Shown one piece after another: positions 1 through 64,000 of a stretch of DNA of 64,000 nucleotides. The notes beneath the pieces were generated by a model. It was not told the DNA's origin and did not search any database. It saw only the letters and a program-made list of their open reading frames with translations. Numbering within the stretch: position 1 is the first letter of the stretch; each line of letters begins with the position of its first letter. The DNA comes from Chromatiales bacterium (lineage in GTDB: Bacteria > Pseudomonadota > Gammaproteobacteria > Steroidobacterales > GCA-2729495): assembly GCA_002688175.1 (NCBI GenBank), contig NZCC01000024.1:18126-82125 (forward strand). The letters are read 5' to 3'. The translations under genes and the position numbers were made by a program.

Positions 1-167
1 CACCTGGCTCAACGACCTTATTTTCGGCTTGGCTATCGGCAGCAGTCATATTTTTGTCTATATTATTTCTGACACCCTTGGGATGGTGGGGATACTAAAC
101 GCTGCTTACAAATACTGTATGACCGGCGACCGTACAGTGATCCGAACTTTGCGAATCACCGGAATCC

Positions 168-1250
168 ATGCGACAGTCTGTGCTAGACCATGGATCAATG
201 CGAGAGAGTCGAAAAAACGTGAAAATCCTGAAAGTTGCCCTGATCTGCATCATTGCCGTCATTGCCGTCTCCGTACTCGGTATTTTTGGCTACCTGAGGT
301 TCGGTCTGCCCCCCGCGCATTTCGCCGGGCAGTGTGAAAGCCTGGACCTGAACGAGAGCGCTGAAGATATGCAGATCGACCGCGAACGCGGAATCGCCTA
401 CCTGTCACTTATTGACCGCATGGCACTGGCCAGAAAAGAACCCGTTCAGGGCTGGATCGGCCGCCTGGATCTGAGGGCCGGCACGCGCACTATTGAGCCC
501 GCCCTGATCGATCCACCGCAGCACTTCAGACCGCACGGGCTCAGCCTGCACATCGATACAAACGGTCAACGCAGCATGGTCGTCATCAATCATCCGCTGG
601 AACGCGGTATCGAAGCCGAGCATGTTGAGCTATTCGTGGAGGAGCAACCGGGTCGGTTCAGACACGTACGCACTTTTACCGACGAGCTGATTACCCGACC
701 GAACGATCTTGTTGCTGTCGGGCCCGGGCAATATTACATTGCCAACGATAGCCCGCCGAACAGTGGCGAACTGACAAAGCTGATCTACGTCGACAATGAC
801 AATGCCCGAGCCGTCGCCGATGACATCAATTCGGGAGGCGGCATCAATGTTTCACAGGATGGCAATACTCTTTACGTTGCCGAAACCCAGGGCGAGGCAA
901 TCCGTGTCCTGCGCCGCAACCCGAGCGACGGATCGGTCGAAACCATAAACAGCATAGCGCTCGGCACGGCACCTGATAATATCGACGTTGCTGCAGACGG
1001 CAGCCTGTGGGTCGGTGCACACTCAAACCTGTTTGCGCTGATCATGCATTTCATTGCCGGCACCGACGCACCTTCACAAATTCTGCGTGTTGAGCTTAAT
1101 AATGCGACTGAACCGACAATCAAAGAAATTTACATGAACCGTGGGGATGAAATATCTGCCAGCAGCATCGGCCTGACCTATGGCAAACAGCTATTGATTG
1201 GCTCGATCACGGCTACCAAAATCCTGATCTGTGAGATGGACGGAGCGTAG
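168..1250 (+). CDS. paraoxonase/arylesterase (PON)-like beta-propeller hydrolase with N-terminal membrane anchor
   Basis: 360-aa ORF. Hydrophobic anchor KVALICIIAVIAVSVLGIFGYL. PON-like strings HGLSLHIDTNG...VVINHP, PNDLVAVGPGQYYIAND, GINVSQDGNTLYVAET. The start could also be the Met at 198. Confidence 0.65.
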   Translation: MRQSVLDHGSMRESRKNVKILKVALICIIAVIAVSVLGIFGYLRFGLPPAHFAGQCESLDLNESAEDMQIDRERGIAYLSLIDRMALARKEPVQGWIGRLDLRAGTRTIEPALIDPPQHFRPHGLSLHIDTNGQRSMVVINHPLERGIEAEHVELFVEEQPGRFRHVRTFTDELITRPNDLVAVGPGQYYIANDSPPNSGELTKLIYVDNDNARAVADDINSGGGINVSQDGNTLYVAETQGEAIRVLRRNPSDGSVETINSIALGTAPDNIDVAADGSLWVGAHSNLFALIMHFIAGTDAPSQILRVELNNATEPTIKEIYMNRGDEISASSIGLTYGKQLLIGSITATKILICEMDGA

Positions 1251-1259
1251 CCGGCAGGT

Positions 1260-2924
1260 TTAATCGGCTTCGACAATCTTTATGGTTTGTCCCGGTTCTG
1301 CGGTTTCTATTTTCTGCACGATACCACTCGGCCATATGACCTCGATGTAATCAATCGAATCCTTCGTTCCCAATCCAAATAACAAGCGTGGATCGTTTGC
1401 CGAATTATATCCATGTGCACTGGAATGTTCGCGATATTGCACGAGATCACCGGAGACCAGCTTGACACGTGCACCGTAGCCGGAACGATTACTCTTGGTT
1501 CCGACCAATGAAACTCTCACCCAGTTATTTTCACCACCTGCATTCAAAAGCAACTGGTTTTGCTGTTCTACTCCGACCCGCTTACCCATACTGTAATAAG
1601 TGCGGTTAGTTACAAACAAATCAGGATAGCCATCATCGTTGATATCAGCCGCACCAACGCCGCTGCCAATGCCAAGGCCTTCAGCACCGGAACCGTCGGT
1701 AATATCCGTAAACGTGTTATCACCATTATTGCGGTACAACCGATTGTAAGCCGGCTCCCAGGCGATATAGAACTGCACAAATACCGGCATGCGGATGACA
1801 TCATTGATCAGCACATTTGATTCGCCGCCGTTATTGATATAAATATCCAGCAACCCATCGTTATCAAAATCCGCCATGGCGCAACCTCGCGCACCGCCCA
1901 TGTCGCCGATTCCCGAAGCCATGGTGATATCCGTAAACTTTACTTCTCCCGTTTCTGCGAAGCGGCTGATAACCAGTCGATTAGCCTGATCAGCCGTTGG
2001 CAGGAAGATATCCATATCACCGTCGTTATCGATATCGCCGATACAGGCCCCGTTTGCGTTACCCGGATTGAGCAATGCGAGTGCCTGTGGAGGCTTACGG
2101 TTCCGGGTTATATCCGTGAAAGTGCCATCGCCTTTATTCAGAAACGCGATGTTACTGTCACCCTCGTTCGTCACAAGCAGGTCCTGCCAGCCATCCTGAT
2201 TAAAATCCGTCCAGTTCGGTGAACCCTGCGCATTGGCCTTCAATACCTTGCCAAGAATCCCCGCTCCGGATTGCTCAGTAACATCCACAAAAGTTCCATC
2301 ACCTTTATTGTGGAACAACACGTTATCAACATCATATTCAGGCTGTTTGATGTAAAGGTCCAGATAACCGTCATTATCAAAGTCACCCCAGGCCACACCT
2401 GCACCGGTGCTGCCGATACCACCGGCCTGTACATCCTGTTCATTGCCGGCACGCAACAGTCCGGCCGACACGGTAATATTCTTGAAATTCGGTTCCCCCG
2501 TTTCAATCAACAGGTTCCGGTACGCTGAATGCGGCACCTTCTTTACGCCACGAGCACTCGGCGGCATATTCGCGACAAACATATCCATATCGCCGTCATT
2601 ATCGATATCGCCCCAGGATGCACCACGTGCCAGCCCGCCGCCATTATCAATGCCCCGCTCCACAGCAACGTTCGTGAACCGGCCCTGGCCAATATTTTCA
2701 AACAGGCGATTATCATGGCCCTGCATATGCGCCTCGGTCGGCACAAAAATATCCAGGTCACCATCCTGATCATAATCGACGAATGTCGGCCCGGTGCTGT
2801 TAACGGCCAGGTCTGCAAGCCCGGCCTGTTCGGCAGCATCGATAAACCGAATCGGCATCTCTGCAGCGACGGCACAACCACACACAACCGAAAAACCAAA
2901 TGCCCATATTGCTATTACGCGCAT
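1260..2924 (-). CDS. CRTAC1-family FG-GAP/VCBS repeat protein with C-terminal ASPIC/UnbV domain, secreted
   Basis: Repeated FG-GAP strings (VDYDQDGDLDIF, GDIDNDGDMDMF, GDFDNDGYLDLY, ADFDNDGLLDIY, ADINDDGYPDLF) and a UnbV-like tail (NNWVRVSLVG...GYGARVKL). I chose the internal Met at 2924 (signal peptide MRVIAIWAFGFSVVCGCAVAA, GGAG about 9 nt upstream) rather than the ORF-track start at 2987. Confidence 0.8.
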   Translation of the reverse strand: MRVIAIWAFGFSVVCGCAVAAEMPIRFIDAAEQAGLADLAVNSTGPTFVDYDQDGDLDIFVPTEAHMQGHDNRLFENIGQGRFTNVAVERGIDNGGGLARGASWGDIDNDGDMDMFVANMPPSARGVKKVPHSAYRNLLIETGEPNFKNITVSAGLLRAGNEQDVQAGGIGSTGAGVAWGDFDNDGYLDLYIKQPEYDVDNVLFHNKGDGTFVDVTEQSGAGILGKVLKANAQGSPNWTDFNQDGWQDLLVTNEGDSNIAFLNKGDGTFTDITRNRKPPQALALLNPGNANGACIGDIDNDGDMDIFLPTADQANRLVISRFAETGEVKFTDITMASGIGDMGGARGCAMADFDNDGLLDIYINNGGESNVLINDVIRMPVFVQFYIAWEPAYNRLYRNNGDNTFTDITDGSGAEGLGIGSGVGAADINDDGYPDLFVTNRTYYSMGKRVGVEQQNQLLLNAGGENNWVRVSLVGTKSNRSGYGARVKLVSGDLVQYREHSSAHGYNSANDPRLLFGLGTKDSIDYIEVIWPSGIVQKIETAEPGQTIKIVEAD

Positions 2925-3011
2925 CTTTCCAACTCCAAAGGGTGTCAATTCAATACCGCAAACATGCTTGCGAACATAGTGAACCACCTGATTGTCGAGC
3001 TTTAAACAGGC

Positions 3012-3878
3012 TCAGGCAAGCAGAACGTGATCGAGGATAGCTGCTGTGAGCAACAAGCCGAGTTGCACGATCGAAGCGGCAAAAGTTCGCCAGGCTAGTG
3101 ACACACTCGGCTCAAGATACAGCCTGACACTGGCATAGACAAAGAAAGCGCCACCGGACAATGCGCCGATAAAATAAATCCAGCTCATCCCATACCAGAC
3201 AGGTAGCAACGACAACACAACAAGCACAATGGCATGAGCGAGGATAGTTCCAGTCGATAAAGCTTCACTGGCGACGACGGGGAGCATCGGCACACCGGCG
3301 GCCGCATAATCCTTCTTGCAGGCAAATGCCAATGCCCAGAAATGTGGCGGTGTCCACAGGAATAAAACCATGGCCAATATCAACGGTGCCGGTGCCAGAG
3401 TCGCTTCCGTCGCCGCCGCACCGGCCATGACGGCAAAACTGCCGGCCAAGCCGCCAATCACGATATTCATCCAAGCGCGTGTTTTGAGCCAGACTGTGTA
3501 GACGATGCCGTAGGTGAATGCACCGAGAAAAATATAGATTGCTGCAGCAACGTTCGTCGCCAATGCCGCGGCGACCAGTGATGCGATCAACAACACCGTA
3601 AGTACCGTCAGCCAATACCAATTGGCCCTGAGTTTGCCGGTCACAAATGCCCGTCCACGCGTGCGCTTCATGCGCGCATCGAGATCCCGTTCATAAAGTT
3701 GGTTAAAGGCGCCGGATACCGACGACGATACGAGCACGGCCAGGCCGAGCACGAGCACTTGCCACGAAGAAAGTTCATTCCCCGGACTCACGGCTATACC
3801 CGCCAGGGCACAGGCCATAATCAGGAACCCAAGTCGAACCTTGGCAGTCTGGTAAATCAATTTTATTGTCTGCGCCAT
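3012..3878 (-). CDS. cyoE: protoheme IX farnesyltransferase (heme O synthase)
   Basis: Polytopic membrane protein with the UbiA-family signature and WTPPHFWALA. The ORF-track start at 4085 adds 69 non-protein-like residues, so I use Met70 (ATG at 3878, MAQTIKLIYQ...). Confidence 0.85.
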   Translation of the reverse strand: MAQTIKLIYQTAKVRLGFLIMACALAGIAVSPGNELSSWQVLVLGLAVLVSSSVSGAFNQLYERDLDARMKRTRGRAFVTGKLRANWYWLTVLTVLLIASLVAAALATNVAAAIYIFLGAFTYGIVYTVWLKTRAWMNIVIGGLAGSFAVMAGAAATEATLAPAPLILAMVLFLWTPPHFWALAFACKKDYAAAGVPMLPVVASEALSTGTILAHAIVLVVLSLLPVWYGMSWIYFIGALSGGAFFVYASVRLYLEPSVSLAWRTFAASIVQLGLLLTAAILDHVLLA

Positions 3879-4188
3879 ATAGCTGGTCGGTTTCTCGCCC
3901 GATTCTTGGAATTGATGTGACAAGCTTACCCTATTCAGACCTGAAATCAGACTGTGTCTAATAAAAATCAGGCCAGAATGGGTCAAATAGACTGCTGACC
4001 ACCCCTGAAAAGCGAAAACCGGCGCAATAACGGGTGCCGATGACCGGATTTCAATCTCACAAAAAAGACACCTTACCCGAATCATATAATGACTGGTTAT
4101 ACGAGGATAACAACAACTACGTTCCCCCGGGCCAGCGAAGCCATTAACGTAGTGTCAAGGAGCAAGGTGCTGGAAGAAAGTCGTTACG

Positions 4189-4965
4189 ATGTCATCAAAT
4201 AGTGTAAAGAAAATCGATCTGCCGATCTTCGGCGCTATTGATGCATTTGACGAACATGAATCTCGCCAGCGTGCACTTGACCACTGCAACGAGATCATGT
4301 CGAGCAAACCTGCACAAGACCGGATCACATGGGCCGCCCAACACCTGCCCTCAAATCCAGTCCTGTCCTCAAGCTTCGGTGTACAGGCAGCGGTATCACT
4401 TCACCTTGTGACCCAACAGTTGGCGAATATACCGGTCATTTTTATCGATACCGGCTACCAGTTCCCGGAAACCTATCAATTTGTCGACGAACTGACCGAA
4501 CGACTCGATCTGAATCTCAAGATTTACAGTAGCAAAACCAGCCCAGCCTGGCAGGAAGCCCGCTTCGGACAACGCTGGAACCAGGGCCTTAAAGGCCTGG
4601 AAACCTATAACCAGGAAAACAAGGTTGAGCCCATGCAACGCGCGCTGCGTGAACTCAAAGTGGGTACCTGGTATGCAGGTTTACGCCGGGACCAGACCAG
4701 TAGCCGGATGAACACCCCGTACCTGAGCTGGTCGGGTGATCGCTGGAAGGTACATCCGATTGCGGACTGGACCGATCGGGATGTTTACAATTACCTGAAC
4801 AAGCACGACCTGCCGTATCACCCGCTCTGGGAACAGGGCTATGTATCGGTCGGTGACATGCATACAACCAAACCGCTGCATGCAGTCGATCACCGTGACC
4901 AGACACGCTTTTTCGGCCTGAAACGAGAGTGCGGTCTGCACGAAATAGACCTCTCGTCTCTGTAA
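4189..4965 (+). CDS. cysH: phosphoadenosine phosphosulfate (PAPS) reductase
   Basis: 258 aa. SSFGVQAAVSLHLV, IPVIFIDTGYQFPETY, C-terminal KRECGLH motif. It lacks the CC...CxxC Fe-S cysteines of APS reductases. Confidence 0.9.
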   Translation: MSSNSVKKIDLPIFGAIDAFDEHESRQRALDHCNEIMSSKPAQDRITWAAQHLPSNPVLSSSFGVQAAVSLHLVTQQLANIPVIFIDTGYQFPETYQFVDELTERLDLNLKIYSSKTSPAWQEARFGQRWNQGLKGLETYNQENKVEPMQRALRELKVGTWYAGLRRDQTSSRMNTPYLSWSGDRWKVHPIADWTDRDVYNYLNKHDLPYHPLWEQGYVSVGDMHTTKPLHAVDHRDQTRFFGLKRECGLHEIDLSSL

Positions 4966-5027
4966 GAAAGCTTCCCACCTTTGGGAGCGACTTTGTCACG
5001 GTTCCTGGTGTTTCCCCGCTATTTCTC

Positions 5028-5128
5028 CGGGTCTTTCCCTGGGCGGTATTTTTCCGTCAGTTATTCTTCCGAAACGCCGCAGGAGCGGCTTTAAGGTTTC
5101 GGAAGAATAACTGACGGAAAAAGACCCG
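5028..5128. repeat. long composite palindrome between convergent cysH and cysB (27-bp perfect stem, nested 5-bp hairpin, 9-bp outer stem)
   Basis: 5049-5075 tttttccgtcagttattcttccgaaac is the exact reverse complement of 5096-5122. The loop contains gccgc-agga-gcggc (5076-5089). An outer pairing joins cgggtcttt (5028-5036) with aaagacccg (5120-5128). No 3' U-tract follows the stem in either orientation. Confidence 0.7.
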
Positions 5129-5173
5129 AAACCAGAGAATCGCACCCTAACCCACTACCAAGAAAAAAGTAGC

Positions 5174-6181
5174 TCAACCATCTTCATGCCCACACCCACC
5201 ACGCGTCGGCAACGTAATATCCGTAAACAACGCATCGATCTCCCCCTGACTCTCAAGCGCCGCAGCCTCCCTCGTCAGTTCCGGCGTCAGATGCGGTGCA
5301 AACAACGAGATAAAATCAATCATGTAACCACGTAAAACCGAGTCACGCCGAAACCCGAGCCATGTCGTACATTGCGGGAACAAATCTTCGGCCGACAGGG
5401 CGACAAAATTCTCCTTGTCATCGCACTCATAGGCCAGGCCGGCAACGATGCCGACACCAATACCCATACGTACATACGTCTTGATGATATCGGCATCGCG
5501 GGCCGTGAAAACGACATCCGGCTCGAGTCTCTGTTCAGCAAAGGCATTCTTGAAAGATGATTCACCGGTCAGGCTGAAAACATAGGTCACCAGCGGATAG
5601 TTTGCCAGCATCGATAAATTGAGTGGCCCATCCATTTTGGCCAGATCATGATTCTTCGGCACCAGCACGATTCGATCCCAGTGAAAACCCGGCAACAGAA
5701 CCAACTCTGGAAACAGATTCCGTGAACTGGTTGCAATCGCGAAATCAACGACATTGTTGGCGACGAGTTCAGCAATCTGCTCTGAAGTACCCTGGTGTAA
5801 TTCAAGGTTCACCTTTGGATAGCGTTCGCGAAAAACTTTGATAATTTCCGGTAACACATAACGCGCCTGTGTGTGCGTCGTCGCGATCGACAACGTGCCC
5901 TCTTCTTCACCGGACAAGTCGCTGGCCAGGCTGCGAATATTCTGCACCTCACTCATGATCTTGCGTGCCCGTGCAATCACATCGCGGCCTGCCGGAGTAA
6001 TCGCGACCAGACTCTTGCCCTTACGCGTAAACAACTGCACCTTGAGTTCCTGCTCCAGCAATTTCAATTGTTTGCTGATACCTGGCTGGCTCGTATACAG
6101 GCGCTCAGATGCCGCAGTGATATTTAATCCACTGTCGGCAATTGCCAGCAGGTAGCGAAGTTGTTGCAGGGTCATATTCAA
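5174..6181 (-). CDS. cysB: LysR-family transcriptional regulator, CysB/Cbl type
   Basis: N-terminal HTH MTLQQLRYLLAIADSGLNITAASERLYTSQPGISKQLKLLEQEL closely parallels E. coli CysB. 335 aa. Embedded among cys genes. Confidence 0.8.
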   Translation of the reverse strand: MNMTLQQLRYLLAIADSGLNITAASERLYTSQPGISKQLKLLEQELKVQLFTRKGKSLVAITPAGRDVIARARKIMSEVQNIRSLASDLSGEEEGTLSIATTHTQARYVLPEIIKVFRERYPKVNLELHQGTSEQIAELVANNVVDFAIATSSRNLFPELVLLPGFHWDRIVLVPKNHDLAKMDGPLNLSMLANYPLVTYVFSLTGESSFKNAFAEQRLEPDVVFTARDADIIKTYVRMGIGVGIVAGLAYECDDKENFVALSAEDLFPQCTTWLGFRRDSVLRGYMIDFISLFAPHLTPELTREAAALESQGEIDALFTDITLPTRGGCGHEDG

Positions 6182-6274
6182 GTCTCCCCAAACGGGAATC
6201 GGGCCAGTGGCCGTCAGTTCGAGTCATTCAACCATATAACTATAAGTTAGTTCAAACGATTAAATACCAAAATA

Positions 6275-6300
6275 CTTATAATATATAGTTATATTATAAG
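6275..6300. promoter_or_regulatory. perfect 11-bp inverted repeat (cttataatata-tagt-tatattataag) in the AT-rich cysB/cysG divergent intergenic region; candidate operator
   Basis: Verified base by base. It lies in the 190-bp AT-rich spacer (6182-6371) between divergent cysB and cysG. Confidence 0.35.
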
Positions 6301-6371
6301 AAAATAATATTATTTTTTAAGGACTTGCAAAGAGGATAAGGTACTAGCCCATTCCTGCGAAGTTCCTGCAT

Positions 6372-7859
6372 ATGCGCCATTTGCCACTATTTGCCACTTT
6401 ACACAGGCAACCCTGCTTACTCGTCGGTGGTGGCGATATCGCTGCTCGCAAGGCGCGCCAGTTTCTGGCGGCCGGCGCCGCCGTAACGGTTGTAGCCCCG
6501 AAACTCGGAGCTGAATTGCTGGACGCCGTGGCTGCCGGGCGCCTGAATCACGACCGGCGACCCTTTGCACCTGAACTGATCGGCGATAACCTGCTGATCA
6601 TCGCTGCAACCTCCAACCGTACCGTTAATCAACAGGTTGCCGCAGCCGCAGCCGCAGCGCGACGCCTGTGCAATGTTGTCGATGACCCGGAACTGTCAAG
6701 TTTCATCATGCCCGCAGTTGTCGATCGCTCACCACTGCTTATTGCAATCAGCACCAGCGGTACTGCACCGGTGCTGGCACGACTGTTACGACAACGAATC
6801 GAAGACTGGCTGCCGGCACGAATCGGCAAACTGGCCCGCTGGACCGGGCAATGGCGCACCACCGTCAAACGCCGACTCAATAGCCCAATTGCCCGGCTGC
6901 GGTTTTGGGAGCAGATACTCGACGGACCTGTGGCTGATGCCGTTCTGAACGGTCACATCGAACACGCAAACCAGGTACTCGACCGCAAATTGAATGACTC
7001 TGAGATTGACCCCGGATCCGACCCGTTACAGGGTGAGGCCTGGCTGGTAGGGGCCGGACCGGGTAACCCGGGATTAATCACCCGGCGCGGAACCGAATTA
7101 TTACGCCGTGCAGATATCGTACTCCACGACCGACTCGTTTCAGCCGAAATACTTGCACTGGCCAGGCGCGACGCACAATTCATACCGGTAGGAAAGTCAC
7201 CGCACGGGCCGTCGACGAGCCAGCAAGATATCAATGAACTGCTCGTGCGTCTCGTCCGCAACGGGCATCGTGTCTGTCGGCTCAAAGGTGGCGATCCGTT
7301 CATCTTCGGCCGCGGCGGTGAAGAAATCGGGGCGCTGACCGCAGCCGGACTGCCGGTTGAGGTTGTACCGGGCATTACGGCAGCTGCGGGCTGTGCGGCC
7401 GCTGCATCGATTCCACTCACCTATCGGGGTGTATCAAGCGCCGTGACATTCGTAACCGGTCACGGTGGCTCCGAGGGCACCTCTGATAGTGAAACCGACT
7501 GGCCGGCGCTGGCGGCGAGCCGCCAGACGCTTGCAATTTATATGAGTGTCGCCCGGCTCGAGCATATTTGTACGCAACTGATCAAACATGGACGTACAGC
7601 CGACACGCCGGTGGCCATCATCGAAAATGGCACCCGTAACAACCAGCGCATCATCAATGGCACACTGGAAACTATCCCTGTACATGCTGTTCAATATTCA
7701 ATTGCGTCACCAGCCATGCTGATTGTCGGTGACGTCGTCGCATTGACTGGTACACTGCGCTGGAGCGATGAAGAAACGGGGTCGGCAGAACCACAATTAT
7801 GGGCTACAACAAAAACTAATTTGCCACATCCCGGGCTCAATGTTGCGGATCAACCCTGA
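6372..7859 (+). CDS. cysG: siroheme synthase (precorrin-2 dehydrogenase/ferrochelatase + uroporphyrinogen-III C-methyltransferase)
   Basis: 495 aa. N-terminal Rossmann LLVGGGDIAARKA. C-terminal methylase VGAGPGNPGLITRRG, RLKGGDPFIFGRGGEE. Confidence 0.9.
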   Translation: MRHLPLFATLHRQPCLLVGGGDIAARKARQFLAAGAAVTVVAPKLGAELLDAVAAGRLNHDRRPFAPELIGDNLLIIAATSNRTVNQQVAAAAAAARRLCNVVDDPELSSFIMPAVVDRSPLLIAISTSGTAPVLARLLRQRIEDWLPARIGKLARWTGQWRTTVKRRLNSPIARLRFWEQILDGPVADAVLNGHIEHANQVLDRKLNDSEIDPGSDPLQGEAWLVGAGPGNPGLITRRGTELLRRADIVLHDRLVSAEILALARRDAQFIPVGKSPHGPSTSQQDINELLVRLVRNGHRVCRLKGGDPFIFGRGGEEIGALTAAGLPVEVVPGITAAAGCAAAASIPLTYRGVSSAVTFVTGHGGSEGTSDSETDWPALAASRQTLAIYMSVARLEHICTQLIKHGRTADTPVAIIENGTRNNQRIINGTLETIPVHAVQYSIASPAMLIVGDVVALTGTLRWSDEETGSAEPQLWATTKTNLPHPGLNVADQP

Positions 7860-7903
7860 TATCTGATCCCATTTTTTACATACTCCGTTACAGGGAGCAG
7901 GAA

Positions 7904-8860
7904 ATGATTTACGAAAGTATTGTACAAACAATCGGCAACACACCGATCGTGCGGTTGAATAAAATCGCACCCGAACATATTGATATGTTCGTGAAAATAG
8001 AATCTTTCAATCCTATCGGGTCAATCAAGGACCGGCTCGCATGGGCTATTATCAAAGACGCTGAAAACAGCGGAGCCTTGCAACCCGGCCAGACCGTTGT
8101 AGAAGCCACCTCGGGTAATACCGGTATCGCCCTGGCCATGGTCTGCGCAGCTCGCGGTTACCCGTTTGTGGCAACCTTGGCCGATTCATTCTCGGTTGAA
8201 CGCCGCCAGATCATGCGTGCACTGGGTGCCAAGGTCATCCTGACACCGGCCGCAGAGGGCGGCACGGGCATGGTGCGCCGTGCAGAGGAACTCGCTGAGC
8301 AACACGGCTGGTTCCTTGCTCGCCAGTTTGAGAACCCGGCGAATCCCGATTATCACCGCCAGACAACCGGCCCTGAAATCCTGCGCGATTTTGCCGATCG
8401 GCGTCTGGACTTCTGGGTCACAGGCTGGGGTACAGGCGGCACACTCACCGGCGTCGGTGAAGTCATCAAAGCTGCACGCCCGCAAACAACAATTGTTGCG
8501 ACAGAACCAACCGGTGCGTCAATGCTTGGCGGACAAGACTGGCAGCCGCACAAAATTCAGGGCTGGACACCTAACTTTCTGCCCGACGTCTTGAATCGAG
8601 AAATCTTCGACAAACTGGTGCCGGTCACCGATGAAGATGCAAAGATCAATGCACTACGATTGGCTGAGGAAGAAGGTATCTTCGTCGGCATCTCTTCTGG
8701 TGCAACACTGACAGCCGGGTTGAAAATTGCCGAGCACGCCGAGCCCGGCACCACAATCCTTGTCATGCTACCGGATACCGGTGAGCGCTACCTGAGCAGT
8801 TATTTGTTCGATGGACTCGTCGAGGGCTCGGACGACGAGTGGATTGCATCACTGGAGTAA
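7904..8860 (+). CDS. cysK: cysteine synthase A (O-acetylserine sulfhydrylase)
   Basis: 318 aa. IGNTPIVRLN, FNPIGSIKDR (PLP Lys), TSGNTGIALA, GISSGA. Confidence 0.85.
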   Translation: MIYESIVQTIGNTPIVRLNKIAPEHIDMFVKIESFNPIGSIKDRLAWAIIKDAENSGALQPGQTVVEATSGNTGIALAMVCAARGYPFVATLADSFSVERRQIMRALGAKVILTPAAEGGTGMVRRAEELAEQHGWFLARQFENPANPDYHRQTTGPEILRDFADRRLDFWVTGWGTGGTLTGVGEVIKAARPQTTIVATEPTGASMLGGQDWQPHKIQGWTPNFLPDVLNREIFDKLVPVTDEDAKINALRLAEEEGIFVGISSGATLTAGLKIAEHAEPGTTILVMLPDTGERYLSSYLFDGLVEGSDDEWIASLE

Positions 8861-8885
8861 CACCGTCAACCAACTCAGCACCAAG

Positions 8886-9836
8886 ATGAACGGTTCATCA
8901 CTGATTGAGCGCCTGCTGGTGACCCACCGTCTCAAATCACCAGACGACGGTATGCCCCGATCTGAAATGAGTGACAAATCCGCACCGATGCGAGCATTAC
9001 GGCTCGATACCTGCCTGCGGGAAGTCACGATTGAACTGCTGCCAGCTGCCGATTCGTCAACGCAGGCAATCAGTGACCCGGAAAGCCTGAATGGCATCGA
9101 TGCGTACCGGCTGCTACTGGAAATCACCACCGGACTACGGAGTAAAATCCCGGGTGAAACAAATGTATTCGGCCAGTTTCGCAGAGCATGGCAGACATTT
9201 CTGAACCAGGGTCATCCGACTACGACTGCCGGCCTGACGCCACTCATACATCGCCTGTGCAATGACACAAAAACTGTGCGCAACAACTGGCTCAAAGATA
9301 TCGGCGGCTCGTCTTACGGTAGCCTCGTACGCAGACTCATAAAACCATGCCGACAGGACAGGGTTTTGTTTGTTGGCAACGGTGAACTGATGGCGTCAAT
9401 GTTGCCCTTGTTTGAGAAATTTCAGCTCGGTGTCTGGAACCACCATGCCATCAAGCAGGCACCCGTCACAGTCGATGCTGTGTTCCAGCCTGAACAGGGC
9501 AGCCGGGCTGCGTCCTGGGCTGATCATGTGATTCTGACGACACCATGCGATCAACTGAATGATCAGCGCTGGCGAGTTTGGCTGAGCCACACCCAACCAA
9601 GCACTATCGTCCATCTTGGCCACCGCCACAGCACTCGATTTGACTGGGAAGCCGACATCACAGCCTTTAACCTGGATGATGTTTTCTTGCTGCATCAGCA
9701 GCAAAAGGCCATCCGTTCGGACAAACTCGATAAAGCGCACAGAGCCTGCGCAAACCTGACCAATCTACTTGGTAGCGAAGCAGATATTTACCGTCGACAG
9801 TCCAGGCTATATTCTGCAGGTCTTGTCACAGCCTGA
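8886..9836 (+). CDS. divergent, short glutamyl-tRNA reductase (HemA)-like protein
   Basis: 316 aa from the ATG at 8886 (the ORF-track start at 8811 overlaps cysK). HemA-like blocks are LRLDTCLREV (catalytic-Cys region), AYRLLLEITTGLRSKIPGETNVFGQFRRAW and VLFVGNGELM (Rossmann). The C-terminal dimerisation domain of canonical ~420-aa HemA appears absent. Confidence 0.5.
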   Translation: MNGSSLIERLLVTHRLKSPDDGMPRSEMSDKSAPMRALRLDTCLREVTIELLPAADSSTQAISDPESLNGIDAYRLLLEITTGLRSKIPGETNVFGQFRRAWQTFLNQGHPTTTAGLTPLIHRLCNDTKTVRNNWLKDIGGSSYGSLVRRLIKPCRQDRVLFVGNGELMASMLPLFEKFQLGVWNHHAIKQAPVTVDAVFQPEQGSRAASWADHVILTTPCDQLNDQRWRVWLSHTQPSTIVHLGHRHSTRFDWEADITAFNLDDVFLLHQQQKAIRSDKLDKAHRACANLTNLLGSEADIYRRQSRLYSAGLVTA

Positions 9837-9897
9837 CACCGTGAATACCTGATGCTGTGAATACAATCACTTATTCATTGCAGCGTAACTATTTGTC

Positions 9898-10878
9898 ATG
9901 ACAAAACTATCTCTGCGCCGCACCCGACTGAACCACCACACTCGGGAACTAACACGCGAAACACATATTCAGCCCCAGCAACTGATTCAACCACTGTTTG
10001 TCGTCGATGGTATTGATGAACGCGAACCGGTCCCAGGTATCGACATGCTTTTTCGCGACACACAGCAAAGCCTGTTGCAACAAATCGAGGCTGACAGGGC
10101 TGCCGGCATCAATAAATTTCTACTCTTCAGTGTACCTGCGGAAAAAAGTACCGCCACATTCAATGTGTCATTTACCGTGGCACAAATCGAGGCAATCAGA
10201 CAACAATTCGGTGCTGACATCTGGCTTGCCGTCGATGTCTGCCTGTGTTCACACACCATGCATGGTCATTGTGGTGTACTCAACTCCGCCGGTAATTATC
10301 TGCGCAATGACGCCACCGTAAGTGAACTTGCGAATATAGCCGGGCTTTATGCTGAGGCCGGCGCCGATTGCATCGCACCGAGCGACATGATGGACGGCAG
10401 AGTCGCTGCCATTCGTGCCACACTCGACGAGCTTGGCTGTGAACAGACGACGATCATGAGTTACTCGGCAAAGTTCCATTCTCATTTCTACGGCCCTTTT
10501 CGCCTGGCCGCAGATTCGGCCCCGGCCACCCAGAACCAGCTGCAGGACCGGGCCAGCTACCAGATCGACCCGGCGCGACCAACGGATGCACTGGCAAGCT
10601 CACAACGTGATGCCCGGGAAGGGGCCGATATTCTGATGGTCAAACCTGGCCTGCCGTATCTTGACGTACTCACCAATCTGACCGGGCAGATTCCACTTCC
10701 CTGGGCCGTCTACCAGACCAGCGGCGAACAGGCTGCGATCGACACACTCGCCCGGCATGACCTGATACAGCGTGATGGTGCGCAACACGAAACATGGCTG
10801 GCTTTCAAGCGGGCCGGTGCAACCATGATTATCAGTTATGCGGCACGACGAGCGAACCAGATACTGCGCACTGTGTGA
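9898..10878 (+). CDS. hemB: porphobilinogen synthase (delta-aminolevulinate dehydratase), Cys-rich Zn-type site
   Basis: 326 aa. RRTRLNHHTRELTRE, DVCLCSHTMHGHCG, MVKPGLPYLDV, YQTSGE. Confidence 0.9.
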   Translation: MTKLSLRRTRLNHHTRELTRETHIQPQQLIQPLFVVDGIDEREPVPGIDMLFRDTQQSLLQQIEADRAAGINKFLLFSVPAEKSTATFNVSFTVAQIEAIRQQFGADIWLAVDVCLCSHTMHGHCGVLNSAGNYLRNDATVSELANIAGLYAEAGADCIAPSDMMDGRVAAIRATLDELGCEQTTIMSYSAKFHSHFYGPFRLAADSAPATQNQLQDRASYQIDPARPTDALASSQRDAREGADILMVKPGLPYLDVLTNLTGQIPLPWAVYQTSGEQAAIDTLARHDLIQRDGAQHETWLAFKRAGATMIISYAARRANQILRTV

Positions 10879-10905
10879 GCCCGATTACTCCCGGATAAAG
10901 AATAT

Positions 10906-11358
10906 ATGCCAGTAAGCCAGCCCTTATCCTCCGACCCAGGCACCTATGCGCTGATCATGAGCTGCAGAAAATCATCCCGCCTGGCCGTCGGCAAGTTGGG
11001 CAACATGATGCTGCAACCCGGATTCTATATTTATGTTGGTAGTGCCCTTGGGCCTGGCGGCATCAAGGCTCGCGTTTCCCGTCACCGCCGCCGGAACAAG
11101 AAACTGCACTGGCACATCGACTATCTGCGCCGACAGACTGCATTGATTGAAACCTGGACCATGACAGGCACGATAAACCATGAACACGCCTGGGCCGCGG
11201 CCCTGACTAAAAAGTATGTAACTGCCTGCAACCGGTTCGGTGCATCGGACTGCCGATGTTCATCTCACTTGTTCTACACCGCCATCAGGCCGTCGCCAGA
11301 TATTATCGATGCACTATGCTGCGACATTGACAGCCGACTTGAAGTAAAAATATTTTAA
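10906..11358 (+). CDS. GIY-YIG superfamily protein (DUF123-like)
   Basis: 150 aa. GFYIYVGSALGPGGIKARVSRHRRRNKKLHWHIDYL matches the DUF123 pattern as I remember it. Confidence 0.6.
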   Translation: MPVSQPLSSDPGTYALIMSCRKSSRLAVGKLGNMMLQPGFYIYVGSALGPGGIKARVSRHRRRNKKLHWHIDYLRRQTALIETWTMTGTINHEHAWAAALTKKYVTACNRFGASDCRCSSHLFYTAIRPSPDIIDALCCDIDSRLEVKIF

Positions 11359-11395
11359 CCCTGCTGGAATGACTTCAGCCACGATTCCCACTCTT

Positions 11396-12706
11396 TCACT
11401 TATGTACTCTGCCAGCACGGATAACATGATGAATCCGGCGAACATTGCCTACATCGAGACGCGGATCGGCATCGAGTACCAGCAGATCCGCCTGGGCGCC
11501 TTCTCGCAGCGTGCCGAACACGCCTTTGCGATTGAACACACTGGCTGCCGTGGTCGTTGCAGCCCTGAGTACATCAATTGGATCCAGCCCGGCCTCCTGG
11601 TGCATGACGAGTTCAAGCTGGGCTGAAATACCGGGCAACACACCGGGAATACCCGTATCAGTACCAATCAGCACCGGGATACCGGCTCCGTACACGGTAA
11701 ACAGGTTGAGGCGTAAAACCGGCAACCGCGCAACGGTCCACGCCGTATTGTCGAGCCGTGACGTACCGGAAGGAGCCTTGCGAAAGATCTCCATCGCAGC
11801 CGGATTTAACCGCTTGTTGAGATCAAATTTTTCGAGTCGGTCAACCCATTTATCATAACCGACATTGGTCTGAAACATCGTTAACGTCGATATATAGCAA
11901 GTGTTACCACGCTTCATCAGGTCAATGAATTCTGCATCGACGGGCTCACTGATGATGCCGTGGACAAGACAGTCAACACCTGCCTCGAGCAGGTGCTTGG
12001 CAAGTTCCAGAATGGGTGCATGGGCAAAAGACATCAGCTCTTGTTTATGAGCCTCATCAATAATGGCAATTGCAATCTCCCGATCCATGACCGCGAAGGG
12101 ACGTGTCGTCGCCCAACGCATATCGTCGTACATCAGTTTGACGCCATCCGAACCAGCAGCCTTAATTTCGCGCACAATCGCCCGTGCCTCATCCGGTGTC
12201 TCGGGGGTGTACCCTTTGCCCCAGCCGCCATCCGTTGTGAATACCCCACGCACCAGAAACGTGCGCGGATAGGCACTGCGGTCCCGTGAAACCTCATTGC
12301 GCAACTGATCGAACTCGTCAACCGGAACCCCCGGATCCAGGGTTGCTGTGACACCCCAGTCGAGCAAACTACTGAGTACGGCGGCCGGGTTACCGCCCGG
12401 TTTGAACATGCCGGACCTCAGGTGATTGTGCATGTCGGCGATACCGGGCATGACATAGCCACCGCTGGCATCGAGCACCTGTGCAGAGGGCGGTGCCGGT
12501 GAATTATCACCCGGCTGTACGGCAATAATCAGGCCGTTCTGGACGATGATAGTGCCCGGCACTCCGAGATCATCACGCCCCGGGTCGATCAGCGTCCCGC
12601 CACGGATGACGAGCAGATTACCAGTCTGGGCATGCACTGGTATGGCGACACAAAATATGATGCCACACAAAATCAGGTTCGCGAGGCAGCTAAAACCCTT
12701 CACCAT
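11396..12706 (-). CDS. secreted metal-dependent amidohydrolase-superfamily protein
   Basis: 436 aa. Signal peptide LILCGIIFCVAIPVHAQ. HxH metal motif GIADMHNHL. C-terminal GTDTG and ADLLVLDADP strings typical of the family. Confidence 0.75.
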   Translation of the reverse strand: MVKGFSCLANLILCGIIFCVAIPVHAQTGNLLVIRGGTLIDPGRDDLGVPGTIIVQNGLIIAVQPGDNSPAPPSAQVLDASGGYVMPGIADMHNHLRSGMFKPGGNPAAVLSSLLDWGVTATLDPGVPVDEFDQLRNEVSRDRSAYPRTFLVRGVFTTDGGWGKGYTPETPDEARAIVREIKAAGSDGVKLMYDDMRWATTRPFAVMDREIAIAIIDEAHKQELMSFAHAPILELAKHLLEAGVDCLVHGIISEPVDAEFIDLMKRGNTCYISTLTMFQTNVGYDKWVDRLEKFDLNKRLNPAAMEIFRKAPSGTSRLDNTAWTVARLPVLRLNLFTVYGAGIPVLIGTDTGIPGVLPGISAQLELVMHQEAGLDPIDVLRAATTTAASVFNRKGVFGTLREGAQADLLVLDADPRLDVGNVRRIHHVIRAGRVHK

Positions 12707-12887
12707 TCCTGTATCCCCATGTATTCCGGTAACTGTCGAAGCATGAAAATATCATCTTTTGCTGATCAAGACGATCAACTCGGACAGTAAATTCACCACC
12801 GAACCCATACCTATGCGTATAACCGCCGGCAGGAAAACGGTGTTTTACATCAATCGTAACCTGATCTCCGGCCTGTTGATCAGGAAA

Positions 12888-13475
12888 TCACAACAACCGC
12901 AAGAACTCTTCACGCGTCTGTGGCTGGGCACGAAAACTGCCGAGCATGCAGGATGTCGTCATAACCGAATTCTGTTTCTGGACACCTCGCATCATCATGC
13001 ACATATGCTGGGCCTCAATCACGACCCCAACACCACACGCATCGATCGAATCATTGACACAACTTGCGATTTGCTTGGTCAGCACTTCCTGGATCTGTAA
13101 CCGGCGCGCGAAATAATCGACGATACGTGCGATCTTCGACAGACCAATTACCTTGCCTTGTGGAATATAGGCAACGTGACACTTACCTATGAACGGCAAC
13201 ATGTGATGCTCACACAACGAGTACATCTCGATATTGCTCACGATGACCATCTCATCTGTATCACTCGTGAATACGGCATCGTTAATCAGATCAGCAAGAT
13301 TCTGCCGGTACCCGCCGGTGATAAAATGCAGCGCCTTGGCTGCACGTTTGGGTGTATCGATGAGTCCCTCGCGCTGTGGGTCTTCGCCCATAGCCACGAG
13401 GATTTCGCGATAGTTTTCAGTCATGCGCTGTATGTTGTCGTCATCTTCTGACACGTCATCGTCCTTTTGCTTCAA
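12888..13475 (-). CDS. folE: GTP cyclohydrolase I
   Basis: 195 aa. [40 protein letters not shown]. Located 54 nt downstream of the NRPS on the same strand. Confidence 0.9.
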
Positions 13476-13529
13476 TCTGAGTCTGAATGTAATGCTACGG
13501 CGGGCATACCTGCCAACAGCTGATCAATA

Positions 13530-16500
13530 TCACCGGATGACCGAAATTAACTCATCGCAACTATCCGAACCAGTTTCACGGCCAGACAAATGGGTCATCA
13601 AATCGGCGAACCCGGCAATCGTGGGATACTCGAACAGGTTAATCAAGGGCACTTCGATATTCAGCTGGTCTCGTATGCGGGCAATAACCCGGGTCGCGAG
13701 CAGCGAGTGACCACCGAGCGCAAAGAAATCATCATGCACACCAAGCGTCTCCAGTTGTAACACCTCTCCCCAGATCGACAGCAATTTGCCCTCCAGTTCG
13801 CTGCGCGCCGGTACCAGCCCTGTGCCTGCCTCACGATCAAACCGTAGCTCCGGCAAAGCTGCTCGCGCCACTTTACCGTTTGCATGGCGTGGCAATTCTT
13901 CCAGCCACTCGATCGCCTGCGGCACCATAAAGGCAGGTAATTGTCCTCGCAGGGCATCGAGGAGTGCGGCAGTAGCCGGCCTGTCATGCGCGGCAGTCAC
14001 CACATAGGCTATCAACCAGGGATCACCCTGCCGCTCGATAACCGTTACTGCACAATCGGCAACCCCAGGCAATGTGCCGAGCAGCGATTCAATCTCGGCA
14101 GGCTCGACCCGGTAACCGCGAATATTGACCTGCTCATCCCGCCGCCCAACATATACGATTTGACCGTCCGGCAAGCGCCGCCCGAGATCCCCGGTGCGCA
14201 ACATGGAACCGGGGCCAAAGTGCTCCGCTGTTGGTTGCGGTTGTCGCCAGTAACCGGGTGACAGGCCCTGCCCCGTCAGCACAATTTCACCACACCAACC
14301 CGGCACCCCATGATCGTCCAGCAACGCTACGTCGAGCCCCGTAACCGCAGCCCCGATCGGCACTGACTGGCCGACCAGCCGGGTATCCATATCGGCATGA
14401 AATTGCAACGCGAGCGTTGACTCGGTCAAACCTAACCCGTTGATAAAACGCGTGCCGCGTACAAAGCGCGAGCGATACAACTCAAAATCTGAACGACGCA
14501 CCGGCTCACCACCGAGCACTACCAGGCGCACGCCAGACAGATCGTGAGAACAATTCAGCTCTCCGCCGAATAAATAGCGATACAGTGACGGTGCCGCATG
14601 TACAACTGTGATGCCATCGGCAACCAGCGCCGTAACCAGCGCCGTATTCTCGATCAGACGCTGACCCCCGACCGCATTGTCGTAGCCTGAAACGTTGTAC
14701 AAGCAGACCGTAGCGCCATTTAACAACGCGCCGAAGATATCCTGAATAGCAGCATCATAAGCAAAACCTGACAATCCACTTAACCGGTCCGCCGGACTGA
14801 GATCAAGTGCCTGCGAATAACGTCCGACCTGGGTCACAACACCCTGGTGGGTCTGCATGACACCTTTTGGTGTACCGGTCGACCCGGATGTGTAAATGAT
14901 GCAGGCCAAAGCATCAGCCTCGATCGTGACCTGTGGATCTTCGGCAGTTGCTTTTCCATCAAGCTCGATAACCGGCAATAGTGATGCTGACAGTGCGTGA
15001 GCCTTATCGGCATGGAGGGGATCAGCGACAATCGCACCAAGGCCGGCATCGCGTGCGATCGCGACCAGTCGGGCCTCCGGCCAGGACGGATCAAGCGGCA
15101 CCCAGGCATAACCGGCCTTCAGGATTCCAACCAGACCGACGACCAGGGGCGTATCCGGCGCACCTATCAGGCCAATGCGCGGCACCTCCGGATCCGGGGC
15201 AAGTTCGAGCGACAACAGGCGTACAGCCAGCTTGTTGGCCTGCTCATTCAGCTCCCCATAACTCAATCTGCTGCAGCTTGAGCGTACGGCCATAGCCTTC
15301 GGTGCCTGGCGCAACCGAGCACCAAAATGGGTCAGGATGTTACCCGTCCAGTCCGCCTGCTTGAGCCGTTGCGGCTCAGTCAGCGAAGGTAATTCGTTCA
15401 GCCGAAGATCCGGATCAGCAACGAAAGTTTCCAGGAGCAGCACATAGTAATCAGTAAGTTCGCTGATCGTAGCTTCGGCAAACAGATCGGAATTGTATTC
15501 AAAGTGAGCAAACAGACCACCCACATCACTGTGCAGCAACTCGCTGATGCTGACGGTCAGGTCAAATTTTGCCAGACCACGATCGATACCCATTGGTGTC
15601 GCATCAAGCGCATCGAAATCGGTCGCCTGCACCGGTTCATTGTGCAGGTTAAACATGACCTGGAAGATCGGTGTGCGTCCGGTGTTTCGTTCAGGGCGCA
15701 GTTCATCGACGAGTTTTTCAAACGGCAGATCCTGATGCGCATAGGCATCGAGCGCTGTCTTGCGAACCCGTACAAGTAATTCGCGAAAGGTCGGATTCCC
15801 GTCAAATCGGGTGCGCAACACAAGCGTGTTGATGAAGAAACCGATCAGGCCTTCGAGTTCGGTTCGTCCGCGCCCTGCAATCGGCGTTCCGATGACCACG
15901 TCCCGGGTACCGGCATACCGTCCCAGGACCAGCGCAAATATTGCGGCCAGAACCATGAACAGCGTACTGTCCTCTTGCCGGGCAAGACCAGTAAGGGCAT
16001 CGGCCAGCTCAGCTGTCAATGACCGCGAGAGGCTTGCACCGCGATGAGACTGAACAGCCGGCCGGGGCCGGTCGGTCGGCAGTTCCAGCAACGGCGGCAC
16101 ACCTTCCAGTTGCTTCCGCCAATAGTCGATCTGTCGCGCCAGCTCTGCACCGGTCAACCGGTCATGTTGCCAGACTGCGTAATCAGCATACTGCACTGCT
16201 AACGGTGCCCATGACGGCAGCTCGCCACGCCGTAATGCATTGTAAGCCGTCGATAATTCTCCGAATAACACGGACATCGACCAGCCATCAGCGATGATGT
16301 GATGAATGACCACCAGCAACACCTGCTCATGAGCACCGGTGGTGACAATATGCACGCACATCAGTGGCCCGACATCAAGTGCAAACGGTTTCTTTGCCAG
16401 TCCACTCAAGCGGACCTTCAGTTCATCCTCCGACGTTGCAGATAAGGTCGTGTATTCAACATCAACCAACAGTTCAGCGGCAATCAGTTGACGTGGCACA

Positions 16501-19500
16501 CCACCGTCAGCGCTGAAGGTGGTCCGCAAAATCTCGTGTCGCGCCACGAGCGCCTGCACGGCTGCTGTAAGTGCATTGCGGTCCACTTCGCCAACCAGGC
16601 GCTGGCACCAGGCCAGGTTATAAGCGCTGCTGCCCGGCTCCAGCTGATCGAGAAACCAGAGCCGTTGCTGCATCAGTGAAGCCGGTGCCTGGGTGCGAAG
16701 ATGACTATCCCGTGCCACCAGCTGACCGGCACGGCCGGTAAACTCAAGCGCACACCGATTCGTATCATCTGATTCAAGCAAGCCGGTCAAACCCGCCACC
16801 GTCGGCTCATCGAACAAGGCGCGCAGCGGCAGTTCGACAGCCAGTACGTCACGAATACGCGCTACCAGCTGAGTTGCGAGTAATGAGTGGCCACCGACAG
16901 TGAAAAAGTTATCGTTCACTCCAACGCCGGGCAAGCCGAGAACATCGGCAAACAGGCCGGCCAGCGCTGCCTCCAACGGTCCATTGGGTATGTCCCGGAC
17001 AGATGCGGTATTGATGCTCGCAATGGAAACCGGATCAGGCGCCGGCAACTGACGACGGTCAACCTTACCATTCGGCGTGAGCGGTAAGGATTCGAGAGCG
17101 ACAAATAATGACGGCAGCATGTAATCCGGTAAGTGATCGCGTAATGCGACACGCAAGGCATCAGCATCGAGCGGTGTAGCAACCGGTACGACATAGGCAA
17201 CCAGTCGCTCATTGCTGAGCACCACAGCCGCCGCACTGATGCCGGCAAGATCACCCAGTACCGCCTCTATCTCACCCAGCTCAATCCGGAAGCCCCGCAA
17301 TTTGACCTGGCGATCAATCCGCCCCAGCAGTTCAAGCCTGCCGTCATTGCGAATCCGAGCCAGGTCTCCGGTACGATAAAGCCTGTCACCCGGCCGCACC
17401 GGATCGGCAACAAAACGTTCGGCGGTCAGTTCCGCACGTTCATGATAACCATCCGCCAGACCCTGCCCACCGATGTAGAGTTCCCCCACGACCCCGACCG
17501 GTACCGGCCTCATGCTGACATCGAGGACCAGGATTATCGTGTTGGCTATTGGCCGACCGATGGTAATTGGCGAGGATGCATTAAGGAGCCGCTCGCAGAT
17601 TGACCAGATCGTTGTCTCGGTCGGGCCATACATATTCCACAGCTCACCGCCTGCATCGAGCAACTGCCTGGCAAGCCCCCGGTCAAGTGATTCTCCGCCG
17701 CACAGGATGCGCAGACCCGGCAAACCACTCCAGCCGGCATTGAGCAGTAAACGCCAGGTCGCCGGTGTAGCCTGCATGATCGTCGGTTGGCACTCCTGTA
17801 CCAACGCACTGAGTGCAGGGCCATCACCGGTTGTCTCGGCAGGTGCAATGATAACGCTGGCACCAACGGTCAGCGGTAACAGCAATTCGAGCACGGCAAT
17901 GTCAAAACTCAAGGTCGTAACAGCGAGCAACCGATCACCCGCCTCGATACCGGGCTCAGTTACCATGCTCAGCAGAAAATTCACCACCGCCTGATGTCCA
18001 ATGCGCACACCTTTTGGCCTGCCCGTCGAACCCGAGGTGTAAATCAGGTACGCAACCGACGCATCCGGAGCCACTTCTTTACCGGTGCGCTCAACAACAG
18101 GCATCCGGATCTCCGCGATCCGACCGTCATCGGTTAACAATACGATTGCGCCGTCAAAAGGCGGCAAGGATCCACTGATGGCTGCCTGCGTGATCAGGAT
18201 ACCGGCACCCGAATCATCGAGCATATAACAGATGCGCTGAGCAGGATAGGTCCGGTCCAGTGGCACGTATCCGGCACCGGATTGCAACACGCCGAGCACT
18301 GCCGTCATCATGACCGGCGCTCTTTCGGTACAGATCGCGATGAACGGGCTCGCCGCTCGCGGTAACAATTCGACCAGGCACTCTGCCAGTGCCGCCGCAC
18401 GCGCATCCAGCTTGCTGTAAGTCCAGGCCTGATCCATGAACTCAAGCGCAATTGCATCCGGCATCCGTTGCGTCTGTGCATTGATCAGTCCGTGCACGGT
18501 CAGCTGAGTATCAACTACCCGCACATTCCCGGCCGTTGCAGCGAAGAGATCATGGTGTTGTTCCACCGACAGCAAATCGAGTTTATCTATCGACTGCTCC
18601 GGATCCTGCGTGATCGCCCGCAATAAGATTTCATAACTTGCAGCCAGGCGGTCTATGGTTTGTTCATCAAACAGGTCTGTGTTGTATTCAAGATTTACCC
18701 ATAACTCGTCTTCATACTCATGCGCCGATACAGTCAGGTCGAACTTTGCTGTGTCGACCGGACCCGCCTCACCCGGTTCTATATCGAGACCATGAATTGG
18801 CTGTGCCTCCCATGGCGTGTTCTGCAGAATAAACATCGTCTGAAACAACGGCGAGCGAGCCTGATCACGAACTGGTTGCAGGGTTTCAACGAGTTTCTCG
18901 AAGGGTAATTCCTGATGTGCGAATGCAGCCAGTGTCGAGCGCCGCACCCGGGCCAGCAATTCGAGAAAACCCGGCCGACCGGATAAATCGGTACGCAGTA
19001 CCAGCGTATTTACGAATAAACCAATCAGCCCTTCAAGCTCAGTGCGACGCCGACCCGCAATCGGTGACCCCACACAAATATCGTCCTGCCCGGTATAGCG
19101 TGACAACAACACATTAAATGCCGCGAGCATCACCATAAACAGTGTGCATGAATGATCACGGGCCAGCTTATTGAGTGCCGCCATCAGGTTGGCCGGCATG
19201 ACACGGGTCAGACGATGGCCGTTATAGGTCTGGTGCGGTGGCCGCGGCCGATCCGTCGGCAACGATAATTCTGCCGGGGCATCCGCCAGCGCGACACGCC
19301 AGAATTCCAGCTGCCGTTCCAGTTCAGGGCCGGCGAGCCAGTTTCGTTGCCAGATCGTATAATCTGCATATTGCACCGGCAATTCACTTAGCTGTGGTCG
19401 CTCACCGGCTGCCAGTGCAGCGTAGCACCCGGCCAGATCGCCGAACAAAACCCCCGATGACCACGCGTCCGACACAATATGATGACTGAGCATCAACAAC

Positions 19501-19889
19501 AGGTGCTCGTTCGCTATAATGCGTAATACGTGGACACGAAACAGCGGGCCCATCGCAAGATCAAACGGTTCAGCAACCAACTCGCCGACCCGTGCGTGTA
19601 ATACAGCGGGGCCCGACTCGGTTAACTCGTGCCATTGCACCGGCACCTCGACGGCGGCGGTAATAATCTGCACCGGCTCTCCACCGCGGTCCACAAAAGT
19701 TGTGCGCAGCGATTCATGTCGGGCAACCACGAGATTGACGGCATCCTGCAAGCTGTCGCGATCGAGGGGACCGGTCAGGCTGACCGGCAACCGGATCGTA
19801 TAGACGGTACTCGGCCCTTCGAGCTGATCGAGAAACCACAGCCGCTGTTGTACAAACGACAGCGGAAATTCATACCGTTCCGCACTCAT
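13530..19889 (-). CDS. nonribosomal peptide synthetase, modules 5-6 (C-A-T-C-A-T), no terminal TE/R/C domain
   Basis: 2119 aa. C: LSFVQQRLWFL, HHIVSDAWS (res 136-144). A: LIYTSGSTGRPKGV, NMYGPTETT, GKVDR. T: FFTVGGHSLL. Second C: SLMQQRLWFL (from about res 1071), HHIIADGWS. Second A: IIYTSGSTGTPKGV, NGLGLTEST, NGKVAR. T: FFALGGHSLLATRV. The protein ends about 30 aa after the last T domain. The start overlaps the upstream NRPS stop by 4 nt (ATGA). Confidence 0.95.
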   Translation of the reverse strand: MSAERYEFPLSFVQQRLWFLDQLEGPSTVYTIRLPVSLTGPLDRDSLQDAVNLVVARHESLRTTFVDRGGEPVQIITAAVEVPVQWHELTESGPAVLHARVGELVAEPFDLAMGPLFRVHVLRIIANEHLLLMLSHHIVSDAWSSGVLFGDLAGCYAALAAGERPQLSELPVQYADYTIWQRNWLAGPELERQLEFWRVALADAPAELSLPTDRPRPPHQTYNGHRLTRVMPANLMAALNKLARDHSCTLFMVMLAAFNVLLSRYTGQDDICVGSPIAGRRRTELEGLIGLFVNTLVLRTDLSGRPGFLELLARVRRSTLAAFAHQELPFEKLVETLQPVRDQARSPLFQTMFILQNTPWEAQPIHGLDIEPGEAGPVDTAKFDLTVSAHEYEDELWVNLEYNTDLFDEQTIDRLAASYEILLRAITQDPEQSIDKLDLLSVEQHHDLFAATAGNVRVVDTQLTVHGLINAQTQRMPDAIALEFMDQAWTYSKLDARAAALAECLVELLPRAASPFIAICTERAPVMMTAVLGVLQSGAGYVPLDRTYPAQRICYMLDDSGAGILITQAAISGSLPPFDGAIVLLTDDGRIAEIRMPVVERTGKEVAPDASVAYLIYTSGSTGRPKGVRIGHQAVVNFLLSMVTEPGIEAGDRLLAVTTLSFDIAVLELLLPLTVGASVIIAPAETTGDGPALSALVQECQPTIMQATPATWRLLLNAGWSGLPGLRILCGGESLDRGLARQLLDAGGELWNMYGPTETTIWSICERLLNASSPITIGRPIANTIILVLDVSMRPVPVGVVGELYIGGQGLADGYHERAELTAERFVADPVRPGDRLYRTGDLARIRNDGRLELLGRIDRQVKLRGFRIELGEIEAVLGDLAGISAAAVVLSNERLVAYVVPVATPLDADALRVALRDHLPDYMLPSLFVALESLPLTPNGKVDRRQLPAPDPVSIASINTASVRDIPNGPLEAALAGLFADVLGLPGVGVNDNFFTVGGHSLLATQLVARIRDVLAVELPLRALFDEPTVAGLTGLLESDDTNRCALEFTGRAGQLVARDSHLRTQAPASLMQQRLWFLDQLEPGSSAYNLAWCQRLVGEVDRNALTAAVQALVARHEILRTTFSADGGVPRQLIAAELLVDVEYTTLSATSEDELKVRLSGLAKKPFALDVGPLMCVHIVTTGAHEQVLLVVIHHIIADGWSMSVLFGELSTAYNALRRGELPSWAPLAVQYADYAVWQHDRLTGAELARQIDYWRKQLEGVPPLLELPTDRPRPAVQSHRGASLSRSLTAELADALTGLARQEDSTLFMVLAAIFALVLGRYAGTRDVVIGTPIAGRGRTELEGLIGFFINTLVLRTRFDGNPTFRELLVRVRKTALDAYAHQDLPFEKLVDELRPERNTGRTPIFQVMFNLHNEPVQATDFDALDATPMGIDRGLAKFDLTVSISELLHSDVGGLFAHFEYNSDLFAEATISELTDYYVLLLETFVADPDLRLNELPSLTEPQRLKQADWTGNILTHFGARLRQAPKAMAVRSSCSRLSYGELNEQANKLAVRLLSLELAPDPEVPRIGLIGAPDTPLVVGLVGILKAGYAWVPLDPSWPEARLVAIARDAGLGAIVADPLHADKAHALSASLLPVIELDGKATAEDPQVTIEADALACIIYTSGSTGTPKGVMQTHQGVVTQVGRYSQALDLSPADRLSGLSGFAYDAAIQDIFGALLNGATVCLYNVSGYDNAVGGQRLIENTALVTALVADGITVVHAAPSLYRYLFGGELNCSHDLSGVRLVVLGGEPVRRSDFELYRSRFVRGTRFINGLGLTESTLALQFHADMDTRLVGQSVPIGAAVTGLDVALLDDHGVPGWCGEIVLTGQGLSPGYWRQPQPTAEHFGPGSMLRTGDLGRRLPDGQIVYVGRRDEQVNIRGYRVEPAEIESLLGTLPGVADCAVTVIERQGDPWLIAYVVTAAHDRPATAALLDALRGQLPAFMVPQAIEWLEELPRHANGKVARAALPELRFDREAGTGLVPARSELEGKLLSIWGEVLQLETLGVHDDFFALGGHSLLATRVIARIRDQLNIEVPLINLFEYPTIAGFADLMTHLSGRETGSDSCDELISVIR

Positions 19890-22800
19890 GAACTGCGCCG
19901 ATTTTTTCTTGGGATACGCGTCAGCGCGGGTACCGGATGATCTTGTCGAATCGTTTCAATAAGTACAACAAGACCCGCCACGGTCGGCGCATCAAAAAGA
20001 CCGGCCAGCGGAATTTCAAGATCCAACTGGTCGCGAATCCGGGCAATAACCCGTGTTGCGAGTAACGAGTGCCCGCCAAGTGCAAAGAAATCATCGTTTA
20101 CGCCGAGTGTCTCAAGTTGCAGCAGATCACTCCAGATCGACACCAACTCAACTTCGAGTGCGGTACGCGCGGTTTCCGGCTCCGCTACCCGTGCGCGCCG
20201 AGGGGCTGGTAACTCATGCCTTGCCAGCTTGCCACTAGTTAACCTTGGTAACATTTCCAGGCAATCAAATGACTGCGGCAACATGTATGCCGGCAATCGT
20301 TCAGCCAGTGCGGCCCGCAAATCATCCACCTGCAGCTCAACCCCCGGTGCCGCCACAACATAGGCGGCCAACCACAAATCGTCATCCCGCTGCCAGATCC
20401 TGGCCGCGCTGTCAGCCACGCCTCGTAATGCGCTCAAGGTTGCCTCGATTTCAGCCAGCTCCACGCGGTAACCGCGCACGTTAACCTGCTCGTCACGCCG
20501 ACCCACAAATACGATCTGACCATCGGGTCGGCGGTAAGCAATGTCACCGGTACGCAGGCTCGACACGGAACCTGAGCGCTGTGTATTCAAAGTTGTCTGA
20601 CCCCAATAACCCGGTGATAACCCCGTGCCACTCAGCACGATCTCCCCATACCAGCTCGACGCACCCGATTCATCAATAAGATCAACCTCAAGACCGGCAA
20701 CCGGCATACCGAGCGGCACCTGTTGCCCGTGCAACGGTGTATCGTGATCCGCCATGAACTGCAGTGCGACGGTCGACTCAGTCAACCCAAGTCCGTTCAC
20801 GAATTGCGTGCCGCGCGCAAAATACTTTCGGTACAGCTCGAAGTCTGAACGTAGCACGGGTTCGCCGCCCAGCACGACGGTACGGACTGACGACAGGTCG
20901 CACACATTGCTGCCACTGTCATAACTGCTTAGCAGATAACGAAACAGGGAAGGTGTTGCATGCATGACAGAGATCGCTGCAGTTGCCAGTTGTTCGACCA
21001 CGATCGACTGTTCGAACAGATGCTGACCACTGCTACGCACCACTAACGGGCATATTGTTGCACCGGTCAGCAAGGCACCGAAAATATCCTGAATCGCTGC
21101 ATCATAGGCATAACCCGACAACCCGCTTAACTGGTCCGACGGTCGCAGACGTAGCGCCTTACTGTAACGCCCGACCTGGATCACGACCCCGCTGTGAGTT
21201 TGCATCACCCCCTTGGGTGCACCCGTCGAACCTGAGGTATAGATAATGCACGCCAGCGTATCGGCAGCGATGTTCACAACCGGATCGCCAGCCGCTCTGC
21301 ACTCAGCTATATCGACGAGTAAAGCGGGTGACAATTGCGCCCCACACAATCCTTCTGCCTGTTGCCTGTGCTGCGGGTCAGTCACAATCGCTGCAAGGCC
21401 TGCATCGGTTGCAATGGTCGCCAGGCGGGCTGCGGGCCAGGCAGGATCGAGCGGTACCCAGGTATAACCCGCCTTCAGAACACCGAGTAGCCCGGCCACC
21501 AGCCTTTCATCGTAGCAACACAATAAACCGATGCGCGGCGGCCGCGCATCAGACGACAGTGATAATGACAATAGCTGTTGCGCAACACCGTTGGCCAGCG
21601 CATTTAACTCACCATAACTCAGTGCCGTGTCAGTAGTACGCACGGCAATGGCCTGCGGAGCCCGATGCACCTGGGAGGCAAATCGCTCAACAAGATTATC
21701 CGTCCAGTCGGGTTCCGCAATCGATACAGGCACCGTGCCCAGTTCGCTCAAGCGAACCCCCACATCCCGGGATACTGCCGTCAGTATCGTCTCATAGTAA
21801 TCAGCAAACGCTTCGATCGTGGCCACATCGAATAAGTCCGGGTTGTAGCCGAAGCCACACTGCAACTCTCCGCCACGGTCGGCAACATGCACGCTGAGAT
21901 CAAACTTTGCCGTATTGCTACTGACATTGATCGATTCAACCTCAAGACCGTCAGGTGCAAATGGATTTACCGGCTGATTATGCACAGCGAATAATGCCTG
22001 CACGATCGGGTTATAACTACGACTGCGCCGTGGCCGTAATACTTCAACCAGTTTTTCAAAAGGCAGATCCTGATGCGCATAAGCATCAAGTGCCGTTTGC
22101 TTGACCCGACCGAGCAATTCACGAATGGTCGGATTCCCGTCAACAGAGGCACGAATCACCAGCGTGTTAACGAAGAATCCAATCAGACCTTCTAGTTCTG
22201 TACGGCTGCGCCCGGCAATCGGTGTACCGACAATGACATCAGTAGTACCGGCAAAACGTGCCAGGGCAATATCGAATGCGGCCATCAACACCATAAACAA
22301 CGTACAATTTTCTGCCCGACCGACACCATGTAACGCTGCGGTCAGTCCGGCCGGTATGGTTAGCTCAAACCAGGCACCCGCATGAGTCTGCAGTGCCGGA
22401 CGCGGCCGATCGATCGGCAACTCAAGCAGTTCCGGCGCCTCTGCCAGATGGTTGCACCAGTAATCAGTCTGGCGTGCCAGTTCAGTGCCCGTCAGCCATT
22501 TTCGCTGCCAGATCGCATAATCTGCGTATTGCACCGGCAACCCCGCAGAACCAGGCACCTCCCAGCCCGGCACCTCGTCGCACCGATAGGCGTTATAGGC
22601 CTGAGACAATTCATCAAACAACACCGACAGCGACCAGCCGTCAGCAATAATGTGGTGGATAACCAGCAACAGGATGTGCTGGTCCGACTCACTCTCAAGC
22701 AGGTGTACACGCAACAGTGGTCCTGAGCTCAGGTCGAATGGCAACGCGATAAGATCCTCGAGTCGCCGGGAAGATCCGGGATACTCAACGCGTACCGACT

Positions 22801-25800
22801 TACGCCCGGCGATATGTTGCAGAGGCTCGACTTCCGGCGCCCTCTCCGGAACACCAATCGTTGTGCGCAGGCTGTCGTGCCGGGCAACGAGCGCGTCAAC
22901 GGCTTGCGATAATGCCGAACGATCCAGTGCGCCCGTCAAACGAACCGACCAATGCAAATGATAAGCCGGGTTGTCCGGTTCGAGCAGGGCAAGGAACCAG
23001 AGTCGCTGCTGCATTAATGAAACCGGCGCAGTGTAGGAAGCATGGCGCGGTAACGGATGCAGCGGTGGCGGTGCGCCGCCAACCTGCCGACCAATGGCCG
23101 CGACAAGCCCTGCAATTGTCGGGTCTTCAAATAATGCGCGTAACGGCAACTCGGTGTTGAGTACATCACGAATACGTGAAACAAGTTGCGTGGCAAGTAG
23201 TGAATGCCCGCCCCGGTCAAAGAAACTGTCATGCACGCCAATATCAGAAATACCCAGAACATCCCGATACAATTCAAGTAACACGGCCTCAACCGGCCCG
23301 GACGGCTCGACACAGGCCGTCGCATGCCGAGAAACCTGCTCCGGTACTGGCAACCTGTTTCGATCAACTTTGCCATTTGATGTAATTGGCAATGTATCGA
23401 GCTCGACAAACAATGCCGGCACCATGTAATCCGGCATCAGGCCACGCAAGGCCACGCGCAAGGCATCAATACTAATCGGCCCGGATGCAGGCACGATGAA
23501 AGCTACAAGACGGCGGTCTTTTTCAACGTTATCGATAATAACCGCTGCCGCGGCAATGTCAGGCTGACGAGACAAGGCAGCCTCGATATCACCGAGCTCA
23601 ATTCTGAAGCCGCGCAACTTGACCTGCCGATCCATGCGGCCGAGGAGGACCAGTGTGCCGTCACTGTGATAGCGAGCCCGGTCACCGGTCCGGTATAACC
23701 TGCCGCCGGGCACGAATGGGTCGGTTATAAATCGTTCAGCCGTAAGCTCCGGCTCGCCGATATATCCGCTGGCAACACCCGCACCGCCGATGCAGAGTTC
23801 ACCGGGAACACCGGGTGGCACCAGGCGTAACCCGGGATCACAAACATAAACCCGACTCCCCGCAAACGGCCGACCAATCGGTACGAAGCCTTCGTCCATG
23901 ACATGTTTTTTCATGTCTCCGAGCGCTTCAAAGAAAATGCTGTCAATCGTCGTCTCAGCCGTGCCGTAAGAATTAATCACCCGTGTATGCGGGCCGGCGA
24001 CAGTTGCCAGTGCAGCATACTCGGACCCATACCAGCTGTCTGAACCAACCGCGATCAGTCGCATGAAAGCAAGATCTGCATCAGATTGTGCAAGCCAGGC
24101 AAGCAACTCCCGCAACACGACCGGCACAAACTCGGCACAAGTCACATGCCGGTCGCGCAACAAGGCAAACAACCGTGCTGGTTCAAGCAGATCGAAACGC
24201 GGGCAAAGCACAAGGCTGCCACCGGAGCACAGTGCGCGAACCCAGTCACCGGTAAAAACATCAAAGGAAAAACTTGCCATCTGCAAATGTCGATCGTCTG
24301 CAGTCAGTGCGTAGGTATCCTGCCACGCGCTAAAGATCGCGGCGAGATTACCGTGTGTCACGGCTACCGCTTTCGGCGTTCCGGTAGACCCGGAAGTAAA
24401 CAATGCATAAGCCGGATCGGTGAGCAACGGCTGATAATCCGGACGGTTCAAGGCACCCCGCATCAGACTGACACGATCCTCATCAAGCAGGATCGTCGGC
24501 ACACTAACAAATGACAGAGCCGATGCCGCCGTCACCTGGGTAATCAGTGCCCGGGGCTGCACTACGGTGAACATGTCCGCCAGGCGTGCCGCAGGATAGC
24601 CCGCATCAAGCGGAACATATGCACATCCAGCCTTCAGAACACCGAGAACCGCAACCAACAGGTCAACCGAACGCTCAAGGCAAACTGCAATATAGGCTCC
24701 AGGCTCAATACCAAAGGCATGTAACTGGCCGGCCACACAATTTGCCTGCCGATCAAGCTCTGCATAAGTCAGGCGAATATGCTCACACTCGACAGCCAGC
24801 GCCGCGGGTTGCCGGTCGACCCAGGATTCAAACAGCGCGAGCACCGATTGCGCGTGTACTGACTGTTTACCGTCCGACTGAACATTAGAATTCTGGCCCA
24901 CGGGTGAATTCAATATATCGAGCAATACAGCTCGTTCTTCCGGTGGCCACAACGGCAATGCCGCTACCGGTGTCTCCGCTGTATCGACGATTGCATTTAA
25001 CAGGTAATCAAAGTGGGTCGCGATCTGTTCAATCGTTTGCCGGTCGAACAAATCACGATCATATTCAAAGACCAGGTCCAGTCCGTCCGCACGTTCGCCG
25101 ACATTCAAGGTCAGGTCGAATGTCGATACGCCGTGATCCTGCAAGCGTCCATTACGCATACGAACTCCGGCGACGTTCCGCGTCCGGTCAGGAATCGGTG
25201 TCATGTTAAACATGACCTGAAACACCGGCGCATGGCTCAGGGTTCGATCCGGGCGCAGCGATTCCACGAGTCGCTCGAATGGGAGGTCCTGATTAGCCTG
25301 TGAATCGAGCGTTGTGCGTCGCACACGCGTCAGTAAAGTGCTGAAGGTTGGATTGTCAGCCAGATCCGTGCGCAACGCGACGGTATTGACGAACAAACCG
25401 ATCAATCCATCAAGTTCATACCAGGACCGGCCGGCAATCGGCGAACCGACCACGATATCCGTCTGCCCGGAATAACGACTTAACAGGACATCGAATGCAC
25501 CAAGCAGAACCATGAACAGGGTACACCGATGTCGGCGCCCGAATACGCGCAACGTCTCGGCACGTTCGCCGGACAATTCACGCCATAACCAGGCGCCACG
25601 AAACATTTGTTCGGCCGGCCGTGGCCGGTCAGTCGGCAGCTCCAGAGCTGGTGGCACATCACGCAGTTGCTCAATCCAATAGTTCAACTGAGCATCGAGT
25701 TCGGGGCGCTTGATGCCTTGGCGTTGCCACAGAGAAAAATCTGCATACTGGATCGGCAACGTGGGCAATGCCGGTTCGCGACCATCGGCTATACAGCCGT

Positions 25801-28800
25801 ACAGAGTTGCCAGTTCATCGATAAAGATTCCGTTTGACAGCCCATCACTGACAATATGATGAATAACAACAAGCAGCAGAAATTTTTGTGGATCGCCCTG
25901 CAACACATCCAGACGCAGTAACGGCCCACGATCCAGAACAAATGATTGCGCGGATAACTCGGCCAGACGCCGCTCCCATTCCCGCGCATCACAACCGGTA
26001 AGATCTTCGCTGCGGATCGGTACCCGCTGATCAGGCAAAACTTCCTGATAGGGTCGACCATCGGTCGATAAGAACCGGGTGCGCAATATCTCATGACGTT
26101 GCACCAGCAAATCAACGACCGACTGCAATGCATCGAGATTCAGTTCACCGGACAGGTGAATGGTGAAGGCAATATTATATACAGGGCTATCCGGATCGAG
26201 TTCGTTCAGAAACCAGAGTCGCTCCTGGGCAAAAGACAGCGGTAACCGGTCTCCACGCTCGAACCACCCGAGCTTTATCACATCTGCAGCAGCATCAACA
26301 TTTGCCTGATTGGCCTGTTGCTGAAGGTGCTCATCAATATGTCGTGCCACCCCAACAATCGTAGGCGCATCAAAAAACTGGGCGAGATTCAGGCCAAGGT
26401 CGAAACGAGCCCGGATTCGTGCCAACAGTCGGGTAGCCGATAAAGAGTGTCCACCGCTATCGAAAAAATCATCATGCAGACCGACACGATTGAGGCCAAG
26501 GATCTCGCGCCACAGGACTGCGACAGCATGCTCGGTCTCAGTGCCCGGCGCGACGAACTCAACCGGCTGCCGCTGTTCGCCCACATCTGCCGACAGAAGC
26601 TTCGGCAAGGCCTGCAAATCAATCTTGCCACTCGGCGTTAACGGCATCCGATCTACCTCGATCAGCATGCCGGGCAGCATATAATCAGGCAAACGTGTTC
26701 TCAGGAAACTGCGTAACGCCTCCACTGGACTAATACCGGTATCCGTGAAGCCGGCATCCGCTGATTGCCAATAACCGACGAGCAACGGTTCGCTGCCGGG
26801 TCGCTGTCGAAGAACGACACAGGCATCACTGATCCCGGGATGATCACGTATAACGGTGGCGATCTCATCCGGTTCGATACGAAAACCCCGCAACTTGATC
26901 TGCCGGTCCGTACGACCAAGACACTCGAGGAGCCCGTCGGGACGATACCGCGCAAGATCACCGGTTCGATAAAGTTGTCCACTGCCACCCGCTCGGCCGT
27001 CAGTCACCGAAAAGGGGTCTGGTACAAATTGTTTGGTGTTGAGTTCAGGCTGATTCAGATACCCGGCGCCAAGACCTGCACCACTGACATACAACTCCCC
27101 GACAACACCGATCGGCACAGGCTGCAGCAAAGCATCCAGAACATAAGTACGTACGTTACCAATCGGCTTTCCGATCGGCACGATCGTTTCATCCTCGTCC
27201 CACAACGATGTATCAAAACAGGTTGCATCCCAGATTTCCGACGTGCCATAGGTATTCAGTAACGTCATGCCTGGACAGGCCCGGCGAAACCGTCGCAACA
27301 ATTCAGGGCGTAGTGGTTCGCCGCTCGTAATCCACGTGTGCAGCCCCGGCAGCCGGCGACCCAGGCGAGCATCGATATCCAATAACGCAGACAGCAGTGA
27401 CGGCACAACTACAATATGGCTAACTGTCTTGCCGACTACCTGCTCTCCCAGTCGCTCAACCAGCCTCGCCGGGTCGCTGACATCGACATCGGCAATTACC
27501 CGCAACGTCGCTCCATGCGTCAGCGGACCAAATATTTCCCAGACTGAATCAACAAAACACGGACTGGCTCGCAAACAAAAAACATCATCAACCGTGAAAC
27601 CATATTCATGCCACATCCATTCACAACGATTAACGGCCCCACCATGCAAACCGATCGCACCCTTCGGCATACCGGTTGATCCGGATGTATATAAAACATA
27701 AGCAGCATCAGCACTGTCACCCTCAATATCGGACACCACAGTATCGACACCGGGTCGGCTCCAGTCGATTTCATCAAGATGAATAGTATCGAGCGTGCCA
27801 CTGACGGAACGAGGCAGACAGCCGTCAGTAAGAATCATTTGCAGACCCGTCTGCGCAACAATAAATTGCAGACGCAGCGAAGGATAATTCGGGTCAAGGG
27901 GTACGTAAGCCGCGCCGGTTTTCAACGTTGCGATGATCCCGACGACAAGCTCCACCGAACGGCCGATACCTACCCCCACCAGGTCACCCGGACCGATACC
28001 ACGCTCGTACAGCTTGCCGGCTACCCGTTGCACACGTGCAGCAAGTTCACGATAACTAAGCGACTTATCATCATCAATAAGTGCAATTGCATCGGGGCTG
28101 CGCTCAACCTGCACTGCAAATCGCTCATGTAACTTGCCCGGCCCGGGATAATGACGACGTGTGTCATTCCAGTCGACAAGTATCTTGCTGCGCTGCCCGG
28201 GTTCAAGTAACCCAAGGCTGCCAACGAGTATCCGGGGGTCGCTGACAATTCCACGTAACAGCCTGGCATAGTGCGCCGGTATTGATCTGGCAAATGCATC
28301 GTCAAACCGCGCTGTCGAATAGCCGACATAACCACGTATTACACCGTCGTCCCCAAAATCGGAAACCGAGAATTCGATATCCCAGTACGAACTACGCGAG
28401 GTATTAAGTGTTTCCAGACCGAATCGCAGTTCGCCCCCCTGCCGGGTACGCTCGAACGCATCCTCATACAGGAACAGGATCTGAAACAACGGGTGTTCAC
28501 CAAAACGTCGCCGTGGATGCAATGCTTCCACGACACGTTCGAAAGGGACACCGGCATGTTGCAAAGCTGCCAATGCTGACGCCCGTTCGCGTACCAGCAC
28601 ATCAGCAAAAGATTCACCATCGGCCAGCTGGTTACGGAACATGACATTATTGACGAGGCACCCAACCATGTCTTGAGTCATAGCGGTATCGCGCGAGGTC
28701 ACAGGCGAACCGATCACGATGTCATGCTGACCGGAGTAACGCGTCAACAAAACCCGAAATGCGGCCAGCAATGTCATAAAAAGAGTTGCGTTTGACTGCC

Positions 28801-31800
28801 GTGACAACGCACGCACGCTATCCGCTGTCGCAGCATCGATGACAAAACCAATTCTGGATTGATTCCCATGCCACTGATCCTCGGCAACGGTAACTGCACG
28901 TGATGGCAATGCCGTGCGGTCCGGCGCATCCTGCAGTGCGCCACGCCAGAAATCCAGATCCCGTTCCCAGCCGTCACCATGCGACTCGGCGCGCTGGTGA
29001 ATCGAATAATCGCAATACTGCATCAGCGCAGGCAAGGGCTGATCAACTTCCCGGTAACCGGGCGACTCGTACCGCTGGGCAAGTTCATCACGAATGATCC
29101 GGATCGACAAACCATCTGCGATGATGTGATGTGCATTGACGAGTAACTTTGAATGCCGCGCCGACAATTGATACAGGCATGCATTAATCAGCGGACCGTT
29201 GGTCAGATCATAGCTCGTGCCAATAGCCGCCTGCGCCGCCGCCATAAACTGAGTAGCACCATTATCACCGTTGGTCGGGCTAAGTATGCTGACCGGAATC
29301 GACACGCTCTTGTGCGGCAAAACAACCTGCCGGACACCGATATCGGTTTCACGAAATACCGTTCGCAACACTTCATGACGTTCCAGTACAGCGTTCCAGG
29401 CCAACTCAAGCTGCTTGATATCGACCGACCCATCCAGCGGGATAACAAATTGCTCGTTAGAGCCGGTCATTGATGGATATAACTGATTTAAAACCCAGAA
29501 GCTTTGCTGTTGAAAAGACAGTGGCGCATCGTCATTTCCCGGGACGGGACTACTATCGACACTGTCGGCGACCGATGCATCACCCGAGTAGCGCACCGCA
29601 ATGGCGGTGCCATGATGCTCGCGCAGGTATTGACCAAGCCCGGCAACGGTCGGCGCATCAAATAAGGCAATCAACATGACAGCATCATCGAGCAGGCGTT
29701 GCAGTGCGCTCGTCATGCGAACTGCAGAAATTGAATCCCCACCGAGATCAAAGAAATTATCCTGGATACCAATATTGTCGACATGCAACATGTCCTGCCA
29801 AAGCGCGACCAGATCACGCTCCAGGTCATCACGGGCCGGCTCACCCGGCACATCTGAATTTCGCTCAGGTGCCGGCAGTGCCTGTCGGTCAAGTTTGTGG
29901 TTACTCGTCAGCGGCAATTGTTCAAGTTCAACCCATGCTGTCGGCAGCATATATTCCGGCAACCGCGCAGCAAGCCAGTGGCGTAATGGTTCATGCGCCA
30001 AACTGTCACCATCCGGGTGGTCGCTCGCCTCGTGCCACAGTGCCCGGTACAGTGGTGTACTGTTAAGCGCCGTTTCTTCGACCCGTGATCGATATTCGAA
30101 GTTTGCCTGCTGCCCATTATCGGTCGCGAATGAGGTTGCAACCCGATAGTCCGGATGAATACTAGGCACCCCGGTTATAGAATCGGCAGCCGGAATCCCG
30201 ATCGACCATTCAACCTCGATCGTGTCACCCTCATTTACCGGCACACCAAAAAGGTCACCGGTTTCACCCAGCGGGAAAAATACCGGTAACCACGCACGCT
30301 GAGTGCGACGATAATTCACATCAGTGTCGCCGCCTGTGGTAACCACGGTCCAGACGAGGTAACCATCGAGGCGGGCATCGCGAGCAATTTTCAGCCGGGC
30401 ACTACCGTGCGATGCGTCAGCTAACTCCCTGGTGAAATCAAGATCTTCGAAGACATGTGCAGCAGAAATAATCGCTGCTTCAGGCAAATCACTGATGCAC
30501 AGCCGGATATCGAAACGGCGGTCGAACCGGTCGAATACCTGCTCCGCATAGCGACTTGCCACAGGGCTGAAGGCCGGATCGGCAATAAGGCTTGCAGGCA
30601 ATTCAACGGCCGCAATTAGTGTGCGGCAATGTGCCGGCACCGGTACGCAGTCAGGAGCAAAATGACGCCGGGCACTATTCCAGATCGGCACAATGCCATC
30701 CGCACTGCCAATATTACCGATGATACCCTGGGTGCAGACATCAACTCGTTCAGGTAAATCAACTGATGCCATATCGCCCTGCATGACGATAATTCGGTCA
30801 GCCAGCCCCTGATCATTTATTAAAGTACGTGCTTTGCGATACGCATCTTCAAGTATCTCAACGGCGTATACTTTATGGGCACCGGCATCAATACACATAC
30901 GCGCCAATAGCGCATGCTCACCGGTGCCGATATCCAGCACCACCTTACCGCGCACCGAACGGTCAAATGCTTCGCGATAACTCTTTAGCCTCTCGGCTTC
31001 CGAACTCATCAGGTCGTAAAGGAATTCATCGTACAGTTGATAAGGTCCGACCGATGGCCAGAATTCGGGACGAGTAGCCGGCTCCGGTAACAACCCTGCA
31101 TGCGGAACGACATAGCCAACCAGCCTGGGCTCCCCGCCGTAATCAGATCGCAGGGCAACCGCAGCATCATCGATAGCGGGATGCTCCCGCAACACAGCTG
31201 CAATTTCGCCAGGCTCGATCCGGTAACCACGCAACTTGATCTGCTCATCCGTACGGCCGAGAAATTCAAGTTCACCCTCTGATGTCAGACGTGCCCGGTC
31301 ACCGGTTCGGTACCAGCGTGTCGCCTGGCACCCATCGATACTTATGGTGATGAATCGCTGACTGGTCTGCTCCTCCACACCAATATAGCCCCGGGCAACT
31401 GACGGCCCACCAACGAACAGTTCGCCGGCCTGACCGGTCGGTACCGGCAGCCATTCCTGATCGGCACATTCTTCACTAATAATCACCAGCTCAGCATGCG
31501 CCAATGGCCGGCCGACGCCGACTGCGACTCCCGCGCTCCGGTCTGCGGTTTCACAGGCCGCAAAGGTCAGCTGCCCGGCCGTCTCGGTAATCGCATAGGT
31601 GTTGACGATGCGCGGCTCAGCATCGCCGTGCTGCCGGAACCAGCGTTGCAACGCCTCTGTATCGACAGCCTCCCCGCTCAGCACCACACAACGTAGCGCA
31701 GTAGCTGCAATACCGTCAGCGAAAATATCGGATAACAGATTCTGCCGGAATGCGGATGGAGTCTGGCTCATCATCGTCACATGTTGCGAGCACACCAGCG

Positions 31801-32494
31801 CAAACAGCCGGGCGGGATCAGTCCGCAATTCTGGTGGCACGATGACGAGTCGGCCGCCGTGACACAAAGCGCCCCAGATTTCCCAAACCGAATATCCGAA
31901 CGATAACGGATGAAACATCGTCCAGACATCACCGGCATCAATATCGAGCCGGGCACCGATATCGTCAAACAGGGGAGCCAGATTTCCGTGAGTGACCATG
32001 ACACCTTTCGGTGCACCGGTCGAACCGGAGGTGAACATGACGTAACACAGATCATCAGAGGCGACGGGCATGTGCGGATCATCACTACCGGATGCCTTGA
32101 CCGGATCACTGTCCGCGTAAATGAGTTGTGCCGCGTGACCGGGCAGATCGGCCGCCGCCGTGGGCTGCGTAATGATAACGGCCGGTTCGGCCAGCTCGAG
32201 GATCTGCGCCAGCCGGTTAGTCGGCAGATCCGGATTCATCGGTACATAAGCACCGCCGGCCTTCATGATACCCAGCATCGCGGCAATCAGTTCAGCCCCT
32301 GGCGGCAGGTGCAGCCCCACGCGGACCTCGGCCACGACACCCGCCCCGATCAACGCATGCGCGAACTGGTTCGCCAGTGTATTTAAATCACCATAGGTCA
32401 GATGTCGCTCGCCGATAGTCAAGGCAACCACATACGGCCGCGACGCGGCGTGATTCTCGAATGACTCGTGCAGCAACATATCTATACCCGGCAC
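19886..32494 (-). CDS. nonribosomal peptide synthetase, modules 1-4: A(embedded MT)-T-C-A-T-C-A-T-C-A-T
   Basis: 4202 aa and no N-terminal C domain. A1: FTSGSTGAPKGV (154-165), SFGYSVWE (198-205), GRTDEQIKLRGYRIEPGEI (413-431), then a ~370-aa insert, then LPEYMLP (845-851), NHKLDR (865-870). T1: FFDLGGDS (914-921). C: HHIIADGLS (1122-1130). A2: YTSGSTGMPKGA. T2: FFDSGGHS. C: HHIVSDGLS (2212-2220). A3: FTSGSTGTPKAV. T3: FFDRGGHS. C: HHIIADGWS (3280-3288). A4: YTSGSTGAPKGV. T4: FFALGGHS (4136-4143). Confidence 0.95.
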   Translation of the reverse strand: MPGIDMLLHESFENHAASRPYVVALTIGERHLTYGDLNTLANQFAHALIGAGVVAEVRVGLHLPPGAELIAAMLGIMKAGGAYVPMNPDLPTNRLAQILELAEPAVIITQPTAAADLPGHAAQLIYADSDPVKASGSDDPHMPVASDDLCYVMFTSGSTGAPKGVMVTHGNLAPLFDDIGARLDIDAGDVWTMFHPLSFGYSVWEIWGALCHGGRLVIVPPELRTDPARLFALVCSQHVTMMSQTPSAFRQNLLSDIFADGIAATALRCVVLSGEAVDTEALQRWFRQHGDAEPRIVNTYAITETAGQLTFAACETADRSAGVAVGVGRPLAHAELVIISEECADQEWLPVPTGQAGELFVGGPSVARGYIGVEEQTSQRFITISIDGCQATRWYRTGDRARLTSEGELEFLGRTDEQIKLRGYRIEPGEIAAVLREHPAIDDAAVALRSDYGGEPRLVGYVVPHAGLLPEPATRPEFWPSVGPYQLYDEFLYDLMSSEAERLKSYREAFDRSVRGKVVLDIGTGEHALLARMCIDAGAHKVYAVEILEDAYRKARTLINDQGLADRIIVMQGDMASVDLPERVDVCTQGIIGNIGSADGIVPIWNSARRHFAPDCVPVPAHCRTLIAAVELPASLIADPAFSPVASRYAEQVFDRFDRRFDIRLCISDLPEAAIISAAHVFEDLDFTRELADASHGSARLKIARDARLDGYLVWTVVTTGGDTDVNYRRTQRAWLPVFFPLGETGDLFGVPVNEGDTIEVEWSIGIPAADSITGVPSIHPDYRVATSFATDNGQQANFEYRSRVEETALNSTPLYRALWHEASDHPDGDSLAHEPLRHWLAARLPEYMLPTAWVELEQLPLTSNHKLDRQALPAPERNSDVPGEPARDDLERDLVALWQDMLHVDNIGIQDNFFDLGGDSISAVRMTSALQRLLDDAVMLIALFDAPTVAGLGQYLREHHGTAIAVRYSGDASVADSVDSSPVPGNDDAPLSFQQQSFWVLNQLYPSMTGSNEQFVIPLDGSVDIKQLELAWNAVLERHEVLRTVFRETDIGVRQVVLPHKSVSIPVSILSPTNGDNGATQFMAAAQAAIGTSYDLTNGPLINACLYQLSARHSKLLVNAHHIIADGLSIRIIRDELAQRYESPGYREVDQPLPALMQYCDYSIHQRAESHGDGWERDLDFWRGALQDAPDRTALPSRAVTVAEDQWHGNQSRIGFVIDAATADSVRALSRQSNATLFMTLLAAFRVLLTRYSGQHDIVIGSPVTSRDTAMTQDMVGCLVNNVMFRNQLADGESFADVLVRERASALAALQHAGVPFERVVEALHPRRRFGEHPLFQILFLYEDAFERTRQGGELRFGLETLNTSRSSYWDIEFSVSDFGDDGVIRGYVGYSTARFDDAFARSIPAHYARLLRGIVSDPRILVGSLGLLEPGQRSKILVDWNDTRRHYPGPGKLHERFAVQVERSPDAIALIDDDKSLSYRELAARVQRVAGKLYERGIGPGDLVGVGIGRSVELVVGIIATLKTGAAYVPLDPNYPSLRLQFIVAQTGLQMILTDGCLPRSVSGTLDTIHLDEIDWSRPGVDTVVSDIEGDSADAAYVLYTSGSTGMPKGAIGLHGGAVNRCEWMWHEYGFTVDDVFCLRASPCFVDSVWEIFGPLTHGATLRVIADVDVSDPARLVERLGEQVVGKTVSHIVVVPSLLSALLDIDARLGRRLPGLHTWITSGEPLRPELLRRFRRACPGMTLLNTYGTSEIWDATCFDTSLWDEDETIVPIGKPIGNVRTYVLDALLQPVPIGVVGELYVSGAGLGAGYLNQPELNTKQFVPDPFSVTDGRAGGSGQLYRTGDLARYRPDGLLECLGRTDRQIKLRGFRIEPDEIATVIRDHPGISDACVVLRQRPGSEPLLVGYWQSADAGFTDTGISPVEALRSFLRTRLPDYMLPGMLIEVDRMPLTPSGKIDLQALPKLLSADVGEQRQPVEFVAPGTETEHAVAVLWREILGLNRVGLHDDFFDSGGHSLSATRLLARIRARFDLGLNLAQFFDAPTIVGVARHIDEHLQQQANQANVDAAADVIKLGWFERGDRLPLSFAQERLWFLNELDPDSPVYNIAFTIHLSGELNLDALQSVVDLLVQRHEILRTRFLSTDGRPYQEVLPDQRVPIRSEDLTGCDAREWERRLAELSAQSFVLDRGPLLRLDVLQGDPQKFLLLVVIHHIVSDGLSNGIFIDELATLYGCIADGREPALPTLPIQYADFSLWQRQGIKRPELDAQLNYWIEQLRDVPPALELPTDRPRPAEQMFRGAWLWRELSGERAETLRVFGRRHRCTLFMVLLGAFDVLLSRYSGQTDIVVGSPIAGRSWYELDGLIGLFVNTVALRTDLADNPTFSTLLTRVRRTTLDSQANQDLPFERLVESLRPDRTLSHAPVFQVMFNMTPIPDRTRNVAGVRMRNGRLQDHGVSTFDLTLNVGERADGLDLVFEYDRDLFDRQTIEQIATHFDYLLNAIVDTAETPVAALPLWPPEERAVLLDILNSPVGQNSNVQSDGKQSVHAQSVLALFESWVDRQPAALAVECEHIRLTYAELDRQANCVAGQLHAFGIEPGAYIAVCLERSVDLLVAVLGVLKAGCAYVPLDAGYPAARLADMFTVVQPRALITQVTAASALSFVSVPTILLDEDRVSLMRGALNRPDYQPLLTDPAYALFTSGSTGTPKAVAVTHGNLAAIFSAWQDTYALTADDRHLQMASFSFDVFTGDWVRALCSGGSLVLCPRFDLLEPARLFALLRDRHVTCAEFVPVVLRELLAWLAQSDADLAFMRLIAVGSDSWYGSEYAALATVAGPHTRVINSYGTAETTIDSIFFEALGDMKKHVMDEGFVPIGRPFAGSRVYVCDPGLRLVPPGVPGELCIGGAGVASGYIGEPELTAERFITDPFVPGGRLYRTGDRARYHSDGTLVLLGRMDRQVKLRGFRIELGDIEAALSRQPDIAAAAVIIDNVEKDRRLVAFIVPASGPISIDALRVALRGLMPDYMVPALFVELDTLPITSNGKVDRNRLPVPEQVSRHATACVEPSGPVEAVLLELYRDVLGISDIGVHDSFFDRGGHSLLATQLVSRIRDVLNTELPLRALFEDPTIAGLVAAIGRQVGGAPPPLHPLPRHASYTAPVSLMQQRLWFLALLEPDNPAYHLHWSVRLTGALDRSALSQAVDALVARHDSLRTTIGVPERAPEVEPLQHIAGRKSVRVEYPGSSRRLEDLIALPFDLSSGPLLRVHLLESESDQHILLLVIHHIIADGWSLSVLFDELSQAYNAYRCDEVPGWEVPGSAGLPVQYADYAIWQRKWLTGTELARQTDYWCNHLAEAPELLELPIDRPRPALQTHAGAWFELTIPAGLTAALHGVGRAENCTLFMVLMAAFDIALARFAGTTDVIVGTPIAGRSRTELEGLIGFFVNTLVIRASVDGNPTIRELLGRVKQTALDAYAHQDLPFEKLVEVLRPRRSRSYNPIVQALFAVHNQPVNPFAPDGLEVESINVSSNTAKFDLSVHVADRGGELQCGFGYNPDLFDVATIEAFADYYETILTAVSRDVGVRLSELGTVPVSIAEPDWTDNLVERFASQVHRAPQAIAVRTTDTALSYGELNALANGVAQQLLSLSLSSDARPPRIGLLCCYDERLVAGLLGVLKAGYTWVPLDPAWPAARLATIATDAGLAAIVTDPQHRQQAEGLCGAQLSPALLVDIAECRAAGDPVVNIAADTLACIIYTSGSTGAPKGVMQTHSGVVIQVGRYSKALRLRPSDQLSGLSGYAYDAAIQDIFGALLTGATICPLVVRSSGQHLFEQSIVVEQLATAAISVMHATPSLFRYLLSSYDSGSNVCDLSSVRTVVLGGEPVLRSDFELYRKYFARGTQFVNGLGLTESTVALQFMADHDTPLHGQQVPLGMPVAGLEVDLIDESGASSWYGEIVLSGTGLSPGYWGQTTLNTQRSGSVSSLRTGDIAYRRPDGQIVFVGRRDEQVNVRGYRVELAEIEATLSALRGVADSAARIWQRDDDLWLAAYVVAAPGVELQVDDLRAALAERLPAYMLPQSFDCLEMLPRLTSGKLARHELPAPRRARVAEPETARTALEVELVSIWSDLLQLETLGVNDDFFALGGHSLLATRVIARIRDQLDLEIPLAGLFDAPTVAGLVVLIETIRQDHPVPALTRIPRKNRRSS
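29975..31087 (-). other. PRMT-fold SAM methyltransferase domain inserted between adenylation motifs A8 and A9 of NRPS module 1
   Basis: About res 470-840 of the 4202-aa NRPS. GKVVLDIGTGEHALLARMCIDAGAHKVYAVE...RIIVMQGDMASVDLPERVDVCTQG...RRHFAPDCVPVPAHCRTLIAAVE, then a beta-barrel-like segment (RAWLPVFFPL...GDTIEVEW). This is collinear with protein arginine methyltransferase motifs I, post-I, II, III and the THW loop. Boundaries are approximate. Confidence 0.7.
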
Positions 32495-33225
32495 TCAAGA
32501 CCGATGACCGGCGGATTGTCCAGATACTCCTGCCAGTAATCGACACCGTGCGCCTCGATACCGGCCGGATCGAGCATGAGCGGATGCCATGCAACGCGGC
32601 CAAAACCGACATCGGTCAACACTTGTTCATAAGTCTGCCGTGCATAGTAATGCGCATGAAACTTAAACAGTTCACGTCCGGCGACCATGAAGTAGGTAAT
32701 CTGCGCGCCATCGGTTGCAGGCTTGTCGATTGTCTTGTTGAAACCATATTGCTCATAACCGCCATACTGTCCGGCCGCCTGATCAGGATTTTCATTGAGC
32801 GTTACAAAACGACCGGTCACAGACATATGGCGCTTTATATTGCGGCACATGCGCACAAGATCGGTGCAGCTCGGTGCGTAGTGCAACAGGTAGGCTGCAA
32901 CGATAACGTCAAACTCGCCGAGATCATCAAGCTCGCATACATCTGCACAGACAAAATCTATGCCCTGCGGATCATTGCGTTCCTGTTGTTCCGCCAGGCG
33001 AATCATCTCAACGGAGATATCGACACCGGTAACACTTGCAGCCCCGAGCGCCTTCAGGCGGCGCGAATAAAAACCTTCACCGCAAGCCAGATCCAGTACT
33101 CGCTTGCCACGAACATCGCCGATAAGATTTAAAAAGGTGTAGGCCTCGATGTATGCCCGCAGCGGCGATGATTTTGACCGCCGATATTGTTCGGCGATGG
33201 CATCGTACTGGCTTGCGCTTGGCAT
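32482..33225 (-). CDS. class I SAM-dependent small-molecule methyltransferase
   Basis: GKRVLDLACGEGFYSRRL (motif I), VTGVDIS, FDVIVAAYLLHY, plus a ~100-aa C-terminal cap. I prefer the Met at 33225 (MPSASQYDAIAEQY). The ORF-track start at 33282 would overlap the deaminase by 40 nt. The 3' end overlaps the NRPS start by 13 nt. Confidence 0.8.
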   Translation of the reverse strand: MPSASQYDAIAEQYRRSKSSPLRAYIEAYTFLNLIGDVRGKRVLDLACGEGFYSRRLKALGAASVTGVDISVEMIRLAEQQERNDPQGIDFVCADVCELDDLGEFDVIVAAYLLHYAPSCTDLVRMCRNIKRHMSVTGRFVTLNENPDQAAGQYGGYEQYGFNKTIDKPATDGAQITYFMVAGRELFKFHAHYYARQTYEQVLTDVGFGRVAWHPLMLDPAGIEAHGVDYWQEYLDNPPVIGLECRV

Positions 33226-33242
33226 TAGCTGACCGAACCAAC

Positions 33243-33722
33243 CTATCGACCGCCGGACCACGTTACAATCAGCGCACGACATTCCGCTGCAAGGCAGCCG
33301 CCTTCGAGTTTCAGCGGCACGAAGTTACCGGGCGATGTAGCCAGTTCGTTGCCGGTGACGGCATTCATGTCAGCAATCCCGGCCCCATAAACTATTCTGC
33401 TGACCCCGGCATAGTGACAGGCCGTCTGGCACATCAAGCAGGGTTCAACGGTTACGTACAACGTGCATCCGCTCAGATCGAGCTTGCGCAGCTGACGACA
33501 TGCCTCGCGAATAACCCGCATTTCGGCATGTGCGGTGATATCAAGTTCACCGATTACGGCATTACTCAGTGTTACAACAATCTCGCCATCCGCAACCAGG
33601 CACGCACCTACCGGTGGTTCGCCGGCCAGCATACCGCGTCGTGCTGCTTCAAGCGCCGCCAGCATGAAAACATCATGCGACGATGCACCGCTGGCAACCC
33701 CGGCTGTATCGACATCAATCAT
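33243..33722 (-). CDS. CDA-fold zinc deaminase, guanine-deaminase/TadA-like
   Basis: About 160 aa from Met at 33722 (MIDVDTAG...). Zn motifs [13 protein letters not shown] and [11 protein letters not shown]. The start overlaps the queD stop by 8 nt. Confidence 0.8.
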
Positions 33723-34089
33723 CGGGGCCCCGGTAGATGCATCCGGATGTACAGGTTTCGTTAATGACCACCCGTGACAATTGCGGCAGATCGGGCTTGA
33801 GGTGATCCCAAATCCATTTTGCCAGCACTTCACTCGTCGGGTTTTCCAGGCCCTCTATGTCATTCAGATAGTTATGATCAAGCTGCTCGAACAAAGGGGC
33901 AAACAATTTCTTGATATCCCCGTAATCCATAATCCAGCCAGACTCGGGATCGATATCACCGGCAACATAAATCCCACTCTTCCACGAATGGCCATGCAAA
34001 CGGGCGCACTTGTGCCCCGGTGGGACTCGCGGCAACCGATGTGCCGCCTCAAACATAAATTCTTTATATATTTCCATGCATATCTCCAA
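33715..34089 (-). CDS. queD: 6-carboxy-5,6,7,8-tetrahydropterin synthase (QueD/PTPS family)
   Basis: 124 aa, collinear with E. coli QueD as I remember it. [59 protein letters not shown]. Confidence 0.9.
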
Positions 34090-34324
34090 CCCCGCCCATC
34101 ACCGGGAGTCACATAACAAGCTTCGATGGCAGGGTCGTTCCAGAGGCTCCGACGCTTTTTCTGTCGTTATTATCGTCCGGTCATAGCCGGAAGTGATATT
34201 TTGCATCAGTAACGGGGGTCGCGGCCACCGGGTAACGGCCATACCGGCTGAAATGCATAATTTGGACGACCGGTCGCGGGCAAGATACCATTCATCCTCG
34301 CTGTACAGACACAATAGAACACTT
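34090..34324. promoter_or_regulatory. divergent intergenic region shared by the queD-NRPS-folE string and the F420 operon
   Basis: 235 bp between the queD start (34089, minus) and the fno start (34325, plus). It contains the direct 8-mer ggtcgcgg at 34217-34224 and 34272-34279. No promoter was mapped. Confidence 0.4.
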
Positions 34325-34999
34325 ATGGAACAAATCGCTAACATCAAGACTATCAGCATCATCGGCGGCACCGGCGCACTCGGCACCGGGCTGGCCAGTC
34401 GCTGGGCCCGGGCCGGCTATCGGATCATCATCGGTTCCCGGCAGGCCGATAAAGCCGTCAACTCAGCAGCCGCTCTGCATAAGGATTTGCCGGATGCAGC
34501 GATTGAAGGACTGCAGAATCGTGCGGCAGCCGCGGCCGGCGATATTGTCATCATGACCGTACCGTTCGCACACCAGCGCCCGACCCTCGAGGATATTCGT
34601 AGCGAACTGGCCGGGAAAATCCTCATCGATACGACCGTACCGCTGGTTCCACCCAAGGTTGCACGGGTACAAATGCCCGCTGAAGGCTGCGCTGCACTGA
34701 TTGCACAGCAAATCGTCGGTGAAAATGTCACGGTAGTTTCCGCATTCCAGAACGTCGCAGCCGACCTGATGGCATCCGATACCGAGATGGGCTGCGATGT
34801 ACTCGTAGCCGGTGATAAACTCGCGGCTCGTGAAGTGGTCATACAACTGGCTGAACAAGCAAAATTTAAAGCCTGGCACGCCGGACCGCTCGCCAATTCG
34901 GGGGCCATGGAAGCACTGACGTCGGTGCTGATTTTCATTAACAAACGCTATCCCGGCAGCCACGCAGGCGTGCGCGTGACCGGAATCGCAACACCCTGA
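34325..34999 (+). CDS. fno: NADPH-dependent F420 reductase (F420H2:NADP+ oxidoreductase)
   Basis: About 224 aa from the ATG at 34325 (MEQIANIKTISIIGGTGALGTGLASRWARAGYRIIIGSR). This is the Rossmann fold typical of the Fno/NpdG family. The upstream part of the ORF-track frame is not protein-like. Confidence 0.75.
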   Translation: MEQIANIKTISIIGGTGALGTGLASRWARAGYRIIIGSRQADKAVNSAAALHKDLPDAAIEGLQNRAAAAAGDIVIMTVPFAHQRPTLEDIRSELAGKILIDTTVPLVPPKVARVQMPAEGCAALIAQQIVGENVTVVSAFQNVAADLMASDTEMGCDVLVAGDKLAAREVVIQLAEQAKFKAWHAGPLANSGAMEALTSVLIFINKRYPGSHAGVRVTGIATP

Positions 35000-35009
35000 T
35001 CCGGATTCG

Positions 35010-35777
35010 ATGATGCCGACACCGGCGCTGACCTTTTTCCCACTCCCTGATCTGCCGCTGATCGAACCGGGCAGCGGCCTGGCTGCGCTCATCATCGAGC
35101 ACCTCGGCAAGGCCGGACTTGCGCCGCAAGATGGTGATGTGTTGGCAATTGCACAAAAAATTATCTCCAAGGCCGAAGATTGTTTCGTCGACCTGAAAGA
35201 CATCGAACCCTCACCGGAAGCTCTCAAGCTGGCCTATAGCACAGAGAAAGACCCGCGACTCGCCGAACTAATACTGCGTGAGTCGGCACGCATCGTACGC
35301 GACACGCCCGGAGTCCTGATCGTCGAACACCACCTCGGTATTGTGCTTGCCAATGCCGGTATCGACCGATCCAACGTCAACAACGATGAAGATACCGTGC
35401 TGCTCCTGCCTGACGACCCGGATGCATCGGCCCGGCAATTGAAGGCAACGCTCGATGCACACTTTGGCATCCACCTCGGTATCGTCATTACCGACAGCGT
35501 CGGCCGGCCGTGGCGGCTCGGCACAACCGGGATTGCGATCGGCTGCGCAGGCCTTGAGGCCATGCATGACATGCGCGGGCGGACTGATATGTTTGGCCGC
35601 GTGTTACAGGTAGCTGAAGTTGCGACAGCAGACTGCATCGCCGGTACCGCGACATTACTCATGGGTGAAGGTGCTGAAGCCATCCCGGTGGTACTGATCA
35701 GAGGCCTTAAGGCCGGCGAGTCGACACAATCAGCAAAAATAATTGTGCGCCCCGCAGACGAAAACCTGTTCGAGTGA
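35010..35777 (+). CDS. cofE: coenzyme F420-0:L-glutamate ligase (single-domain CofE)
   Basis: 255 aa. DGDVLAIAQKIISKAE, IVEHHLGIVLANAGIDRSN, ITDSVGRPWRLG. No C-terminal nitroreductase domain. Confidence 0.85.
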   Translation: MMPTPALTFFPLPDLPLIEPGSGLAALIIEHLGKAGLAPQDGDVLAIAQKIISKAEDCFVDLKDIEPSPEALKLAYSTEKDPRLAELILRESARIVRDTPGVLIVEHHLGIVLANAGIDRSNVNNDEDTVLLLPDDPDASARQLKATLDAHFGIHLGIVITDSVGRPWRLGTTGIAIGCAGLEAMHDMRGRTDMFGRVLQVAEVATADCIAGTATLLMGEGAEAIPVVLIRGLKAGESTQSAKIIVRPADENLFE

Positions 35778-36745
35778 ACTTCCAGCACGGCAATATCGTC
35801 GCGCTGACCGGTGGAGTCGGTGGCGCCAAGCTGGTCCTCGGCCTGAGCCAGATTCTTAAAGCGACGCAACTGACCGCGATCGTCAATACTGGCGATGATT
35901 TCACCCACCTCGGCCTGCCGATCAGCCCGGATCTTGACACGCTGATGTACACACTGGCCGGGTTGGTAAACCCTGATACCGGCTGGGGTTGTAACGACGA
36001 AACCTGGAGTTTCATGCAGGCACTGGAACAACTGGATGCTGAAACCTGGTTCCGGATTGGTGACCGCGACCTGGCTACTCATGTCATCCGCGCACAGTTA
36101 CTGGCTGAACCGGCAACACTGACACAGGTCACACAAGCCCTGTGTCAACGCCTGTCGATTCACACCCGGATTTTACCGATGTCTGATACACCGGTCAGGA
36201 CACAAGTCGTGACTGACTGTGGTCGCCTCGACTTTCAACATTATTTCGTGCGCGATCGTGCTGAACCGGTCGTCAAACAACTTGAGTACGCCGGTGTCGA
36301 TAATGCCGCCCCATCGCCCGCAGCCCTGACCGCACTGCAGGATCCTGATCTGGCAGGCATTGTCATCGCACCGTCCAACCCCTATCTGTCAATCGACCCG
36401 ATCCTGGCCGTACCGGGCATGCGCGCCGCACTGCAGGCCGCCACCGCACCGATCGTCGCTGTATCGCCCATCGTCGGCGGCGCCGCACTCAAGGGCCCGG
36501 CCGCCAAAATTATGCGTGAACTCGGCATTGAACCTTCCGCAGCAGCCGTTTCCCGTCATTATGGTGACCTGCTCGACGGATTTATTGCTGATGAGCACGA
36601 TCGTGATATGGTTTCCACACCGGACCAACTAAACTTGCCGGTACAGATTTGCGACACCATCATGCATACACTTGACGATAAGATCAGGCTGGCACGTGCA
36701 ATTCTGGACTTCATCCAGTCAATTGACGTGAACCGGACGGAATAA
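35774..36745 (+). CDS. cofD: 2-phospho-L-lactate (LPPG):FO transferase
   Basis: 323 aa. ALTGGVGGAKL, NTGDDF, GDRDLATH. The GTG start overlaps the cofE stop (GTGA). Confidence 0.9.
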   Translation: MNFQHGNIVALTGGVGGAKLVLGLSQILKATQLTAIVNTGDDFTHLGLPISPDLDTLMYTLAGLVNPDTGWGCNDETWSFMQALEQLDAETWFRIGDRDLATHVIRAQLLAEPATLTQVTQALCQRLSIHTRILPMSDTPVRTQVVTDCGRLDFQHYFVRDRAEPVVKQLEYAGVDNAAPSPAALTALQDPDLAGIVIAPSNPYLSIDPILAVPGMRAALQAATAPIVAVSPIVGGAALKGPAAKIMRELGIEPSAAAVSRHYGDLLDGFIADEHDRDMVSTPDQLNLPVQICDTIMHTLDDKIRLARAILDFIQSIDVNRTE

Positions 36746-36749
36746 ACCA

Positions 36750-37433
36750 TTGCCAGATAACGCAACAACCTGGGCCCTCGTGCCGATCAAGAATTTCACC
36801 CGGGCCAAGAGCCGGCTTAGCACTGCCCTGAGCGCAGAACAGTGTGCGCAGCTGGCTACTTACATGGCTGCTGACGTAACCACCACGCTACGCAATTGCA
36901 CCGGCATTGGCCACGTCGTATGCCTGGGCGAAGATCCGCTGATCCGGACGTTCAGCACAGAACAAGACTGTGAATTCATTGCTGAACTGGAAGGTGCCGG
37001 ATTGTCTGCCAATCTGGATCATGCAGCCCGTCAGTTACAGGCCAACGGCGCACAAACGCTGTTAATCATACCGAGCGATCTACCGACCATCACCACTAAC
37101 GATGTTGATGCCTTGCTCAGGGAACATTGCGGTGGACTGACAATCTGTCCAGCCGGTCGGGACGGCGGCACCAATGCGCTGGTCATTTCACCGCCGACGG
37201 GGATCGGGTTTCTGTTTGGTGAGCAAAGTTGCGAGCGACATATTCTGGCAGCGAAAGCAGCAGGACTCGAACATCGGGTTACCTGCCCGACCGCATTCCA
37301 ATGCGATATCGATCGACCGACCGACCTTGTGCAACTGTGCAGCATCAACCCGATGGGGCACACGGGCAAATACCTCAGTCAGTCAGGGATTCGCAGTGCA
37401 TTTCGCCAGCCACCTTCGGTCGCCAGCGCATGA
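36750..37433 (+). CDS. cofC: phospholactate/PEP guanylyltransferase (CofC/FbiD)
   Basis: 227 aa. WALVPIKNFTRAKSRL, PSDLPTIT, GGTNAL. The ORF track implies a TTG start at 36750. Confidence 0.8.
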   Translation: MPDNATTWALVPIKNFTRAKSRLSTALSAEQCAQLATYMAADVTTTLRNCTGIGHVVCLGEDPLIRTFSTEQDCEFIAELEGAGLSANLDHAARQLQANGAQTLLIIPSDLPTITTNDVDALLREHCGGLTICPAGRDGGTNALVISPPTGIGFLFGEQSCERHILAAKAAGLEHRVTCPTAFQCDIDRPTDLVQLCSINPMGHTGKYLSQSGIRSAFRQPPSVASA

Positions 37434-39820
37434 AAACCAACCATCAGGCTATAGCCGGACCCAATGCGCTCGCAGCTCACTATAACGGCCAGCCGCTCGA
37501 TCAGTTGATGGCAGCAGCTGCCGGGCAACGGGATGCCGGCAAAGGCGATATCGTGACCTACTCTCGCAAGGTCTTCATCCCGCTGACCGAATTGTGTCGT
37601 GACGTGTGCCATTACTGCACCTACGCCAAAACGCCCAGCCGACTTGAGCAGGCTTATATGCTGCCAGAAGAGGTGATAAAAATTGCGCAAGCAGGCAAAG
37701 CCGCCGGCTGTCGCGAAGCTCTGTTCACACTCGGCGACAAACCGGAACTACGTTACGAGGCAGCGCGCAAGGCCCTTAAAGCGCTTGGCTGCGAAACGAC
37801 ACTCGAATATGTAAAGCAAATGGCGCAACTTGTTCATGATGAAACAGGGCTATTGCCACACCTGAACCCTGGGGTTCTGCAACGCGCAGATTACGATGAA
37901 CTGCGTGAAGTTGCCGCATCCATGGGCATCATGCTCGAGTCAACAGCTGAACGCCTCACCCAACGCGACGGCCCGCATTTCGGTTCACCGGACAAACACC
38001 CGCAAGCAAGGCTCTTGTCGATTGCTGCTGCCGGTGCAGCTGATGTCCCGCTGACAACTGGCATCCTGATCGGCATCGGTGAATCCCGCCAGGAGCGGAT
38101 TGACAGTCTTACTGCACTGCTGGAACTGCACGAACAATACGGCCACATCCAGGAAATCATTATCCAGAATTTTGTGCCAAAGGCCGGCACAAAAATGCAG
38201 GCGGTCGCCGCACCCGCCTTCGAAGAATTGCTGTGGACCGTTGCGGTCGCCCGGCACATTTTTGGCGCCGACATGAACCTGCAGGCGCCTCCGAATCTGA
38301 ATGCCGATCGATTACCGGCCTTGATTGCCGCCGGTATCAATGACTGGGGCGGCGTGTCACCGATCACGCCCGATCACGTTAACCCCGAATCGCCATGGCC
38401 ACACCTGGGTCAACTTGCCGAACAAACTGCCGAAGCCGGCAAACGTCTGACGCAACGACTGACCATTTACCCGGAATATGCCCTGCAAGCCGAGCGCTGG
38501 ATTCACCCGAGACTACATGCCAGCGTACTACAGCATAGCGACAGCGAAGGCTACACACGTGACGATACGTGGGTAGCTGGTACCGCGATGAAACCACCGT
38601 TTCGTGTCCCACGCGTTCCTGCCCCGACGGCAAACCGGCAACTTGCCGATATCCTGACCCGTGCCGAGGATGGTTTCGCCCTGACGACAGCACAAATCGA
38701 AACACTGTTTGCGGCACGCGGTGATGACTTTGGCGCAGTTTGTCGGGCCGCCGATGCGGTGCGTATCGAGCACAGCGGCAACGGGATAACCTATGCGGTG
38801 AACCGCAATATCAACTATACGAACCTGTGCATATTCAAATGCAAGTTCTGTGCATTTTCTAAAGGCAAGACGAGCGAAAACCTGCGCGGCGCACCTTATG
38901 TGCTGGACATGGATGAAATCAGCCGACGGACCGAAGAAGCCTGGTCCCGCGGTGCAACGGAAGTCTGCCTGCAGGGCGGAATTCATCCGGCCTATACCGG
39001 CCACACCTATCTGGATATATGCCGGGCCGTCAAAGATGCTGTTCCGGATATGCATATCCACGCCTTTTCCCCGCTCGAGGTCATGCATGGCGCACAGACG
39101 CTCGGCAAATCAATCGAAGCCTTTTTGACGGAGCTCATGGCCGCCGGACTGGCGAGCCTGCCCGGCACCGCCGCCGAGATTCTCGATGATGATATTCGCC
39201 GGGTTATCTGTCCGGATAAACTGGACTCCGACGGGTGGCTCGATATCATCGCTACCGCTCACAAAATTGGCCTGCAAACCACCAGCACTATCATGTTCGG
39301 CCATATCGAAGCGTCGCGTCACTGGGCCGTTCACCTGCTCAGGCTACGCCAACTGCAGGAACAAACCGGTGGCATTACCGAATTCGTGCCCCTGCCTTTT
39401 ATTCATATGGAAGCGCCCATGTATTACCGTGGCCATGCCCGGCGCGGGCCAACCTACCGCGAAACACTACTGATGCACGCAATCGCACGCCTGACACTGA
39501 ACCCGGTGATCGACAATATCCAGACTTCATGGGTCAAGCTCGGCACGGAGGTTGCAGCGGATTGCCTGAATGCAGGCGCGAATGATCTCGGCGGAACACT
39601 GATGAATGAATCAATTTCCCGGGCAGCGGGTGCAGGTCATGGTCAGGAACTGGCTCCAGCACTCATGGATGCACTGATCGAAACCCTTGGACGAACGCCG
39701 CGCCAGCGTACCACGCTGTACAACACCCCGCCCGCTGAGCGGGTCGCAGCATCTTACCATGCACGCCCGTTGACGGCGATTCACAACGAGCCGGCAAAAT
39801 CATACCAGGCTGCTTCATAA
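37430..39820 (+). CDS. fbiC: FO synthase, fused CofG+CofH (two radical-SAM domains)
   Basis: About 796 aa from the ATG at 37430 (ATGA overlap with the cofC stop). Radical-SAM motifs are CRDVCHYCTY (CofG half) and CIFKCKFCAF (CofH half). The ORF-track start at 37229 lies inside cofC. Confidence 0.9.
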   Translation: MKTNHQAIAGPNALAAHYNGQPLDQLMAAAAGQRDAGKGDIVTYSRKVFIPLTELCRDVCHYCTYAKTPSRLEQAYMLPEEVIKIAQAGKAAGCREALFTLGDKPELRYEAARKALKALGCETTLEYVKQMAQLVHDETGLLPHLNPGVLQRADYDELREVAASMGIMLESTAERLTQRDGPHFGSPDKHPQARLLSIAAAGAADVPLTTGILIGIGESRQERIDSLTALLELHEQYGHIQEIIIQNFVPKAGTKMQAVAAPAFEELLWTVAVARHIFGADMNLQAPPNLNADRLPALIAAGINDWGGVSPITPDHVNPESPWPHLGQLAEQTAEAGKRLTQRLTIYPEYALQAERWIHPRLHASVLQHSDSEGYTRDDTWVAGTAMKPPFRVPRVPAPTANRQLADILTRAEDGFALTTAQIETLFAARGDDFGAVCRAADAVRIEHSGNGITYAVNRNINYTNLCIFKCKFCAFSKGKTSENLRGAPYVLDMDEISRRTEEAWSRGATEVCLQGGIHPAYTGHTYLDICRAVKDAVPDMHIHAFSPLEVMHGAQTLGKSIEAFLTELMAAGLASLPGTAAEILDDDIRRVICPDKLDSDGWLDIIATAHKIGLQTTSTIMFGHIEASRHWAVHLLRLRQLQEQTGGITEFVPLPFIHMEAPMYYRGHARRGPTYRETLLMHAIARLTLNPVIDNIQTSWVKLGTEVAADCLNAGANDLGGTLMNESISRAAGAGHGQELAPALMDALIETLGRTPRQRTTLYNTPPAERVAASYHARPLTAIHNEPAKSYQAAS

Positions 39821-39908
39821 GCATCGAAGACCCTGACTCCGACATCAATTGGCGCACCGGATAAAAGTAAATTTTATTTTCTGGCAGCCAGCGTTCGCAG
39901 GTAACCGG

Positions 39909-40721
39909 TTATTTTGAGGTGAGGCCCAGTTTCTCCACCGCTGCCATAAGTTGCGCCCAGCGCTGCTCGACACTTCCCGTGTAACCAATCGAAAGACGGA
40001 CCAGACCAGGACTGATGCCCGCTTTCGAGCGGTCATGTTCCGAGAGTTCGCTTGAAGTGGAACTGGCCGGACAGGACATCAGTGTCTCAAAGAAACCGAG
40101 ACTTACGGCCATCAAACCGAAGCGGTCGGTGTTCTGCAACAATTCCATAAATTCATTCGCTGCCTCAGTGGTGTGAAGATCAATACAAAAAACGCCGCCC
40201 GCTCCATAGGTCTCATTGCCTATCTGTTTTAATAAAGCGTAATCAGGATGTGACGAAAGTCCCGGGTAGATGACTGCCACGCCCATCGCTTCCAGCCGGG
40301 ACGCATACAGGTGTGCGCGTTGGCTGTGTTCGGTCATCCTCAACCCAAGATGTGGAAGCCGTAAACTGATGTCATAGGCGACCCGCGGGTCCATGGTCGG
40401 CCCGATGAGCATCAGTGAGCCGTAGTGGAGATCCATCAGGCTACTGATAAATTCAGAACTGCCACAGATCGCCCCGGCAATCGCATCGGATGCGCCGTTG
40501 ATGAACTTTGTCAGGCTGTGCACAACAACATCCGCGCCCAGATTCAGGGGCGAAACCATCAGCGGGCAGAAGGTATTGTCGACCACGAGTTGCGCCCCGC
40601 ATGCATGTGCAAGTTCTGCCAGCCGGGGAATATCTGCAATCCGCAGGGTCGGGTTAGCCATCGTCTCTACATATAAAACGCGCGTTTTATCTGTCAGCGC
40701 CTGCTCGACGGCGCCAATTCC
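39909..40721 (-). pseudogene. 5'-truncated Cys/Met-metabolism PLP enzyme (cystathionine gamma-synthase / methionine gamma-lyase / O-acylhomoserine sulfhydrylase family) remnant
   Basis: Family-typical sequence AVEQALTDKTRVLYVETMANPTL...VVHSLTKFINGASD (PLP Lys) begins right after an in-frame TAA (40722-40724). Roughly 130-140 N-terminal residues are missing relative to ~400-aa family members. The next gene starts about 60 bp further on. Confidence 0.7.
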
Positions 40722-40779
40722 TTATCGATAGCCGAGCATAACACCGAAATGGCAGTACAATTACTCGTTTTAGTACAGT

Positions 40780-43575
40780 TTGAAAAATCATGGAAACAAA
40801 GGCCAGCGAAAAATGAACTGCCGGCATACGTGTAATAAATTAGCCTTTATCAGTATTTTTTTGACATTAAATTTGCTCACTGCTTGCAGCAATGACACAA
40901 ACAACGGCGTTGAAACCAACGCAAAACCTGCCGTCGAATCCAATCAATACTTTCGCTTACCGGATACTGTTCGCCCTGAACACTACCGATTAGACCTGAC
41001 GATCATTCCTGATACAGACCACTTTTCCGGTCACACTGCAATCGACATTGAGATTATCCAGCCAGTAAGCACTATCTGGTTACATGGCAAAGACCTGGAT
41101 ATAGCCTCGGCCGTGGTGACAACAAATGGCGGTAGAACCTTACCGGCAACTTATAGCGAAGTAACCACAGACGGCATGGCGCGTCTTGATTTTGCTGAAG
41201 AACTGCAACCACAACATGCAACGATTAATTTTGACTATACGGCACCCTTCAAGGCTACGCTGAATGGTCTTTATAAGGTGAAAGTGGGCGAGGATTCGTA
41301 CGGATTTACACAATTTGAAAGCATCTATGCTCGCAGGGCTTTCCCCTCTTTCGATGAACCACGATTCAAGACTCCATTTGATATTTCTGTTACTACCCGT
41401 TCCGCCTACAGCGCCTTCAGCAATACGCTATCAACCGACGAAATCAAACTCGACAATGACCTGAAGAAAATCAGCTATGCCACCACCAAACCATTACCGA
41501 CTTACCTGGTGGCATTCGCAGTCGGTCCGCTGGATGTTGTGGAATGGACTCCCATCCCACCATCCACCTTGCGCGACCAGCCAATTCCCCTGCGCGGACT
41601 GGCAGCACGCGGACAGGGTAAACGCATGGCCTGGGCGCTGGAAAACACGGCTGAACTGCTTGAGTGGCTCGAAGAATATTTTGCCATCGCATACCCCTAT
41701 GACAAGCTGGACATCGTTGCGGTACCGGATTTTGCCTCTGGTGCGATGGAGAATGCCGGCCTGATCACCTACCGGGAACCGCTGTTGCTGTTTGGCGACC
41801 GACCATCCATCAACATGCAGCGGCGCTATGCAATGACCCATGCCCATGAATTGAGCCATCAGTGGTTCGGTAATCTGGTCACTATGCCGTGGTGGGATGA
41901 TATCTGGCTAAATGAAGCCTTTGCGAGCTGGATTCAGGCCAAGGCAGCGCACGACTGGAGCAAGGAATACAAATTTGACAGGAATACCCAGGCGCGGGCC
42001 ATCAATGCCATGTCTGCAGACAGCCTGATCACTGCCCGTCAGATACGACAGCCCGTCAATAACTCCGGTGATATCGTCACCGCCTTCGATGGCATCACCT
42101 ACCTCAAAGGCGCCGGCGTACTGCAAATGATTGAGCGCTATCTTGGTGAGAATAACTTTCGTGAAGGCATTCGCAATTACATGCGGGAACACGCTTTTGG
42201 CAGCGCCACCGTCTATGACCTGATCGCAGCACTGACTAAAGCGACACAAAAAGATACTTCTGGCAACAAGGATGTTAAGGGAGTGTTTGAAAGCTTCTTG
42301 TTTCAACCAGGCGTTCCCTATGTTGATGTTGCCATGCATTGCGATACCGACAAAGTAACCGTTGCGCTTGCCCAGGAACGCTACCTGCCTTTGGGTTCTG
42401 CCGGTGACCGCAACAAAACCTGGAAGATTCCGGCTTGTCTCGCCTGGGGAACAGGAACCGAGCGTAGCGAAGAATGCGTACTATTGACTGAGAAAAAACA
42501 GACTGTTTCGTTATCGACCTCAGGCGAATGCCCCGCCTGGTTAATGCCTAATGCCGGTGGTGCGGGGCACTTTCGCTGGAACCTCGATGCTGATGGCATG
42601 CAGGCATTGCTTGAAGTCTTCAACACTGCGCTCGATGCTCAGGAGCGCATCTCATTGGTCGACAGCCTGATCGCCGGAGTCTACAACGGCTCAATCCCGG
42701 TCGGGACACTGGTTGAAATGCTCCCGGATATTAGTGCCGCGAAGGAGCGCACTGTCGTAACCTCCCCACTGGGAATCTATCGACGCATCCTGACTCAACT
42801 GCTGAGCGATGACCTGCGCGAGACAGCAAGAAATCATGCAGACGCAATTCTGACCCCCCGCCTCGCGGCACTGGATGGTGCTGACGGGGCAGAATCAAAG
42901 GTTGAAGCAACGATGCTGCGCCGTTACCTCGTAGATTTTCTTGCCCTTGATGTACGTTCCGTGGATCTGCGTAATCAGCTTAAAGAGGCCGCCCATCAAT
43001 ATATCGGTTACCAGGCTGATGGCGCTTTACACCTTGATGCACTGGATCCTGATGTGCTGACCACAGCTTTGATCGTAGCTGTTCAGGACAGTGACCACAG
43101 TTTTACAGATGCATTGATCGAGCAATTAAAAGCCAGCGATAATCAGCGCCTGCGACAGGCCATCATTACCGCACTGGCGAAAGCGATTGACCCCGATGTC
43201 ATTCGCAAGAGTCGCGCCCTGGTAATGAGTGATGCCGTCCGCTCCAATGAACTGCAAAACTGGCTGAGTCTGATTCTAAATCACGACAGCCGGGACGAGA
43301 ACCTGCCCTGGGTTCAGAAGAACCTGGACCTGATCCTGAAAAGTGGTTCCGACCGGATCGCCCGGGATGCACCAAGATCATTTGGAAAATGGTTTTGTTC
43401 CGATGAAGACGCTGCCCAACTAAAAACCATGTTCGAAAGTCGCGTGGATGATTACATTGGCAGTCGCCGAGTCTACGAACAAACCCTGGAAAGTATCGAC
43501 TTGTGCACTGCCTTCAAAAAAGGGCAGTCTGACAATGCGGCTGAATATTTCTCGGGATTGATGCAGAAGCAATAG
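40780..43575 (+). CDS. M1-family zinc aminopeptidase (aminopeptidase N-like), probable lipoprotein
   Basis: GAMENAGLITYRE exopeptidase motif. HELSHQWFGNLVTMPWWDDIWLNEAFA (HExxH-18-E). Lipobox LNLLTAC. The alternative start at 40813 (MNCRH...) is equally plausible. Confidence 0.9.
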   Translation: MKNHGNKGQRKMNCRHTCNKLAFISIFLTLNLLTACSNDTNNGVETNAKPAVESNQYFRLPDTVRPEHYRLDLTIIPDTDHFSGHTAIDIEIIQPVSTIWLHGKDLDIASAVVTTNGGRTLPATYSEVTTDGMARLDFAEELQPQHATINFDYTAPFKATLNGLYKVKVGEDSYGFTQFESIYARRAFPSFDEPRFKTPFDISVTTRSAYSAFSNTLSTDEIKLDNDLKKISYATTKPLPTYLVAFAVGPLDVVEWTPIPPSTLRDQPIPLRGLAARGQGKRMAWALENTAELLEWLEEYFAIAYPYDKLDIVAVPDFASGAMENAGLITYREPLLLFGDRPSINMQRRYAMTHAHELSHQWFGNLVTMPWWDDIWLNEAFASWIQAKAAHDWSKEYKFDRNTQARAINAMSADSLITARQIRQPVNNSGDIVTAFDGITYLKGAGVLQMIERYLGENNFREGIRNYMREHAFGSATVYDLIAALTKATQKDTSGNKDVKGVFESFLFQPGVPYVDVAMHCDTDKVTVALAQERYLPLGSAGDRNKTWKIPACLAWGTGTERSEECVLLTEKKQTVSLSTSGECPAWLMPNAGGAGHFRWNLDADGMQALLEVFNTALDAQERISLVDSLIAGVYNGSIPVGTLVEMLPDISAAKERTVVTSPLGIYRRILTQLLSDDLRETARNHADAILTPRLAALDGADGAESKVEATMLRRYLVDFLALDVRSVDLRNQLKEAAHQYIGYQADGALHLDALDPDVLTTALIVAVQDSDHSFTDALIEQLKASDNQRLRQAIITALAKAIDPDVIRKSRALVMSDAVRSNELQNWLSLILNHDSRDENLPWVQKNLDLILKSGSDRIARDAPRSFGKWFCSDEDAAQLKTMFESRVDDYIGSRRVYEQTLESIDLCTAFKKGQSDNAAEYFSGLMQKQ

Positions 43576-43744
43576 ATCGATTGATATGCGCGTTAAATCT
43601 ATATGAACGAATTATGAAGTAAATTGATACACAAATTATCCTGACAGACAGGCGGTCTGTGCTTGCCCGGCTTTAACTTACAGTAGAACGAGCGATATAT
43701 AATATCGAGCAAACATAGCGCAGATAACCGGGAGAGAATAAGAA

Positions 43745-44515
43745 ATGAACACATCGGCAGACACCCTTTCAATCCGTGACCAGGTAAGTGATGAAGAGTG
43801 GCAAATGAGAGTTGACCTGGCAGCCTGTTACCGCCTCATAGCAATGTACGGTTGGGACGACCTTATTTTCACGCACATATCAGTTCGCATCCCGGGTCCA
43901 GACCAGCATTTTCTAATCAACGCCTACGGTTTGCTATTTGAAGAAATAACCGCCAGCAACCTCATCAAGGTTGACCTGGCCGGAAACAAAATTATGGAGT
44001 CGCCCTATCCCGTCAATCCGGCCGGCTTTACCATTCACAGCGCCGTTCATGAAGCCCGCTCGGATATCCGTTGCGTCCTGCACACGCATACCCGGGCCGG
44101 CGTTGCCGTATCAACGCAACAGGACGGCCTGTTACCGTTATCGCAAATCTCGCTCGTGGCACTGGCTTCAATCGGCTATCACGATTACGAGGGAATCGCT
44201 CTGAATGCGGAGGAGAAGCCGCGACTGGTAGCAGACCTCGGCGATAAATTATTTCTGATCCTGCGCAATCACGGCCTGCTGACAGTTGGCGCATCCATAG
44301 CCGATGCATTCCTGGCGATGTATGCGCTGGAAACTGCCTGCCAGGCACAAGTCCTGGCGCAATCGAGTGGCGTGCCGCTCGTCCAGATCAAGCCCCAGAT
44401 TCTCGCTGGTATTGCTGCCCAGGTTGAAGAAGTTACCAAGGGACTAGGCGGCCAACTGGCCTGGCCCGGACTGCTGCGCAAGCTGGACAAAGTCGATCCA
44501 ACGTATCGCGACTAG
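43745..44515 (+). CDS. class II aldolase/adducin-domain protein
   Basis: 256 aa. RVDLAACYRLIAMYGWDDLIFTHISVRIPG, IHSAVHEAR, VLHTHT, LILRNHGLLTVG. Confidence 0.8.
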   Translation: MNTSADTLSIRDQVSDEEWQMRVDLAACYRLIAMYGWDDLIFTHISVRIPGPDQHFLINAYGLLFEEITASNLIKVDLAGNKIMESPYPVNPAGFTIHSAVHEARSDIRCVLHTHTRAGVAVSTQQDGLLPLSQISLVALASIGYHDYEGIALNAEEKPRLVADLGDKLFLILRNHGLLTVGASIADAFLAMYALETACQAQVLAQSSGVPLVQIKPQILAGIAAQVEEVTKGLGGQLAWPGLLRKLDKVDPTYRD

Positions 44516-44548
44516 TTGACCGGATGCCGGCCGGTTCCTCAGCGCTTA

Positions 44549-45922
44549 TCAAGCACTCCACTGGTCGGCTTCAATCACGCTGTCACGAAAATGCTTGAGG
44601 TTGTTGGCCAGGAACCCCAACGCCAGTATGCCCGCTCCAATCACCACACACACAATGGAGTAGCGTAGCGCGGCATCATCGGCGAACACATAGTCCGTTA
44701 CCAGGGCCACCGAGGTTGAACCCAGGATCAGCCCAAGCAGACCGATCACGAAGTAGTACATTGCTGCTGTAACGGCGCGCATCTGATTAGGCACAATCAT
44801 CATCAGAGATGCTGAGCCGGTCGCTGATGGCATGGCCGCACCTGCAGTGGCTGGAAACAGCATTGCCACAGTCCACTCAGCTGTAGGCATCAACGGAGCT
44901 GCTATCGAGGCGGCAATCAGAATCAGTACGCCGATCAGCGTTGCGCGCATGTGACCATCCCGATAGCCTCGCCGGTACAGCTCATCACCCAGCCAGCCAC
45001 CCAGTGTTACGCCGGTGGGGCCGGCAAATAGAATGACCAGGCCATAGGCGGTGCTGATCTCGGGGATGGTCCAGCCCCAGGTACGAACAAACATGGTGGG
45101 AATCCAGAACATGAAGGCATAGCCGATGATCGTAACTACTGACATGCCCATGAACATGGTTCCATAGGTCCGCCAGCGTTGCAGCAGAAACCGCGCGACC
45201 TGCCCGATCGACATACCATCCTGAGCTTCTGCCACCTGGTCCTGCAGCCTGATTTTATCCTGACGCACGGGCTCCCTGACCGTAGCCATGAGTACGGCGA
45301 TGATCAGACCCGGCAGACCCACCCATAACAATACGGTCTGCCACGCCGCAAGTTCGCCGACCAGCGGCAAACTCACCGCCGGGGCCTTGCTGACATAACT
45401 GATCACCTGACCGCCAACCAGCATTGCAATCCCGGCACCCAGGGAAATTCCCAGGCTGTAGAACGCTACTGGCTTGCCGCGCCGTTCCCGGGGGAAATAA
45501 TCGCTGATCATCGACAGTGCAGCAGGGTTCAATGCGGCCTGGCCGACACCGACGCCGAGGCGAGCAAGAAACAGGTAAGTGAAATTTTTTGCTAATCCGC
45601 AGGCCGCTGTCATCAGGCACCACACGGTAATAGCAATGGTGATCATGCCACGTCGGCTACGCTGATCCGCCATTCGGCCCAGTGGTATCGCCAGCACGGT
45701 ATAGAAAATGGCAAATGCCAGGCCCAGCAACAGGCTCATTTCCGTATCGGTAATACCGAGGTCCGCTTTGATCGGCTGCACAAGTAAAGCCAGAATTTGC
45801 CGGTCCAGAAAGGACACGGCATAGGCCACGGTGAGTATGATCACGACATACCATCCATAGGCCGGTGCCGGATACGATGAGGCGGCTGTGGAATCAGCCT
45901 GGGTTGACTCAGTCACAGCCAT
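44549..45922 (-). CDS. MFS transporter
   Basis: 457 aa, about 12 hydrophobic segments. FLDRQILALLVQPIKADLG, PLGRMADQRSRR (MFS loop 2-3 motif). Paralogous to the partial gene at 63529. Confidence 0.85.
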   Translation of the reverse strand: MAVTESTQADSTAASSYPAPAYGWYVVIILTVAYAVSFLDRQILALLVQPIKADLGITDTEMSLLLGLAFAIFYTVLAIPLGRMADQRSRRGMITIAITVWCLMTAACGLAKNFTYLFLARLGVGVGQAALNPAALSMISDYFPRERRGKPVAFYSLGISLGAGIAMLVGGQVISYVSKAPAVSLPLVGELAAWQTVLLWVGLPGLIIAVLMATVREPVRQDKIRLQDQVAEAQDGMSIGQVARFLLQRWRTYGTMFMGMSVVTIIGYAFMFWIPTMFVRTWGWTIPEISTAYGLVILFAGPTGVTLGGWLGDELYRRGYRDGHMRATLIGVLILIAASIAAPLMPTAEWTVAMLFPATAGAAMPSATGSASLMMIVPNQMRAVTAAMYYFVIGLLGLILGSTSVALVTDYVFADDAALRYSIVCVVIGAGILALGFLANNLKHFRDSVIEADQWSA

Positions 45923-46151
45923 TGTTCCCCTTTATGAACGCAAATCTTACCTTCGATATAATTACGGCCAGGGCCGTGCACGACCATGAGAGAAACTGCG
46001 CTTCGTTTGCACTGCGCACCAACAAGCCGTTTGGGCTGGAATAATGATACAACAAGTCTATGCTCGGTGATTTAATCGGATAAAAATTTCCAGCTATTCC
46101 AGTTAGCTGCCATTTAAAGCTACCAGCCCTTGGCCGGATTGGGGAAACAAT

Positions 46152-47213
46152 ATGGACTACACTCTTCATCAACGCGGTCGTGCGAGCGTAGAGTTCCTCG
46201 TTGACCTCGGCATAGAAGCCGTACGACTGGAAAAAACCGCCGATGAATATGCCGAGGCGGCAGGTCTGACGACGGTGGAACTGCCCGAGGATCTTGACGA
46301 ACTTCAGGCAAAGGTGACCCCTGTGATGCAGGACTGTCTGGATTTTCGGATTTTTCGCGTGGTACGGGAATGGCAACTGGATCAACACGGCCTGATCGCC
46401 ATGGATGCGTTTGACGAGATGCGTCCGGATATAGAGACAATGATACAGGCTCTGCAGGAAGGCCCCACCCGGATTCAATATGCACAAAACCTTAAAGCAC
46501 CGGACTATTGGGATGGTTATGAATTTCACCGCTCCGCCGGGGGTTGGGGTGGACACGATTGCATGGGCTTCGTCCATGGTGAAATCATCCATCGCAAGAT
46601 GGTCAGCAACCACCTGGCTGACGTCATCATGGGTCAGCGCAGAGCCGCGGCAAAAATGCCGCCGGTAGAAAATCCCGAAAAAATTCTGGATATGGGTTGT
46701 GGCAGTGCCCAGTATACTCAGGGTTTGGCCGAAGCCTTTCCTGATGCGGAAATCTGGGGTTGCGATCTAAGTTCGCGACAACTGGAAGAGGCTCAGCGCC
46801 GCGCCAATGAAAAGGGACTGACCTGGCACCTGTTCGAGGCAGCGGCCGAAGACACAGGTCTGGAAAGTAATCAGTTCGACCTGGTAACTTCTTATGCGAT
46901 TTTCCATGAATTCCCATCCAGTGTAGCCCGTGAAGTTCTGCAAGAAACTTTACGCCTGCTTAAACCCGGCGGGGTGACCCTGATGGGAGATGTGAAGGCA
47001 TACCATGCCCACGACGATTACAATCGCTGGAAGGCAGATTTTCTGAACCAGATCCATGGGGGCGATCCTTTCTGGCGTGAATATGCCACCACCGACCTTG
47101 CCACGATGGCTACGGAGGCGGGTTTTGTCGAGGCGGAATGGTTTGGAGTCGGAGATAATCAATATCCCTTCGTACTGATTGCAAAAAAACCTGATGAACG
47201 GAAAACCACATGA
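46152..47213 (+). CDS. class I SAM-dependent methyltransferase with ~185-aa N-terminal extension
   Basis: 353 aa. ILDMGCGSAQYTQGL (motif I), WGCDLS, FDLVTSYAIFHEF, LKPGG. Confidence 0.75.
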   Translation: MDYTLHQRGRASVEFLVDLGIEAVRLEKTADEYAEAAGLTTVELPEDLDELQAKVTPVMQDCLDFRIFRVVREWQLDQHGLIAMDAFDEMRPDIETMIQALQEGPTRIQYAQNLKAPDYWDGYEFHRSAGGWGGHDCMGFVHGEIIHRKMVSNHLADVIMGQRRAAAKMPPVENPEKILDMGCGSAQYTQGLAEAFPDAEIWGCDLSSRQLEEAQRRANEKGLTWHLFEAAAEDTGLESNQFDLVTSYAIFHEFPSSVAREVLQETLRLLKPGGVTLMGDVKAYHAHDDYNRWKADFLNQIHGGDPFWREYATTDLATMATEAGFVEAEWFGVGDNQYPFVLIAKKPDERKTT

Positions 47214-47476
47214 TCGACCAAGTATTAAAAGCAGAAGATACAGACCGACTAGCCCAGGCTGTGATAACACTGACCAAAGAATTATGGGTACTGAAGGACC
47301 GTCAGCGAATCCTTGAAGCTACCTTACAGGATGCCGGAGTGCTGGATAACGCGGCGATTGAAACCTATGATCCTGATACCACTCTCAGTGAAACGTTAAT
47401 GGCTGAACGCCGGCAACTCATAGACAGTGTTCTTGACACCCTGATTACGCCCCCGCTGAATGCCCCTCATCGATAA
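47210..47476 (+). CDS. hypothetical small protein, translationally coupled to the upstream methyltransferase
   Basis: 88-aa ORF with an ATGA overlap to the stop at 47213. Helical-looking sequence with no motif I recognise. Confidence 0.45.
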   Translation: MIDQVLKAEDTDRLAQAVITLTKELWVLKDRQRILEATLQDAGVLDNAAIETYDPDTTLSETLMAERRQLIDSVLDTLITPPLNAPHR

Positions 47477-47482
47477 GCGGTT

Positions 47483-49147
47483 TTGAGTACTTTTCATCTC
47501 GTTAATATCTGGACTGATCCGGAGCCGGGGCCCGGGGGCTTCAACCCCATGGACATCTCGATGCTCTGGCTGCCCGATGATCACGATCTGGGCCAGCCGG
47601 CACCGGCATTTATTTTTGCTCACGGCTGGGGTGGCTATCCGCATGACACGTTGCCCCGCCAACTCGGCACGGAACTGACTGCTCAGGGTTACGGATTTTT
47701 AAGCCTGTGCCTGCGCCGCCGGGGCATGGAAGGTCAACTCACCTCAGTACCTGATAACGACCTGCGTGATATCAAGCTGGCGATCGATTACCTCAAGGTC
47801 AACGGATTCACCGAGATCTTTCTGCTTGGCGAGCAAGTGGGTGCTTTATCAGTATTACGCTACATGGCCAAACACAAGGATATACGAGTTCGCGGCGTCA
47901 GCCTGATTGATCCCGTCAATGATCTGCATGCCTGGCTGTCCCAGGCGATAGGTCAGGAAACTTATGCTGATGCGCTGCAACGGGCGGGCATCGCTGCACG
48001 CCAGGGCGCCGGAATGGATTTTCGTATCGATCTGTTTCCGGCTGATGGCCCGGCTGTAACCCAGCAGGCAGGTGCCTTCCTGGCCTGGTGGAGCCCGATG
48101 GCAGATACACAGTTGTCGAGAAGTTTTGCGGATTCACGGACACCGCTTCTGATTCTTGCCGATACTGAAGCCAGCCTGCCGGAATTCCTGTGCCACGATC
48201 GCGAGCCGGGTCGTGCGATAGAGAAAGGCTTCGGCTCGCGCCAGACTTTCGCAAACAAGCTGGCTGGCTGGGCACTGAATCTTGGCGCCCGGGTTCTGGC
48301 CGCGACCACCATCGAGATGGTGCATACCTCTTCCGCCGACACCGAACTATACGGTTTGCTGTGGCAACCGAAAAATCAGCAAGTTCACACCGCTGTCTTG
48401 CTCATGCACGGTCTGACCAGTTCTCCAACCAGCCCGCTGTTCGCCAGGATGGCCCCGGTGCTGGCACAACAGGATCTGGGTGTACTGGCTGTTGAAAGCC
48501 ACCGTAGCGGATGGTCCGGTCATGAAACAGCGTTGCTTGATGACGACCTCAATGACCTCGATGCCTGGGTAGAGTTTCTGCTTGAACATGGCTTCGAACG
48601 TATTGTGCTGGCCGGCGCCAGCATGGGTAGTTTGAGTATCGGCCGCTATCAGTCCATCAAACAGCACCCGCAGGTCGTGGCCCTGGCCCACCTGATGCCA
48701 ACTGCAGATTGTCCGGACTGGTTTTGTGCTGCAGCGGGCAACGGCTCTTATGAAGCAGCCGCCAGGGACGCTCAACAAGCTGTGGCTGACGGCAGAGGCA
48801 AAGATTATCTTGTCGATATTGATGTCCGGCAACCGGAGCCCAGTCTTTCCAGGGGCCGATTCCGTTGGACTCAACGTGCGGCCAGCTGGTTGTCATGGTG
48901 GGGCCCGGATGCCGACAGTCTTAACAGTGTGCACATTGCCAATGCAACCATCCCCATCCTGTTGCTATCAGGAACAGCGGACTCCTATAACGACAAAGCA
49001 CGTTTTGCTGCGCTTAAAGCAGCGGCGATTATAGCACCCAGCGTTGATGAAATCTGGTACGAAGATATCGATCACGGGCTTTATGGTGTCGAAACCAAAG
49101 TCGCCGATGATCTGCACAAGTGGCTCGCAAAAATCGGCGTGATCTAG
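47483..49147 (+). CDS. tandem-domain alpha/beta-fold hydrolase
   Basis: 554 aa. The first half has FIFAHGWGG and an elbow LLGEQVGA. The second half has LLMHGLTSS, LAGASMGS (GxSxG), SGTADSY and DIDHGLY. TTG start per the ORF track, so the start is uncertain. Confidence 0.7.
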   Translation: MSTFHLVNIWTDPEPGPGGFNPMDISMLWLPDDHDLGQPAPAFIFAHGWGGYPHDTLPRQLGTELTAQGYGFLSLCLRRRGMEGQLTSVPDNDLRDIKLAIDYLKVNGFTEIFLLGEQVGALSVLRYMAKHKDIRVRGVSLIDPVNDLHAWLSQAIGQETYADALQRAGIAARQGAGMDFRIDLFPADGPAVTQQAGAFLAWWSPMADTQLSRSFADSRTPLLILADTEASLPEFLCHDREPGRAIEKGFGSRQTFANKLAGWALNLGARVLAATTIEMVHTSSADTELYGLLWQPKNQQVHTAVLLMHGLTSSPTSPLFARMAPVLAQQDLGVLAVESHRSGWSGHETALLDDDLNDLDAWVEFLLEHGFERIVLAGASMGSLSIGRYQSIKQHPQVVALAHLMPTADCPDWFCAAAGNGSYEAAARDAQQAVADGRGKDYLVDIDVRQPEPSLSRGRFRWTQRAASWLSWWGPDADSLNSVHIANATIPILLLSGTADSYNDKARFAALKAAAIIAPSVDEIWYEDIDHGLYGVETKVADDLHKWLAKIGVI

Positions 49148-49317
49148 AAATATAAAGATCCTTGGCAGCCGGTGGAAAACCGAACCCCGGCCAGTATTTT
49201 TCCGTATTCAAATCACCCCCCCTGAAGATCAGCATGCTAACGGGGATTACCACCCTTGTTGGACAGGTACGTGGCGAAGGGCAGGAGCCAGAAACCACAA
49301 CTTTGCGAAACTAAAAA

Positions 49318-49614
49318 ATGACCAGCGTTACGCGTGCTCAATTTCTTAGAGGCAACTGGCATGAACAACCCATGTCACCGTCACGCTTAGCTGTTGCCCA
49401 AATCAGGTCCAGCTGCCTGGCTCACCGAGGCGTCTTCTGCCGCACTTGCGACGAAGCCTGTGAACCGGGCGCCATCAACTTCACAGCGGCGATTGGCCGC
49501 GCACCTGTACCCCGGATTAATACCGACGCCTGCACCGGTTGCGGCGAGTGCGTCGACATCTGTTCTGCCCATGCCATCGCCCTGAAACAACGTCAATCAA
49601 AGGAAAATTTGTAA
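49318..49614 (+). CDS. napF: short NapF-like ferredoxin
   Basis: 98 aa. RAQFLRGNW N-terminus. Cys clusters CRTCDEACEPGAI and CTGCGECVDICSAHAI. Immediately precedes napD (TAATG junction). Confidence 0.7.
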   Translation: MTSVTRAQFLRGNWHEQPMSPSRLAVAQIRSSCLAHRGVFCRTCDEACEPGAINFTAAIGRAPVPRINTDACTGCGECVDICSAHAIALKQRQSKENL

Positions 49615-49883
49615 TGCCCGGACTTCATGTCAGTGGCGTGCTGATAAACGCCGACCCGGAGTGTCTTAATAGCGTGCAAGCGCAACTAGAGTCCACCCCG
49701 GGGGTTGAGATCCACACCGTGACGCCCGAGGGACGCCTGGTCACAGTTATTGAACAATCTACCGACGATGAACTGGTGAATACTTTCACCAATATACAGA
49801 ACACGGCGGGGGTGCTTTCCGCATCCCTGGTCTACCACTACAGCGAAAATGAGAACGCTGCCGAACAGGAGACCGCATCATGA
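49614..49883 (+). CDS. napD: NapA maturation chaperone NapD
   Basis: 89 aa from the ATG at 49614 ([16 protein letters not shown]...[18 protein letters not shown]...[11 protein letters not shown]). ATGA overlap with napA. Confidence 0.85.
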
Positions 49884-52387
49884 AACTGTCACGACGTGAA
49901 TTTGTTAAGGCGAATGCAGCAACAGCAACTGCTGCGGCAGCCGGCGTCAATTTAATAGCCCCGATTGCAACTGCCGGGAACAGCGAAGATATTCGTTGGG
50001 ACAAGGCGCCCTGCCGATTCTGCGGTACGGGATGCAGCGTATTGGTAGGCACTAAAAACGGGCGCATCGTTGCAACTCAGGGCGATCCCGACGCCCCGGT
50101 AAACCGCGGGCTGAACTGTATCAAAGGTTACTTCCTGTCCAAAATCCAGTACGGCGAAGACCGGCTCACCACACCCCTGCTGCGCATGACCAACGGCAAA
50201 TATGACAAGAATGGTGAATTTACACCGGTCAGCTGGGATGCCGCTTTCGACATCATGGCCGATAAATGGAAAGCCGCACTGAAAGATAAAGGCCCGACTT
50301 CGATAGGCATGTTTGGCTCCGGTCAGTGGACGGTATGGGAAGGCTATGCTGCGTCAAAACTTTACAAGGCCGGTTTTCGTACTAACAACCTCGAGCCAAA
50401 CGCGCGCCACTGCATGGCCTCTGCTGTCGCCGGTTTCATCCGTACCTTCGGTGCCGATGAACCCATGGGTGTATACGATGACCTCGAACACGCCGATGCC
50501 TTCGTACTCTGGGGTTCAAACATGGCGGAAATGCATCCTATCCTGTGGAGCCGACTCACCGATCGTCGCCTGACACATGACAAGTGCAAGGTTGCCGTGT
50601 TGTCGACATTCAAGAACCGTAACTTTGACCTCGCCGACATCCCAATGGTATTCAAACCGCAAACCGATCTTGCGATTCTGAACTACATCGCCAATCACAT
50701 CATCCAGTCGGGCAAAGTCAACCAGGACTTCGTCAGCAAGAACGTAAATTTCCGTCGCGGTAACACGGACATCGGCTATGGTCTGCGTCCTGATGATCCG
50801 CGGGAGAAAAAGGCGGCTAATTCTGGCAAAGGCGGCGGTTCCAAGCCGATGACGTTTGATGAATTCAGTAAATTTGTCGCCGACTATGATCTGGATTCAG
50901 TTTCTGAACTTTCGGGCGTGCCGAAGAAGAGCCTGCAGGCATTAGCCGAACTCTATGCAGACCCGAGCATCAAAGTCGTGTCGTACTGGACGATGGGCTT
51001 CAACCAACACTCTCGTGGCACCTGGTGTAATAACCTGGTCTACAACATCCACCTGCTGACCGGCAAGATTTCCGAACCAGGCAACGGCCCGTTCTCACTG
51101 ACGGGACAACCGTCTGCGTGCGGCACGGCTCGTGAAGTCGGCACCTTCGCCCATCGACTGCCGGTCGATCTGGTGGTCAAGAAAGAACCACATCGGGACT
51201 TCAGTGAAAAAATCTGGAAACTGCCGAAAGGCACGATTCCGGGCAAGCCGGGCTTTCACGCCGTACTGCAAAACCGCAAACTCAAGGATGGCAAGATCAA
51301 CGCCTATTGGGTTATGTGCAACAATAATGTGCAGGCAGCGCCCAATATGAACGATGAGACGCTCCCCGGGTATCGCAACCCGGCCAACTTCATCGTCGTG
51401 TCGGATCCCTACCCGACGGTCACGGCCATGGCTGCCGACCTGATCCTGCCCACCGCCATGTGGGCCGAGAAAGAAGGTGCCTACGGTAATGCCGAACGGC
51501 GCACACAATTCTGGCGGCAACAGGTCAAGCCGCCGGGTGAGGCTCGTTCAGATCTCTGGCAACTTGTCGAGTTTTCAAAACGCTTCAAGGTAGAGGAAGT
51601 CTGGCCGGCAGAACTCATTGCGCAAAAAGCCGAGTACAAGGGCAAAACGCTGTACGACATCCTGTTTGCGAACGGCCAGGTAGACCGGTTCCCGAAACAG
51701 GCCGTCATTGATGCAGACGGCAACGTCTACGACAACGACGAGATGGAAGCCTTCGGCTATTACCTGCAAAAAGGACTCTACGAGGAATACCGGATATTCG
51801 GTCTCAAGGGGCCGAAGAAAGGCCACGAACTCGGTGAGTTCGATGCCTATCATGCCAGCCGTGGCTTGCGCTGGCCGGTCATTGACGGCAAGGAGACGCT
51901 GTGGCGTTATCGCACCGGTTACGATCCGCTGGTGGCAGCCGGGAAAGAAGTTGAGTTCTACGGCAAACCCGACGGTAAAGCGGCGGCTTTCGCGCTGCCT
52001 TACGAACCGGCCGCGGAAGAACCGGATGCAGAGTACGATCTGTGGCTGTGCACCGGCCGGGTACTCGAGCACTGGCACTCCGGGTCCATGACCCAACGGG
52101 TACCGGAACTGTATCGCGCCTACCCGGATGCACTGGTATTCATGCACCCGGATGATGCGAAAAAGCGTGGCCTGCGCCGCGGCATGACCGCCACACTCAC
52201 CACACGCCGTGGTGAGATCACGATGCAGGTTGAAACCCGGGGTCGAAACCGGCCACCGCAAGGTTTGATTTTTGCACCGTGGTTCGATGCCCGTCGCCTG
52301 GTCAACAAACTGACGCTGGATGCAACTTGTCCGATCTCCAAAGAAACGGATTACAAGAAATGCGCCGTCAAAGTGACCCGCGCCTGA
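49880..52387 (+). CDS. napA: periplasmic nitrate reductase catalytic subunit
   Basis: 835 aa. Tat signal [21 protein letters not shown]. 4Fe-4S motif CRFCGTGC. Molybdopterin oxidoreductase blocks throughout. Confidence 0.95.
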
Positions 52388-52404
52388 AGTTAGTACCAAC
52401 AGTG

Positions 52405-52698
52405 ATGGGCATGAACAAAACCAGACTAAGACTGATTGGCAATGCCGTCCGGGCTACCGGCGGCATTGCGCTGGGCGGGCTGACGTTAGCCCTGTATGCA
52501 CGCAAGTCGACGTCACTGCCCACCCAGGCGTCACGGCCACTCAACACCATTGGTGATCAGGAGAACCACACGAACTGTGGGCGCTGTATCGATATTTGCT
52601 CACAGGACGTCTTCCAATCTGGCGCCCTTTTTGGATGCCTGATACAACAAAATTTACCCAAACAGAATTTACAATTCGCAAAGGAGACTCAGAGATGA
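52405..52698 (+). pseudogene. napG/napH deletion remnant (NapG-like N-terminus joined to NapH-like C-terminal Cys motif)
   Basis: 97-codon frame between napA and napB. N-terminus NKTRLRLIGNAVRATGGIALGGLTLAL resembles the NapG Tat/anchor region with the twin-Arg degraded. The C-terminal CGRCIDICSQDVF resembles the last Fe-S motif of NapH. Intact NapG and NapH are several-fold longer. Confidence 0.45.
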
Positions 52699-53141
52699 AT
52701 CACTCAGAGATCTGCGCACTAGCTGCTGCCCTATTGTTACTCGTCACCGTGAGTAATGCCGACGATAAAGTCCTAAGCCTGAGGGGTGATGTAGACCTTG
52801 ATGCCGCGGCAATATCGCCAACCATCAAGCGATGGGAACCCGATCAGGATGTCCTGCCGAGAGACTTCGTTCAACAGCCACCACTGGTTCCACATTCCAT
52901 AGACGACTATAAAATCAATCAGAATTCAAACAAGTGCCTGACGTGCCACAGCTGGGCCAACTATCGCGGGGCCGGTGCTACAAAAATCAGCCAGACACAT
53001 TTCTCCGACCGGGACGAAAGTGTATTGGCCAACATTGCACCGCGACGCTACTTCTGCACCCAGTGTCATGTTGCCCAGATGGACACAAAGCCCCTGATAG
53101 AAAACTCTTTCGAACCCGTCAAGGCTATCCGCGAGCGATAG
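52695..53141 (+). CDS. napB: diheme cytochrome c NapB
   Basis: 148 aa from the ATG at 52695 (AAGGAG at 52681). Signal peptide present. Two CxxCH motifs (CLTCHS, CTQCHV). Confidence 0.9.
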   Translation: MNHSEICALAAALLLLVTVSNADDKVLSLRGDVDLDAAAISPTIKRWEPDQDVLPRDFVQQPPLVPHSIDDYKINQNSNKCLTCHSWANYRGAGATKISQTHFSDRDESVLANIAPRRYFCTQCHVAQMDTKPLIENSFEPVKAIRER

Positions 53142-53159
53142 ACCGAAAGGAATAGTAAA

Positions 53160-53780
53160 ATGAGCGATGAAAAATCAACCGATCGCCCGCAAAATCTATT
53201 GAACATGTTGCGCTCGCCTTCGGGAACTTACAGCCTGGGTGCGCTGCTGATTGTCGGGTTTATTGTCGGTATTCTATTTTGGGGTGGCTTTAACTGGGCC
53301 ATAGAACTAACCAACACCGAGACCTTCTGCATTACCTGCCACGAGATGGAAGTGAATGTTTACGAAGAATATCGCGATACGATTCATTACAACAATCGCA
53401 CCGGTATTCGCGCGGTTTGCTCCGACTGTCATGTGCCGAAGGAATGGCATTACAAAATTCTCCGTAAGATTTTTGCCACCAACGAGTTGTTCCACCACTT
53501 CTTAGGCACTATCGATACAGCCGAGAAATTTGAAGCAAAACGCCTGGAACTGGCACAAAATGTCTGGAGGACCATGAAGGCCACAGACTCCCGGGAGTGC
53601 CGGAACTGTCATGACTACGACTCGATGGACTACGTAGACCAACAACGTCGGGCTGTGAAGGCTCACATTAAAGGCTTTGACGAAGGCGAGACCTGCATCG
53701 ACTGTCACAAGGGCATAGCGCATTCCCTGCCGGCCATGTATACCGAAGATGTGAGTGCGGTGATCGGGAGCGTTCACTGA
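53160..53780 (+). CDS. napC: membrane-anchored tetraheme cytochrome c NapC/NirT
   Basis: 206 aa. One N-terminal TM helix. Four CxxCH motifs (CITCHE, CSDCHV, CRNCHD, CIDCHK). Confidence 0.9.
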   Translation: MSDEKSTDRPQNLLNMLRSPSGTYSLGALLIVGFIVGILFWGGFNWAIELTNTETFCITCHEMEVNVYEEYRDTIHYNNRTGIRAVCSDCHVPKEWHYKILRKIFATNELFHHFLGTIDTAEKFEAKRLELAQNVWRTMKATDSRECRNCHDYDSMDYVDQQRRAVKAHIKGFDEGETCIDCHKGIAHSLPAMYTEDVSAVIGSVH

Positions 53781-54013
53781 CAATTAAGCATGATTGCTCA
53801 GACCTGATCATTCAGACAGCATCAGATCAGATTGCGCCCACATGACCACTTCGCAGTTGCAAGCGGTCGGCCTGATCATGATGGATTGCTGTTTTCACAC
53901 AACCTCGCCACAAGGAACCGTTCGCACAATCGGACACAAAACACTTACCAGGGAAAGGTCTTACAGCTATAAAACCGCAGCTAAACCAGCTGCGTCGCAC
54001 CCTTAATTACAGC

Positions 54014-54976
54014 TCACTCATGTCTGTGCAACTCGGGAATAACTTCTGTAGCAAGAATCTCCATTTGCTCAACAAAATCCCAAAGCGGATTCAGCACAAT
54101 CATGCGCGCTCCACGATCAATCACTTCACAAAGTCCTTCCACCACCCGCTCTGGACTCCCCCAAACACAGATATCCGCTACGAAGTTCGGATTGCTCTTT
54201 ATCATCCACGGATAACGCGCTGCAAAAAATTTATCCAGACCTGCTTTTACACGTTGTTCATTATTATCAATGCCAAGATACACACGCTTGGATATCGGCA
54301 ACGAAGCCGGATCCCTGCCTTCCTCATCGAGATAACGACGAATCAGTTCAACATGGCTGCCAAAATCACGGGTAGTTGTCGGTCCCGCCCCCATATAACC
54401 ATCCGCCATCCGTACGGCCCTGTGTAGTGCTTTTGGATGCTGCCCGCCAAACCACAAAGGGGGGTGCGGCTGCTGGATCGGCTTGGGTTCCATGCCGGGG
54501 TTTTCAAGCCGGTAGAACTCACCGTTTATGTTGGTCTTGTCCTGCGTCCACAGGCTCTTCATGATTGAGATACTTTCGTTGAAGCGCCTTAGTGCTTCAT
54601 CCGCTTTAGTACCGAAGATCTGAAAATAGTTATCACCGGCAAATACCGGCCCAAGCCCCACCCCGAGAATCACCCGACCATTACTCATATGGTCGAGCGT
54701 ACTGACATTCTTAGCAAGTTGAGGTGCATTACGAATCGGCAGAACAATAACCGACACTCCGAGGCGTAACGTTGTCGTCACCGCTGCTGCATAACTCAAC
54801 AAGCTGATTGATTCGAGCAACGGAACGTCACCGGCCACCTGATCCTGTACCCATGCACTGTCGAAACCAAGTTGCTCGGCACGCTGCAATGCTGTACGCA
54901 CGAGTTGCATATCGGCCTGACCATCGAGAAAGACCTGTGGAATCGGAATGCCGAATGTCAGCGGAACATCCGACAT
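54014..54976 (-). CDS. LLM-class (luciferase-like) oxidoreductase, possibly F420-dependent
   Basis: 320 aa. TIM-barrel LLM pattern AEQLGFDSAWVQDQ, LRLGVSVIVLPIRNAPQLAK, GRVILGVGLG. Confidence 0.75.
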   Translation of the reverse strand: MSDVPLTFGIPIPQVFLDGQADMQLVRTALQRAEQLGFDSAWVQDQVAGDVPLLESISLLSYAAAVTTTLRLGVSVIVLPIRNAPQLAKNVSTLDHMSNGRVILGVGLGPVFAGDNYFQIFGTKADEALRRFNESISIMKSLWTQDKTNINGEFYRLENPGMEPKPIQQPHPPLWFGGQHPKALHRAVRMADGYMGAGPTTTRDFGSHVELIRRYLDEEGRDPASLPISKRVYLGIDNNEQRVKAGLDKFFAARYPWMIKSNPNFVADICVWGSPERVVEGLCEVIDRGARMIVLNPLWDFVEQMEILATEVIPELHRHE

Positions 54977-54991
54977 ATCAGCCCGCTCTCA

Positions 54992-56032
54992 TCAGAGCAA
55001 CTCTTCAGCCAGCAGACGCAGTGCGTCAATCGTTGCTCCACCAACCAGCATCGAACCGACATGCCCGCGACTACCGGCTTCTTTCCAGGCCGTGAGACGT
55101 TCGCGAATCCGTTCAGCCGGACCGACCAGCGCACAATCATCGATGAGCTGATCAGGCACCGCCTGCGCCGCTTCAGCCTTCTTGCCAGTCAGATAAAGTT
55201 GCTGGATTTGCCGGGCCTCTGCTGCGTAACCCATACGCGATGCATAGTCATTGTAGAAGTTGTGCCCGGGCGGCCCCATGCCCCCGATGTAGAGCGCAAG
55301 GTGGGCCTTAACGTGGGCTCGACACTCATCGACGTTGTCGCCTATGACGATGCTGACCATCGGCGCGACATCAAAATCAGCCAGGGTCTTTCCGCCATCC
55401 GCCAGCGCCAGACCTTCCTCGATAAATGGCCCGAGCAAGTCGAAACGATCCGGATTCATCCAGATCGGAAATACGCCATTCGCCACTTCACCGGCGCAAC
55501 GCAACCCTGCAGGTGTAATCGCGGCAGTATAGATTGGAATCGGATGACCGGCATGCAGAATACTCTTCATCGGCCTGCCGACGCCCTTGGCATCTTTGCC
55601 ACGGTAAGGAATCTGGTAGTGATAGCCGTCATGTTCAAGTTTTTCGCGGCGGGCAAAAATTTTATGAAGAATATCCACATATTCCCGTGTCCGGGTCAGC
55701 GGCCTGCCATAAGCAACACCATGCCAACCTTCAATAACGCCGGGACCCGAAGGGCCAATACCGAGAATGAATCGCCCACCTGACATCCCGCTCAGGGTCA
55801 TCGCAGACATTGCTGTACAGGTTGGTGTGCGCGCCGGCATTTGCACAATTGCCGTTCCGACCTTGATCCGGGACGTTTTGGCGAGAACCCATGCCGCAGT
55901 TGTCAACGCATCGGAACCGTAGGCTTCGGCAGTCCACACCGAATCAAAGCCAAGGCGCTCGGCTTCGAGAATCTGTTCCATGGGGAGCTCGACCTGTGCC
56001 GGCGAATAACCAGCCATAAGCCCCAGCTTCAT
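54992..56032 (-). CDS. LLM-class (luciferase-like) oxidoreductase, possibly F420-dependent
   Basis: 346 aa. MKLGLMAGYS, AERLGFDSVWTAEAYGSDA, GRFILGIGPSGPGVIEGWHG. It resembles actinobacterial F420-dependent LLM families as I remember them. Confidence 0.75.
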   Translation of the reverse strand: MKLGLMAGYSPAQVELPMEQILEAERLGFDSVWTAEAYGSDALTTAAWVLAKTSRIKVGTAIVQMPARTPTCTAMSAMTLSGMSGGRFILGIGPSGPGVIEGWHGVAYGRPLTRTREYVDILHKIFARREKLEHDGYHYQIPYRGKDAKGVGRPMKSILHAGHPIPIYTAAITPAGLRCAGEVANGVFPIWMNPDRFDLLGPFIEEGLALADGGKTLADFDVAPMVSIVIGDNVDECRAHVKAHLALYIGGMGPPGHNFYNDYASRMGYAAEARQIQQLYLTGKKAEAAQAVPDQLIDDCALVGPAERIRERLTAWKEAGSRGHVGSMLVGGATIDALRLLAEELL

Positions 56033-56117
56033 GATGACGACCTCTTATTTTTATCAGCTGGCGGCTAATACAGTACCGCCCGATAGCGCTCATGGTGAAC
56101 GCAGCTGATCACTCGCG

Positions 56118-56426
56118 TCAACAGTCAGGCAAAAATTGATCCGCCGGTGCGCTTTCTGAATCCAGATCATCACCGGTCAGGTCATCGAGTGATGCGCGCA
56201 GCGTTTGAAGTTCCTGCGTTGATGAGTCAAGTCTTATGGTCATCTCACCGGCATCTTTCTTACTGACCCGCAAACTGGCTTCCAGCGCATGAATCTTATG
56301 GTCATTATCGGGCATATCCTGACCGGAAGCGCGCGAACCAACATAAGCTGAAAACTTGGCGACAAACCAGCCGATCAGAAAAGCTACGAGCCCCAACAGT
56401 AATGGCACGGCGAATAATTCAGACAT
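56118..56426 (-). CDS. small single-pass membrane protein with coiled-coil/acidic tail
   Basis: About 102 aa. TM helix LFAVPLLLGLVAFLIGWFVA. No recognisable motif. Confidence 0.45.
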   Translation of the reverse strand: MSELFAVPLLLGLVAFLIGWFVAKFSAYVGSRASGQDMPDNDHKIHALEASLRVSKKDAGEMTIRLDSSTQELQTLRASLDDLTGDDLDSESAPADQFLPDC

Positions 56427-56532
56427 AATCCACACTTGGCCTCAGAAAGTGGAATGAATAATGTATGCGGTCTCAGGTATAGGTTCCGTGGCACAGTTCT
56501 CAGAATCCCGCCATTTCTGCTAATCTATAACC

Positions 56533-57360
56533 ATGAATAACCCCATGAAAACAAGGCGCTGGCTCTGCCGCGCCCTGGCCACGGCGGCGGCATCGCCATT
56601 GCTGCCAGCACTCGGCGAGGCTGCCCGGATCCACCGTACGCTGGACCTGGCTGCGCCACAGGATGCATTGACGGCGATGATCAAAATGCGTGGCAGCCTG
56701 CTGGCGGAAGATGTGCCGCACTGGTATTACGGCACTATCTATGCGGTTTTACCGGGTCAGGCGCCCCTGCCGATGGTCAATTTTGAAGGCTCCGAAATTG
56801 ACTACTACGAACGACAATCGGACGGTTCCTACCATGGTTATGCCGCAACAGCGAGCTTCTTCCGCGATACCGGAACCGGCAGGCTGATCGACACGTTTGA
56901 CAACCCGATTACCGGGGAACGCAATGAAGTGCGTCCGAATACGATTTCAGTCAGGGCCCACTATATCTATACGATTAATGGCTATAAACGCTCAGATGAT
57001 TCACGCTCGATTGATGAGACCGCCAGCATTGCCGACCGACTGCACTGGCGAGAGATTAATGACGATATCTGGATGACAACACGACGTGCCTATCCGAAAG
57101 GTGTCACGATGGGTGAACACCAACTCATCCGTGGCTCACTGGCAGAACTGCATAACCCGGACACCGTAAAGGTCTACACGACGGCAGCCCCGACCTTTAT
57201 CGCGCCCTGGTTGGGCTGGATGAATATGAGTGACCACCCCGGTCATACAGTCTGGGCCGGACCGGCCAAAAAACTTGACCGTGTTGAAGACTATCCGCGT
57301 GAACTGCTTGCCCTGATGGAAAAACACTTCCCGGAAAAACTTACGGCAAAGCCACAATAG
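56533..57360 (+). CDS. DUF1838-like protein with Tat/Sec-type leader
   Basis: 275 aa. Leader TRRWLCRALATAAASPLLPALGEA. Core DTFDNPITGERNEVRPN. Distant paralogue of the 62617 gene. Confidence 0.55.
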   Translation: MNNPMKTRRWLCRALATAAASPLLPALGEAARIHRTLDLAAPQDALTAMIKMRGSLLAEDVPHWYYGTIYAVLPGQAPLPMVNFEGSEIDYYERQSDGSYHGYAATASFFRDTGTGRLIDTFDNPITGERNEVRPNTISVRAHYIYTINGYKRSDDSRSIDETASIADRLHWREINDDIWMTTRRAYPKGVTMGEHQLIRGSLAELHNPDTVKVYTTAAPTFIAPWLGWMNMSDHPGHTVWAGPAKKLDRVEDYPRELLALMEKHFPEKLTAKPQ

Positions 57361-57384
57361 TGACTTAACAGCGAAATACTGCTG

Positions 57385-59367
57385 TTACTGCGCTTCAGGC
57401 AGGGCATACGCCAACAGGTAATCATTCACACCGTGCGCGTAATACCAGCTGTGTCCGCCGGCCGCGATCACGACGAATTGCCTCCCACCAGCCTCGTAGG
57501 TCATGGGTGTCGCCATCGCTGAGGTCGACATCATGTCCTGCCAGAGCTCCTCACCAGTGTCGATATCGAACGCGCGAAACCGCGAGTCAGCCGTCGCACC
57601 GATGAAGATCAGACCACCGCCGGTCACGATCGGGCCACCGGCTGATGGCGCACCCCAGTTCAACGGCACCGGCACCGGTACCAGCTTGTCCAGCACCCCA
57701 AAAGGGACCTTCCATTTGATTTCTCCTACCGACATGTCGACCGCCACCAACTGATTCCACGGCGGCGCCGTGCAGGGCGAGAAGAACGGTGACATCAGCG
57801 GTCCCTGTTCAACCGCGTAGGGCGTACCGCCAATGTATCCCGGTACCTGCATGGGTGCGCCAGCCTGCGGCAACTTTGCCGTTTTCGGATCAACTTCCTC
57901 TCTTGGCACCAGGCGAATGAAATAAGGGATCTCAGACACCGGTGTTATCAGCATATTGCGCTCGGGATCGAAGGCTCCACCCCCCCAGTTACTGCCACCG
58001 CCAACTTGCGGATACATGATCGTGCCCTGGGTGGTGGGCGGCTCATACATCTCCCCCCAGCGTAGTGCCTCAATCTTTTTACGGCACACGCTGCGATCAA
58101 AAATCGTGAATCCCCAGGCATCATCCGGCGTGATGCCCATCCTGACAAGGGGTGGCGGTTTGACCGTGAACGGCTGGGTTGGCGACAAATGCTCACCGGG
58201 AATACCAGCAGTTGATACGGGTCGCTCCTCAATCGGAAACAGCGACTCGCCTGTCTCGCGATTAAACGTGAATGCCATGCCTGATTTACTCAGCTGGATA
58301 ACAGCAGGAATTACCTCGCCGTCACGACGAATATCAACGACGATGGGCGCAGCCGGCATATCACGATCCCAGACATCGTGATGAACAACCTGAAAATGCC
58401 AGACTACTTCACCGGTCGTACCCCGCAAGGCAACAATCGAATTGGCATAGCGATTGTCACCGGGACGATGGACACCCCAGAAATTTGGTGCCGGACTTGC
58501 CGTGGGCAGGAACAGCAAGTCCCGCTCGCTGTCGGTCGACATGATCGTCCAGACATTTCCGCCACCGACATTCTGTGGCGTTGCTTCCAGTCCCTCGCTG
58601 GCAACACGCACCAACGGATCAAATGTCCAGCGCAACTTGCCATTGCGGGCGTCAAAACCGCGGATGGCTCCGTTGACCGAGTTGGCACTCTTAAATTTAT
58701 TCGCGGTAGTCGTCACCACTACCACACCATTAATCACTGCCGCAGGAGACAGTAACTGCGTACCAATGACGCCCTTCGCCGGTTCCATAGCCTCGACATG
58801 AGGACGAACATCCACAACACCCTCGCTGCCGAACTCAGGACACAACTCACCATCACGCGCATCAATCGCCAGCAAAGTCAGGTCCGGAAGCGGCAGGAAT
58901 AATCGGGTTGCACAGCGCGCATCAGCAGCAGCTTTGGGGTCGCGCCACTGGCTCAGGCCCCGACATTTGAATCGGCCAGCATACGGCACCTTCTTGAACT
59001 TGGGTTCGTACGCCCAACGTTCAGCACCGCTCTGTGGGTCCAGTGCAATAACCTTGGTAAAAGGTGTGCAGACAATCAGGTGACCACCGGCTTCCTCGGG
59101 CAATAATATCGGTGTCGCCTGAAAATCGATGAACATCTTAAGCTTCGGATTCTCTTCGACCGCACCGGTACGATAAGTCCAGGCAAGCTCGAGGGCACCG
59201 ACATTATCGCGATTGATTTGATCCAGCGCAGAAAAGCGACCGCCGCCCTCATCACCACCATAATGCATCCAGGTTTGCGCAACAGCGCTCGAAACAGGAA
59301 GCAGAAGCAGAAGCAAAATACAGGCGGGCGGAAACGAAATAACTCGATTTGACTGCAACATAAACAT
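57385..59367 (-). CDS. PQQ-dependent dehydrogenase (glucose/quinate/shikimate-type beta-propeller), single N-terminal anchor or signal
   Basis: About 661 aa from Met at 59367 (MFMLQSNRVISFPPACILLLLLLPVSSAVAQ). WMHYGGDEGGGRFSALDQINRDNVGALELAWTYRTG, NVWTIMSTDSERDLLFLPT, DTGEELWQ...ATPMTYEAGGRQFVVIAAGGH. The ORF-track start at 59667 adds 100 non-protein-like residues. Confidence 0.85.
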   Translation of the reverse strand: MFMLQSNRVISFPPACILLLLLLPVSSAVAQTWMHYGGDEGGGRFSALDQINRDNVGALELAWTYRTGAVEENPKLKMFIDFQATPILLPEEAGGHLIVCTPFTKVIALDPQSGAERWAYEPKFKKVPYAGRFKCRGLSQWRDPKAAADARCATRLFLPLPDLTLLAIDARDGELCPEFGSEGVVDVRPHVEAMEPAKGVIGTQLLSPAAVINGVVVVTTTANKFKSANSVNGAIRGFDARNGKLRWTFDPLVRVASEGLEATPQNVGGGNVWTIMSTDSERDLLFLPTASPAPNFWGVHRPGDNRYANSIVALRGTTGEVVWHFQVVHHDVWDRDMPAAPIVVDIRRDGEVIPAVIQLSKSGMAFTFNRETGESLFPIEERPVSTAGIPGEHLSPTQPFTVKPPPLVRMGITPDDAWGFTIFDRSVCRKKIEALRWGEMYEPPTTQGTIMYPQVGGGSNWGGGAFDPERNMLITPVSEIPYFIRLVPREEVDPKTAKLPQAGAPMQVPGYIGGTPYAVEQGPLMSPFFSPCTAPPWNQLVAVDMSVGEIKWKVPFGVLDKLVPVPVPLNWGAPSAGGPIVTGGGLIFIGATADSRFRAFDIDTGEELWQDMMSTSAMATPMTYEAGGRQFVVIAAGGHSWYYAHGVNDYLLAYALPEAQ

Positions 59368-59788
59368 CAGATCCCAATAAAGCAGGTCAAACAGTAGCAA
59401 AATGGCTAAAATTCGCCAATCCGGGCCATATCTATGACTTGGTAGCCTCGGCCCAAGCCGGAAAATACCCTGTCTAACAGCCTTTTTCAGTAACCAGCAA
59501 CGATCACGCCAACTAACCGAACATTGGACATTGCACCACATAGAGCCCGAAAGGACTCCACTGACAGGCCCGTGAAGTTGACCCTCATTGTAGTGGCCGT
59601 ATACTCCATCACGTGTAAGGGCTTCACCGATCCGGGCATGGTGTTGCCTTGGGCTGTTGAAATACAATAATGCCAGGCCGCGACAAGGGGATGTCCGGCG
59701 AGAATTGCGCCCCAGAATTATGGTGACCGTTCGGACTGCTGCCTGTAGTCAGGCTAATAAAGACCGGGGATATGAAGGAGACTCTTCG

Positions 59789-60352
59789 ATGAAACGAATG
59801 ATAATGGCAGCGGCATTGCTGCTGCTGGCTGGCGCAGCCATGGCTGAAGGCGAGCCAAAATTTATTGTTGGCACAGCTGCAGCCTTTTCAGATTTTAAGG
59901 GCGATCCTAGCTATCCCGTTGATGATTCCGGGCTCGGCATCCAGATCTATGCTCAGGCTCGCGCCAATTCCTGGTTTGCTATTGAGGGTGGTTACTTCAG
60001 CAGCGGTGAGTTCTCACAAGATATAGACCCTGGTAATAACGGTACTGTTGACCTCTCAATGACTGGCTTCAATATTGCTGCTGTTGGTTTTATTCCGATC
60101 TTTCCAAATGCCGAGAACGACCTGGATTTATACGGCAAACTTGGTTTATATGATTTTGATATTGACCGGACCGTGCAAGAAGGCAATTCCCAGGTACCGG
60201 GCTCATTAGGCCATTCGACGGGTTTATTTGCCGGGGTTGGCATCGTACTCAATATCGGCAGTAACATCGGGATCCGTACTGAAGCTTTATACTTTGATAT
60301 TGACAATGCTGATCTGTGGACCCTGAATATGGGTGTCCAGATCGGATTCTGA
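59789..60352 (+). CDS. small outer-membrane beta-barrel protein (OmpW/OmpA-barrel-like)
   Basis: 187 aa from the ATG at 59789 (GAAGGAG at 59774). Signal peptide MKRMIMAAALLLLAGAAMA. Alternating beta-strand pattern and a C-terminal ...GVQIGF. Confidence 0.65.
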   Translation: MKRMIMAAALLLLAGAAMAEGEPKFIVGTAAAFSDFKGDPSYPVDDSGLGIQIYAQARANSWFAIEGGYFSSGEFSQDIDPGNNGTVDLSMTGFNIAAVGFIPIFPNAENDLDLYGKLGLYDFDIDRTVQEGNSQVPGSLGHSTGLFAGVGIVLNIGSNIGIRTEALYFDIDNADLWTLNMGVQIGF

Positions 60353-60373
60353 TTTACTTTTTGAGGGGCAGGC

Positions 60374-62443
60374 ATGCTTGACAGCCTCCGGCCCACTGAC
60401 ATCAAACCGACCAAACGAAGCGCTTGGCATCAACTGGTCGGTTTTTTTGTGCGGTACCGAATCGTAATCTGGCTATGGCTCGTTACTGCGCTTTTTACCG
60501 GATCATCAGGGCATGCATCGGACTGGCTGTACTATGGCGGCACACAGGGCGGCACGCATCATTCTTCTTTGCAACAGATCAGCCGCGACAATGTAGGTGA
60601 TCTGGAACTTGCCTGGTCTTATCGCACCGGTGCACTTAAACGCCACCCGCAAATCGGCTTCCCGGGCGCGGCGAGTTTTCATGTAACGCCGATCCTGCTG
60701 CCGAAAGCGGCCGGACAGTCACTGGCTTTCTGCACACCGTTCAATCGTATTATCGCGCTGGACCCAACCAATGGCGATGAACGCTGGACCTTCGAACCCA
60801 AACTTAAGCCCCCCTCGCCCGGCGGACGTTTCAATTGCCGTGGTATCGCTTACTGGCAGGATGCCATGCCGGCAGGCAACAGCTGCAAGCATCGTCTGTT
60901 CATGGGCACGTTTGACCTGCAGGTGCTCGCCGTCGATGCGCAAACCGGCCAGGCTTGCGAGGACTTTGGTAATAACGGCGCAATCGATGTCTGGCACATG
61001 GTCGAAGCCGAAGTCGAAGCCAAGGCCGGGCTGACCGGCCTGCCGGCAGATCTTCGGCCGGGCGATATCCAGTTTTCTGCTCCCCCGGCTGTGGTCGGCA
61101 ACCTGGTCATTGTCGGCAGCAGCAACAACACCAAGTCCAGGCGTATCGATGGACCCAACGGAGTCATCCGTGCATTCAATGCGCGCAACGGAAAACTGGT
61201 CTGGTCATTCGACCCGGTACCACGCAACCCGAATGATCCCGAGACCAAAAACTGGACCGAAGCTGCACTGCAAAACACCGGAGCGGCCAACGCCTGGAGC
61301 ATTCTGTCTGTCGATGAAGAACGCGATCTCATCTTCCTGCCAACCGGCAGCGCCTCTCCTGATTTCTATGGCGGCAAACGGCCGGGTGATAATCGCTACG
61401 CCAACTCCATCATTGCGTTGCGCGGTTCGACAGGTGAAGTAGTCTGGCATTACCAGATCGTTCACCATGATGTCTGGGACCTCGACATCCCCTCCCAGCC
61501 GATCCTGACAACCCTGCGCATAGATGACACCGAAATACCGGTGGTCGTACAACTAACCAAGCAAGGCATGACTTTTGTCCTGCATCGCGAAACCGGTGAA
61601 CCGGTGTTCGGCGTAGAAGAGCGTCCGGTTCCGCAAGACGGCGTGCCGGGCGATCAACTGTCACCCACTCAGCCCTACCCGTATTTCCCGCCGCCGCTGG
61701 TACCGATGTCACTGACGAGTGATGACGCATGGGGCTTCACAGTGCTCGACCGTAACTATTGCCGTGACTGGATCGAACGTTCGCGAACCGATCATTTCTA
61801 TGCGCCACCAACACCCGAAGGGACGGCAAATTTTCCCGGCATGAGCGTCAACAACTGGGGTGGAGGCGCGCTGACGCCGGATGATGTCCTGATCGTGCCG
61901 ATCAACCGTGCCGCAATCGTTCGCACCCTTAAATCGATTGCTACGATCGATCCCGAAGCATTAAGCGGCAAAATGGCCGGCCTGATGGGCACACTCGGAC
62001 ATCTTAACGGTTCCGATTATGCACAAAGCATGGTCCCGATGCTGTCCTTCATCATGTCGCCCTGCACGGCACCGCCATGGGGCGAACTTGCGGCACTCGA
62101 CCTGCGCACCGGGGAGATGCTCTGGCGCAGGCCACTCGGCGTACTCGACAAGCTCATGCCTGTACCGATCCCGCTTAATTGGGGCACCCCCTCCGCCGGC
62201 GGACCTATTTCAACAGCCGGTGGGCTCGTATTTATTGGCGCGACAGCCGACGAACGGTTCCGGGCATTCGACATCTCCACCGGCGAGCAGCTCTGGGAAA
62301 CCATGACGCCGACCGCTGCGATGGCGATCCCGATGACCTATGAAGTTGACGGTAAACAGTATGTCGTCGTTGCTGCCGGCGGGCATATGTGGCTGTACGG
62401 AAGGAAAGTTTCTGACTACCTGGTCGCCTACGCCCTGCCCTGA
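60374..62443 (+). CDS. PQQ-dependent dehydrogenase, paralogue of the 57385-59367 gene
   Basis: 689 aa. DWLYYGGTQGGTHHSSLQQISRDNVGDLELAWSYRTG, NAWSILSVDEERDLIFLPT, STGEQLWE...AIPMTYEVDGKQYVVVAAGGH. Confidence 0.85.
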   Translation: MLDSLRPTDIKPTKRSAWHQLVGFFVRYRIVIWLWLVTALFTGSSGHASDWLYYGGTQGGTHHSSLQQISRDNVGDLELAWSYRTGALKRHPQIGFPGAASFHVTPILLPKAAGQSLAFCTPFNRIIALDPTNGDERWTFEPKLKPPSPGGRFNCRGIAYWQDAMPAGNSCKHRLFMGTFDLQVLAVDAQTGQACEDFGNNGAIDVWHMVEAEVEAKAGLTGLPADLRPGDIQFSAPPAVVGNLVIVGSSNNTKSRRIDGPNGVIRAFNARNGKLVWSFDPVPRNPNDPETKNWTEAALQNTGAANAWSILSVDEERDLIFLPTGSASPDFYGGKRPGDNRYANSIIALRGSTGEVVWHYQIVHHDVWDLDIPSQPILTTLRIDDTEIPVVVQLTKQGMTFVLHRETGEPVFGVEERPVPQDGVPGDQLSPTQPYPYFPPPLVPMSLTSDDAWGFTVLDRNYCRDWIERSRTDHFYAPPTPEGTANFPGMSVNNWGGGALTPDDVLIVPINRAAIVRTLKSIATIDPEALSGKMAGLMGTLGHLNGSDYAQSMVPMLSFIMSPCTAPPWGELAALDLRTGEMLWRRPLGVLDKLMPVPIPLNWGTPSAGGPISTAGGLVFIGATADERFRAFDISTGEQLWETMTPTAAMAIPMTYEVDGKQYVVVAAGGHMWLYGRKVSDYLVAYALP

Positions 62444-62616
62444 CCCGGGAGCCACTTTAGCAGGCCTGCAGACCACCTATCGAACGCGAGCCAGCTCATT
62501 CGAGCCAGCATTTCCAGAGCACCCAACATCGGCTACACTCTGCGGCCCGATGTTTTGCAGGCACAGTGAACCATAAACCCGCCACAAGACAAGAAGATTC
62601 TCAAAGGATAAAAACA

Positions 62617-63504
62617 ATGGCTAGCAAATTCGAAACAAGCATCGATTTCAGGAACCCGATCTGGAATCGCGACACCTGGGCGCGAATACAGGGCGACCTG
62701 AACCCAGAGAACGAACGCATCGGCTATGCCGCCGGAGAGATTCTCGGCGTCAAACCCGGTGAGGCAGCCAAGCCCCTGTGTGGCTACGAAGTTTTCCTCG
62801 CCACGCGCCTGATTCCACAAGAAGACGGCAACTATCGCCGCCTGAACAAGGAAGTCATTTTCTACACCGATCTGAACCCGGACCCGGGCAGTCGACGCAT
62901 GATCGATAAGTGGACAAACCCCTGGACTGATGAAGAAGTCGATGTCGTGCACGTAGCCAACGATCCGTTCAACTACACAATCAGCGATACACTGATTCTC
63001 GCCCCCGAGGATTTCCCTACGGATGGCTCGCCGCCAAAAATGCGCAAAATTCCGCTGATGTTCCCGTGGCGCCAGGTGGGCGACAAGCTGATGCTGAGCA
63101 CCGACATGCATCTGTGTTATCCGAACTCACTGCAGCCGGACAAGTGGCCTCGCGAATCAAGCGGTCCGTTGGCACAGGTATCAGAGATGATGCGCTACTG
63201 GATCGACGTTGCCGATGTCGAGAATCCTGACCTGACCTCCATCGCTTATCAGGGTACCTGGAGCCGTATTACGCCATGGCTGCCATGGATGCTGATGGGC
63301 ATGGAACCAGGACATTGCGTCTATCTCGGGCTGATGGCCGGCGGTCCGAGCAACAGCAGAGATATCGTGCCTCAGCATGTGCAGGACTTTGCGAATGATC
63401 GTTACCCGGGAATGCTGTCATCACCAACCGAGGACTACGGTCCGAGTATTTCCAGCCTTGAGTACTACGCGAAGAATCAGACCCCTGCCCCTGTTAAGGA
63501 CTGA
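62617..63504 (+). CDS. DUF1838-like protein (no obvious leader)
   Basis: 295 aa from the ATG at 62617 (MASKFETS...). Core RMIDKWTNPWTDEEVDVVHVANDPFNY parallels the 56533 gene. Confidence 0.55.
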   Translation: MASKFETSIDFRNPIWNRDTWARIQGDLNPENERIGYAAGEILGVKPGEAAKPLCGYEVFLATRLIPQEDGNYRRLNKEVIFYTDLNPDPGSRRMIDKWTNPWTDEEVDVVHVANDPFNYTISDTLILAPEDFPTDGSPPKMRKIPLMFPWRQVGDKLMLSTDMHLCYPNSLQPDKWPRESSGPLAQVSEMMRYWIDVADVENPDLTSIAYQGTWSRITPWLPWMLMGMEPGHCVYLGLMAGGPSNSRDIVPQHVQDFANDRYPGMLSSPTEDYGPSISSLEYYAKNQTPAPVKD

Positions 63505-63528
63505 TGCTCAGCCGCTGAAGAAGGCAGT

Positions 63529-64000
63529 TTGAATCGCGACAACAACCAGCCGCGTCGCGGGGAAGAACCCTTCCCCGCGACAGGCTATGCCTGGTACGTT
63601 GCCGTTGTCCTGACGCTTGCCCACATTGTCTCGTTTCTCGACCGCCAGGTTCTGGCCCTGCTCGTCGAGCCAATCAAACGTGACCTGCAGATCAATGATA
63701 CGCAAATGAGCCTGTTACTCGGGCTAGCATTTGCCATCTTTTATACGGTCATGGCGATTCCAATCGGCCGGCTCGCCGACCGTAAGAGCCGGCGCACAAT
63801 CATCACCATGGGAATCACGGCCTGGTGCGCCATGACCGCGATGTGCGGTCTGACACGTAACTACTGGCAACTGTTTATAGCGCGCATCGGCGTCGGCGTC
63901 GGCGAAGCGACTTTGACACCCAGTGCGCTATCGATGCTCAGCGACTACTTTCCACGCCACAAACTGGGTGCTGCAATCGGCTTCTATAACATGGGCGTAT
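63529..64000 (+). CDS. MFS transporter, 3'-partial (runs off the window)
   Basis: The frame is open from the stop at 63502-63504 to the window end. FLDRQVLALLVEPIKRDLQ and PIGRLADRKSRR are near-identical in pattern to the 44549-45922 MFS. There is no ATG, so TTG at 63529 is the best start guess. Confidence 0.65.
   Translation, partial: MNRDNNQPRRGEEPFPATGYAWYVAVVLTLAHIVSFLDRQVLALLVEPIKRDLQINDTQMSLLLGLAFAIFYTVMAIPIGRLADRKSRRTIITMGITAWCAMTAMCGLTRNYWQLFIARIGVGVGEATLTPSALSMLSDYFPRHKLGAAIGFYNMGV

Follow-up and report, generated by a model that had tools for sequence, protein, structure and literature searches.

Gene organization of the locus

The window analyzed here, a stretch of 64,000 nt from a Chromatiales bacterium (assembly GCA_002688175.1, contig NZCC01000024.1, positions 18,126 to 82,125 of the forward strand), contains a string of six genes on the minus strand. 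These are queD (33715..34077; 120 aa when started at the ATG at 34077, while the longest ORF starts at 34089), a CDA-fold zinc deaminase gene (33243..33722; ATG at 33722, 159 aa; longest ORF to 33833), a free-standing SAM methyltransferase gene of the ToxA/XrdM family (32482..33225; 247 aa, longest ORF to 33282), two nonribosomal peptide synthetase genes, nrpsA encoding modules 1-4 (19886..32494; 4202 aa with the GTG start at 32494 and 4197 aa with the ATG start at 32479) and nrpsB encoding modules 5-6 (13530..19889), and folE encoding a GTP cyclohydrolase I of type IA (12888..13475). The packed six-gene string described in the initial annotation is thus present as ORFs at the expected positions.

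Three of the junctions reported there could be read directly in the sequence, namely the 8-nt overlap between the end of queD and the start of the deaminase gene, the ATGA shared by nrpsA and nrpsB at 19886-19889, and the 54-nt gap between nrpsB and the TTG start of folE. The fourth, a 13-nt overlap between the methyltransferase gene and nrpsA (32482-32494), holds only with the GTG start of nrpsA; gene callers, applied to identical DNA, choose the ATG at 32479, so that the two genes are instead separated by 2 nt. The same callers place the methyltransferase start at 33225, 17 nt past the deaminase stop, and the queD start at 34077. The string is tightly packed under either set of start codons. 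Since this arrangement recurs in many genomes with differing flanking genes (see below), it is more than a chance clustering.

Genes for the proposed pteridine supply and modification

The QueD protein matches PF01242 (1e-36) and TIGR03367 (103 bits, cutoff 89), is similar to QueD of E. coli (4ntm, 184 bits) and P. aeruginosa (2oba, 192 bits), and carries the C-x3-HGH motif in the form CARLHGH; it is predicted to be a true 6-carboxy-5,6,7,8-tetrahydropterin (CPH4) synthase of the PTPS-I type. FolE matches PF01227 (2.8e-75) and TIGR00063 (251 bits, cutoff 182), and its orthologues directly follow the last NRPS gene in the related loci L175 (87% identity) and L176 (79% identity). The FolE identity reaches 87% where that of the deaminase is only 75-77%. 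Both QueD and FolE are very close to housekeeping enzymes; their genes could be the sole copies in the genome and also serve queuosine and folate synthesis.

The locus shares FolE and a QueD-type CPH4 synthase, the enzymes of the initial two steps, with the preQ0/queuosine and 7-deazapurine (toyocamycin-type) pathways. However, neither the radical-SAM enzyme QueE nor QueC was found in Pfam or NCBIfam scans of the window ORFs, which covered most of those of 150 aa or longer, or in the clusters of relatives that were examined, and an Rfam scan gave no matches and hence no preQ1 or THF riboswitch. Within the window ORFs and clusters scanned, the locus does not fit the queuosine/preQ0 pathway; here CPH4 would be diverted to the NRPS. 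The conserved block has no FolB, GMC, ALDH, or FAD oxidoreductase, with QueD standing in their place, and no dedicated oxidase for the tetrahydropterin CPH4 is present.

The deaminase (PF00383, 3.5e-24) had been annotated as guanine-deaminase-like. Its CDA fold is clear, whereas a specific likeness to guanine deaminases is not: the top PDB matches are TadA (1wwr, 84 bits) and a plant guanosine deaminase (7dbf, 81 bits), and the alignment with B. subtilis guanine deaminase GuaD (1wkq, 63 bits) reaches residue 118 only. With the TadA model NF008113 the protein scores 90 bits, below the equivalog cutoff of 150, and therefore it is probably not the housekeeping TadA. Identification as this tRNA adenosine deaminase was rejected on the score and on the fusion of its relatives to NRPS loading modules, and we regard the protein as a generic TadA/guanosine-deaminase-like CDA enzyme. 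Two such Rosetta-stone fusions were found, with the deaminase C-terminal to the A-T loading module: P0163 has the architecture A(PRMT)-T-deaminase-MT and P0209 the architecture A(PRMT)-T-deaminase. Since the deaminase follows the T domain, these proteins hint that deamination could proceed on the carrier protein.

Two methyltransferase activities, one free-standing and one embedded in module 1, had been proposed, and homology points to both. The free-standing protein has class I methyltransferase matches in Pfam and is homologous over its full length (E about 1e-38) to XrdM (8rdl, E 6e-39, query residues 6-245 on 4-241), which N-methylates a dithiolopyrrolone amide, and to B. glumae ToxA (5jdz, E 1.6e-38), which N-methylates the azapteridine 1,6-didemethyltoxoflavin, a free heterocycle. 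It belongs to the ToxA/XrdM family of heterocycle ring-nitrogen N-methyltransferases, whose members methylate the ring N-H of fused heterocycles, including a uracil-like azapteridine ring. Toxoflavin itself, however, derives from GTP cyclohydrolase II/RibD chemistry and not from FolE/QueD.

The embedded methyltransferase (29990..31072, minus strand; about aa 475-835 of nrpsA) is similar to PRMT6 (7p2r, E 3.5e-15 over 247 residues) and is inserted in the C-terminal subdomain of the first adenylation domain, A1, between AMP-binding_C residues 430-467 and the downstream A10 motif. A PRMT-homologous methyltransferase occupies the C-terminal A-domain subdomain in LynB3 of lyngbyapeptin B as well, and PRMT-like inserts are known as side-chain O-methyltransferases acting on Tyr (PMC10127204), so the role of the A1 insert is uncertain. 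Cyanobacterial NRPSs with a Tyr-like code, among others, contain distant relatives of the insert (34-42% identity). The PRMT double-E loop is retained as SE...EG in 23 of 24 homologues unlinked to pteridine genes, but is replaced by TQGIIGNIGSADG (Q...D) in all 28 pteridine-linked homologues.

NRPS modules and the loading domain

The Pfam scan of each module, together with the core motifs, confirmed six modules: nrpsA encodes A(PRMT-like MT)-T followed by three C-A-T modules, nrpsB encodes two more C-A-T modules, and the HHxxxD and GGxS motifs are intact throughout. No TE, R, or terminal C domain was detected by the same analysis, and nrpsB ends after a T domain, as does its orthologue of identical architecture in L175; release is therefore expected to occur in trans or in a non-canonical way. 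The product had been described as a hexapeptide, but six modules correspond to a pteridinoyl cap plus a pentapeptide. Judging by comparison with known specificity codes, the residues of modules 2-6 would be, roughly, beta-Ala-like, Orn, a residue X, Gly, and the same X.

At Stachelhaus position 235 the A1 adenylation core (31084..32494, minus strand) carries Gly (FGYSVWE), and YAITE replaces its YGPTE motif. In the alignment with LgrA this Gly lies opposite Asp235, the residue that binds the alpha-amino group. All pteridine-linked loading A domains have the same features, FG[FY]S.[WF]E and YA[IV]TE, whereas the unlinked PRMT-interrupted A domains that could be read by motif search keep the Asp (FD...) and YGPTE. 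The pteridine-linked clade has thus lost Asp235 and changed YGPTE along with the double-E loop, and the loss of the alpha-amino-binding Asp appears to be confined to pteridine-linked lineages. Loss of Asp235 is also typical of A domains for keto-, hydroxy-, and aryl acids. The manually derived A1 code, GYWSVSTGQK, gives no positive evidence of specificity, because it is unlike the fungal pterin code DVMVLLMITK of PlmA, which retains Asp235.

Conservation of the gene string and variant loci

GTDB species genomes were scanned with a profile of the PRMT-like insert, and the loci found were then searched by tblastn. Among the loci whose insert is at least 45% identical, 27 have the deaminase and methyltransferase genes directly upstream of A1, and queD is detectable in 25 of these; three further loci end at contig ends. 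In contrast, the deaminase, methyltransferase, and queD genes are absent from all 49 loci with insert identity below 43%, which come from other phyla. The string was found in at least 27 species-level gammaproteobacterial MAGs of uncultured organisms, so that the co-occurrence of queD, CDA deaminase, methyltransferase, and NRPS genes suggested by the initial annotation turned out to be recurrent. In the first four lineages examined (deaminase identity 58-100%), the queD-deaminase-methyltransferase-NRPS string lies opposite an npdG-cofE-cofD-cofC operon (with fbiC where the contig reaches it), and the outer flanks differ. The folE-side flank is partly shared with L176 (PAPS reductase, LysR/CysB, UbiA, and SGL genes), and within the main gammaproteobacterial clade vertical inheritance may account for much of the conservation.

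Several loci depart from this arrangement. In L013, a divergent PTPS and the type IB GTP cyclohydrolase FolE2 (PF02649) are encoded beside a fused loading module, which is a non-orthologous replacement of the cyclohydrolase. The minimal locus L178 consists of only the deaminase, QueD, and A(PRMT)-T-TE. Another variant, L179, encodes QueD and A(PRMT)-T-sulfotransferase; as it shows no deaminase, deamination is not universal in the family. Minimal and variant loci of the kind of L178 and L179, which belong to unrelated genomes with GC content from 32% to 65%, all keep the C-x3-HGH motif of the PTPS and Gly235 of the A domain. Neighbourhood, gene fusions, cyclohydrolase replacement, and minimal loci together indicate that the pteridine genes and the NRPS form one conserved unit.

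Proposed pathway and comparison with known systems

We suggest, with a probability of about 0.7, that the product of the cluster is a nonribosomal peptide whose cap is a pteridine carboxylic acid derived from GTP. A pteridine starter had been put forward from the single locus, and comparative genomics now supports it through the conserved unit, fusions, replacement, minimal loci, and Gly235 co-variation. FolE would convert GTP to 7,8-dihydroneopterin triphosphate, and QueD would convert this to CPH4, the sole carboxylic acid on the route; both reactions are established enzymology. The CDA-fold deaminase may then hydrolyse the 2-amino group, turning the 2-amino-4-oxo pterin into a 2,4-dioxo ring of the lumazine type, and the ToxA/XrdM-like methyltransferase, judging by its family, may methylate a ring N-H. 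Co-variation and gene neighbourhood suggest that A1 adenylates the pteridine-6-carboxylate and loads it onto T1, where the PRMT-like domain could methylate the tethered unit once more. The five C-A-T modules would append five residues, and the product would leave by the in-trans or non-canonical route predicted above.

The closest known system is the penilumamide (plm) cluster of the fungus Aspergillus flavipes, with which the locus seems to share its logic but not its enzymes. The plm logic was established experimentally and comprises GTP cyclohydrolase I, pterin-6-carboxylate, a deaminase, two methyltransferases, and an NRPS without TE whose first A domain activates pterin-6-carboxylic acid (PMC10549243). 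Both clusters include their own GTP cyclohydrolase I (folE here), both lack a thioesterase, and both would start the NRPS with a pteridine-6-carboxylic acid, as proposed here; both also have a deaminase and two methyltransferases, which in the fungus give an N-methylated lumazine cap. The fungal carboxylate, however, is made via dihydroneopterin aldolase and GMC, aldehyde-dehydrogenase, and FAD oxidoreductases, whereas QueD would supply it here in one step. Further differences are the first A-domain code, the embedding of one methyltransferase in the A domain with the other being ToxA-like, the colinear bacterial NRPS adding five residues instead of a fungal tripeptide ending in anthranilate, and the adjacent F420 operon. 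Lumazine-type cap chemistry has so far been described only in fungi.

In bacteria, the Photorhabdus pepteridine cluster plu2792-2799 likewise combines GTP cyclohydrolase I, a PTPS homologue, and carrier-protein/condensation machinery. It has no A domain, and a tetrahydropterin is N-acylated there by means of a pyruvate-dehydrogenase E2-like T-C fusion together with a pteridine reductase and a pyrophosphokinase (PMC5384830), whereas here the 6-carboxypteridine itself is the proposed acyl starter of a six-module NRPS. A pepteridine-type hybrid was rejected, as the E2-like T-C fusion, pteridine reductase, and pyrophosphokinase were not found and a canonical multimodular NRPS is present instead. 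A literature search found no bacterial equivalent of a pteridine-capped NRPS pathway, in agreement with the earlier statement that no multimodular bacterial NRPS with this wiring had been described.

Several orders of oxidation, deamination, methylation, and loading are compatible with the proposal. A real, if less than even, chance is that the 2-amino pterin-6-carboxylate or CPH4 is loaded first, with deamination and methylation on the carrier or after release, and that the final cap is a dihydro- or tetrahydropteridine and not an aromatic lumazine. The embedded methyltransferase can act only once the unit is loaded, the deaminase lies directly behind the T domain in the two fusion proteins, and the lack of an oxidase beside an F420/NADPH redox system fits a reduced cap. 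The fungal study left the timing unfixed, and the fungal A domain accepted pterin-6-carboxylate (PMC10549243). On the other hand, the window encodes the deaminase and the ToxA-like methyltransferase as separate proteins, and the substrate of characterised ToxA is a free heterocycle.

It is unlikely that the pterin is a cofactor or a separate small product (pepteridine- or biopterin-like) and that the NRPS starts with an alpha-keto, hydroxy, or aryl acid methylated by the embedded domain. The other known substrates of A domains without Asp235, the O-methyltransferase activity of related inserts, and an A1 code that matches no known pterin code would all agree with such a starter. But the conserved block has neither a pterin-dependent hydroxylase or other pterin client nor an enzyme for an alternative starter acid, the minimal locus L178 couples the A-T-TE protein to deaminase and QueD only, CPH4 is the obvious carboxylate, and a ToxA-like methyltransferase suits a fused pyrimidinedione. 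Least probable is that housekeeping genes with roles in folate (folE), queuosine (queD), and nucleotide or tRNA editing (the deaminase) lie by ancestral synteny beside an unrelated NRPS whose A1 loads another non-amino acid. QueD and FolE do resemble ordinary orthologues and exceed the other genes of the string in conservation, and the folE-side flank is partly syntenic, which suggests vertical inheritance. But this reading conflicts with the two deaminase fusions, the deaminase score far under the TadA cutoff, the FolE2 replacement, the missing queC, queE, and riboswitches in the scans above, and the four unrelated architectures (GC 32% to 73%) in which QueD-type genes adjoin Gly235 A(PRMT)-T modules.

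Divergent F420 operon and candidate promoter

A divergently transcribed operon, missing from the initial annotation, adjoins queD on the plus strand. It starts with npdG, encoding the NADPH-dependent F420 reductase (Fno; 34193..34999, with gene callers starting it near 34325, 224 aa; TIGR01915, 195 bits, cutoff 150). It continues with cofE (35010-35777; 267 bits, cutoff 181), cofD (35774-36745; 329 bits, cutoff 257), cofC (36750-37433; 132 bits, cutoff 105), and fbiC/cofGH (about 37430-39820; 1121 bits, cutoff 1018). The last four, all above the NCBIfam equivalog cutoffs, form a complete F420 biosynthesis set. Of the 26 loci having enough upstream sequence, 23 contain the operon together with the queD string; it is co-inherited and may govern the pteridine's redox state. 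F420 has other clients in the genome.

Finally, the queD-npdG intergenic region contains a conserved box, TGATGCA(A/G)AATA (34197..34208, minus strand), with a conserved TGGC about 18 nt upstream of it. In six lineages, eight of its 12 bases are invariant and the remaining four nearly so, in intergenic regions that are otherwise 54% identical. The box occurs once in the window and is a putative promoter of the queD operon.

Gene string and encoded enzymes

The six minus-strand ORFs at 12888-34089, that is, queD, the gene of a CDA-fold deaminase, a methyltransferase (MT) gene, nrpsA, nrpsB, and folE, are all present as first annotated, and inspection of the sequence bears out the 8-nt overlap of queD with the deaminase gene, the ATGA overlap of nrpsA with nrpsB, and the 54-nt gap ahead of folE. 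The 13-nt overlap reported between the MT and NRPS genes exists only if a GTG start is accepted; gene callers applied to identical DNA take an ATG, which leaves a 2-nt spacer. Family scans assign the folE product to FolE (PF01227, 2.8e-75; TIGR00063 above cutoff), the queD product to QueD (TIGR03367, 103 bits vs the cutoff of 89), the MT to the class I SAM methyltransferases, and the deaminase to the CDA-fold zinc deaminases (PF00383).

FolE converts GTP to H2NTP, and QueD converts H2NTP to 6-carboxy-5,6,7,8-tetrahydropterin (CPH4). The QueD protein of the string matches E. coli QueD (4ntm) with 184 bits and contains the motif CARLHGH; as judged from these features, it is of the genuine CPH4-synthase type. 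The deaminase had been described as guanine-deaminase-like, a label that proved too specific: among solved structures, TadA (84 bits) and the plant guanosine deaminase (81 bits) score above the B. subtilis guanine deaminase (63 bits). Since its score against the TadA model is 90 bits and the cutoff is 150, it is not the housekeeping tRNA enzyme either. For the free-standing MT, the homology to ToxA and XrdM is full-length (E about 1e-38). The former N-methylates the uracil-like azapteridine 1,6-didemethyltoxoflavin and the latter a dithiolopyrrolone amide; by homology, the MT is of a type that would be expected to N-methylate a lumazine ring.

NRPS architecture and specificity

The nrpsA gene encodes a loading module, A(MT insert)-T, and three C-A-T modules, and nrpsB encodes two more C-A-T modules, with every catalytic motif intact; a domain and motif scan detected no TE, R, or terminal C domain in either protein. 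When the core of the loading adenylation domain A1 is aligned to LgrA, a Gly faces the alpha-amino-binding Asp235 (hereafter Gly235) and YAITE replaces YGPTE. The specificity code, read manually, is GYWSVSTGQK. Because there are six modules and the first loads a non-amino acid, the predicted product is a capped pentapeptide instead of the hexapeptide initially proposed.

The codes of A2-A6 were compared with known specificity codes. That of A2 (VDWVISTDAK, with the Asp moved to position 236) we take to be beta-Ala-like, whereas A3 (DVGEIVSIDK) presumably recognizes Orn and A5 (DILQLGMIWK) presumably Gly, each agreeing at 9/10 positions. A4 and A6 share the code DAQHVGG[VL]AK. The A domains of modules 4 (19889-23074) and 6 (13533-16709) are unusual and near-identical, with GLGLTES for YGPTE and the motif GEIVL.G.GLSPGYW, and one of these twins sits in the terminal module, itself without a release domain.

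The A1 insert resembles PRMT enzymes (PRMT6 match, E 3.5e-15 across about 250 residues). It is not novel in itself, as PRMT-like inserts of interrupted A domains are already known as side-chain O-methyltransferases, for instance, LynB3 (PMC10127204).

Conservation of the cluster

In every context examined, one layout surrounds the deaminase gene, whether it is the exact one or a homologue (down to 58% identity): npdG-cofE-cofD-cofC (and fbiC where the contig reaches) are transcribed divergently from queD-deaminase-MT-NRPS, and the flanks further out vary. The A1 module has a large family of homologues, some of them encoded on closed 3.5-Mb MAG chromosomes. The majority stand alone as A(PRMT)-T proteins of 930-1000 aa, with separate C-A-T proteins encoded after them; here, too, the modules add up to six.

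The distribution of the module was surveyed by scanning an insert profile over GTDB species genomes and searching the resulting loci with tblastn. Among loci with insert identity of at least 45%, the deaminase-MT pair lies directly upstream of A1 in 27, with three further loci cut by contig ends. These 27 linked loci all belong to MAGs of Gammaproteobacteria labelled Chromatiales or Chromatiaceae, and queD is detectable by tblastn in 25 of them. The Gammaproteobacteria with the conserved cluster come from sediments, soils, and wastewater reactors. Below 43% insert identity, the same tblastn census found the deaminase, MT, queD, and coenzyme F420 genes absent from 49/49 loci, which belong to Cyanobacteria, Acidobacteriota, Longimicrobia, Chloroflexales, Methylobacter tundripaludum, Chitinophaga, and others.

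The linked and unlinked members also differ in their motifs. Linked A domains read FG[FY]S.[WF]E and YA[IV]TE, and all 28 linked members have Q...D as their PRMT double-E loop; unlinked A domains with readable motifs (several are not readable) have FD..., YGPTE, and a Tyr-like DAS...VC, and their loop is E...E in 23/24. The PRMT-interrupted A domains of a broad second clade, which spans many phyla (L041-L094; for example, L062 of Nostoc linckia NIES-25, L088 of M. tundripaludum SV96, and L093 of Chitinophaga varians), have Asp235 and the Tyr-like code where readable, and the intact double-E loop. They probably represent O-methyl-tyrosine modules, some of which occur in cultured strains.

On the other side of the string, two further lineages (L175 and L176) have folE directly after the final NRPS gene. 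The next genes differ in both, so the amidohydrolase gene at 11396-12706 is not a cluster member; a role for its product in pterin deamination or in release had been considered. A small DUF123 protein (PF01986) is encoded between hemB and this gene at 10906-11358 (+). A FolE probe against JGI metagenome contigs returned only generic FolE loci of at most 76% identity without NRPS genes, and is uninformative on the cluster. The sulfur-assimilation neighbourhood on the folE side (168-8860), with genes for an SGL lactonase-like protein, UbiA, PAPS reductase, a CysB/LysR regulator, and a CysK-type PALP enzyme, turns up in L176, too, downstream of folE (11785-20561). Because of this recurrence, the region appears to be partly inherited vertically.

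Variant loci in unrelated contexts

As synteny inside one clade could be inherited, unrelated contexts provide stronger evidence. Two homologous proteins are fusions, A(PRMT)-T-deaminase-MT (P0163) and A(PRMT)-T-deaminase (P0209). In locus L013 (8399-14416), a fused A(PRMT)-T-deaminase-MT lies beside a divergent PTPS and the type IB GTP cyclohydrolase FolE2 (PF02649), a non-orthologous substitute for FolE, with no F420 genes near the fused module. Locus L178 (9099-13603) is minimal, consisting of a deaminase, QueD, and an A(PRMT)-T-TE protein. Finally, in L179 (9317-13821; 32% GC), QueD is encoded just upstream of an A(PRMT)-T-sulfotransferase protein, followed by C, KS-T, and C-A-T-TE proteins. 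The PTPS proteins of the variant loci all retain C-x3-HGH and the A domains all retain Gly235. Thus QueD and the Gly235 A(PRMT)-T module, which persist across these loci, form the constant pair, and CPH4 is the sole carboxylic acid on the FolE/QueD route. The differing architectures suggest several different pteridine-derived products.

Coenzyme F420 genes

Divergently from queD, the window encodes a complete coenzyme F420 set (npdG, cofE, cofD, cofC, and fbiC/cofGH; 34193-39820, +), each of the five genes scoring above its NCBIfam equivalog cutoff. F420 is regarded as uncommon in Gammaproteobacteria. Of 26 loci whose upstream sequence is long enough, 23 have these genes together with the string; none were found nearby in three linked loci, nor in the distant variants. 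An SDR gene upstream of queD in L037 was considered as a replacement for the set and dropped, as it is not conserved in other F420-less loci. Two F420-dependent LLM oxidoreductases (54014-54976 and 54992-56032, both on the minus strand; TIGR03559, 370 bits vs cutoff 335) could be clients of F420 or remotely encoded tailoring enzymes. An orthologous pair directly adjoins fbiC in L010, and Mer-like LLM proteins occur in L010 and L014. Since LLM oxidoreductases are encoded in the window, F420 has other clients, and a redox role for it on the tetrahydropteridine is an attractive, speculative idea. The co-inherited operon hints at a testable deazaflavin-pteridine link.

Proposed pathway

The pteridine-starter interpretation of the initial annotation is supported as far as genomics reaches, with the corrections described and the F420 operon added. 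We put the probability of a QueD-derived pteridine carboxylate serving as starter at roughly 0.7, and see about even odds that the cap is specifically N-methyl-lumazine. In the proposed pathway, FolE would supply H2NTP from GTP and QueD would supply CPH4. The pteridine would then be oxidized, deaminated to the 2,4-dioxo lumazine ring, and N-methylated by the ToxA-like enzyme, and A1 would adenylate and load the carboxylate, these two stages possibly occurring in either order; on-carrier deamination is possible because the deaminase is fused behind a T domain in some homologues. The embedded PRMT-like domain could methylate the tethered unit further, and five elongations would be followed by release in trans or by a non-canonical mechanism.

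A broader reading, which we consider unlikely, makes the F420 biosynthesis/Fno operon integral to the pathway, the product a redox-active peptide, and Gly235 A(PRMT)-T a widespread bacterial 6-carboxypteridine loading module. Here the tetrahydropteridine made by QueD would owe its oxidation state to F420/F420H2, which would either set or cycle that state, giving a dihydro or tetrahydro methyl-lumazinyl peptide. This fixed six-module product, kept across a gammaproteobacterial lineage, would serve as a new peptide-bound pteridine cofactor, electron shuttle, or metallophore, and not as an ordinary variable antibiotic. If so, a previously unrecognised module feeds TE-only, sulfotransferase-fused, and PKS/NRPS assembly lines. 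A toxoflavin-like azapteridine was rejected, as there is no GTP cyclohydrolase II, RibD, or ToxCD, with FolE and QueD instead, and a 7-deazapurine because QueE and QueC were not found in Pfam or NCBIfam scans of most window ORFs of at least 150 aa, nor in the clusters of relatives.

Comparison with known systems

To our knowledge, pteridine- or lumazine-capped nonribosomal peptides are known from a few marine-derived fungi only, a single pterin-activating A domain has been characterised, and specificity predictors, trained on characterised A domains only, contain no bacterial example of the pteridine-carboxylate class. Full-text searches agreed with the earlier statement that no multimodular bacterial NRPS with such wiring was known to have been described: they gave fungal lumazine peptides only, and no bacterial NRPS tied to QueD or to a pterin as its starter unit.

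Of the known systems, the penilumamide cluster of fungi comes closest. It combines GTP cyclohydrolase I and pterin-6-carboxylate with a deaminase, two methyltransferases, and a TE-less NRPS. The first A domain of this NRPS activates pterin-6-carboxylic acid and, according to the authors, had no known pterin-activating predecessor (PMC10549243). The logic is shared with the string, but the enzymes are not. The fungal carboxylate is made by an aldolase and oxidoreductases, in contrast to QueD here; the fungal starter A domain keeps Asp235, whereas A1 has Gly235; and the methyltransferases and peptide differ. The Photorhabdus pepteridine system shares GTP cyclohydrolase I and PTPS, but uses an E2-like T-C fusion without an A domain (PMC5384830). 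On its gene content, the locus is best described as an uncharacterised bacterial analogue of the fungal pathway, built on a new loading-module subfamily.

If the proposed pathway is correct, bacteria have independently reached lumazine-cap chemistry by a shorter route that diverts the queuosine intermediate CPH4, and an uncharacterised fluorescent or redox-active metabolite is conserved in abundant uncultured Gammaproteobacteria. Gly235, YA[IV]TE, and a PRMT-like insert with the Q...D loop, beside a QueD gene, would then provide a genome-mining signature.

Regulation and other genes of the window

Rfam searches found no known riboswitch in the window, and ahead of queD and folE nothing, whether riboswitch or other known RNA, reached the gathering thresholds (noise only at E < 1). 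No convincing terminators were detected inside the string, and the promoter/terminator scan was uninformative for co-transcription. The queD-npdG spacer (34078-34324) contains a box, TGATGCA(A/G)AATA, at 34197-34208 (-), with TGGC about 18 nt upstream, conserved in six lineages; four of the six also share a further block (GAGGCCGAATGGTATC ... CGTCCAAA) closer to npdG. The box with TGGC is probably the promoter of the queD operon, and the two blocks probably mark two divergent promoters. A sigma-54 reading of the box was rejected, as the GG-to-GC spacing is about 20 nt, not 10, and a sigma-70-like -35/-10 pair is more plausible.

Beside fbiC, a 250-aa ORF (39909-40661, -), also called at 250 aa in L001, is similar to enzymes of the methionine gamma-lyase/cystathionine gamma-synthase family in their C-terminal half alone (about residues 154-391); it may encode a truncated PLP enzyme or be what is left of a pseudogene. 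The host metabolic context includes periplasmic nitrate reductase genes (a napA-like molybdopterin oxidoreductase, napB, and napC) and two PQQ-dependent dehydrogenases, found at 49880-53780 (+) and 57385-62443, with each dehydrogenase gene adjoining a DUF1838 gene.

What the first reader, a model, noticed from the sequence alone, without database searches (positions are those of the whole stretch)
31880..31903. Starter adenylation domain lacks the alpha-amino-binding Asp235 (SFGYSVWE instead of FDxSxxE)
Seen in sequence: the reverse complement of 31880-31903 encodes S-F-G-Y-S-V-W-E (res 198-205). Aligned by hand to the GrsA-PheA A4 motif SFDASVWE, Asp235 is Gly and Ala236 is Tyr. My hand-derived 10-residue code is GYWSVSTGQK. 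The A5 motif is also atypical (NTYAITETAG). The other five A domains all retain an Asp at or next to this position. Established knowledge: Asp235 salt-bridges the substrate alpha-amino group, and it is replaced in domains that load aryl, keto, hydroxy or other non-amino acids. Inference: module 1 loads a carboxylic acid with no alpha-amine, which fits a heteroaryl (pteridine) acid starter. Because the protein begins directly with this A domain (no C domain), it is the initiation module.
Basis: partly seen in the sequence, partly recalled or inferred. Interest (0 to 1): 0.75.

Follow-up and report, generated by a model that had tools for sequence, protein, structure and literature searches.

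The report
Pterin-acid loading module of a bacterial NRPS
The first module of this six-module peptide synthetase belongs to a conserved, undescribed bacterial family of loading domains that has lost the amino-group-binding aspartate. Its gene neighbours indicate that it starts the peptide with a GTP-derived pterin/lumazine carboxylic acid, a building block so far known only from fungal peptides.

Summary
Window 31880-31903 (-) encodes SFGYSVWE, and every alignment puts Gly where GrsA-PheA has Asp235. The glycine is invariant in 87 of 87 homologues, which also share NTYA[IVL]TE..G[QN] (Ala at 324, Gly at 330). This clade is sister to threonine-activating A domains, not to aryl-acid enzymes, and in the representatives checked it is always N-terminal.

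The domain carries an embedded PRMT-fold methyltransferase and starts the protein, so it is the initiation module. The operon also encodes QueD (6-carboxytetrahydropterin synthase), a guanine-deaminase-like deaminase, a ToxA-type (toxoflavin) N-methyltransferase and FolE.

In 63 species-level loci with upstream sequence, the deaminase is present in 62, the ToxA-like MT in 60 and QueD in 49. In other phyla the deaminase is fused behind the carrier domain, FolE2 replaces FolE, and a minimal PTPS + deaminase + A(MT)-T-TE version exists.

Best reading (about 0.6): A1 loads QueD-derived 6-carboxy(tetrahydro)pterin, which is deaminated and N-methylated on the carrier to a lumazine-6-carbonyl cap. 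This has not been tested biochemically.

An F420 biosynthesis operon sits beside the cluster in most gammaproteobacterial loci; its role is unexplained.

The parts
31880..31903 (-). A4 core motif SFGYSVWE of the starter A domain. Gly (codon 31895-31897) sits at the Asp235 position and Tyr at 236.
   Evidence: Gly invariant in 87/87 homologues
31571..31603 (-). A5 core motif NTYAITETAGQ. Ala replaces Gly324, Gly replaces Ile330, and Gln is at 331. In PheA these backbone positions contact the alpha-amino group.
31085..32494 (-). Adenylation core of module 1 (A1), motifs A3-A8 intact. The likely true start is the ATG at 32479.
   Evidence: Pfam AMP-binding; PDB hits; AF2 pLDDT 87 and Foldseek matches to NRPS A domains; start
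29945..31069 (-). Methyltransferase domain with a PRMT (protein arginine methyltransferase) fold, inserted between A8/A9 and A10. The PRMT double-E loop is replaced by TQGIIGNIGSADG.
   Evidence: profile vs PDB PRMT6 E 8e-23; AF2 pLDDT 87.7; Foldseek PRMT6 E 1e-24; Pfam MT families
29825..29944 (-). Remainder of the A domain after the insertion, with A10 LPLTSNHKLDR (Lys517 equivalent present)
29600..29812 (-). Carrier (T) domain 1, FFDLGGDSIS
   Evidence: Pfam PP-binding
19886..32494 (-). NRPS 1: A1(MT)-T-C-A2-T-C-A3-T-C-A4-T
13530..19889 (-). NRPS 2: C-A5-T-C-A6-T, with no release domain
32482..33225 (-). ToxA-family (toxoflavin-type) SAM-dependent N-methyltransferase. Its stop codon overlaps the NRPS start.
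   Evidence: PDB ToxA 8rdl/5jdz E 8e-39 to 1e-38, end to end; present in 60/63 loci
33243..33722 (-). Zinc deaminase with a cytidine-deaminase fold (TadA / guanosine deaminase / guanine deaminase relatives). The proposed reaction is pterin to lumazine.
   Evidence: present in 62/63 loci; fused behind the T domain in P0053, P0114 and L059
33715..34077 (-). QueD, 6-carboxy-5,6,7,8-tetrahydropterin synthase (C-x3-HGH motif)
   Evidence: TIGR03367 103.3 bits, above its cut-off of 89.25; present in 49/63 loci; PTPS overlaps the A(MT)-T-TE gene in L166
12888..13475 (-). GTP cyclohydrolase I FolE, 54 bp downstream of NRPS 2 on the same strand
   Evidence: TIGR00063 251 bits, above its cut-off of 181.6; the non-homologous FolE2 occupies this role in L002/L015
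34325..39820 (+). Coenzyme F420 operon npdG-cofE-cofD-cofC-fbiC, divergent from queD. It is a conserved neighbour with an unexplained role.

Best explanation
A1 is the loading domain of a six-module NRPS. It belongs to a distinct, conserved clade of A domains that arose from threonine-type domains. The three positions that hold the alpha-amino group were remodelled (Asp235 to Gly, Gly324 to Ala, Ile330 to Gly), and the pocket is lined by Phe/Tyr236, Trp/Phe239, Ser278, Ser301, Thr322 and Gln/Asn331.

Proposed pathway (all steps inferred):
1. FolE converts GTP to dihydroneopterin triphosphate.
2. QueD converts that to 6-carboxy-5,6,7,8-tetrahydropterin.
3. A1 adenylates the 6-carboxylate of this acid, or of its oxidised form 6-carboxypterin, and loads it on T1.
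4. On the carrier, the deaminase turns the 2-amino-4-oxo ring into the 2,4-dioxo (lumazine) ring.
5. The ToxA-like methyltransferase and the embedded PRMT-fold methyltransferase methylate ring nitrogens (or an oxygen).
6. The resulting N-methylated lumazine-6-carbonyl cap is extended by modules 2-6. From the codes, recalled from memory, these are beta-Ala-like, Orn-like, unknown, Gly-like, unknown.

Shown: the sequence features, the domain order, the family-wide conservation and the gene neighbourhood. Inferred: substrate identity, ring oxidation state, order of tailoring steps and methylation sites.
For: Gly at 235 in every alignment. It is invariant together with Ala324 and Gly330 across the family.

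The catalytic motifs A3, A7, A8 and A10-Lys and the T-domain Ser are intact, so the domain looks active.

The operon order queD-deaminase-MT-NRPS1-NRPS2-folE has overlapping or closely spaced genes.

QueD and FolE score above NCBIfam equivalog cut-offs. Among PTPS-family products, only the QueD product is a carboxylic acid (established knowledge).

The stand-alone MT aligns end to end with ToxA, which N-methylates a fused pyrimidine-2,4-dione. The deaminase is related to guanine/guanosine deaminases, which act on the same 2-amino-4-oxopyrimidine ring as in pterin.

Across 63 species-level loci with more than 3 kb upstream, the deaminase is present in 62, the ToxA-like MT in 60 and QueD in 49.

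Architectures in other phyla point the same way:
- PTPS + FolE2 + A(MT)-T-deaminase-MT fusion.
- QueD directly upstream of an NRPS with the deaminase fused behind T.
- A minimal PTPS + deaminase + A(MT)-T-TE cluster with overlapping genes.

In the 150 best representatives, Gly235 hosts are N-terminal in 18/18 clear motif cases. The same M-domain type in internal modules sits in Asp235 hosts.

Precedent: fungal penilumamide synthetase loads pterin-6-carboxylic acid, and its cluster has a deaminase and two MTs that yield 1,3-dimethyllumazine-6-carboxamide (PMC10549243).
Against: There is no biochemical or metabolite evidence.

Fourteen of 63 loci lack a local queD, and one planctomycete locus (L050) lacks all accessory genes.

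FolE/FolE2 was seen next to the cluster only in the window and in L002/L015. Most fetched loci end before the 3' end of their NRPS genes.

The only characterised pterin-specific A domain (PlmA, code DVMVLLMITK) keeps Asp235, so loss of the Asp is not required for pterin acids.

Pocket residues come from sequence alignment only, because model coordinates could not be inspected. Positions 330/331 depend on the alignment.

The embedded MT has a non-canonical motif I (GTGEHA), and its activity is unproven.
Confidence: 0.6

Rival explanations
1. A1 loads some other carboxylic acid without an alpha-amine (aryl, keto, hydroxy or short acyl acid). The pterin genes would then make a separate moiety or a cofactor used elsewhere in the pathway.
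For: Loss of Asp235 is generic for non-amino-acid substrates (established knowledge). Fourteen of 63 loci lack a local queD, and L050 lacks all accessory genes.
Against: The cluster encodes no enzyme that would make another acid, and no embedded ketoreductase. PTPS, the deaminase and A(MT)-T remain together even in minimal clusters with no other NRPS module, and as fusion proteins. The pocket combines aromatic and Ser/Thr/Gln residues, which suits a flat polar heterocycle.
Confidence: 0.15
2. A1 still activates an alpha-amino acid. Candidates are a threonine-like residue, or one whose nitrogen is weakly basic or substituted and is bound without the Asp235 salt bridge.
For: The nearest relatives are Thr-activating domains at 37-45% identity. 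The best structural matches are amino-acid A domains, including Thr1 and ObiF1. 6-carboxytetrahydropterin is itself formally a cyclic alpha-amino acid.
Against: All three amino-group contacts (235, 324, 330) are changed and then held invariant. No acidic residue occupies any code position. Seven of the nine variable code positions differ from the Thr code DFWNIGMVHK.
Confidence: 0.08
3. A1 loads 7-carboxy-7-deazaguanine, the next queuosine-pathway intermediate, giving a 7-deazapurine cap.
For: FolE and QueD are the first two steps towards it. It is a heteroaryl carboxylic acid with the same 2-amino-4-oxopyrimidine ring (pathway as summarised in PMC12235509).
Against: Neither queE (radical SAM) nor queC was found in the annotated window operon or in the relatives whose gene calls were read. 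A cluster that duplicates folE and queD but not queE points to a branch at the QueD product. The ToxA-like MT fits a pteridine/azapteridine dione better.
Confidence: 0.05
4. The substrate is related to coenzyme F420, for example the free carboxylate of F420-0 or F420-n, whose alpha position is already substituted. The peptide would then be built on the cofactor.
For: The F420 operon adjoins the cluster in 54-57 of 63 loci. Opening positions 235 and 330 to Gly would make room for a large alpha substituent (inference).
Against: Loci in other phyla keep PTPS, the deaminase and A(MT)-T without any F420 genes. Similar F420 operons mostly occur without the cluster: 37-38 of 40. The window also encodes two F420-dependent oxidoreductases, indicating general use of the cofactor.
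Confidence: 0.03
5. A1 is a decayed, inactive domain and the glycine is a loss-of-function mutation.
For: Asp235 is missing, and A10 reads NHK instead of NGK.
Against: The motif is invariant across 87 homologues that share only 36-84% identity. All catalytic motifs are intact. The AF2 model is confident.
Confidence: 0.02

Closest known systems
PlmA adenylation domain of fungal penilumamide synthetase (Aspergillus flavipes; PMC10549243)
   Same: It is an NRPS starter domain that activates pterin-6-carboxylic acid. Its cluster has a GTP cyclohydrolase I, a deaminase and two methyltransferases, and yields a 1,3-dimethyllumazine-6-carbonyl cap. The predicted logic here is the same.
   Different: It is fungal. 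Its code DVMVLLMITK keeps Asp235. There is no embedded methyltransferase. The acid is made via dihydroneopterin aldolase plus oxidoreductases, not QueD. PlmA has a truncated N-terminal C domain. Sequence relatedness to A1 was not tested.
A domains that have lost Asp235 for substrates without an alpha-amine (aryl-acid DhbE/EntE type; keto-acid modules of cereulide/valinomycin; fungal hydroxy-acid and anthranilate modules). From my own knowledge.
   Same: The amino-group-binding Asp is replaced, and they are typically used at chain initiation.
   Different: A1 is not related to the stand-alone aryl-acid enzymes; none appears among the 60 best PDB sequence hits or the 50 best fold hits. It has no embedded ketoreductase. 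It forms its own clade next to Thr-type domains.
Interrupted A domains with a side-chain methyltransferase resembling arginine methyltransferases (e.g. LynB3 O-MT of lyngbyapeptin B; PMC10127204)
   Same: A PRMT-like M domain is inserted in the C-terminal part of an A domain. The same M-domain type is widespread, with 1995 representatives at E<1e-30.
   Different: Those hosts keep Asp235 and NxYGPTE, sit in elongation modules and methylate amino-acid side chains. Here the host has Gly235, is a loading module, and the double-E loop reads Q...D.
ToxA, the dual N-methyltransferase of toxoflavin biosynthesis (PDB 5jdz, 8rdl)
   Same: The stand-alone MT aligns over its full length with E about 1e-38, and the N-terminal Tyr is conserved. 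ToxA's substrate is a fused pyrimidine-2,4-dione heterocycle.
   Different: Here it is encoded in an NRPS operon with QueD rather than with toxBCDE. The substrate is probably carrier-bound, and the methylation sites are unknown.
Pepteridine pathway of Photorhabdus luminescens (PMC5384830)
   Same: It is a bacterial cluster that combines GTP cyclohydrolase I and a PTPS homologue with NRPS-like carrier and condensation machinery.
   Different: It has no A domain. The pterin is the free nucleophile that is N-acylated, not an acyl starter, and there is no deaminase or ToxA-like MT.

Membership tests
NRPS adenylation domain (ANL superfamily, amino-acid type) | AMP-binding fold and core motifs A3, A5, A7, A8 and the A10 lysine | tested here: met
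   Pfam PF00501. Motifs located. Foldseek TM 0.8-0.85 to ApnA, Thr1 and PheA.
NRPS adenylation domain (ANL superfamily, amino-acid type) | Asp235 (PheA numbering) binding the substrate alpha-amino group | tested here: not met
   Gly at this position in three alignments and in 87/87 relatives.
Stand-alone aryl-acid adenylating enzymes (DhbE/EntE/BasE type) | Closest sequence or fold relatives are aryl-acid enzymes, with Asn at 235 | tested here: not met
   None appears among the 60 best PDB sequence hits or the 50 best fold hits. Residue 235 is Gly. The sister group has the Thr code.
Keto-acid-activating modules with an embedded ketoreductase | KR domain inserted in the A domain | tested here: not met
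   The insertion is a PRMT-fold methyltransferase, not a KR.
Interrupted A domain carrying an M domain | SAM-dependent methyltransferase fold inserted between A8/A9 and A10 | tested here: met
   The insertion spans residues 476-850, between A8 (413-427) and A10 (860-870). The MT fold is shown. SAM binding and activity were not testable.
Protein arginine methyltransferases (type I PRMT) | Double-E loop (two glutamates binding the guanidinium) | tested here: not met
   The aligned loop reads TQGIIGNIGSADG, that is Gln and Asp in place of the two Glu. The fold is shared, but the arginine-binding signature is not.
ToxA family N-methyltransferases (the stand-alone MT) | Full-length similarity to ToxA, including the N-terminal Tyr | tested here: met
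   E 8e-39 over residues 25-264 against ToxA 4-241. The YD.I motif aligns.
QueD (6-carboxytetrahydropterin synthase) | Score above the equivalog cut-off and the C-x3-HGH active-site motif | tested here: met
   TIGR03367 103.3 bits against a cut-off of 89.25. HKCARLHGH is read directly from the translation.
GTP cyclohydrolase I FolE | Score above the equivalog cut-off | tested here: met
   TIGR00063 251.1 bits against a cut-off of 181.6.
Pterin-specific A domain as defined by fungal PlmA | Specificity code DVMVLLMITK, and activation of pterin-6-carboxylic acid in vitro | tested here: not met
   The code here is GYWSVSTGQK, against DVMVLLMITK in PMC10549243. The substrate assay is not testable with these tools.

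The most novel reading that the evidence does not exclude
A widespread but uncharacterised bacterial family of NRPS loading modules takes the queuosine intermediate 6-carboxytetrahydropterin as a building block. It deaminates and N-methylates it while carrier-bound and so makes lumazine-capped peptides, or in single-module versions free modified pteridine acids. It is found mostly in uncultured marine and sediment Gammaproteobacteria, and also in Planctomycetota, Verrucomicrobiota and Sumerlaeota. In Gammaproteobacteria the system is genetically coupled to coenzyme F420 biosynthesis, which hints at an F420-linked redox role for the pteridine cap.
Probability: 0.5. Interest if true: 0.75.

Novelty: new variant of a known kind. 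Interest (0 to 1): 0.62.

Why it matters
If the reading is right:
- It gives a sequence signature, FG[FY]S..E plus NTYA[IVL]TE..G[QN], with the code G-[FY]-[WF]-S-[VA]-S-T-G-[QN]-K. Specificity predictors could use it to recognise pteridine-acid starters in bacteria.
- It would be the first use of a queuosine-pathway intermediate as an NRPS building block.
- It predicts bacterial counterparts of the fungal lumazine peptides, in abundant uncultured marine lineages.
- It points to on-carrier deamination and methylation, supported by natural fusion proteins.
- The conserved adjacency to F420 genes offers a testable lead on what F420 does in Proteobacteria.

Tried and rejected
Rfam scan of the whole window: no riboswitch or other RNA family at gathering score.

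Literature searches found no bacterial precedent. I tried 6-carboxytetrahydropterin + NRPS, F420 + NRPS + pterin, pterin-6-carboxylic acid + nonribosomal, and lumazine-6-carboxylic + bacteria. The QueD hits in PMC12235509 concern 7-deazaguanine DNA-modification islands, not NRPS.

I tested whether the F420 operon is dedicated to this NRPS. Of 40 metagenomic npdG operons with upstream sequence, only 2-3 carry the cluster, so I rejected 'dedicated'.

The large family MAFFT alignment shifted code positions 330/331 to L,T. I rejected that register in favour of the ungapped one.

In the NJ tree, one divergent member (P0114) fell at the base of the Thr clade. I treat this as an artefact of a distance tree; the remaining 32 Gly-type tips form one clade.

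Locus L050 (Planctomycetales) has the A(MT) module but none of the accessory genes in range. Pfam on its neighbours gave only a carboxyltransferase.

Residue-level structural superposition on 1AMU was not possible, because the tools return scores rather than coordinates.

Full report
OBSERVATION

The reverse complement of window 31880-31903 translates to SFGYSVWE. This is residues 198-205 of a 4202-aa ORF (19886-32494, - strand, GTG start). On identical marine metagenome contigs, including a TARA Oceans assembly, gene callers start the protein at Met6, giving 4197 aa. The glycine is therefore G200 or G195 depending on the start; its codon GGA is at 31895-31897.

I rebuilt the GrsA-PheA sequence from memory. 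It returns the canonical code DAWTIAAICK at positions 235, 236, 239, 278, 299, 301, 322, 330, 331 and 517, which validates it as a reference.

MAFFT of PheA with the six A domains gives these codes:
- A2 VDWVISTDAK
- A3 DVGEAGSIDK
- A4 DAQHVGGVAK
- A5 DILQLGMIWK
- A6 DAQHVGGLAK

ARCHITECTURE

NRPS1 is A1(MT)-T-C-A2-T-C-A3-T-C-A4-T. NRPS2 (13530-19889, -) is C-A5-T-C-A6-T, with no thioesterase or reductase.

The ORF cannot extend upstream of 32494, and the preceding gene's stop codon overlaps it. No C domain precedes A1, so A1 is the initiation module. Motifs A3, A7, A8, the A10 lysine and the carrier serine are all intact.

A 375-residue insertion lies between A8 (residues 413-427) and A10 (860-870).

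THE A1 FAMILY

A search with A1(MT)-T found a large set of proteins, mostly 935-995 aa stand-alone A(MT)-T units from uncultured Gammaproteobacteria, at 40-79% identity.

Every member that has the insertion has FG[FY]S at A4. Ordinary NRPS hits from the same search have FDxS. In an 87-member alignment, Gly235 is invariant, position 236 is Phe or Tyr, 239 is Trp or Phe, 278 is Ser (81 of 87), 301 is Ser (87 of 87) and 322 is Thr (77 of 87).

That large alignment shifted positions 330/331. The ungapped register from the A5 motif, and an alignment with Thr-type domains, give Gly330 and Gln/Asn331. The family code is therefore G-[FY]-[WF]-S-[VA]-S-T-G-[QN]-K.

A 24-sequence alignment shows F, G, S and E of A4, and Y, A, T, E and the following G of A5, as invariant. 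In PheA the alpha-amino group is held by Asp235 and by the backbone carbonyls of Gly324 and Ile330 (established knowledge from 1AMU). All three positions are changed here and then fixed.

The closest domains outside the family (37-45% identity) carry the canonical threonine code DFWNIGMVHK and the motif NMYGITETT. The Ile in 'NTYAITE' is therefore inherited from that clade; Ala324 and Gly330 are the family-specific changes.

In an NJ tree the Gly-type domains form one clade sister to the Thr-type clade, apart from one divergent member placed at the base of the Thr clade. Both clades are separate from A2-A6 of the same synthetase.

The AF2 model of the A core (pLDDT 87.0) is most similar to amino-acid A domains: ApnA A1, ObiF1, Thr1, McyB and PheA 1AMU (TM 0.81). 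No aryl-acid enzyme is among the top 50. In the model the Gly sits at the N-terminal end of helix 195-205.

THE EMBEDDED DOMAIN

A profile of the insertion matches PRMT6 and other protein arginine methyltransferases (E 8e-23) across both the Rossmann part and the beta-barrel. The AF2 model (pLDDT 87.7) gives Foldseek E 1e-24 to PRMT6. The PRMT double-E loop aligns with TQGIIGNIGSADG, so the two glutamates are Gln and Asp.

M domains resembling arginine methyltransferases are already described as side-chain O-methyltransferases in cyanobacterial interrupted A domains (PMC10127204). A search of 1.84 billion representatives found 1995 at E<1e-30.

Among the best 150, internal-module hosts keep FDxS and NAYGPTE. 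All 18 clear FG[FY]S hosts have the insertion at residue 436-517, which makes them N-terminal loading modules. The M-domain type is thus not new. Its combination with a Gly235 loading domain defines the family.

GENE NEIGHBOURHOOD

On the same strand, the genes directly upstream of NRPS1 are:
- QueD (33715-34077; TIGR03367 103 bits, cut-off 89; C-x3-HGH motif).
- A cytidine-deaminase-fold zinc deaminase (33243-33722). Its nearest solved relatives are TadA, plant guanosine deaminase and B. subtilis guanine deaminase.
- A class I methyltransferase (32482-33225) that aligns end to end with ToxA, the dual N-methyltransferase of toxoflavin biosynthesis (E 8e-39).

FolE lies 54 bp downstream of NRPS2.

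A scan of species-representative genomes returned 78 loci. Nearly all are uncultured Gammaproteobacteria, often labelled Chromatiales; a few are Planctomycetota, Verrucomicrobiota and Sumerlaeota. Among 63 loci with more than 3 kb upstream of the A domain, the deaminase is present in 62, the ToxA-like MT in 60 and QueD in 49.

The architectures outside Gammaproteobacteria are the most telling:
- L002/L015: a different PTPS plus the non-homologous type 2 GTP cyclohydrolase I (FolE2), directly upstream of an A(MT)-T-deaminase-MT fusion protein.
- L059: QueD abuts an NRPS whose first module is A(MT)-T-deaminase.
- L167: an A(MT)-T-deaminase protein on its own.
- L166: a minimal cluster of deaminase, PTPS and A(MT)-T-TE, with the PTPS stop overlapping the synthetase start and no further NRPS module.

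MECHANISM

Among PTPS-family products, only the QueD product, 6-carboxy-5,6,7,8-tetrahydropterin, is a carboxylic acid. The A domain needs a carboxylate.

The deaminase family acts on the 2-amino-4-oxopyrimidine ring that pterins share with guanine. ToxA methylates ring nitrogens of a fused pyrimidine-2,4-dione.

Recurrent fusion of the deaminase behind the carrier domain, and the embedding of one MT in the A domain, suggest that tailoring happens on the thioester.

The best-supported scheme is therefore:
1. GTP to dihydroneopterin triphosphate (FolE).
2. Then to 6-carboxytetrahydropterin (QueD).
3. Adenylation and loading by A1, in the tetrahydro or the oxidised form.
4. Deamination to the lumazine ring.
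5. Methylation by the two MTs.
6. Extension by modules 2-6.

The pocket has two aromatic side chains plus Ser, Ser, Thr and Gln/Asn, and no acidic residue. That fits a flat, polar heterocycle.

It is only weakly basic, so it would not need a salt bridge.

From memory of published codes, A2 resembles beta-Ala (VDWVISLADK), A3 Orn (DVGEIGSIDK) and A5 Gly (DILQLGLIWK). I do not recognise A4 or A6.

COMPARISON WITH KNOWN SYSTEMS

The only characterised pterin-specific A domain is fungal PlmA of penilumamide biosynthesis. Its cluster has the same logic: GTP cyclohydrolase I, a deaminase, two MTs, and a 1,3-dimethyllumazine-6-carbonyl cap. But PlmA keeps Asp235 (code DVMVLLMITK), has no embedded MT, and its acid is made through dihydroneopterin aldolase and oxidoreductases rather than QueD.

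The Photorhabdus pepteridine pathway joins pterin enzymes to NRPS-like parts. It has no A domain and uses the pterin as the nucleophile.

Full-text searches found no bacterial lumazine- or pterin-starter NRPS. The library does not cover all journals.

I therefore rate this as a new variant of a known kind. Loss of Asp235 for a non-amino-acid starter is textbook. The family, its code, the QueD-derived substrate and the on-carrier tailoring appear to be undescribed.

F420 ADJACENCY (unexplained)

Divergent from queD lies npdG-cofE-cofD-cofC-fbiC (34325-39820). These genes accompany the cluster in 54-57 of the 63 loci, and in the relatives examined individually. They are absent in the non-gammaproteobacterial loci and in a few proteobacterial ones (L018, L049 and others).

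The reverse does not hold. Of 40 metagenomic npdG operons (50-59% identity) with upstream sequence, only 2-3 carry the cluster.

The window also encodes two F420-dependent luciferase-like oxidoreductases at 54014-56032.

F420 is thus not dedicated to the NRPS. Whether the pteridine pathway depends on F420H2, or whether the adjacency is inherited synteny, remains open.

VERDICT

Confidence in a pteridine-6-carboxylate-type starter is about 0.6.

Noticed in passing
window 34325-39820 (+); loci L001, L003-L079, L081-L085: A complete coenzyme F420 operon (npdG, cofE, cofD, cofC, fbiC) lies divergent from queD. It adjoins the pterin-NRPS cluster in 54-57 of 63 species-level loci. Similar F420 operons mostly occur without the cluster (37-38 of 40). 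The functional link is unexplained.
   Followed up: partly
window 54014-54976 (-) and 54992-56032 (-): Two luciferase-like oxidoreductases of the F420-dependent class. The second scores above the TIGR03559 cut-off; the first falls just below TIGR03619. The organism therefore probably uses F420 for other reactions as well.
   Followed up: partly
window 26400-27900 (-), A2 of NRPS1 (motif CFVDSVWE): A2 has Val at 235 and the Asp shifted to 236 (code VDWVISTDAK). From memory, this resembles the beta-alanine signature, so a beta-amino acid probably follows the starter.
   Followed up: partly
window about 20170-21730 (-) (A4) and about 13820-15390 (-) (A6): The last A domains of the two synthetases are close paralogues. 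Their codes are DAQHVGGVAK and DAQHVGGLAK, A4 reads YAYDAAIQD / FAYDAAIQD, A5 reads NGLGLTES, and A10 reads GKLAR / GKVAR instead of GK.DR. I could not assign a substrate.
   Followed up: no
window 13530-13600 (-) and 11396-12706 (-): NRPS2 ends in a carrier domain with no thioesterase, reductase or terminal C domain, so chain release is unexplained. After folE comes an amidohydrolase with a signal-peptide-like N-terminus.
   Followed up: no
L166 9099-13603; L167 883-4236; L002 8399-14416: Single-module versions of the system exist: PTPS + deaminase + A(MT)-T-TE, A(MT)-T-deaminase, and A(MT)-T-deaminase-MT with FolE2. Some organisms may therefore make only the modified pteridine acid on a carrier protein.
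   Followed up: partly
representative proteins P0121-P0260: The PRMT-fold embedded methyltransferase is a widespread NRPS M-domain class, with 1995 representatives at E<1e-30. It is mostly found in internal modules whose A domains keep Asp235.
   Followed up: partly
window 39909-40661 (-): A 250-aa ORF matches only the C-terminal two thirds (model positions about 154-391) of methionine gamma-lyase / cystathionine gamma-synthase family enzymes. It is either a truncated gene or a fragment. The same 250-aa gene is called on identical marine contigs (L081, L083, L084).
   Followed up: no
window 49880-53780 (+) and 57385-62443: A periplasmic nitrate reductase-like set (molybdopterin oxidoreductase, NapB, NapC/NirT) and two PQQ-dependent dehydrogenases. 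These look like ordinary respiratory context for a marine gammaproteobacterium.
   Followed up: no
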